The notes under the pieces are model-generated. The model was not told where the DNA came from. It saw only the letters and a program-made list of their open reading frames with translations, and made no database searches. Shown here one piece after another: positions 1 to 14,723 of a stretch of 14,723 nt of DNA (its first letter is position 1; each line of letters begins with the position of its first letter). Source of the DNA: Chloroflexota bacterium. Lineage in GTDB: Bacteria; Chloroflexota; DTOL01; DAOUCN01. The position numbers and the translations under genes are program-made. Location: assembly GCA_034431995.1 (NCBI GenBank), contig DAOUCN010000211.1, forward strand, positions 1 through 14,723, in the 5' to 3' direction.

Positions 1-21
1 CACAAGGACAGAGGACAGGGG

Positions 22-1236
22 TTAGGGGGGAGAACCCCTGGCGCAACGAAAGCCGAGGCTGTTGTCGACGCCCGCCGGGGTGTCGCCGCCGCGACCGGCA
101 GAGCGCGCGCTGTCCTGGGGGTGGCCCCACGAGCCGCCGCGCACCACGCGAAACGTCCCGGAAGAAGGCCCCGTCGGGTTGCGCGCTGGCGCGCTCGTGT
201 AGTACTTCTCGTCGTACCAGTCCGCCACCCACTCCCACACGTTCCCCGCCATATCGGCGCAGCCATAGGGACTGTCGCCGTGCGGCGAATAGGCCCCCAC
301 CGGTGTCGTGTCGCCGGCGCCGCCCTCTTCCGTATTGCACCGCATCATGTCGAAGTCATCGCCCCAGGGATAGATGCGCCCGTCTGTGCCCCGCGCCGCC
401 TTCTCCCACTCGGCCTCCGTGGGCAGCCGCCAGTCCTGCCCCGTCTTCTGGCGCAGCCAGCGGCAGTAGGCCACGGCATCATGCCACGACACGTTGACCA
501 CTGGGTGCCGCTCCTTGCCCCGCGGCGGTCTCCCGCCCTCCCAGTGATTGGGCGCCCGATGGCCACTGTCTTGCACGAAAACGGCATATTCGGCGTTGGT
601 CACCGGGTATTTGCCGATAGCATACTCGTCCAGATAGACCCCGTGCTGCGGCTTCTCGTCTTCGCAGGCATCCAGGTCTAGATGGTGCCACCTCTGCGGC
701 CTCTCACATGAGTGTGCCTGGCTGTGGCTGTCAGCGGACCCCATCAGGAACTCCCCAGCTGGAATCGTAATCATCTCAGGTACGCCTAGCTCGCGCCGCC
801 TGCGCTCTTCCTCGGCCCGTCGCCGCGCCTCCTCTTCGGCCGCGTCCCGCTGCCGCTCTTCCTCCGCCCTCCGGCGCGCCTCCTCTTCGGCCGCGGCCCG
901 CTCCCGGTCTTCTGCCTCCCGCGCCAGCGGCGCGGCGCACTCCTCGCACATGTTCCACGCCGCGACGCGGTGGGTCTTGTGCAGGAACGCCCTGCCGCAT
1001 TGCCGGCACTTGAAGCTGTCCTCTAGCTTCACCCATTCGCCGCAGATCTCGCAGTAGCCGCCGGCAGGTGCGGCGGGTGGGGCGGCCCCTGGCCCCCCGA
1101 TGATGATCTGCTCGCCCTTGATGACGCCGATGTCGCCGACGAGCGGGCCGGCCTGCGGCTTCGGCATCTTGGTGCCGCACTCGGGGCAGAACTTGGCGTC
1201 GGTAGGGACGTCTCGACCACAATTCGGGCAAAGCAT
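22..1236 (-). CDS. Protein with two zinc ribbons, a charged single-alpha-helix spacer and an FGE/SUMF1-like (formylglycine-generating-enzyme fold) domain; the domain is probably non-catalytic.
   Basis: The 404-aa ORF has an ATG at 1234-1236 preceded by GAGGTGAC (reverse complement of 1237-1244) acting as the ribosome-binding site. The N-terminus carries CPNCG-x10-CPECG and CEICG-x11-CRQCG motifs. The C-terminus carries FGE-fold signatures: HPVVNVSWHDAVAYCRWL, WRLPTEAEWEKAARG, GNVWEWVADWY, RVVRGGSW and a GFRCAR ending. No CxxxxC pair follows GGSW, whereas catalytic FGEs have one (for example GGSYLCHDSYCNRYR). The stop TAA is at 22-24. Confidence 0.85.
   Translation of the reverse strand: MLCPNCGRDVPTDAKFCPECGTKMPKPQAGPLVGDIGVIKGEQIIIGGPGAAPPAAPAGGYCEICGEWVKLEDSFKCRQCGRAFLHKTHRVAAWNMCEECAAPLAREAEDRERAAAEEEARRRAEEERQRDAAEEEARRRAEEERRRRELGVPEMITIPAGEFLMGSADSHSQAHSCERPQRWHHLDLDACEDEKPQHGVYLDEYAIGKYPVTNAEYAVFVQDSGHRAPNHWEGGRPPRGKERHPVVNVSWHDAVAYCRWLRQKTGQDWRLPTEAEWEKAARGTDGRIYPWGDDFDMMRCNTEEGGAGDTTPVGAYSPHGDSPYGCADMAGNVWEWVADWYDEKYYTSAPARNPTGPSSGTFRVVRGGSWGHPQDSARSAGRGGDTPAGVDNSLGFRCARGSPP
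800..900 (-). repeat. A 51-bp tandem duplication (2 copies) encoding a 17-aa E/R-rich unit.
   Basis: gcgcctcctcttcggccgcg occurs at 825-844 and at 876-895, an offset of 51 bp. It encodes AAEEEARRRAEEERQRD AAEEEARRRAEEERRRR within the spacer of the zinc-ribbon/FGE-like protein. Confidence 0.85.
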
Positions 1237-1345
1237 GAGTCACCTCGCCCTAGCCATTTCTATGATCGCTGTCTCACTCGCGCGCGAAGGAGCGAAAGGG
1301 ATTTCCCTTCCGCCTTGCGTTCCACACGGCAAGCCTGCTGCGTGG

Positions 1346-1915
1346 TCACTCCGCGACCACGCCCAAAATCCACAGCCCGTCAACCAGCAAGAACGCGCCG
1401 TAGCTCAGCGCCAGCAGGTCGGGCTTTCCACTGGCGGGGGGCGCTATCAGACTGACGCTCCCCACGCATATCACGAGCAGGGCCAACTTGGCCAGTAGGG
1501 CAAGACCAAGGGCCTGCATGCGCCGGGCGTGCTGGCCTGAACTCCGGATCATGTCGTTGTCCAGTATATCTGATAGGACATTTGCCATGAAGAGGCCAAG
1601 CACACCCGACAGCAGCACATACATGATCCAGGATTGAATGAGGGGCGCTGGGTTCATCCGCTTCAGCAGCAGCCCGCCAGATGCCCACTCCACCGTTCCG
1701 ACGCTGATGACGACGCTGCCCACCATGAACAAGAAGGCAATCAGTGAAGCGGCGATAGCTGCCCATGGCACTTGGTGCGCCCGGGATCTGATGATGCGCA
1801 CGCCAAACAGGACCGCAGCAAGGGCACCTAGTCCCTTCATAAACATCTGCACCGTTGCTTCGGCCACGATTTCGGCGATGATCTCGCGCACAAGGCTAGC
1901 GACGTCTAGAGACAT
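1346..1915 (-). CDS. Small polytopic integral membrane protein (about 5-6 predicted transmembrane helices); function unknown.
   Basis: The 189-aa ORF is dominated by hydrophobic segments (LGALAAVLFGV, AAIAASLIAFLFMVGSVVISV, LIQSWIMYVLLSGVLGLFMANVL, ALGLALLAKLALLVICVGSVSLIA, LLALSYGAFLLVDGLWILGVV). Its ATG at 1913-1915 sits 2 nt after the stop of the upstream SPFH gene (TAG cc ATG), with GAGG 7 nt upstream. Confidence 0.7.
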   Translation of the reverse strand: MSLDVASLVREIIAEIVAEATVQMFMKGLGALAAVLFGVRIIRSRAHQVPWAAIAASLIAFLFMVGSVVISVGTVEWASGGLLLKRMNPAPLIQSWIMYVLLSGVLGLFMANVLSDILDNDMIRSSGQHARRMQALGLALLAKLALLVICVGSVSLIAPPASGKPDLLALSYGAFLLVDGLWILGVVAE

Positions 1916-1917
1916 GG

Positions 1918-3999
1918 CTACGCCTCATTGAAGAACTTCTCGCCACAGTTCTTGCAGTACTTGGTGCCCACAGGCGACTCCACGCCACACTTGCGGCAGA
2001 CAACCACGCGCGTCGGCCCTTGGCCGCCTCCGCCTTCGCCGCCCGACACCGTCTGCGCGCCGCCGGGCGTGACGATGACGGTGGGAGCGCTGCGGTCGCG
2101 GGCAAAGGCGGTGGCCGTGTCCCGCTGCGAGGCCATAGCCTCCCGATGCATGCGCTCTATCGTCTGAATGGCGTCGAGCAGGATCTTCGTTTGCTCGTCC
2201 TTCGATGCTTTGGTCACCTCCAGCACGCGCTCCAGCAGAGCCGTCTGCTGTTCGGCAGGCAGGCTCCGCAGAGTCGCCAGGGCCCGCGCGGCTTCTGGGG
2301 ACCTCTCGGCGGCCTCGGCCAGGATCTGCTCCGCCGACATACCCTTCCGTATCTCCATCTGCCGCAGGTTGACGATCAGTTGGGCGCGCTGCGGGTCGCT
2401 TTCCGCGATCACTACCTCGGCTGGGGCCCCTGCCAACGCCCGAATGCGTTCCATGTTCTGCCGGTGTTGCTCGGCTTCTTCCCTCAGTCGTCGCTCCAGG
2501 GCGAGCTCGTCGCGTTCTGCCTCGATCAGCATTTCCTCACGCTGCACCTTGAGCTTGCGGGCATCCATCAGCTCCAATGCCCGCACGCCGAGCTGGACGT
2601 CCAACCAGTCCTGCTCGCGCTCGATGGCATCAATCTCTGCCTGCGTTTTCGCCTCTGTCAGTCGGTGCTGCAACTCGATCTGTCTTGCCTCGATCTCGGT
2701 CTTCTTGCGCTCGAGAGTCTGGATGCGCTCCTCATTGATCTGGGCCCGCAGCTCCATCTCCCGTCGTTTGAGGCGCAGCTCCAGCAACTCGTTTTCGCCT
2801 TCCAGCTCCATGCGGTCGAGCTCTTTCTGGCGTTCGATCTCCAGCTTGCGCACCAGGTAGCGTCGCTGCAGCTCGTGGTCTTCGCGCTCTTCAGCAAAGC
2901 TGCGCTTGAGATCCTCAAACTCCTTATCGGAGATCAGTCTTGCCCTGTCCTGTTGCCGTAGGAATGCCTCCAGCTGGTCTTCCGAGCGGATCTCATCCAT
3001 CCTGTCCGAAAGCACAGCCGCCCGCATCCTGGCCCAAACCGCCGCTCGCCGCTCGTACTGCTCGACCTTCGCCGTCTCTTCAGCGATGGCCTGGATCTCC
3101 CGCTCGTTGAGAACATCCGCCAGCCGCTTCCGGCCAGACAGATCCGCTTCCTCGCGGGTGATCTGCACGAAGTAGTCTTCCTTCACCTTGCGCACCGCGT
3201 CCCAGCGCTCGTGGCGGAAGTTGAGGGTGCTGACGCGCTCGAAGGTGAGCCCCAGGCTCTTGAAGGTCTCCCGCAGATGGGCTTCGATGAAGGTGGCGAG
3301 CTCATCCTTGATAGCCAGATTGCTGCTCAGCTCGGCCACGGAGTGACGGGCAACGGCCTCGGCGGCAGCATTCTCAATCTCGGGCTTGAGGTACTCCGCC
3401 AACATGCTGCGGCTCACCGTTCGCTGCCCCTTCATCATGTTGACCAGGAAGAGGACGGCGTTGTTGATACGGGTGACCAGACGGCAGTCCAAGGTCATGG
3501 CCAGCGGGTCACTCGTATAGAGGCCGGAGATGGGAAACTCCAACACGACATCCCCCACGTCCACGAGGATGGCGGTTACAGTCTTGGCATGCCCCAGCAG
3601 GGGGACGTGGGAGAACGCAGTGTCCATGGTGTAGGGCCCGGGAGGCAGCTCGCCGGCTTCGTTGCGACCGTCCACCAGCAAGATGGCGCGCGTGCCTGCT
3701 TCCACGATCAGTTCCTTGCGGAAGAAGCCGGGGACGTCGTCCACCTCGATGCGGGCAGCAAAGTCATCGGGGCTTTTGGCCCAGCGATGACCCGACATGG
3801 CCGGCGCGACGGCGCCTGAGAGTTGTTTGCCGCATGCCGGGCAGAAGGTCGCATCTCCCGACACGGGCGCGCCACAGTGCGGGCAGGTACGCTGACCGGT
3901 ACCGGTTGGCTTGCCGCACTGAGGGCAGAAGCTGTAGTCTTTCTCCAGTTGGGTGCCACAATGGGGGCATTTCGCCTTGCCGATGCCAAAGATATTCAT
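1918..3999 (-). CDS. Protein with an N-terminal double zinc ribbon, an SPFH/Band-7 (Band_7_1-like) domain, a long flotillin-like coiled coil and a C-terminal zinc ribbon.
   Basis: The 693-aa ORF has CPHCG-x10-CPQCG and CPHCG-x10-CPACG motifs at aa 11-57. An FFRKELIVEAGTRAILLVDGRNEAGELPPGPYTMD... block, typical of Band_7_1-type SPFH domains, follows. About 280 aa of E/R/L-rich heptad coiled coil come next (ELQRRYLVRKLEIERQKELDRMELEGENELLELRLKRREMELRAQ...). The C-terminus ends with CRKCG-x10-CKNCG. The ATG at 3997-3999 is preceded by AAAAGGGG, and it lies 4 nt after the stop of the upstream gene. Confidence 0.85.
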   Translation of the reverse strand: MNIFGIGKAKCPHCGTQLEKDYSFCPQCGKPTGTGQRTCPHCGAPVSGDATFCPACGKQLSGAVAPAMSGHRWAKSPDDFAARIEVDDVPGFFRKELIVEAGTRAILLVDGRNEAGELPPGPYTMDTAFSHVPLLGHAKTVTAILVDVGDVVLEFPISGLYTSDPLAMTLDCRLVTRINNAVLFLVNMMKGQRTVSRSMLAEYLKPEIENAAAEAVARHSVAELSSNLAIKDELATFIEAHLRETFKSLGLTFERVSTLNFRHERWDAVRKVKEDYFVQITREEADLSGRKRLADVLNEREIQAIAEETAKVEQYERRAAVWARMRAAVLSDRMDEIRSEDQLEAFLRQQDRARLISDKEFEDLKRSFAEEREDHELQRRYLVRKLEIERQKELDRMELEGENELLELRLKRREMELRAQINEERIQTLERKKTEIEARQIELQHRLTEAKTQAEIDAIEREQDWLDVQLGVRALELMDARKLKVQREEMLIEAERDELALERRLREEAEQHRQNMERIRALAGAPAEVVIAESDPQRAQLIVNLRQMEIRKGMSAEQILAEAAERSPEAARALATLRSLPAEQQTALLERVLEVTKASKDEQTKILLDAIQTIERMHREAMASQRDTATAFARDRSAPTVIVTPGGAQTVSGGEGGGGQGPTRVVVCRKCGVESPVGTKYCKNCGEKFFNEA

Positions 4000-4003
4000 G
4001 GTC

Positions 4004-5680
4004 TCACGCCCCTTTTAGAAGTGCATTCCGCTTGATGATCATGTTGCGCAGGTCCTGGAGGGCGATCTCCAGCTTGCGCGCTTGAACCTCCACGTCGCCG
4101 GGCATATCCTCGACCACTCTGCGGTACATGGTCTGGCTGGTGTCTGCAGCGTCCTGGGCCTGCTGCAGGAGGGCGTCGTTCAGGTCGAGAATGCGGCGCA
4201 GGTCATCGAGATTGACCTGCTTGCGGGCCAAAAGGGTTGATTGGGCGTAGGTGCTGGCGCGCAGCTCGTCCTGCAGATCGGGGACGGCCTTGGCCAGTGA
4301 GCGCAATGCCGTCGCCAGGTTCTGTAGCGGGCTGCGGAAGGCCCGCGTCCAGGCTTCCTCCAGGTTGGATCTCACTCGCCCCAGGTGACCAGCCACCTCA
4401 GCGTTGACCATCTGCATGGCCGCCAGGCGCCGGGCCGGGCTGAGGCGGTCCTCCTCAGCACGGGCCAGGTTCTCGCGCCGGCGTGCCCGTGCCTTCCCCT
4501 CGTACCAGAAGCTCCAGACGAAGGCGATCACCGCCAGGACGATGCCAACCACACAGGTGATGATCTGCGGCAGGCGGGGGTCGGCGAAGAGCTGTGGCAT
4601 CACGGTATAGGCCAAGGTCGTGCCCAGCACAATAATGCTCCCCACAGCCCGCAGGATGTTGACCCAGCGGCGCAACTCCTCGATGACGGCGTCGCGCTTC
4701 TCGTCTTTTGGCTCCTTGTACCCGGCCTTCTTGAGCATCTCCTCAAAGCGGCCAAGCAGTTGCTCTTGCTGGCTGGCCAGCTTCTTGTCCAGGGCCTTCA
4801 CCAGTTGGTCTACGGCCTTCCCCACTTCAGGTGGCGTAGGCTTTCGCTCTTCGGCCAGCGGTTTCTTCTCCCCTGCCACCGGCTTGGGCTCCTCGGCAGG
4901 GGGCGGGCCCGCCATCTCCCGCCTGACCTCCGCTAGTTCGTCCTGGCGGAGAGCATCGCGTAGTCCGTACTCGTGCTCGATCTGCCGCAGGGTGTCCTGG
5001 AACTCCCGCTCGGTGCGCGCCGCCTCCAGGCGTGCTCTCACCTCGGCCTTCTGCAGATCGTTGCGCAGGCGGTGGATGGCCTCGACCCGGCGCACGGCTT
5101 CCTCCTGGGTGACGAAGGAAGGGCGTCCGGCCTCGAGCAGGGCAAGCCCCGCCGATTCCAGATAGGCGCGTGCTGGCCCATGGATCGCAGCTCCTATCTG
5201 CTGGGCAACCGTCTCGCTGCCGCACAGATCGCCAGCCACGAACTGACGAGCGGCGGCAGCCAGAGGAGCCGCGATACTGGACGCCAGGCGCCCCGCCAAC
5301 TCGCCGACCGTGAGGTAGGTGCGGCTCTCGTCGAGAGCCTGGAAAAGCCGGACGGGATCGCTCGCTTGCACGCGCACGAGCAAGTTGGCGACCAGCGCTT
5401 GCTTGTCGCCGCTGAAGACGCCGCTCACCTCCGGAACGAGGTATGCGGGTCTTGTGTCCACTAGGCCGATGTCGTCGGGCAGGCCGCCCCACGCCCAGCC
5501 GACCCGATGGCGCCCAGGCCCTAGGACGGTGGCCTGCCCCCTGCGTACCACGATGCCCTGCTGGCCCGGTCCCACGTCCAGCGTCTTAGTGATGACGCCG
5601 GGCAGGTTCTCCGGGTGGACGCGCCGCACCAGGACCTCCGTGCCCTGGCCGTCGGCGGGTGACTGCGTGTCGTTCATCAT
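4004..5680 (-). CDS. Divergent SPFH/Band-7-like coiled-coil protein with an internal hydrophobic hairpin (membrane anchor).
   Basis: The 558-aa ORF has a strong ribosome-binding site: AGGAGGAAACAC (reverse complement of 5681-5692) immediately before the ATG at 5678-5680. The N-terminal region (GQQGIVVRRGQATVLGPGRHRVGWAWGGLPDDIGLVDTRPAYLV) follows the same G..a.vvr.G....L.PG.H pattern as the SPFH domain of the downstream gene. Two hydrophobic segments lie at aa ~344-362 and 371-392 (nt ~4505-4651), flanked by helical/coiled-coil regions. The stop TGA is at 4004-4006. Confidence 0.75.
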   Translation of the reverse strand: MMNDTQSPADGQGTEVLVRRVHPENLPGVITKTLDVGPGQQGIVVRRGQATVLGPGRHRVGWAWGGLPDDIGLVDTRPAYLVPEVSGVFSGDKQALVANLLVRVQASDPVRLFQALDESRTYLTVGELAGRLASSIAAPLAAAARQFVAGDLCGSETVAQQIGAAIHGPARAYLESAGLALLEAGRPSFVTQEEAVRRVEAIHRLRNDLQKAEVRARLEAARTEREFQDTLRQIEHEYGLRDALRQDELAEVRREMAGPPPAEEPKPVAGEKKPLAEERKPTPPEVGKAVDQLVKALDKKLASQQEQLLGRFEEMLKKAGYKEPKDEKRDAVIEELRRWVNILRAVGSIIVLGTTLAYTVMPQLFADPRLPQIITCVVGIVLAVIAFVWSFWYEGKARARRRENLARAEEDRLSPARRLAAMQMVNAEVAGHLGRVRSNLEEAWTRAFRSPLQNLATALRSLAKAVPDLQDELRASTYAQSTLLARKQVNLDDLRRILDLNDALLQQAQDAADTSQTMYRRVVEDMPGDVEVQARKLEIALQDLRNMIIKRNALLKGA

Positions 5681-5692
5681 GTGTTTCCTCCT
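5681..5692 (-). promoter_or_regulatory. Shine-Dalgarno sequence (AGGAGGAAACAC) for the SPFH-like gene.
   Basis: The reverse complement of gtgtttcctcct is AGGAGGAAACAC, directly abutting the ATG at 5678-5680. AGGAGG ends 6 nt before the start. Confidence 0.75.
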
Positions 5693-5710
5693 ATCCGATT
5701 GACGGCAGCA

Positions 5711-7753
5711 CTACTGGATGCGCCAGGTCGTGCCGTCGAAGACCGTGGTCTTGCCCGGCGCGACCTCCACGTGGAAGACGGTGCGATCGCTCACCTCGAT
5801 CGCGTACCTTCCCGCCGTTAGGTCCACTATCCTGCGCCCCGTGTTATCTGTGTATCCGCTGGCTACCCCCCAGTCCTTTGCAGGTTTGCCTGCGACGTCC
5901 GTCTTCTGAGCGTAGATCCTGACGTAACGGTCAACATCCGCCGTACCATCTGACCGCTTGAGCGCAACAATGATGCGGCCCAGATTGATGACACGTTTGG
6001 TGACCTGTCCGGGCTGAATCGGGACGTTGTGTTCGCCCTCGACATCATAGGCTGTGCCCCACGGGTAGCCCAGCAGGTCCGCTCCGACGATGTACCTGCA
6101 CGGCGCCAGGTCGAAAGATACCGCACCCGTGTTGTCGGTGTAGCCGCTGGCGACTCGGCCGGCAGATACCCAATTGCCGGCGATGTCCTGCTGCTGGAGG
6201 TGCACCGTGACCCATTGATCCTGGATGACCGAGCCATCGGCACGTGTGAAGCCGACCTGCAGTCTGCCGATGGTGAGCACGAGCCGCGTGGTCTTGCCAA
6301 CGAGCACTTGCACGCTGGATTTGCCCTTGGTGTCCACGGCATCGCCCCAGTTGCACCCGGTGACGTCAACCGCCACGATATACTCGCCGGGATTCACGGC
6401 GAATGAAGCCATGCCCGTGTTGTCGGTGCTGCCTGCTGCCACCCGCTCAGCCCGCACCCAGCGGCCCTGAATATCCTGCTTCTGACCATAGACTTCGATC
6501 CACTTGTCTTTCCATACCATGCCCTCAGCCCCACGCACGACGACTTGCAGCGTTCCCTTTCCGGCAGGGGCGGCTGACGAATCAATGGTGGTGATCTCAT
6601 AGGCCGGCCGAATGGCACCAGTGTCCACCACGGGCGAAGCGGTGAAGGTGGGCACAGGGGTGGCTGTGGGCGGTACGGGTGTCGCCGTCGGCGGCACCGG
6701 TCTGGGCGTCGGGGTAACCACCGTTGGCGTAGGCGTCCTCTGCACCGCCGCGACAGGTGTCGGTGTGACCGTCGCTCTCCCGCCGGTGCCCCTGTAGGCG
6801 ACGACGGCATACACGGCCAGGCACACGACCACGAGCAGCGCCGCTATCCGGACCCAAGGCGGCTGCGGCTCACCCGGCCCCTTTGTCCCTTCGCGACTGA
6901 TGCGCTCCACAGGCTGGAGTGGCGCGCCCGGCTGCAACGAGGCGCGCAGCACGTTGGCAAACTCATGCGCTGAGGCGTAGCGCTTGGTTGGATCCTTGGC
7001 CAGCGCCCGCAGCACCGCCGTCTCCACGCTGGCTGGCACCTGGACGCCGAAGCTGGTCATGGGCGGCGGCGCTTGATGGACGTGCTGGTAGAGGATGGCC
7101 ATGGGGTCCTCACCCTTGAAGGGCGTGCTCCCTGTGATCGCCTCGTAGGCCACGATGCCCAGGGAGTAGATATCCGACCGGGCATCGGCCGGGTTGCCCT
7201 GGGCCCGTTCCGGGGCGACGTACTGCGCCGTGCCGCTCAGAGTGAGGCCCAGGCTGGATGCGGAGCTGCCCTTGACGGCTCGCGCCAGGCCGAAATCGCC
7301 GATCTTGGCCCGCCCGCTGTCGTCCAGCAGGATATTCGACGGCTTGACGTCGCGGTGTACCAGGCCCGCCTCGTGCGCCGCGTGGAGACCGTGGGCCACA
7401 TGGCTGATGAGGGCGATAGCCTCCTCAGGCGGCAAACGATGCTTCTGGAGCAGGACATCGGCGAGGGAGCGGGGCAGGTACTCCATGACGATGAAATAGC
7501 TGCCCTGATCCTCGCCTATCTCATGGACGGTGACCACATTAGGGTGGTTGAGGCGGGCGATCTTCTGCGCCTCGCTCAAGAAGGCCGCCTTGAATGTCGG
7601 GTCCGTAAGGAGAACAGGGTGCAGCACCTTCAGGGCGACGATGCGCTCCAGCATGGTGTCCCGGCACTTCAGCACCACGCCGAAGCGTCCCTGCCCGCTC
7701 TCCTCGATGACCTCGTATTTTCCGAACCGCCGGGGTTGTGCCGTCTGGTCCAT
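5711..7753 (-). CDS. Receptor-type Hanks Ser/Thr protein kinase: cytoplasmic kinase domain, one transmembrane helix, a Pro/Thr-rich linker and three extracellular ~95-aa beta-sandwich repeats.
   Basis: Kinase motifs are present: the G-loop GQGRFG, the VAIK-type IVALKVL, the catalytic HRDVKPSNILL, DFGLARA and YVAPE. The transmembrane helix is WVRIAALLVVVCLAVYAVVAY. The linker is TPTPVAAVQRTPTPTVVTPTPRPVPPTATPVPPTATPVPT. Three repeats each contain a G(S/Y)TDNTG...(F)xL.PGxY.V motif, which resembles CarboxypepD_reg/SdrD-B-like folds. I place the start at the ATG at 7751-7753, which follows GGGAGGGG (reverse complement of 7758-7766) with a 4-nt spacer. The ORF track's 7771 start is a GTG six codons upstream and lacks a ribosome-binding site. 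Confidence 0.88.
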   Translation of the reverse strand: MDQTAQPRRFGKYEVIEESGQGRFGVVLKCRDTMLERIVALKVLHPVLLTDPTFKAAFLSEAQKIARLNHPNVVTVHEIGEDQGSYFIVMEYLPRSLADVLLQKHRLPPEEAIALISHVAHGLHAAHEAGLVHRDVKPSNILLDDSGRAKIGDFGLARAVKGSSASSLGLTLSGTAQYVAPERAQGNPADARSDIYSLGIVAYEAITGSTPFKGEDPMAILYQHVHQAPPPMTSFGVQVPASVETAVLRALAKDPTKRYASAHEFANVLRASLQPGAPLQPVERISREGTKGPGEPQPPWVRIAALLVVVCLAVYAVVAYRGTGGRATVTPTPVAAVQRTPTPTVVTPTPRPVPPTATPVPPTATPVPTFTASPVVDTGAIRPAYEITTIDSSAAPAGKGTLQVVVRGAEGMVWKDKWIEVYGQKQDIQGRWVRAERVAAGSTDNTGMASFAVNPGEYIVAVDVTGCNWGDAVDTKGKSSVQVLVGKTTRLVLTIGRLQVGFTRADGSVIQDQWVTVHLQQQDIAGNWVSAGRVASGYTDNTGAVSFDLAPCRYIVGADLLGYPWGTAYDVEGEHNVPIQPGQVTKRVINLGRIIVALKRSDGTADVDRYVRIYAQKTDVAGKPAKDWGVASGYTDNTGRRIVDLTAGRYAIEVSDRTVFHVEVAPGKTTVFDGTTWRIQ
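5714..6560 (-). repeat. Three diverged ~285-bp coding repeats; these are the extracellular beta-sandwich repeats of the receptor kinase.
   Basis: At the protein level the repeats share DIxGxWV...SGYTDNTG..SF.L.PxxYIV; the DNA is diverged. At the DNA level compare gtgttatctgtgtatccgctggc (5841-63), gtgttgtcggtgtagccgctggc (6121-43) and gtgttgtcggtgctgcctgctgc (6411-33). Confidence 0.75.
6630..6780 (-). repeat. Low-complexity Pro/Thr-rich linker-coding segment with internal short DNA repeats.
   Basis: ggcggtacgggtgtcgccgtcggcggcaccggtctgggcgtcggggt-type repeats encode PTATPVPPTATPVPT on the minus strand, immediately extracellular to the transmembrane helix. Confidence 0.8.
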
Positions 7754-7757
7754 AACA

Positions 7758-7766
7758 CCCCTCCCT
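7758..7766 (-). promoter_or_regulatory. Shine-Dalgarno sequence (AGGGAGGGG) for the receptor kinase gene.
   Basis: The reverse complement of cccctccct is AGGGAGGGG, with 4 nt before the ATG at 7751-7753. Confidence 0.7.
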
Positions 7767-7991
7767 ATCACGATGCATCCCCGTTCGTGAGAGCGCTTGG
7801 CAGCCGACGGGGGCAGAGTCTCCGCCGGAGGCTGGAGTTAGCCTCGGCCAGCTTGATGACTGCAGCTCGCAGGCTTGCTCGGCCTGCCGTGGCGCCCGGC
7901 CAGGCAGGCCCGAGCGGCTGGCTTACGGCTGCCGGATGCAGCTCCCCATGGGAGGTGCTATGTGTCGCGAAACCCAACGCTGCCCGCCGCC

Positions 7992-10900
7992 TCACGACCC
8001 GCGACCCCCTGGCAGTATTCCCCACACCATGATCGTACCGTCAGTGGACCCCGAGGCGAGGGTTTTGCCATCGGGGGCGAAGGCCACGTAGTGCACAGTG
8101 GCTGTATGCCCGCTGAGGGTGCGCAGCTCCTTGCCGCTGGCCACGTCCCAGAGTCTCACGGTGGCGTCATACGACCCTGAGGCCAGGGTTTTGCCATCGG
8201 GGGCAAAGACCACGCTGTGCAGATAGCTCGTGTGCCCGCTGAGGGTGCGCAGTTCCTTGCCGCTGGCCACGTCCCAGAGTCGCACGGTCTTGTCATACGA
8301 CCCCGAGGCGAGGGTTCTGCCATCGGGGGCGAAGGCCACGCTGTACACATAGCTCGTGTGCCCGCTGAGGGTGCCCACCAGGCTGCCGTCGCTCACCCGC
8401 CACAGGCGCACGGCGTTGTCATGCGACCCCGAGGCCAGGGTTTGCCCATCGGGCGAGAAGCAGACGCTACACACCGCCTTCATATCGCCGCCCGCGAAGA
8501 GCTGCTCGAGAATGCCAGGCCTAACAACACGCGCGCGCCAATCCTCGGCTGCCCGCCACAATCGCACAGTATTGTCCTCCGAACCCGAGGCGAGGGTTTT
8601 GCCATCGGGGGCGAAGGCCACGCTGTGCACATAGCTCGTGTGCCCGCTGAGGGTGCGCAGCTCCTTGCCCCTGGCCACGTCCCAGAGACGCAGGGTGTAG
8701 TCGTCGGACCCTGAGGCCAGGGTTTTGCCATCGGGGGCGAAGGCCACGCTGTACACATAGCTTGTGTGTCCGCTGAGGGTGCGCAGTTCGCGGCCCGTGG
8801 CCACGTCCCAGAGACGCAGGGTCTTGTCGTCGGACCCTGAGGCCAGGGTTTTGCCATCGGGGGCGAAGGCCACGCTGTGCACATAGCTCGTGTGCCCGCT
8901 GAGGGTGCGCAGCTCGCGGCCAGTGGCCACGTCCCAGAGCCTCACGGTCCTGTCGGACGACCCTGAGGCCAGGGTTTGGCCATCGGGGGCGAAGGCCACG
9001 CTCTGCAGATAGCTCGTGTGCCCGCTGAGGGTGCGCAGTTCCTTGCCGCTGGCCACGTCCCAGAGTCGCACGGTCTCGTCGGACGACGCTGAGGCCAGGG
9101 TTCTGCCATCGGGGGAGAAGGCCACGCTGATCACATAGCTCGTGTGCCCGCTGAGGGTGCGCAGCTCCTTGCCGCTGGCCGCGTCCCAGAGTCTCACCGT
9201 GTTGTCATGCGACGCGGAGGCCAGGGTTTTGCCATCGGGGGCGAAGGCGACACTGAACACACCGCCAGTGTGCTTCTTGAAGACATGCACTTCCTTCCCG
9301 CTGGCCGTTTCCCACAACCGGACTGTCTTATCATCTGCACCTGAGGCCAGGAGCCGCCCATCAGGGGAGAAAGCCACGCTCGTCAGTGCTGCCGGTGCCC
9401 AGATAAGAGTCACTTCTGTCATGGTCTGGGCATCGTAGACGCAGAGGCAGCCAGACTCGCAAGCAACGGCCAGCCATCGGCCGTCGGCCGACCACGTCAC
9501 TTGCTTGGGCGTGCCCTTGCCCAACCGTGCTATTGGCCCAACGTCAGCCCCGTTGTCTGGCACGATAATCGGGAGCAGCGATCGGCCCTTGGTCAGAATG
9601 CTTAGCTTCAATGGCGTCAAGCGAGGATCTCCGGGAGCCGCGCGCTCCAGTCTCCTCAACTCGGCCAGGGCTGCTGCGACATCGGCATCCAGCAAGGACG
9701 TCACTTTCGCATACTGGTGCTCCCTGGCTTGCTGCAGCTCTCGTTCTGCCGCCTGAGCCTCTTGGCGTAGGTCATGTAGCCCTGGATAGTCCCTCTGCAC
9801 CGTCTCTATCTCTGCCAGCAGTGTCAGGGCGAGACCGGGAAGTGTTCTCGCTACTGCCTTGGCCTGGGCAAATCGCTCTGCGAGGCGTCGTTGTTGTTCG
9901 GCCTGAGCCTTGTGGAGGAGGTCGCGTAGCCCTGGATAATCTTCCCGCTCTTTCCGAATTTGCGCTGCTATCTCTAGTGCCCGCGCCGGCTTGTTCTCTA
10001 CTACTTTCTCTGCCTCGGCAAAGAGGCCGGCCAAGCGCTGTTCGCGCTCTGCGGCCTGGGCCTGCTGCCGAAGCTCCGCGAGTCCCGGATAGTCGGCCTG
10101 TTCCTTCTCGATTTCCGCCAGCGCCTTCAGCGCCTCTGTTGGTTGATTGTCCAGTGCTTTCTCCGCCCGGGCAAACAGCGCGGCCAAGCGCTGTTCTCGC
10201 TCTGCGGCCTGGGCCTGCTGCCGAAGCTCCGCGAGTCCCGGATAGTCGGCCTGTTCCTTCTGGATGTCCGCCAGAGCCTTCAGCGCCTCAGTTGGTTGTG
10301 TGTGCAATGCCTGCTCCGCCTGGGCAAAGAGTGTCGCCAGGCGCCGCTCGCGTTCCCGCAGAGCCGCCTCGGCTTGCTGGCGGAGGTCCTGCAACCCCAC
10401 GTAATCCGCCTGCTCCCGCTCTATCTGCGCCAGTAGCTCCAGCGCGCGGGGTGGGTCGGTCTTTGCTGCGCGGGCGGCCTCACCGAACAGCTGCTTGAGG
10501 CGCTGCTCCCGGGCAGCTTGGGCCTTCTTCTGCGCGGCCTCGGCCTTTTGCCGCAGTTCTGCAAGCGCCGGGTAGTCCGGTTGCTCCTGTTCTATCTGCA
10601 TCACCAGCTCGAGTGCGCCACTCGGGTTATCCTGCACCAATCGCTCTGCCTCGACGAAGACTCTGGCCAGGCGGCGGTCACGCTCCCGTAGGGCTGAAAG
10701 GGCCTGCTGGCGTAGCTCCTGCAGCCCCGGATACGCCGGCTCCTCTTTCTCCAGCTCGGAGAGCGCCTGCAGCGTTTGAGCCGGTTTTCCCTCCACCGCT
10801 GCCTTTGCTTCGGCAAACATGCCAGCCAACCTCCGTTCTCGTTCTGCCGCCTGGGCCTGCTGCCGAAGCTCTGACAGGCCAGGATAGTCTCCCTGCTCCT

Positions 10901-12539
10901 TCTCGATTTCCGCCAGCACTGCCAGAGCTCGTGCCGGCTCCTTGCTGACTGCCTTCTCAGCCTCTGCGAACAAGGCCGCTAAGCGCTGGCTTAGAGCTTG
11001 TAGTGCCGTGTGGGCCCGCTGGCCAAGATCCAAGAGCCCCGCATAGTCCGTCTGCTCCTCCTGAATCTTGGCCACTAGCTCCAGGGCTCGTTTTGGGCTG
11101 GTTTGCACCGCCTGCTGCGCCTCGGCAAAGAGTCTCGCCAGGCGGCGCTCGCGTTCCCGTAGAGCCGCCTGGGCTTGATGGCGCAGGTCCTGCAACCCCA
11201 CGTAGTCCGGCTGCTCCCTCTCTATCTGCGCCAGTAGCTCCAACGCGCGCTCTGGTGCCTTCTCCACTGCTTTCTTCGCCTCGGCAAACCGCTGAGCAAG
11301 GTGGCGGTCTCGCTCCGCCACAGCCCGCTGTCGCAGGTCCTGTAGCCCGGGGTAGTCCTCTTGTTCTCTATGAATCTGCGCCAGGACTTCCAGCGCCCGT
11401 ATCGGGTCAGACTTGACTGCCAGCTCCGCATCGGCAAATAGCCTTGCCAGGCGTCGCTCTGTCTCCAATACCATTTCTGGAGTGAGGCGAGTTGGCTCGC
11501 TCTTCATTGTACGATCGGTCTGCGCCACTGCACTGACCGGCTGCTGCCCTTGTGGTTGCCCTCGCCCTTTTGCTTTCGGTCGCCGTGTGACACCCACCTG
11601 CCCGTGTGTTTGTGTGGTTGGCATGTGCAGCCTATCCGCCTCTTCCTGCTGTCTTGCTCCTGAACGGGCTATCTCCTTGCCACCGCCGCCCCGCACCTGC
11701 TCTTGGACCGCATTCGCTTCCTCTGGCAGGGTCATGAAAGCGTCCAGGACCTGGGCCAGCTCTTTCCCACTTTGTGGCCGCTGCGCTGGATCCTTGGCCA
11801 GCACCCGCGCAACCGCTGCCGCCAGTGGAGCGGGCACATCGGGCCGCACACTGTCCAGCGGTGGCGGCACTTCCGTCAGGTGCTTGCGCATCACGCCGGC
11901 TGGCGTCTTGCCAGGAAAGAGGGTGTGCCCCGCCAGCATCTCCCACAGGATCACGCCCACGGCGTAGACATCGCTGGCGGGGGTGGCCTCGGCTTCTTCC
12001 CAGATCTCCGGGGCGATGTAGCCGGGCGTGCCCACCATGCCGCCGGAGCCGGTGAGGCTGGCCCAGGCCAGGGCCTTGACCAACCCGAAGTCGGTGAGCA
12101 CCGCCCGGTCCTCATCGTCCACGATGATGTTCTGGGGCTTCACGTCCCGGTGCAGGAAGTCCCGTTGGTGGGCATAGCCCAGGGCCTCGGCCACTTGGCG
12201 GGCAATGCTCACCGCCCGTTCCACAGGCAAGGGGCCCTCAGCGATCATCTTATCCAGGCTGCGGCCGGGCAGGAACGTCATGTCAATGTAGGGCTGCCCC
12301 TGCTCTTCGCCCACCTTGTTGATGTGGACGATATTTGGGTGCTCCAGGTTGGCAGCCGCCTGCGCCTCGCGGACGAAGCGCTCCTGGGCTGCGGGATTGC
12401 TGAGCAAGCCCGCGTGCATGATCTTGAGCGCCACGATGCGATTTAGGGTCAGGTCACGAGCCTTGTACACCGTGGCGAAGGACCCGCTGTCAACCTTCTC
12501 GATGATCTCGTAGGGGCCGAAACGCTTGGTGTCTGTCAT
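7992..12539 (-). CDS. Giant cytoplasmic Hanks Ser/Thr kinase fused to 11 copies of a ~50-aa helical (TPR-like) repeat and about 12 WD40 repeats; PkwA-like architecture.
   Basis: The ORF encodes 1515 aa. The N-terminal kinase has GSFATVYKA, IVALKIM, HRDVKPQNIIV, TDFGLVKA and GTPGYIAPE. No hydrophobic transmembrane segment is present. Eleven copies of LFAEAEKAV..P..ALE.LA.IEKEQ.DYPGL.ELRQQAQAAERE.RLA follow at nt ~9960-11510. About twelve WD40 units with LSGHTSYVHSVAFAPDGKTLASGSDDKTLRLWDVATGRELRT follow at nt ~7995-9560. The start ATG at 12537-12539 overlaps the upstream stop as ATGA. Confidence 0.9.
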   Translation of the reverse strand: MTDTKRFGPYEIIEKVDSGSFATVYKARDLTLNRIVALKIMHAGLLSNPAAQERFVREAQAAANLEHPNIVHINKVGEEQGQPYIDMTFLPGRSLDKMIAEGPLPVERAVSIARQVAEALGYAHQRDFLHRDVKPQNIIVDDEDRAVLTDFGLVKALAWASLTGSGGMVGTPGYIAPEIWEEAEATPASDVYAVGVILWEMLAGHTLFPGKTPAGVMRKHLTEVPPPLDSVRPDVPAPLAAAVARVLAKDPAQRPQSGKELAQVLDAFMTLPEEANAVQEQVRGGGGKEIARSGARQQEEADRLHMPTTQTHGQVGVTRRPKAKGRGQPQGQQPVSAVAQTDRTMKSEPTRLTPEMVLETERRLARLFADAELAVKSDPIRALEVLAQIHREQEDYPGLQDLRQRAVAERDRHLAQRFAEAKKAVEKAPERALELLAQIEREQPDYVGLQDLRHQAQAALRERERRLARLFAEAQQAVQTSPKRALELVAKIQEEQTDYAGLLDLGQRAHTALQALSQRLAALFAEAEKAVSKEPARALAVLAEIEKEQGDYPGLSELRQQAQAAERERRLAGMFAEAKAAVEGKPAQTLQALSELEKEEPAYPGLQELRQQALSALRERDRRLARVFVEAERLVQDNPSGALELVMQIEQEQPDYPALAELRQKAEAAQKKAQAAREQRLKQLFGEAARAAKTDPPRALELLAQIEREQADYVGLQDLRQQAEAALRERERRLATLFAQAEQALHTQPTEALKALADIQKEQADYPGLAELRQQAQAAEREQRLAALFARAEKALDNQPTEALKALAEIEKEQADYPGLAELRQQAQAAEREQRLAGLFAEAEKVVENKPARALEIAAQIRKEREDYPGLRDLLHKAQAEQQRRLAERFAQAKAVARTLPGLALTLLAEIETVQRDYPGLHDLRQEAQAAERELQQAREHQYAKVTSLLDADVAAALAELRRLERAAPGDPRLTPLKLSILTKGRSLLPIIVPDNGADVGPIARLGKGTPKQVTWSADGRWLAVACESGCLCVYDAQTMTEVTLIWAPAALTSVAFSPDGRLLASGADDKTVRLWETASGKEVHVFKKHTGGVFSVAFAPDGKTLASASHDNTVRLWDAASGKELRTLSGHTSYVISVAFSPDGRTLASASSDETVRLWDVASGKELRTLSGHTSYLQSVAFAPDGQTLASGSSDRTVRLWDVATGRELRTLSGHTSYVHSVAFAPDGKTLASGSDDKTLRLWDVATGRELRTLSGHTSYVYSVAFAPDGKTLASGSDDYTLRLWDVARGKELRTLSGHTSYVHSVAFAPDGKTLASGSEDNTVRLWRAAEDWRARVVRPGILEQLFAGGDMKAVCSVCFSPDGQTLASGSHDNAVRLWRVSDGSLVGTLSGHTSYVYSVAFAPDGRTLASGSYDKTVRLWDVASGKELRTLSGHTSYLHSVVFAPDGKTLASGSYDATVRLWDVASGKELRTLSGHTATVHYVAFAPDGKTLASGSTDGTIMVWGILPGGRGS
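8040..9310 (-). repeat. Near-identical 126-bp tandem DNA repeats; these are the in-frame WD40 blade units of the kinase gene.
   Basis: Blocks such as ccctgaggccagggttttgccatcgggggcgaaggccacgctgtgcacatagctcgtgtgcccgctgagggtgcgcagctccttgccgctggccacgtcccagag recur at 126-bp spacing (for example 8066 vs 8192) with only a few substitutions. Confidence 0.9.
9960..11470 (-). repeat. Tandem repeats with a period of about 150-153 bp; these are the in-frame ~50-aa helical repeats of the kinase gene.
   Basis: For example 10020-10140 and 10170-10290 are almost identical (gccaagcgctgttc.cgctctgcggcctgggcctgctgccgaagctccgcgagtcccggatagtcggcctgttccttct.gat.tccgccag...). Further copies occur at ~10840-10930, ~11140-11230 and elsewhere. 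Confidence 0.85.
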
Positions 12540-13915
12540 GCTCGCAGTCCCTCCGGCAAGGCCAGGCTGAGCACGTCATGTGCCAGACGGGCCAGTTCTG
12601 CTATATCATCCTTGCGCTGTAGCGCCAGCAGGCGCAGGTGCGCCAGGCGCGAATCCACGTTCAGGCGGGGCGAGTGGACGACCACCCGCTGCAAGTCGCT
12701 GCTAGAGAGGCGGTCAAGGCGGTAGCTCACATTGGCAGCGATGGCCACGGCATAGGGCAGGCACAAAGGGCCGAGGCGCACCTCCAGGTCCCGCAGCAGG
12801 AGATAGCCCACCACGTAGGGCAGGGGCTGGCCAAAGGCCTTCTCGACGCCGTGGTTCACTGCCTCTGGGCACTGGTGCAGGGTCAGCACGGCGGTATGAA
12901 GCTGTTCCGAGGTGGGATGCTCCTCAATGAACAGGACCTCCAGGGCGGTCCAGATGCGCAGCACGGCGTCCATTTCCTCGTGGGAGCGTGCCTGCTTCTG
13001 CAGCTCGACCAGGGGCGGCCAGACCGCGATCAGCGTATGGCGCACCAGAGGCCATGGCCGGCCCTGTTCGGCGGCCAGACAGCCCATCAAGTGATGCTCG
13101 ACCCAGGTGGCCCAGCCCTCCTCGAGCAAGAGCGATGATCCGTAGAGCACGGCATTCTTCTCGGCGAGCAGTATGCCTTCAGGTGTGTCGGCCGGTCGAA
13201 AGTCGAAACGCCGCGCCAGCTCGTAACGCCAGGCGCCCAATCGCTTCTTCTCTTCCCCTAGGGCCGTACCCTCGGTCACAAAGCCGTGTCCCATCTTCTC
13301 ATGGACGGCCGTGGCCAGGATGGCGGGGAGGACGGCCGGGTCGCGCAGAGCCGCCTCCGCGTCCGGGGCGCGGCCATGAGCGAAGAGCCAGCCGTTGAGA
13401 TAGCAGCCGCGACCGGGCAGAAACATCCCGTACCTTCCACCGCCCTTGCTCGCCTGCGCCTCCGCCTGCGCCATCATCTCCTCCAGATAGGCCATTTTTG
13501 TTGCTTCCGAGACGTCCATCATCTCCACCTGCGGCCAGAAGAACTCCTCCAGTGTTGTGCAGTAGACGGTGGGCAGGCTGAAGAGCGCCAGTCTGGGCAG
13601 ATAGCGGGCCAAATCGAACCGCTCAGCCATGACGTCATCCAGGTGGCGAAGGGCGGGATCGTGTGCGAGGGCGATGTGCGCTGAGGCAGGCGCAACCGCG
13701 CCAGCCGCCTGCTGGGGGAGGCGAGCGGCAAGGGCCGACGCGCTCCGCCTCTGATGAGCCTCAATCTGAGACTGGATGCGCGCTTCGTACTCGCTCAGCC
13801 GCTGCTCCAGGCTGGCGTCTGAGAAGGATGGCGCGCCTCGTGTGCCCAGGCGCCGTCGCATCAGGGCATCCAGACGTTCCTCGAATCGTCGTTCCATGTC
13901 TTCGAGTGTAGACAT
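12536..13915 (-). CDS. Hypothetical protein of about 460 aa, function unknown; its stop is coupled to the kinase start.
   Basis: I place the start at the ATG at 13913-15, which begins MSTLEDMERRFEE. It is preceded by the purine-rich GAGGAAAGGAGAAAA (reverse complement of 13921-13935). The ORF track's longer N-terminal extension to 14098 lacks a ribosome-binding site and overlaps the upstream gene. The protein is mainly predicted helical and contains an HEKMGHGF segment (HExxxH spacing, not the canonical HExxH). I recognise no confident homology. The stop TGA at 12536-38 overlaps the ATG of the kinase gene. Confidence 0.6.
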   Translation of the reverse strand: MSTLEDMERRFEERLDALMRRRLGTRGAPSFSDASLEQRLSEYEARIQSQIEAHQRRSASALAARLPQQAAGAVAPASAHIALAHDPALRHLDDVMAERFDLARYLPRLALFSLPTVYCTTLEEFFWPQVEMMDVSEATKMAYLEEMMAQAEAQASKGGGRYGMFLPGRGCYLNGWLFAHGRAPDAEAALRDPAVLPAILATAVHEKMGHGFVTEGTALGEEKKRLGAWRYELARRFDFRPADTPEGILLAEKNAVLYGSSLLLEEGWATWVEHHLMGCLAAEQGRPWPLVRHTLIAVWPPLVELQKQARSHEEMDAVLRIWTALEVLFIEEHPTSEQLHTAVLTLHQCPEAVNHGVEKAFGQPLPYVVGYLLLRDLEVRLGPLCLPYAVAIAANVSYRLDRLSSSDLQRVVVHSPRLNVDSRLAHLRLLALQRKDDIAELARLAHDVLSLALPEGLRA

Positions 13916-13920
13916 TCCGG

Positions 13921-13935
13921 TTTTCTCCTTTCCTC
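13921..13935 (-). promoter_or_regulatory. Purine-rich Shine-Dalgarno region (GAGGAAAGGAGAAAA) for the hypothetical gene.
   Basis: The reverse complement of ttttctcctttcctc is GAGGAAAGGAGAAAA. It lies 5 nt upstream of the ATG at 13913-13915 and supports the internal start over the longer ORF-track start. Confidence 0.6.
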
Positions 13936-13968
13936 TGGGCTCATCCCTGTCCTCTGGGCTCATCCCTG
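13931..13968. repeat. Perfect 2 x 19-bp tandem direct repeat spanning the stop codon of the zinc-ribbon gene and the leader of the next gene.
   Basis: tcctctgggctcatccctg lies at 13931-13949 and again at 13950-13968. On the minus strand this reads CAGGGATGAGCCCAGAGGA twice. The upstream copy contains the CAG GGA TGA end of the upstream gene, and the downstream copy abuts the AAGGAGAAAA ribosome-binding site. Confidence 0.9.
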
Positions 13969-14625
13969 AATGGGCTGGCCGCAAGTCGGACAATGGCGCG
14001 CGGTCGTGCCCTCTGGCAGCGCGTTGAGGCAATGGGGGCAGAGACGGGCGTGGCATGATGGGCACTGCGCCTCCCCCGGCTTCAGCGCCACACCGCACAT
14101 CGGGCAGGCACGGCCCTGCTCCTTGCTCGTATCCGCTGGGGCAATGAGGCGTCTACCGCCTGCAACCAGTGTGTCCGTGACATCGCCAGCGGGAATGCCC
14201 GGCGCCGGTGTCGCCGGCACACCTGGCCCGCCGCCCACGCTGCTGCGCACGAGCACAGAGCCTTCAATGTTGGTGGTCTGCGCTCCTGGCGCCACGTACT
14301 GCTTGGCGTTGATGATGACGACCTGGGGCCGCTGTTCCCGGGCGCGCCAGACAGCCAGGACCGGCACCGAGCTTTCGACGGTTCGCTGCGTGGTGTTGCC
14401 GGCCTCGTCCTGGTAGCTCACCTCGATATCCAGGGGTGTCGCATCCCCGGCTTTGTGGGGAGCCAGACGGAACTCCAGCATCGCCTGCTGACGGGGTGCA
14501 AGCCGACGATGCTTTCTCTCCAGATCGCCCTCGTAGTCGCCGCGAACCACCACCCTGATCTCTCTCGCGACGCCAAATCCCTCATTCTGCAGAGTGACCC
14601 GCAGCCGGTTGAATTCCCTGACCAC
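13960..14625 (-). CDS. Protein with an N-terminal beta-rich domain and a C-terminal double zinc ribbon.
   Basis: The 221-aa ORF begins at a GTG at 14623-25. The frame stays open upstream to a stop at 14689-91, but no ATG lies in between. The C-terminal 49 aa (nt ~13963-14109) carry CPMCG-x10-CPSC and CPHC-x14-CPTCG motifs. The N-terminal two-thirds alternate hydrophobic and polar residues in a beta-strand-like pattern (VTLQNEGFGVAREIRVVVRGDY..., LDIEVSYQDEAGNTTQRTV). The start codon choice is uncertain. Confidence 0.6.
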   Translation of the reverse strand: MVREFNRLRVTLQNEGFGVAREIRVVVRGDYEGDLERKHRRLAPRQQAMLEFRLAPHKAGDATPLDIEVSYQDEAGNTTQRTVESSVPVLAVWRAREQRPQVVIINAKQYVAPGAQTTNIEGSVLVRSSVGGGPGVPATPAPGIPAGDVTDTLVAGGRRLIAPADTSKEQGRACPMCGVALKPGEAQCPSCHARLCPHCLNALPEGTTARHCPTCGQPIQG

Positions 14626-14723
14626 GAACTGTCCCTCGGCCGCGAGTGAGAGCGCTGGCAGCCTGCGGTAGCGGATTACTTTACCATATCAGCGCTGGCA
14701 GTCCTCTTCGCAGCCCTCATCAG

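Follow-up and report, generated by a model that had tools for sequence, protein, structure and literature searches.

Assemblies of SPFH proteins pair with proteases, as in HflKC-FtsH, stomatin-NfeD and prohibitin-mAAA. In HflK/HflC-FtsH an SPFH hetero-pair cages an AAA+ zinc metalloprotease, and the locus described here (the window, an entire NCBI contig of 14,723 nt, DAOUCN010000211.1, whose genes we number g1 to g8) recalls this arrangement in its paralogous SPFH genes lying side by side (g3 and g4), in the adjoining zinc metallopeptidase gene (g7) and in its membrane anchoring; in three related loci, L013 and L039 of the window's clade and L036, a gene for a classic-clade AAA ATPase also stands immediately upstream of the peptidase. 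However, the peptidase here falls outside M41 and has neither a TM helix nor a fused ATPase, while g3 lacks a TM helix and carries zinc ribbons. The predicted TM hairpin of g4 lies in mid-protein, so that the SPFH domains would face the cytoplasm and not the periplasm; moreover, the ATPase of the relatives has a Vps4-like MIT domain, and kinases are integral to the locus.

The Bacillus subtilis ydjG-ydjH-ydjI genes with pspA also combine a soluble SPFH protein ending in a zinc ribbon, a separate zinc-ribbon protein and a membrane partner (PMC11237479), and a helical ESCRT-III-like protein is associated in our relatives too. The first-pass annotation of this DNA drew the same analogy and gave the SPFH gene the family Band_7_1 (PF13421, as in YdjI). 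That assignment is rejected, since the Pfam match of g3 is to Band_7 (PF01145), and the analogy reduces to resemblance: PspA_IM30, TPM and NTF2-like domains are all absent here, whereas a second SPFH paralogue, a zincin, a Vps4-like ATPase, kinases and lectin-fold sensors are additions.

The components of archaeal Meth_adaptin/Halo_adaptin ESCRT-like loci (Makarova et al. 2024, PMC10936438) match the gene order of our relatives, which runs from an HTH/winged-helix protein through an ESCRT-III-like hairpin protein, a Vps4-like MIT-AAA ATPase and a PQQ/WD40 propeller with beta-sandwich and zinc ribbon to an SPFH protein with coiled coil and zinc ribbon; Ser/Thr kinases are present at other archaeal ESCRT loci (PMC10936438). 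In contrast, the hosts here are bacterial, the zincin, VWA protein and STK-lectin arrays come in addition, matches of the hairpin proteins to ESCRT-III stay below significance thresholds, and neither ATPase nor hairpin gene is present on this contig. A different likeness is to the STK/C-type-lectin-fold receptors diversified by diversity-generating retroelements (DGRs; Vallota-Eastman 2020, PMC7517822; Doré 2024, PMC10907252), whose kinase-(TM)-FGE-like architecture is dominant in the related loci; three of these have complete DGR cassettes aimed at it, and the hosts are filamentous or aggregate-forming. In the window, however, the lectin-fold domain is joined to zinc ribbons and not to a kinase, there is no RT or template repeat, and SPFH, zinc-ribbon or zincin partners go unmentioned in both papers. 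Finally, the NTP-dependent conflict systems of multicellular bacteria (Kaur et al. 2020, PMC7159879) share FGS (FGE-like) and VWA domains, AAA ATPases, WD40/TPR superstructure repeats, links to DGRs and a zinc-ribbon kinase theme, but their MoxR, STAND or DO-GTPase core, their effector-associated domains and their caspase, trypsin and TIR effectors are missing here, and SPFH occurs in that paper in the reference list only. The initial impression that no named system fits the locus holds for PADLOC, NCBIfam and the literature.

Because the window is a whole contig, the assembly breaks off at both its ends, and the operon may extend past them. As first reported, its eight ORFs are co-directional, all on the minus strand, and they occupy its whole length; profile search with Pfam also bore out the earlier calls of kinases, WD40, zinc ribbons and an FGE-like domain. 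The spacers are 44 nt between g8 and g7, 30 nt between g5 and g4, 4 nt between g4 and g3 and 2 nt between g3 and g2, and g7 and g6 share an ATGA overlap. A single gap of about 238 nt had been described; that between g6 and g5 is indeed 238 nt if an ATG start is chosen (220 nt with a GTG start), but a second spacer of 109 nt, between g2 and g1, had been missed, and internal promoters could lie in both.

At the head of the array, g8 (13960-14625, 221 aa) encodes a beta-rich domain (residues 1-130) and two C-terminal zinc ribbons (C174-C215), the latter from Pfam matches and CxxC pairs. In blastp its N-terminus aligns with PQQ proteins of six loci (L001, L014, L022, L033, L034 and L035), in their C-terminal parts, and by this similarity g8 is a shortened version of the C-terminal module found in the PQQ-propeller/TPR/beta/zinc-ribbon proteins of about 880 aa that stand before the zincin in related loci. 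The following gene, g7 (12536-13915, 459 aa), has long N-terminal helices, an HEKMGH motif at residues 205-210 (13286-13303), an EE pair at residues 265-266 (13118-13123) and no predicted TM helix; the product is predicted to be a cytoplasmic zinc metallopeptidase of the zincin fold.

The two SPFH proteins of the first-pass annotation are both upheld. The longer, g3 (1918-3999, 693 aa), is soluble according to TM prediction and matches Band_7 with 40 bits against a Pfam cut-off of 23.6; Pfam places two N-terminal zinc ribbons at 3820-3975, the Band_7 domain at 3229-3705, with a long coiled coil after it, and one C-terminal zinc ribbon at 1936-1998, all on the minus strand. We found 39 homologues, and every one of the zinc-ribbon cysteines is invariant across the close ones. 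Its neighbour g4 (4004-5680, 558 aa) has no Pfam match on its own, but its family aligns with that of g3 in hhalign (99.4%, E 2e-21) and nine of 12 g4 relatives match Band_7; by profile comparison the g4 family is a divergent SPFH paralogue. An SPFH-like N-terminus (about residues 16-200) is followed by a coiled coil, a TM hairpin at residues 342-391 (4508-4657) and a C-terminal helical domain, and g4 is predicted to be the membrane anchor of the pair. A full-length homologue occupies the equivalent position in L035.

Between g7 and g4, within this triad, lie two Hanks kinases with intact VALK, HRD, DFG and APE motifs. The receptor kinase g5 (5711-7771, 686 aa; Pkinase 2.9e-52, residues 19-266) has one TM helix (307-325), a Pro/Thr-rich linker and three extracytoplasmic beta repeats of about 96 aa with TDNTG anchors; in L015 its orthologue, 62% identical over the kinase and 57% over the C-terminal domain, immediately follows the g3 homologue. 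Its cytoplasmic counterpart g6 (7992-12539, 1515 aa; Pkinase 4.8e-47, residues 10-256) has no predicted TM helix and continues with 11 helical repeats of about 51 aa bearing a DYPGL motif (about residues 350-960) and a WD40 region (6e-147; about residues 1000-1510) of 11 Pfam stretches and 11 V/L-R-L-W anchors; its DNA repeat families have periods of 126 nt and about 153 nt. Downstream of the SPFH pair, g2 (1346-1915, 189 aa) has five predicted TM helices, no significant Pfam match and, by blastp, no homologue across 93 related loci, and so is contig-specific.

The last gene, g1 (22-1236, 404 aa), encodes a cytoplasmic protein of zinc ribbons, a charged coiled coil and an FGE-sulfatase-like domain (PF03781, 4.8e-60; 37-783) of C-type-lectin fold. 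In alignment with Streptomyces coelicolor FGE both catalytic cysteine positions are gaps, and an enzymatic role is rejected on that account; the best PDB match is ToxD (7spq), and the DGR variable protein TvpA is also matched. The FGE-like domain is itself the DGR variable region in three relatives (L015, L031 and L077), where RT ORFs adjoin and mismatches fall on template adenines in 16/16, 14/15, 14/14 and 15/15 cases. Lacking both cysteines and being a DGR target in relatives, the domain would be a ligand sensor and not an enzyme, and the earlier view of WD40 and FGE-like domains as sensor modules is reasonable in this light. The C-terminal segment of g1 (40-153, minus strand; RGGSW, 23 residues, LGFRCA) aligns position for position with the DGR-rewritten variable-region scaffold when compared with the L015 and L031 template repeats, has NNC codons at nine of 10 Asn-templated positions and contains adenine at 0.10 against 0.19 for the gene, although the contig has no template repeat or TR/VR pair. 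Proteins of the g1 type occur in only about seven of 52 related loci; relatives combining zinc ribbons with FGE are present in L018 and L027. In most of the relatives' STK-FGE fusions a TM helix separates kinase from FGE, and these would be receptor kinases.

These 52 non-redundant loci, each of at least 9 kb, were compared for gene content, and the triad of zincin, TM-bearing SPFH and zinc-ribbon SPFH recurs across them. Hosts are Chloroflexota, Acidobacteriota, Planctomycetota and Lentisphaerota, and searches seeded with g3 and independently with g7 returned identical neighbours; a g3-type SPFH is found in 44 loci, a zincin in 35, an STK in 43 and an FGE-like domain in 27. Conserved synteny across phyla, whose absence would have told against gene linkage, is strong, and supports the window genes as a functionally linked set and not a chance juxtaposition. 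Judged from sequence, the conserved core is g7, g4 and g3, usually preceded by an adaptor of the g8 type, while the kinases form a variable periphery, each fused to a different sensor module and probably active. The first-pass annotation saw a membrane-microdomain kinase signalling or invader/stress-sensing module of eight genes; the kinases are linked, but it overlooked the protease, the heart of the locus is zincin plus SPFH hetero-pair, and g2 falls outside the recurrent set. We regard this as an undescribed gene system spanning several bacterial phyla and assembled from known parts.

The system also exceeds the window, where AAA ATPase, hairpin protein, VWA protein, RT and template repeat are all missing. 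Many relatives, the window's clade among them, have an upstream block of an HTH protein, a helical-hairpin protein and a Vps4-like ATPase carrying a MIT domain, and some additionally a Snf7-like protein and a second Vps4-like ATPase; a PQQ-propeller/zinc-ribbon adaptor and a VWA/zinc-ribbon protein are further additions. Vps4-like ATPases of this kind are considered largely absent from bacteria.

Our essential contention, held with middling confidence, is that an SPFH-scaffolded machine for proteolysis and membrane remodelling is under the control of sensor kinases, and that this contig carries its kinase-rich part. By analogy with HflK/HflC, g4 and g3 would assemble together, on the cytoplasmic side of the membrane, as a cage or scaffold (24-mer cages of SPFH proteins are cited in PMC10936438), which would hold or restrain the zincin, and the zinc ribbons on nearly every soluble partner (g8, g3, g1 and the relatives' VWA protein) may be a common docking module. 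The kinases would be inputs, g5 sensing an extracytoplasmic ligand by its beta repeats and g6 a cytoplasmic one by its helical repeats and WD40 region, with the catalytically dead lectin-fold domain of g1 as a third, kinase-less binder. Phosphorylation of scaffold, adaptor or protease would then release or activate proteolysis and, in relatives with the Vps4-like ATPase and hairpin partner, the remodelling of a membrane-bound polymer driven by ATP. A variable macromolecular ligand, foreign or derived from a neighbouring cell, is the most likely stimulus, because equivalent receptor domains are DGR-hypermutated in three relatives.

That same hypermutation of adjacent receptor kinases could instead point to an anti-invader conflict system, in which kinases and lectin-fold protein are pattern-recognition receptors for molecules of phage or foreign cells and the zincin (here also g2) is an effector arresting or killing the cell or filament segment. 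This explanation overlaps our own but fixes immunity as the role. A role as antigen sensors in multicellular bacteria has been proposed for DGR-diversified STK-CLec proteins (PMC10907252; PMC7159879), STAND NTPases associated with defence use FGE-like and WD40 domains for sensing (PMC13581612), the hosts are mostly of filamentous or aggregate-forming lineages, and peripheral genes differ among loci as is typical of conflict systems. We nonetheless think it unlikely: PADLOC matches only generic kinase, AAA and HTH domains, there is no canonical effector (nuclease, TIR, caspase or pore former) or STAND NTPase, no relative is on a viral contig, and core sequence and order are well conserved where defence genes turn over fast. 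The advised check for nearby defence islands showed no integrase and no neighbours of that sort apart from an ABC-ATPase/FRG pair in L009. Less probable again is an envelope-stress or membrane-repair module of Psp/YdjI type, in which ESCRT-III-superfamily polymers would be brought to damaged membrane by the SPFH pair, with the kinases signalling the condition of the envelope. The Bacillus resemblance set out above (PMC11237479; PMC10936438) and the hairpin proteins with ESCRT-III-like features (below significance thresholds) that adjoin Vps4-like ATPases would suit this, but PspA_IM30, TPM, PspC and Toastrack are absent from the window and the related loci examined, g3 is not of the YdjI family, and neither DGR-diversified receptors nor zincin are accounted for.

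It may also be that two unrelated neighbours are involved, a housekeeping quality-control unit like HflKC/FtsH (zincin and SPFH pair) set in kinase-rich regions of kinase-rich genomes, with kinases whose targets are elsewhere, though this we consider the least probable. Kinase identity, type and number differ from locus to locus, arrays run for at least 10 kb, the 220-nt spacer divides g8-g7-g6 from g5-g1, and nine of the 52 loci have no kinase in the sequence covered (four of these having less than 2.5 kb of flank on one side). Within 10 kb of the anchor, kinase density falls from 2.1 per 10 kb at 0-2 kb to 0.8 at 8-10 kb, a residual level that, with the varying kinases, means that the association may partly reflect kinase-rich regions. 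Against this, the window's kinases sit within the triad, one of them overlapping g7, and kinases are inside or abut the core in L002, L005, L034, L051, L067 and L075. The nearest kinase lies at a median distance of 516 nt from the core, 21 loci having one within 500 nt and 35 having one within 2 kb. Of the 60 kinase genes in the first 28 loci, 55 (92%, p = 1e-11) are on the core's strand, and the association extends across four phyla, including lineages not known as kinase-rich. The zincin family is also small, with 209 representatives, a rarity ill-suited to a housekeeping role.

The eight genes of the contig, all on the minus strand and read from g8 to g1, belong to a conserved, co-directional gene system that spans several bacterial phyla. 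The first-pass annotation had proposed that these genes are functionally linked, and this is sustained by synteny that is kept across related loci. Searches with g3, the SPFH protein with zinc ribbons (ZnR-SPFH), recovered 39 relatives on contigs that repeatedly carry a kinase, an SPFH paralogue and the ZnR-SPFH gene, with kinase-FGE fusions and kinase-WD40 genes also frequent. A genome scan yielded 22 loci in Anaerolineae, Chloroflexia, other Chloroflexota, Acidobacteriota, Planctomycetota and Lentisphaerota, as well as one MAG labelled as Syntrophomonadaceae (L016, 3.2 kb); one host is an isolate, Levilinea saccharolytica KIBI-1. When the domains of the window were mapped onto six-frame ORFs of 28 non-redundant loci, a kinase lay within 5 kb in 20 of them, and in 13 of the 14 that have 5 kb or more on each side; FGE was present in 17. 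Kinase genes in these 28 loci are co-directional with the core, that is, with the zincin and the two SPFH genes, in 55 of 60 cases, and their density drops with distance from the anchor. The reverse search, from homologues of the predicted zincin g7, led to the same neighbours in three of four contexts (L034, L035 and L037, the last with the order zincin-SPFH-SPFH-STK-STK-WD40, where STK is a Ser/Thr kinase); in the fourth, L036, a Vps4-like AAA ATPase and an STK-FGE gene adjoin the zincin without the SPFH pair. A metagenome scan with g7 homologues added 56 further loci. Among 52 non-redundant loci, each of at least 9 kb, we counted the g3-type SPFH gene in 44, STK in 43, zincin in 35, FGE in 27, the PQQ adaptor and AAA in 22 each, the HTH protein in 20, the helical-hairpin protein p242 in 16, VWA in 11, a second hairpin protein, p215, in nine and reverse transcriptase (RT) in five; SPFH4 was found in 21 by BLAST and in more by profile. 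The median distance from the core to the nearest kinase is 516 nt. About seven loci have proteins of the g1 type, which combine zinc ribbon and coiled coil and in some cases also FGE.

Within the window, which has a GC content of about 65%, minus-strand ORFs fill the sequence almost completely, as the first-pass annotation had described, and a profile search against Pfam upheld each of the domains that it named across g1, g3, g5, g6 and g8. Going from g8 to g1, a spacer of 44 nt is followed by an ATGA overlap and then by spacers of 220 nt (238 nt if counted from the first ATG), 30, 4, 2 and 109 nt; the spacers named earlier are correct, but the 109-nt gap between g2 and g1 had been overlooked. 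No Rfam family was found in the window, no unusual folding was seen in the 220-nt spacer, promoter and terminator scans gave chance-level results only, and DNA repeats are confined to g6, where the units are those of WD40 (126 nt) and of the helical repeat (about 153 nt). Since the window, at 14,723 nt, is a complete NCBI contig, both of its ends are assembly breaks, the left one 21 nt past the g1 stop codon and the right one 98 nt upstream of g8, and the window holds only part of the system, cut by the contig ends. A co-directional ORF fragment stops near 14691, about 30 nt inside the right edge; it was considered as the C-terminus of a Vps4-like ATPase and has no match to those C-termini. 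Exact matches of g3 and g1, sought as a means of extending the contig, were not found. Many related contigs (L002, L011, L037, L038, L040 and others) likewise begin or end at the edge of the zincin/SPFH block, and short-read assemblies may systematically break at this point on flanking genes that are rich in repeats or hypervariable.

The two SPFH proteins of the core are a hetero-pair, in which g4 holds the membrane anchor and g3 is soluble and capped by zinc ribbons. The g3 protein belongs to the SPFH/Band 7 superfamily (PF01145 at 40 bits, cut-off 23.6), with three zinc ribbons around the Band_7 domain in Pfam and no transmembrane (TM) helix by hydropathy. Its partner g4 has no Pfam match of its own and carries a TM hairpin at residues 342-391 by hydropathy; its assignment follows from the family, comprising g4 and the same-position genes of 11 other loci, which aligns to the SPFH region of the g3 family with 99.4% hhalign probability (E 2e-21), from matches to Band_7 (PF01145) in nine of these 12 members, and from a full-length g4 homologue (E 5e-38), a 522-aa gene at the same position in a distant locus. 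The third core protein, g7, is a predicted zincin-fold protein with an invariant putative metal motif and neither a TM helix nor an AAA domain; structurally it is closest to M1, M4 and M61 peptidases and to 3cmn rather than to FtsH. Plain sequence comparison of g7 and of g4 with PDB entries returned nothing meaningful. The g7 family is rare: a search of 1.84 billion clusters gave 209 representatives at E ≤ 0.001. Of the smaller partners, g8 has zinc ribbons in Pfam and g2 has five TM helices predicted by hydropathy, a method by which only g2, g4 and g5 among the eight proteins have TM helices at all. No homologue of g2 occurs in any related locus. In many clades the ZnR-SPFH gene is followed by a VWA protein with a C-terminal zinc ribbon (L035:15168-16439, with equivalents in L022, L023, L025, L026 and L033), and in the window the unrelated polytopic g2 fills its usual position.

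The kinases g5 and g6 are of the Hanks type, matching PF00069 at 178 and 161 bits respectively, and both retain the catalytic lysine and the HRD, DFG and APE motifs. In g5 a single TM helix lies between the kinase and three beta repeats, and g6 has WD40 besides the kinase domain; from these features we predict active kinases with diverse sensor domains. Between window positions 9660 and 11492 on the minus strand g6 also encodes 11 tandem helical repeats of about 51 residues with a conserved DYPGL turn, which no Pfam repeat family matches and which may represent an undescribed TPR-like repeat.

The last gene, g1, joins zinc ribbons to an FGE-sulfatase fold (PF03781 at 203.8 bits) and matches FGEs in the PDB with E values of 1e-27 to 1e-32, with ToxD and CalU17 also aligning well. 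In an alignment to the Streptomyces coelicolor FGE (6muj, 2q17) the copper-binding cysteine pair (LCHxSYC) has no counterpart in g1, which reads GGSWGHPQDSAR, both cysteines falling in gaps, and the lectin-fold domain is predicted to be catalytically dead. The DGR variable protein TvpA (2y3c) is also matched by g1 (E 2e-15), and the g1 C-terminus has an RGGSW...LGFR scaffold with the same length and anchors as the variable and template repeats of loci L015 and L031. Neither a template/variable repeat pair nor an RT was found in the contig, in which a template repeat was sought twice; as the contig stops 21 nt after the g1 stop codon, a DGR cassette could lie further downstream. For the C-terminal segment of g1 an NNC-codon test yielded p = 0.001 relative to the frequency of third-position C across the gene, a value that does not discriminate at 65% GC.

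Self-comparison of the related loci for repeats with base-specific mismatches revealed complete DGR cassettes in three of them. The repeats lie at 5871-5981 and 7524-7634 in L015, where all 16 mismatches fall on template adenines and the RT has a YVDD motif; at 18102-18233 and 19822-19953 in L031 (14 of 15 on template adenines); and at 16811-16954, 18484-18627 and 20876-21019 in L077, which has one template and two targets (14/14 and 15/15). In all three a kinase-FGE gene carries the variable region at its C-terminus and an RT ORF lies beside it, and these targeted genes adjoin the SPFH/zincin core; the L015 cassette is immediately upstream of homologues of g4 and g3 and an orthologue of g5. 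RT fragments are additionally present in L022 and L085. Most kinase-FGE fusions in the related loci are receptor kinases, as a TM helix separates their kinase and FGE domains. Kinase-lectin targets of DGRs are already known (PMC7517822, PMC10907252), but these reports do not mention SPFH or zinc-ribbon partners. The kinase-FGE gene of L015 (5567-6096) appears to be frameshifted exactly within the DGR variable region, with RGGAFN...GFRVCAS in another frame, possibly an assembly artefact of a hypervariable population.

BLAST of the extra conserved ORFs, together with a table of gene order, defined a larger recurrent putative operon: p417 (an HTH_17 protein), p242, AAA, in some cases p215 and a second AAA, a protein with PQQ propeller, TPR, beta and zinc-ribbon parts, zincin, SPFH(TM), ZnR-SPFH, VWA/zinc ribbon and kinases. 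In the clade of the window (L013, L039) p417, p242 and AAA directly precede the zincin, and L039 continues with STK and STK-WD40. The ATPases have single classic AAA domains, and those of Vps4-like MIT-AAA type are found in related loci only, with none in the window. The ATPase after p215 (type 2) matches Vps4_C at 29.5 and 27.7 bits, against a cut-off of 21.3, with a weak MIT match. For the ATPase after p242 (type 1, including those of L039 and L013), a profile of the N-terminal 136 positions searched against the whole PDB found Vps4B as its best match (E 9e-9), spanning the MIT domain, the linker and the start of the AAA domain, followed by yeast Vps4 (5e-6), the isolated Vps4b MIT domain (0.003) and archaeal CdvC (0.004). 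Such MIT-like single-domain ATPases lie directly after helical-hairpin proteins at L039:4220-5431, L013:5637-6848, L035:6101-7312, L036:8906-9988 and L042:5560-6681. Judged by these profiles, Chloroflexota, Acidobacteriota and relatives have a predicted Vps4-like architecture. Members of the p215 family, helical proteins of about 200 aa, each precede a Vps4_C-bearing ATPase (L017:3265-3879, L033:1290-1991, L036:16258-16905 on the minus strand and L042:4919-5584). Their Snf7 matches are near-full-length and collinear but sub-threshold, the top PDB matches of their profile are Snf7 and CHMP3, and their acidic C-terminus ends in a motif resembling the MIM1 MIT-binding motif (D..I..GL..I..EL.K). 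The other hairpin protein, p242, was also considered as ESCRT-III, and sequence comparison gave no tie.

Several described systems share components with these loci and differ from them in architecture. For the Psp neighbourhood, a survey links PspA to Band-7 and zinc ribbons in ydjFGHL (PMC11237479). PF13421, the YdjI-type SPFH profile that the first-pass annotation suggested, matched neither g3 nor g4, and the window has no PspA_IM30 or TPM domain, nor do the genes called in L001-L011 and L034-L037. HflK and HflC have an N-terminal TM anchor and a periplasmic SPFH domain, whereas g3 lacks a TM helix and g4 has its hairpin at 342-391; FtsH combines TM, AAA and M41 in one chain, unlike g7. A known defence system has no support from PADLOC-DB v2, in which matches were generic, to kinase (PD-T4-6, mad6), AAA (IetA, TRIP13) and HTH (mad1) components, with a weak LeoB match to g4 (E 8e-5); PD-T4-6, MADS, BREX-PglW, Iet and Eleos were each rejected as an identity, as the PADLOC and NCBIfam matches involve generic domains only. 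No relatives were found on viral contigs. A hint of a defence-island-like context appears at L009/L010 only, where a distant g3 relative lies beside an FRG-domain protein, an ABC-type ATPase (AAA_15/AAA_21) and a protein with a weak FHA match (4565-9344 and 11810-13264).

Literature searches yielded no description of this gene neighbourhood, and the system joins known modules in a combination not described so far; the earlier interpretation, of a membrane-microdomain kinase module for signalling or for sensing invaders or stress, is partly supported, its observation and synteny standing, and is substantially extended. Like HflKC with FtsH and other SPFH proteins with their proteases, the SPFH pair may form a scaffold on the cytoplasmic face, where partners tagged with zinc ribbons would dock and the zincin would be controlled, with kinases as inputs and with the ATPase and hairpin proteins adding ATP-driven remodelling. 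The biological role may be immunity, envelope repair or cell-cell signalling in filaments; the DGR link favours recognition of variable macromolecules. A bolder proposal, which we regard as doubtful, is that the contig represents the distal half of an ESCRT-like machine in bacteria, consisting of a Vps4-like MIT-AAA, ESCRT-III-like hairpins, a propeller/zinc-ribbon cargo adaptor, an SPFH cage and the zincin, with Hanks receptor kinases as the switch and their ligand-binding domains hypermutated by DGRs in some lineages. The archaeal Meth_adaptin and Halo_adaptin loci, which are ESCRT-like, contain a winged-helix protein, an ESCRT-III-like protein and Vps4, together with adaptors of PQQ/WD40 plus Ig-like type, one of them bearing a zinc ribbon, and a protein made up of SPFH, coiled coil and zinc ribbon (PMC10936438). 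Were the proposal true, the system would be a counterpart in bacteria of these archaeal adaptin/SPFH-type systems, whether through ancient homology or through transfer, and would contradict the current view that bacteria essentially lack Vps4-type regulation of ESCRT-III, as in a 2025 review in which a Vps4-like ATPase is apparently absent from them (PMC7619361); the PSP survey records some transfers of Vps4-like ATPases to bacteria (PMC11237479).

SPFH scaffolds, Hanks kinases, DGR lectin-fold receptors and Vps4/ESCRT-III remodelling have until now been studied separately, and this locus family unites them in one conserved putative operon in four or more phyla of bacteria. Should the linkage prove functional, the many orphan kinase-lectin receptors of filamentous bacteria would gain a concrete output pathway, SPFH cages would have a new protease partner, and there would be a testable bacterial case of a Vps4-like MIT-AAA with a hairpin polymer, bearing on the evolution of ESCRT-type machinery. 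The cultured L. saccharolytica KIBI-1 carries a version of the locus with no detectable zincin (L023, NZ_LGCM01000055.1), so that parts of the system are directly testable in a usable experimental host; this version has the HTH protein, p242, a Vps4-like AAA, a zinc-ribbon protein, the PQQ adaptor, both SPFH genes, VWA and a kinase-FGE gene.

What the first reader, a model, noticed from the sequence alone, without database searches (positions are those of the whole stretch)
9960..11510. Eleven tandem copies of an unclassified ~50-aa helical repeat between the kinase and WD40 domains
The repeat LFAEAEKAV(x3)P(x2)ALEALAEIEKEQADYPGLAELRQQAQAAEREQRLA has a period of about 50-51 aa (150-153 bp). 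That is not the 34-aa TPR, 38-aa PPR or 47-aa Sel1 period. The copies are extremely similar at DNA level, and adjacent copies are nearly identical. A conserved DYPGL turn and a conserved Pro suggest a helix-turn-helix-turn unit. It may be a new alpha-solenoid family acting as a long spacer or ligand-binding array between the catalytic and sensor modules.
Basis: seen in the sequence. Interest (0 to 1): 0.6.

Follow-up and report, generated by a model that had tools for sequence, protein, structure and literature searches.

The report
Rare 51-residue TPR-like helical repeat rod
A bacterial signalling protein carries eleven tandem copies of a rare, unnamed helical module about 51 residues long between its kinase and its WD40 propellers; the module is a stretched relative of the common TPR hairpin and most likely forms a long connecting rod.

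Summary
The repeat is real. One 1515-aa ORF (7992-12539, minus strand) encodes a Hanks-type kinase, a roughly 100-aa low-complexity linker, 11 helical units with periods of 50-57 aa, a degenerate 12th unit, and about 12 WD40 blades. The coordinates given are shifted: the units span 9726-11441. The claim of near-identical DNA copies holds only for units 8/9 (90%). The mean identity is about 62%.

No Pfam, NCBIfam, PADLOC or PDB sequence model matches the array. A unit profile finds only 36 proteins among 1.84 billion cluster representatives, and this array is the largest. AlphaFold2 predicts each unit as a long helix (26-38 aa) plus a short helix (14 aa). A four-unit piece scores pLDDT 96.5 and pTM 0.78.

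I read it as a TPR-derived hairpin plus a third helix that continues into the next unit, forming a connector or scaffold rod. The same module occurs in 1-6 copies between effector domains (kinase, TIR, CHAT, caspase) and either a TM segment with outer domains or a WD40/TPR/propeller domain. It is a new variant of a known kind, of moderate interest.

The parts
7992..12539 (-). Whole gene: 1515-aa Ser/Thr kinase, linker, 11(+1) helical units, WD40 propellers
   Evidence: ORF list and translation. The exact protein is a singleton cluster in the 15-billion-protein collection.
11772..12512 (-). Hanks-type protein kinase domain (aa 10-256). VALK, HRDVKPQN, DFG and APE motifs are all present.
   Evidence: Pfam Pkinase E=4.8e-47. 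Motifs read from the translation.
11478..11771 (-). Low-complexity G/Q/R/P/T-rich linker (aa ~257-354)
   Evidence: Translation. No family hit.
11442..11477 (-). Helical lead-in (aa 355-366, ...ETERRLAR), the C-terminal half of a 'long helix' that precedes unit 1
   Evidence: AF2 helix H2-24 of the array model.
11292..11441 (-). Unit 1 (aa 367-416, 50 aa)
   Evidence: 68 bits.
11133..11291 (-). Unit 2 (aa 417-469, 53 aa)
   Evidence: 77 bits. 81% DNA identity to unit 7.
10974..11132 (-). Unit 3 (aa 470-522, 53 aa)
   Evidence: 67 bits.
10821..10973 (-). Unit 4 (aa 523-573, 51 aa)
   Evidence: 75 bits.
10662..10820 (-). Unit 5 (aa 574-626, 53 aa)
   Evidence: 66 bits.
10491..10661 (-). Unit 6 (aa 627-683, 57 aa; longest connector)
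   Evidence: 68 bits.
10332..10490 (-). Unit 7 (aa 684-736, 53 aa)
   Evidence: 76 bits.
10179..10331 (-). Unit 8 (aa 737-787, 51 aa)
   Evidence: 69 bits. 90% DNA identity to unit 9. Lies in the Tandem Repeats Finder row 10004-10328.
10026..10178 (-). Unit 9 (aa 788-838, 51 aa)
   Evidence: 71 bits.
9876..10025 (-). Unit 10 (aa 839-888, 50 aa)
   Evidence: 64 bits.
9726..9875 (-). Unit 11 (aa 889-938, 50 aa)
   Evidence: 59 bits.
9570..9725 (-). Degenerate 12th unit or cap (aa 939-990, ...YAKVTSLLDADVAAALAELRRLERAAPGDPRLTPLKLSILTKG). It is conserved in the Anaerolineae homologue L005.
   Evidence: AF2 helices at aa 921-967 and 974-987 with lower pLDDT. The PGDPR junction is shared with L005.
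8016..9515 (-). About 12 WD40 blades (aa ~1009-1508), probably two propellers. The 126-bp DNA period is highly homogeneous.
   Evidence: Pfam WD40 E=6.4e-147 with 12 stretches. Tandem Repeats Finder shows 83-88% matches.

Best explanation
The array is a genuine tandem amplification of a rare TPR-derived helical module.

Each unit has a conserved core of about 47 aa made of three parts:
- helix A (RLAxLFAEAxxAV), ending in a loop with an invariant Pro;
- helix B (xxALExLAEIEKEQ), ending in the DYPGL turn;
- a third helix (xELRQQAQAA).

The third helix runs without a break, through a connector of variable length (3-10 aa here, up to about 16 in homologues), into helix A of the next unit. The chain therefore alternates one long helix (26-38 aa) with one short helix (14 aa).

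Shown:
- the repeat itself, its rarity, and the absence of any curated sequence model;
- the confident helix pattern, and confident relative placement of four units;
- TPR proteins as the nearest folds.

Inferred:
- Each A-B-A' set forms a small three-helix bundle, in effect one TPR plus its capping helix.
- Successive bundles are strung end to end on the continuous long helices, somewhat like spectrin repeats. The result would be a long, largely rigid rod.
- The rod acts as a mechanical connector or scaffold. It holds the active kinase, on its flexible linker, at a set distance from the double WD40 platform.
- It may offer a repetitive charged surface for docking partners.
- Copy number, changed by tandem duplication, would tune its length.
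For: Repeat and anatomy:
- Eleven units are delimited and each scores 59-77 bits against the unit profile.
- AF2 of the whole array gives mean pLDDT 84.9, with long and short helices alternating throughout.
- AF2 of a four-unit piece gives pLDDT 96.5 and pTM 0.78.

Link to TPR:
- The 50 highest-ranked Foldseek hits for the array are TPR or closely related helical-repeat (HAT-type) proteins, such as Ctr9, P58IPK, IFT-A, Ski3, APC/C and OGT.
- The best Foldseek TM-score is BamD at 0.37.
- Pfam TPR models match the degenerate units of P0016 and P0017 in the helix-B/Pro32 register. Three of the 11 window units, and most homologue units, carry Pro at the position equivalent to TPR P32.

Autonomous module used as a connector:
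- The same unit occurs once, just before a TM helix, in P0004, P0025, P0026, P0031 and P0042.
- It occurs twice, between the kinase domain and a C-terminal TM region, in P0011 and P0018.
- It occurs twice between TIR and a beta-propeller in P0012 and P0014.
- It occurs two or three times between CHAT and TPRs in P0002 and P0003.
- It occurs 6 and at least 5.5 times between kinase and WD40 in L001 and L005.

Connector variability: every indel between units falls in the middle of the long helix.

Amplification: units 8/9 are 90% identical and 2/7 are 81% identical in DNA. Units 1 and 3 of L005 are 99% identical.
Against: - No model coordinates were available to me. The rise, twist and total length of the rod, and the three-helix-bundle packing, are inferred from helix lengths, hydrophobic phases and partial fold matches. 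They were not measured.
- The whole-array model has pTM 0.39 and a lower-confidence stretch over units 4-6 (pLDDT 65-75).
- A profile-profile comparison with canonical TPRs gave no match (probability 0.35%). The TPR ancestry therefore rests on fold hits and intermediate sequences.
- The alignments fed to AF2 were shallow (7-9 rows). Idealised Ala/Glu/Leu/Arg-rich helices can receive high pLDDT regardless.
- There are no functional data. A spacer role is an argument from domain architecture.
Confidence: 0.6

Rival explanations
1. A ligand- or peptide-binding TPR-type solenoid. The units stack side by side into a superhelix, and its concave groove binds a partner protein or substrate of the kinase, as in classical TPR domains.
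For: - The nearest folds are TPR proteins.
- The most conserved segment, EQxDYPGLxELRQ, contains several conserved polar residues that could form a binding site.
- P0002 places the units directly upstream of ten canonical TPRs.
Against: - The period is 50-57 aa, with indels of 1-7 residues inside a helix, which would break a uniform groove.
- The module works as a single copy next to membranes in several proteins.
- Apart from the conserved positions, the unit is mostly Ala/Glu/Gln/Arg/Lys, and I recognised no binding motif.
Confidence: 0.2
2. An oligomerisation module. The long amphipathic helices pair between chains, as a dimeric or trimeric coiled coil or helical bundle, bringing kinase domains together for trans-autophosphorylation. 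This would resemble the juxtamembrane dimerisation helices of receptor kinases.
For: - One or two units sit just upstream of a TM helix in receptor-type kinases (P0011, P0018, P0025, P0031, P0042).
- The long helices carry a/d-like hydrophobic stripes.
- One weak Leu_zip hit was seen (E=0.015).
Against: - The monomer prediction is already well packed (pTM 0.78, pLDDT 96.5).
- The invariant Pro and the DYPGL turn break the chain into hairpins every roughly 50 aa. That is not a long coiled coil.
- No multimer prediction could be run.
Confidence: 0.15
3. No defined tertiary structure. The region is a low-complexity charged helical region, of single alpha-helix or compositionally biased coiled-coil type, whose apparent repeat is a by-product of recent DNA duplication.
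For: - The composition is biased: A 20%, L 14%, E 13%, Q 12%, R 10%.
- One pair of units is 90% identical in DNA.
Against: - Most units are only 53-75% identical in DNA, yet they keep the same Pro, DYPGL, F2, A5, A16 and L-pattern.
- The same unit is conserved in unrelated architectures and in homologues of 35-50% identity.
- AF2 confidence is very high.
Confidence: 0.05

Closest known systems
Tetratricopeptide repeat (TPR; Pfam clan CL0020, e.g. TPR_1/2/14/16/19)
   Same: - It is an antiparallel helix A / helix B hairpin.
- The helix-B pattern A-x3-L-x2-I-x4-(P) corresponds to TPR A20/24/27/P32.
- Pfam TPR models recognise degenerate relatives (P0016, P0017).
   Different: - The period is 50-57 aa rather than 34.
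- Helix A is fused to a preceding helix, giving 26-38-aa helices.
- No TPR model reaches significance on the window array (best E=0.17).
- hhalign against canonical TPRs gives probability 0.35%.
- Four units do not superpose on any TPR solenoid (TM ≤ 0.37).
- The helix-A signature (W4, L7, G8, Y11) is not kept.
BamD/YfiO-type and Sel1-like (SLR) long TPR variants
   Same: - These are TPR-like hairpins with lengthened helices or loops and periods above 34 aa.
- BamD gives the best TM-score to the four-unit model (0.33-0.37).
   Different: - SLR periods are 36-44 aa (general knowledge).
- Neither Sel1 nor YfiO Pfam models hit the array.
- TM 0.37 with rmsd about 11 Å is not a fold-level match.
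Spectrin-type rods (three-helix bundles joined by continuous helices)
   Same: - The inferred topology is similar: the last helix of one unit continues into the first helix of the next, giving an extended rod of stacked small bundles.
- Length variation is confined to the connecting helix.
   Different: - The spectrin period is about 106 aa with three long helices (general knowledge). Here there are about 51 aa, with bundle helices of about 13-14 aa.
- There is no sequence or significant fold match. The resemblance is an inference, not a measured superposition.
Designed helical repeat proteins (DHR, CTPR)
   Same: - The units are idealised two-helix repeats rich in A/E/L/R.
   Different: - The matches are weak (TM 0.18).
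- This is a natural protein with unequal helix lengths.
PkwA-type bacterial Ser/Thr kinase-WD40 proteins (Thermomonospora curvata PkwA; PMC6113231, PMC5587647)
   Same: - The overall architecture matches: an N-terminal Hanks kinase and a C-terminal highly repetitive WD40 propeller.
   Different: - I did not examine what lies between the kinase and WD40 domains of PkwA, so I cannot say whether it has a comparable module.
- In this work the 11-unit helical array was matched only by the relatives L001 and L005.

Membership tests
TPR (Pfam clan CL0020) | Repeat period of about 34 residues | tested here: not met
   Periods are 50, 53, 53, 51, 53, 57, 53, 51, 51, 50 and 50 aa.
TPR (Pfam clan CL0020) | Significant match to a TPR profile HMM, above the gathering score | tested here: not met
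   The best hit on the window array or single units is TPR_7 at E=0.17-0.21 and 12 bits, against a cut-off of 27.9. hhalign against 10 canonical TPRs gives probability 0.35%.
TPR (Pfam clan CL0020) | Antiparallel helix-turn-helix hairpin | tested here: met
TPR (Pfam clan CL0020) | Consensus small/large residues W4-L7-G8-Y11-A20-F24-A27-P32 | tested here: inconclusive
   The helix-B half fits: A16/L20/I23 and Pro at position 28 in 3 of 11 units and in most homologues. This register is bridged by TPR_2/TPR_19 hits on P0016 and P0017. The helix-A half does not fit without a shift.
TPR (Pfam clan CL0020) | Side-by-side stacking into a regular right-handed superhelix | tested here: inconclusive
   No TPR solenoid superposes on the four-unit model (TM ≤ 0.37, rmsd ≥ 10.8 Å).
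Sel1-like repeat (PF08238) | Match to the Sel1 profile and a 36-44 aa period | tested here: not met
   No Sel1 hit at E ≤ 10. The period is 50-57 aa.
Bacterial Hanks-type Ser/Thr kinase with WD40 (PkwA-like architecture) | Pkinase domain with catalytic motifs, plus C-terminal WD40 repeats in one polypeptide | tested here: met
   Pkinase E=4.8e-47 at aa 10-256. WD40 E=6.4e-147 with 12 stretches. VALK, HRD, DFG and APE motifs are in the translation.
PD-T4-6 kinase defence system (PADLOC) | Match beyond the generic kinase domain | tested here: not met
   The best-scoring stretch of every PD-T4-6, mad6 and MkoA hit lies at the kinase end of the protein (start aa 1-18, end aa 204-332). The array has no PADLOC hit.
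PF27421 TP_0855_helical | Significant profile match | not testable with these tools
   There is only a 'faint' precomputed hit on homologue P0001. The model is absent from the local Pfam copy.

The most novel reading that the evidence does not exclude
The unit is an autonomous three-helix 'TPR-plus-cap' mini-domain, so far without a name. It concatenates through continuous helices into a spectrin-like molecular ruler. It appears to be used almost only in signalling or conflict proteins, and the one carrier whose source organism I could name is an Anaerolineae (Chloroflexota) MAG. In those proteins it couples an N-terminal effector (kinase, TIR, CHAT, caspase) to a membrane anchor or to a WD40/TPR/propeller domain, and copy number (1 to 11) sets the reach. 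On this reading it would be a distinct architectural class of helical repeat, not just another TPR.
Probability: 0.3. Interest if true: 0.55.

Novelty: new variant of a known kind. Interest (0 to 1): 0.4.

Why it matters
If the rod model holds, this is a compact natural building block for rigid spacers of tunable length: about 51 aa per step, highly soluble, and able to fold on its own.

It would also give a name and a model to a linker region that is currently unannotated in a set of bacterial kinase, TIR, CHAT and caspase proteins. That domain repertoire matches the conflict and signalling systems described in multicellular bacteria (PMC10907252, PMC7159879).

It would not change how we understand kinase signalling. 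Its value is mainly for annotation, as a candidate new Pfam family within or beside the TPR clan, and for protein engineering.

Tried and rejected
Searches that gave nothing:
- Pfam, NCBIfam, PADLOC and PDB-sequence searches of the array, of two units and of one unit all gave no significant hit.
- hhalign of the unit profile against canonical TPRs from P0002 gave no match.
- The same tool with the array protein found nothing in genome contigs.
- The look-up of encoding contigs for the window protein found nothing on record.
- The afdb50 fold library was unavailable.
- Literature searches found no description of this repeat.

Searches with limited yield:
- A degenerate DNA pattern for EQxDYPGLx[D/E]L gave 11 genome hits. 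Ten were chance matches and one was real (L005, Anaerolineae MAG).
- PF27421, precomputed on P0001, turned out to be a 'faint' TP_0855_helical hit and is uninformative.

Ideas rejected:
- A DNA-level tandem repeat or assembly artefact: the copies are mostly 53-75% identical.
- A coding role for the plus-strand shadow ORFs across the region (9611-10498, 10613-10948, 11003-11416): they lie antisense to a gene with clear domain matches.
- Membership of the PD-T4-6 defence system: the matches cover only the kinase domain.
Full report
**What is there**

The window is a complete 14,723-bp NCBI contig. Its longest ORF runs on the minus strand from 12539 to 7992 and encodes 1515 aa.
- Pfam finds a protein kinase domain at aa 10-256 (E=4.8e-47).
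- Pfam finds 12 WD40 stretches between aa ~1009 and 1508 (E=6.4e-147).
- The kinase has the VALK, HRDVKPQN, DFG and APE motifs, so it looks catalytically competent.
- Between the two domains lie a roughly 100-aa G/Q/R/P/T-rich linker and the repeat region.

**Checking the observation**

- Anchoring on [D/A]Y[P/V/A][G/A]L gives eleven units, at aa 367-938. Their lengths are 50, 53, 53, 51, 53, 57, 53, 51, 51, 50 and 50 aa. In window coordinates they span 9726-11441.
- A profile built from the units scores each of the eleven at 59-77 bits.
- A degenerate twelfth unit follows at aa 939-990. Its PGDPR turn is conserved in a homologue.
- The count, the period, the consensus and the position between kinase and WD40 are therefore correct.
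- The stated coordinates (9960-11510) omit unit 11 and part of unit 10, about 1.5 units in all.
- The DNA claim is wrong. Only units 8/9 (90%) and 2/7 (81%) are close. Other pairs are 53-75% identical. Adjacent pairs (mean 63%) are no closer than non-adjacent pairs (mean 62%).
- Tandem Repeats Finder sees only 2.1 copies, at 10004-10328. The WD40 blades of the same gene are much more homogeneous in DNA (126-bp period, 83-88% matches).

**Is it a known family by sequence?**

- No Pfam, NCBIfam or PADLOC model, and no PDB chain sequence, matches the array, two units or one unit. The best Pfam hit is TPR_7 at E=0.17 and 12 bits, against a cut-off of 27.9.
- A profile-profile comparison of the unit alignment with ten canonical TPRs taken from homologue P0002 gave probability 0.35%.
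- The 'PF27421' precomputed on homologue P0001 is a faint TP_0855_helical hit and is not meaningful.

**How common is it?**

- A word-indexed search with the array found four proteins.
- An exhaustive HMMER search with the 53-position unit profile covered 1.84 billion cluster representatives. It found 36 proteins at E ≤ 1e-3, six at E ≤ 1e-10, and three at E ≤ 1e-30.
- The window protein (692 bits, 11 units) is by far the largest array. The next largest have six units (P0001) and three units (P0002).

**Where else the unit occurs**

- Kinase fragment, six units, then WD40 after a frameshift (L001/P0001).
- At least 5.5 units, the same degenerate cap, then WD40, in an Anaerolineae MAG. This locus (L005) is 50% identical to the window protein over aa 678-1510, and its contig ends inside the array.
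- CHAT, two or three units, then ten TPRs (P0002, P0003).
- TIR, a middle region, two units, then a beta-propeller (P0012, P0014).
- Kinase, two units, then a TM region further downstream (P0011, P0018).
- Kinase, one unit, TM, SH3, then FGE-sulfatase (P0025).
- One unit, TM, then FGE-sulfatase or Ig-like domains (P0026, P0004).
- Kinase, TPR-like repeats, one unit, TM, then WD40 (P0042).

The unit therefore works alone as well as in arrays. Among the carriers that have an N-terminal signalling or effector domain, it always lies between that domain and a membrane anchor or a repeat platform. P0004 and P0026 have no effector domain, and there the unit lies N-terminal to the TM helix.

This domain repertoire matches that described for conflict and signalling systems of multicellular bacteria (PMC10907252, PMC7159879). 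Those papers do not describe this module.

**Predicted structure**

- AF2 on aa 354-1005 with a shallow alignment gave mean pLDDT 84.9 and pTM 0.39. Long helices (26-38 aa) alternate regularly with short helices (14 aa), and turns fall at the invariant Pro and at DYPG.
- A four-unit piece (aa 714-918) gave pLDDT 96.5 and pTM 0.78. The relative placement of neighbouring units is therefore predicted confidently.
- Foldseek of the whole array against the PDB lists only TPR or closely related helical-repeat proteins among its 50 highest-ranked matches, at E=4e-5 to 1e-2, with TM about 0.1.
- Foldseek of the four-unit model gives no hit at E ≤ 1e-3. The best TM-score is BamD at 0.37.
- Locally, then, the unit is TPR-like. 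No solved structure reproduces the multi-unit arrangement.

**The link to TPR**

- Pfam TPR_2, TPR_14, TPR_16 and TPR_19 recognise the degenerate units of P0016 (caspase plus four units) and P0017 (kinase).
- Combining those matches with the unit-profile matches maps unit A16, L20, I23 and position 28 onto TPR A20, 24, 27 and P32.
- Position 28 is Pro in three window units and in most homologue units.
- Helix A does not keep the TPR W4/L7/G8/Y11 signature.
- I conclude that the unit is TPR-derived but lies outside every current model.

**How it most likely works**

- All indels between units, here and in homologues, fall in the middle of the long helix (27, 28, 30 or 34 aa; up to about 12 more in P0002).
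- The conserved core is helix A, helix B and a third helix (A'). A' continues through a variable helical connector into the next helix A.
- Hydrophobic-moment analysis shows two separate hydrophobic stripes on each long helix. Their relative azimuth depends on connector length: about 20-60° for 30-mers, 105-125° for 27-mers, and 225-250° for 28-mers.
- This suggests stacked A-B-A' mini-bundles joined end to end on continuous helices. That is a spectrin-like rod with irregular twist, not a uniform TPR superhelix.
- Together with the architecture census, I favour a rigid connector or scaffold that separates the kinase from the WD40 platform, with length set by copy number.
- Recent duplications show that the array is still evolving by tandem amplification: units 8/9 here, and units 1/3 of L005 at 99%.
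- The rivals are a TPR-type binding groove, an oligomerisation module, and unstructured low-complexity helix. All are less well supported, but the first two are not excluded.

**Context in the window**

All large ORFs are on the minus strand. From the high-coordinate end they are:
- a zinc-ribbon protein;
- a 520-aa unknown protein whose end overlaps the kinase start by 4 nt;
- this gene;
- a second kinase with a predicted TM segment and a repeated C-terminal region;
- a 558-aa unknown protein;
- a zinc-ribbon/SPFH/coiled-coil protein;
- a small membrane protein;
- a zinc-ribbon/FGE-sulfatase protein.

PADLOC PD-T4-6 hits cover only the generic kinase domain.

**Verdict**

The repeat is real and rare, and no current sequence model covers it. 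It is best described as a new, stretched variant of the TPR-like helical hairpin rather than a categorically new fold. Interest is moderate, at 0.4.

Noticed in passing
window 8047-9381: The WD40 blades of the same gene are highly repetitive in DNA (126-bp period, 83-88% matches, up to 6.5 copies per Tandem Repeats Finder row). They are far more homogeneous than the helical units and fit the 'highly repetitive prokaryotic WD40' class (PMC5587647).
   Followed up: partly
L005 947-3712 (MAG Anaerolineae bacterium RSWS13, JAPWUW010000300.1): A homologue 50% identical over aa 678-1510, with at least 5.5 helical units, the same degenerate PGDPR cap, and WD40 repeats. Its units 1 and 3 are 99% identical in DNA, and the contig ends inside the array, so the true copy number is unknown. 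The assembly probably broke on the repeat.
   Followed up: partly
L001 12-3934 (ENA ERZ25039527 contig_53867): A kinase fragment, six units (P0001) and WD40 repeats lie in different frames (frame 3 then frame 2). This is either a frameshifted or mis-assembled copy of the same architecture, or a split gene. FGE-sulfatase and kinase fragments lie downstream.
   Followed up: partly
window 12536-12539: The upstream 520-aa ORF (12536-14098, no family match) overlaps the kinase start codon by 4 nt, which suggests translational coupling. Its function is unknown.
   Followed up: no
window 5711-7771: A second Hanks-type kinase lies immediately downstream. After the kinase domain it has a hydrophobic stretch that looks like a TM helix (read by eye; no TM predictor was run), a Pro/Thr-rich stretch, and three or four copies of a roughly 90-aa C-terminal repeat (…QDIxGxWVxAxRVAxGxTDNTG…) with no Pfam match.
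   Followed up: no
window 22-1236, 1918-3999, 13960-14625: Three neighbouring genes carry double zinc-ribbon (DZR) domains. One is fused to an FGE-sulfatase domain, one to an SPFH/Band-7 domain with a long charged coiled-coil region, and one stands at the C-terminus of a 221-aa protein. FGE-sulfatase domains also occur in several carriers of the helical unit (P0025, P0026).
   Followed up: partly
window 803-912: A 51-bp tandem repeat (2.2 copies, 88% matches) inside the FGE-sulfatase gene encodes a duplicated AAEEEARRRAEEER charged segment.
   Followed up: no
window 4004-5680: A 558-aa protein with no Pfam match gives a weak PADLOC hit to LeoB (E=8e-5, aa 320-473). It looks like a membrane-associated coiled-coil protein.
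   Followed up: no
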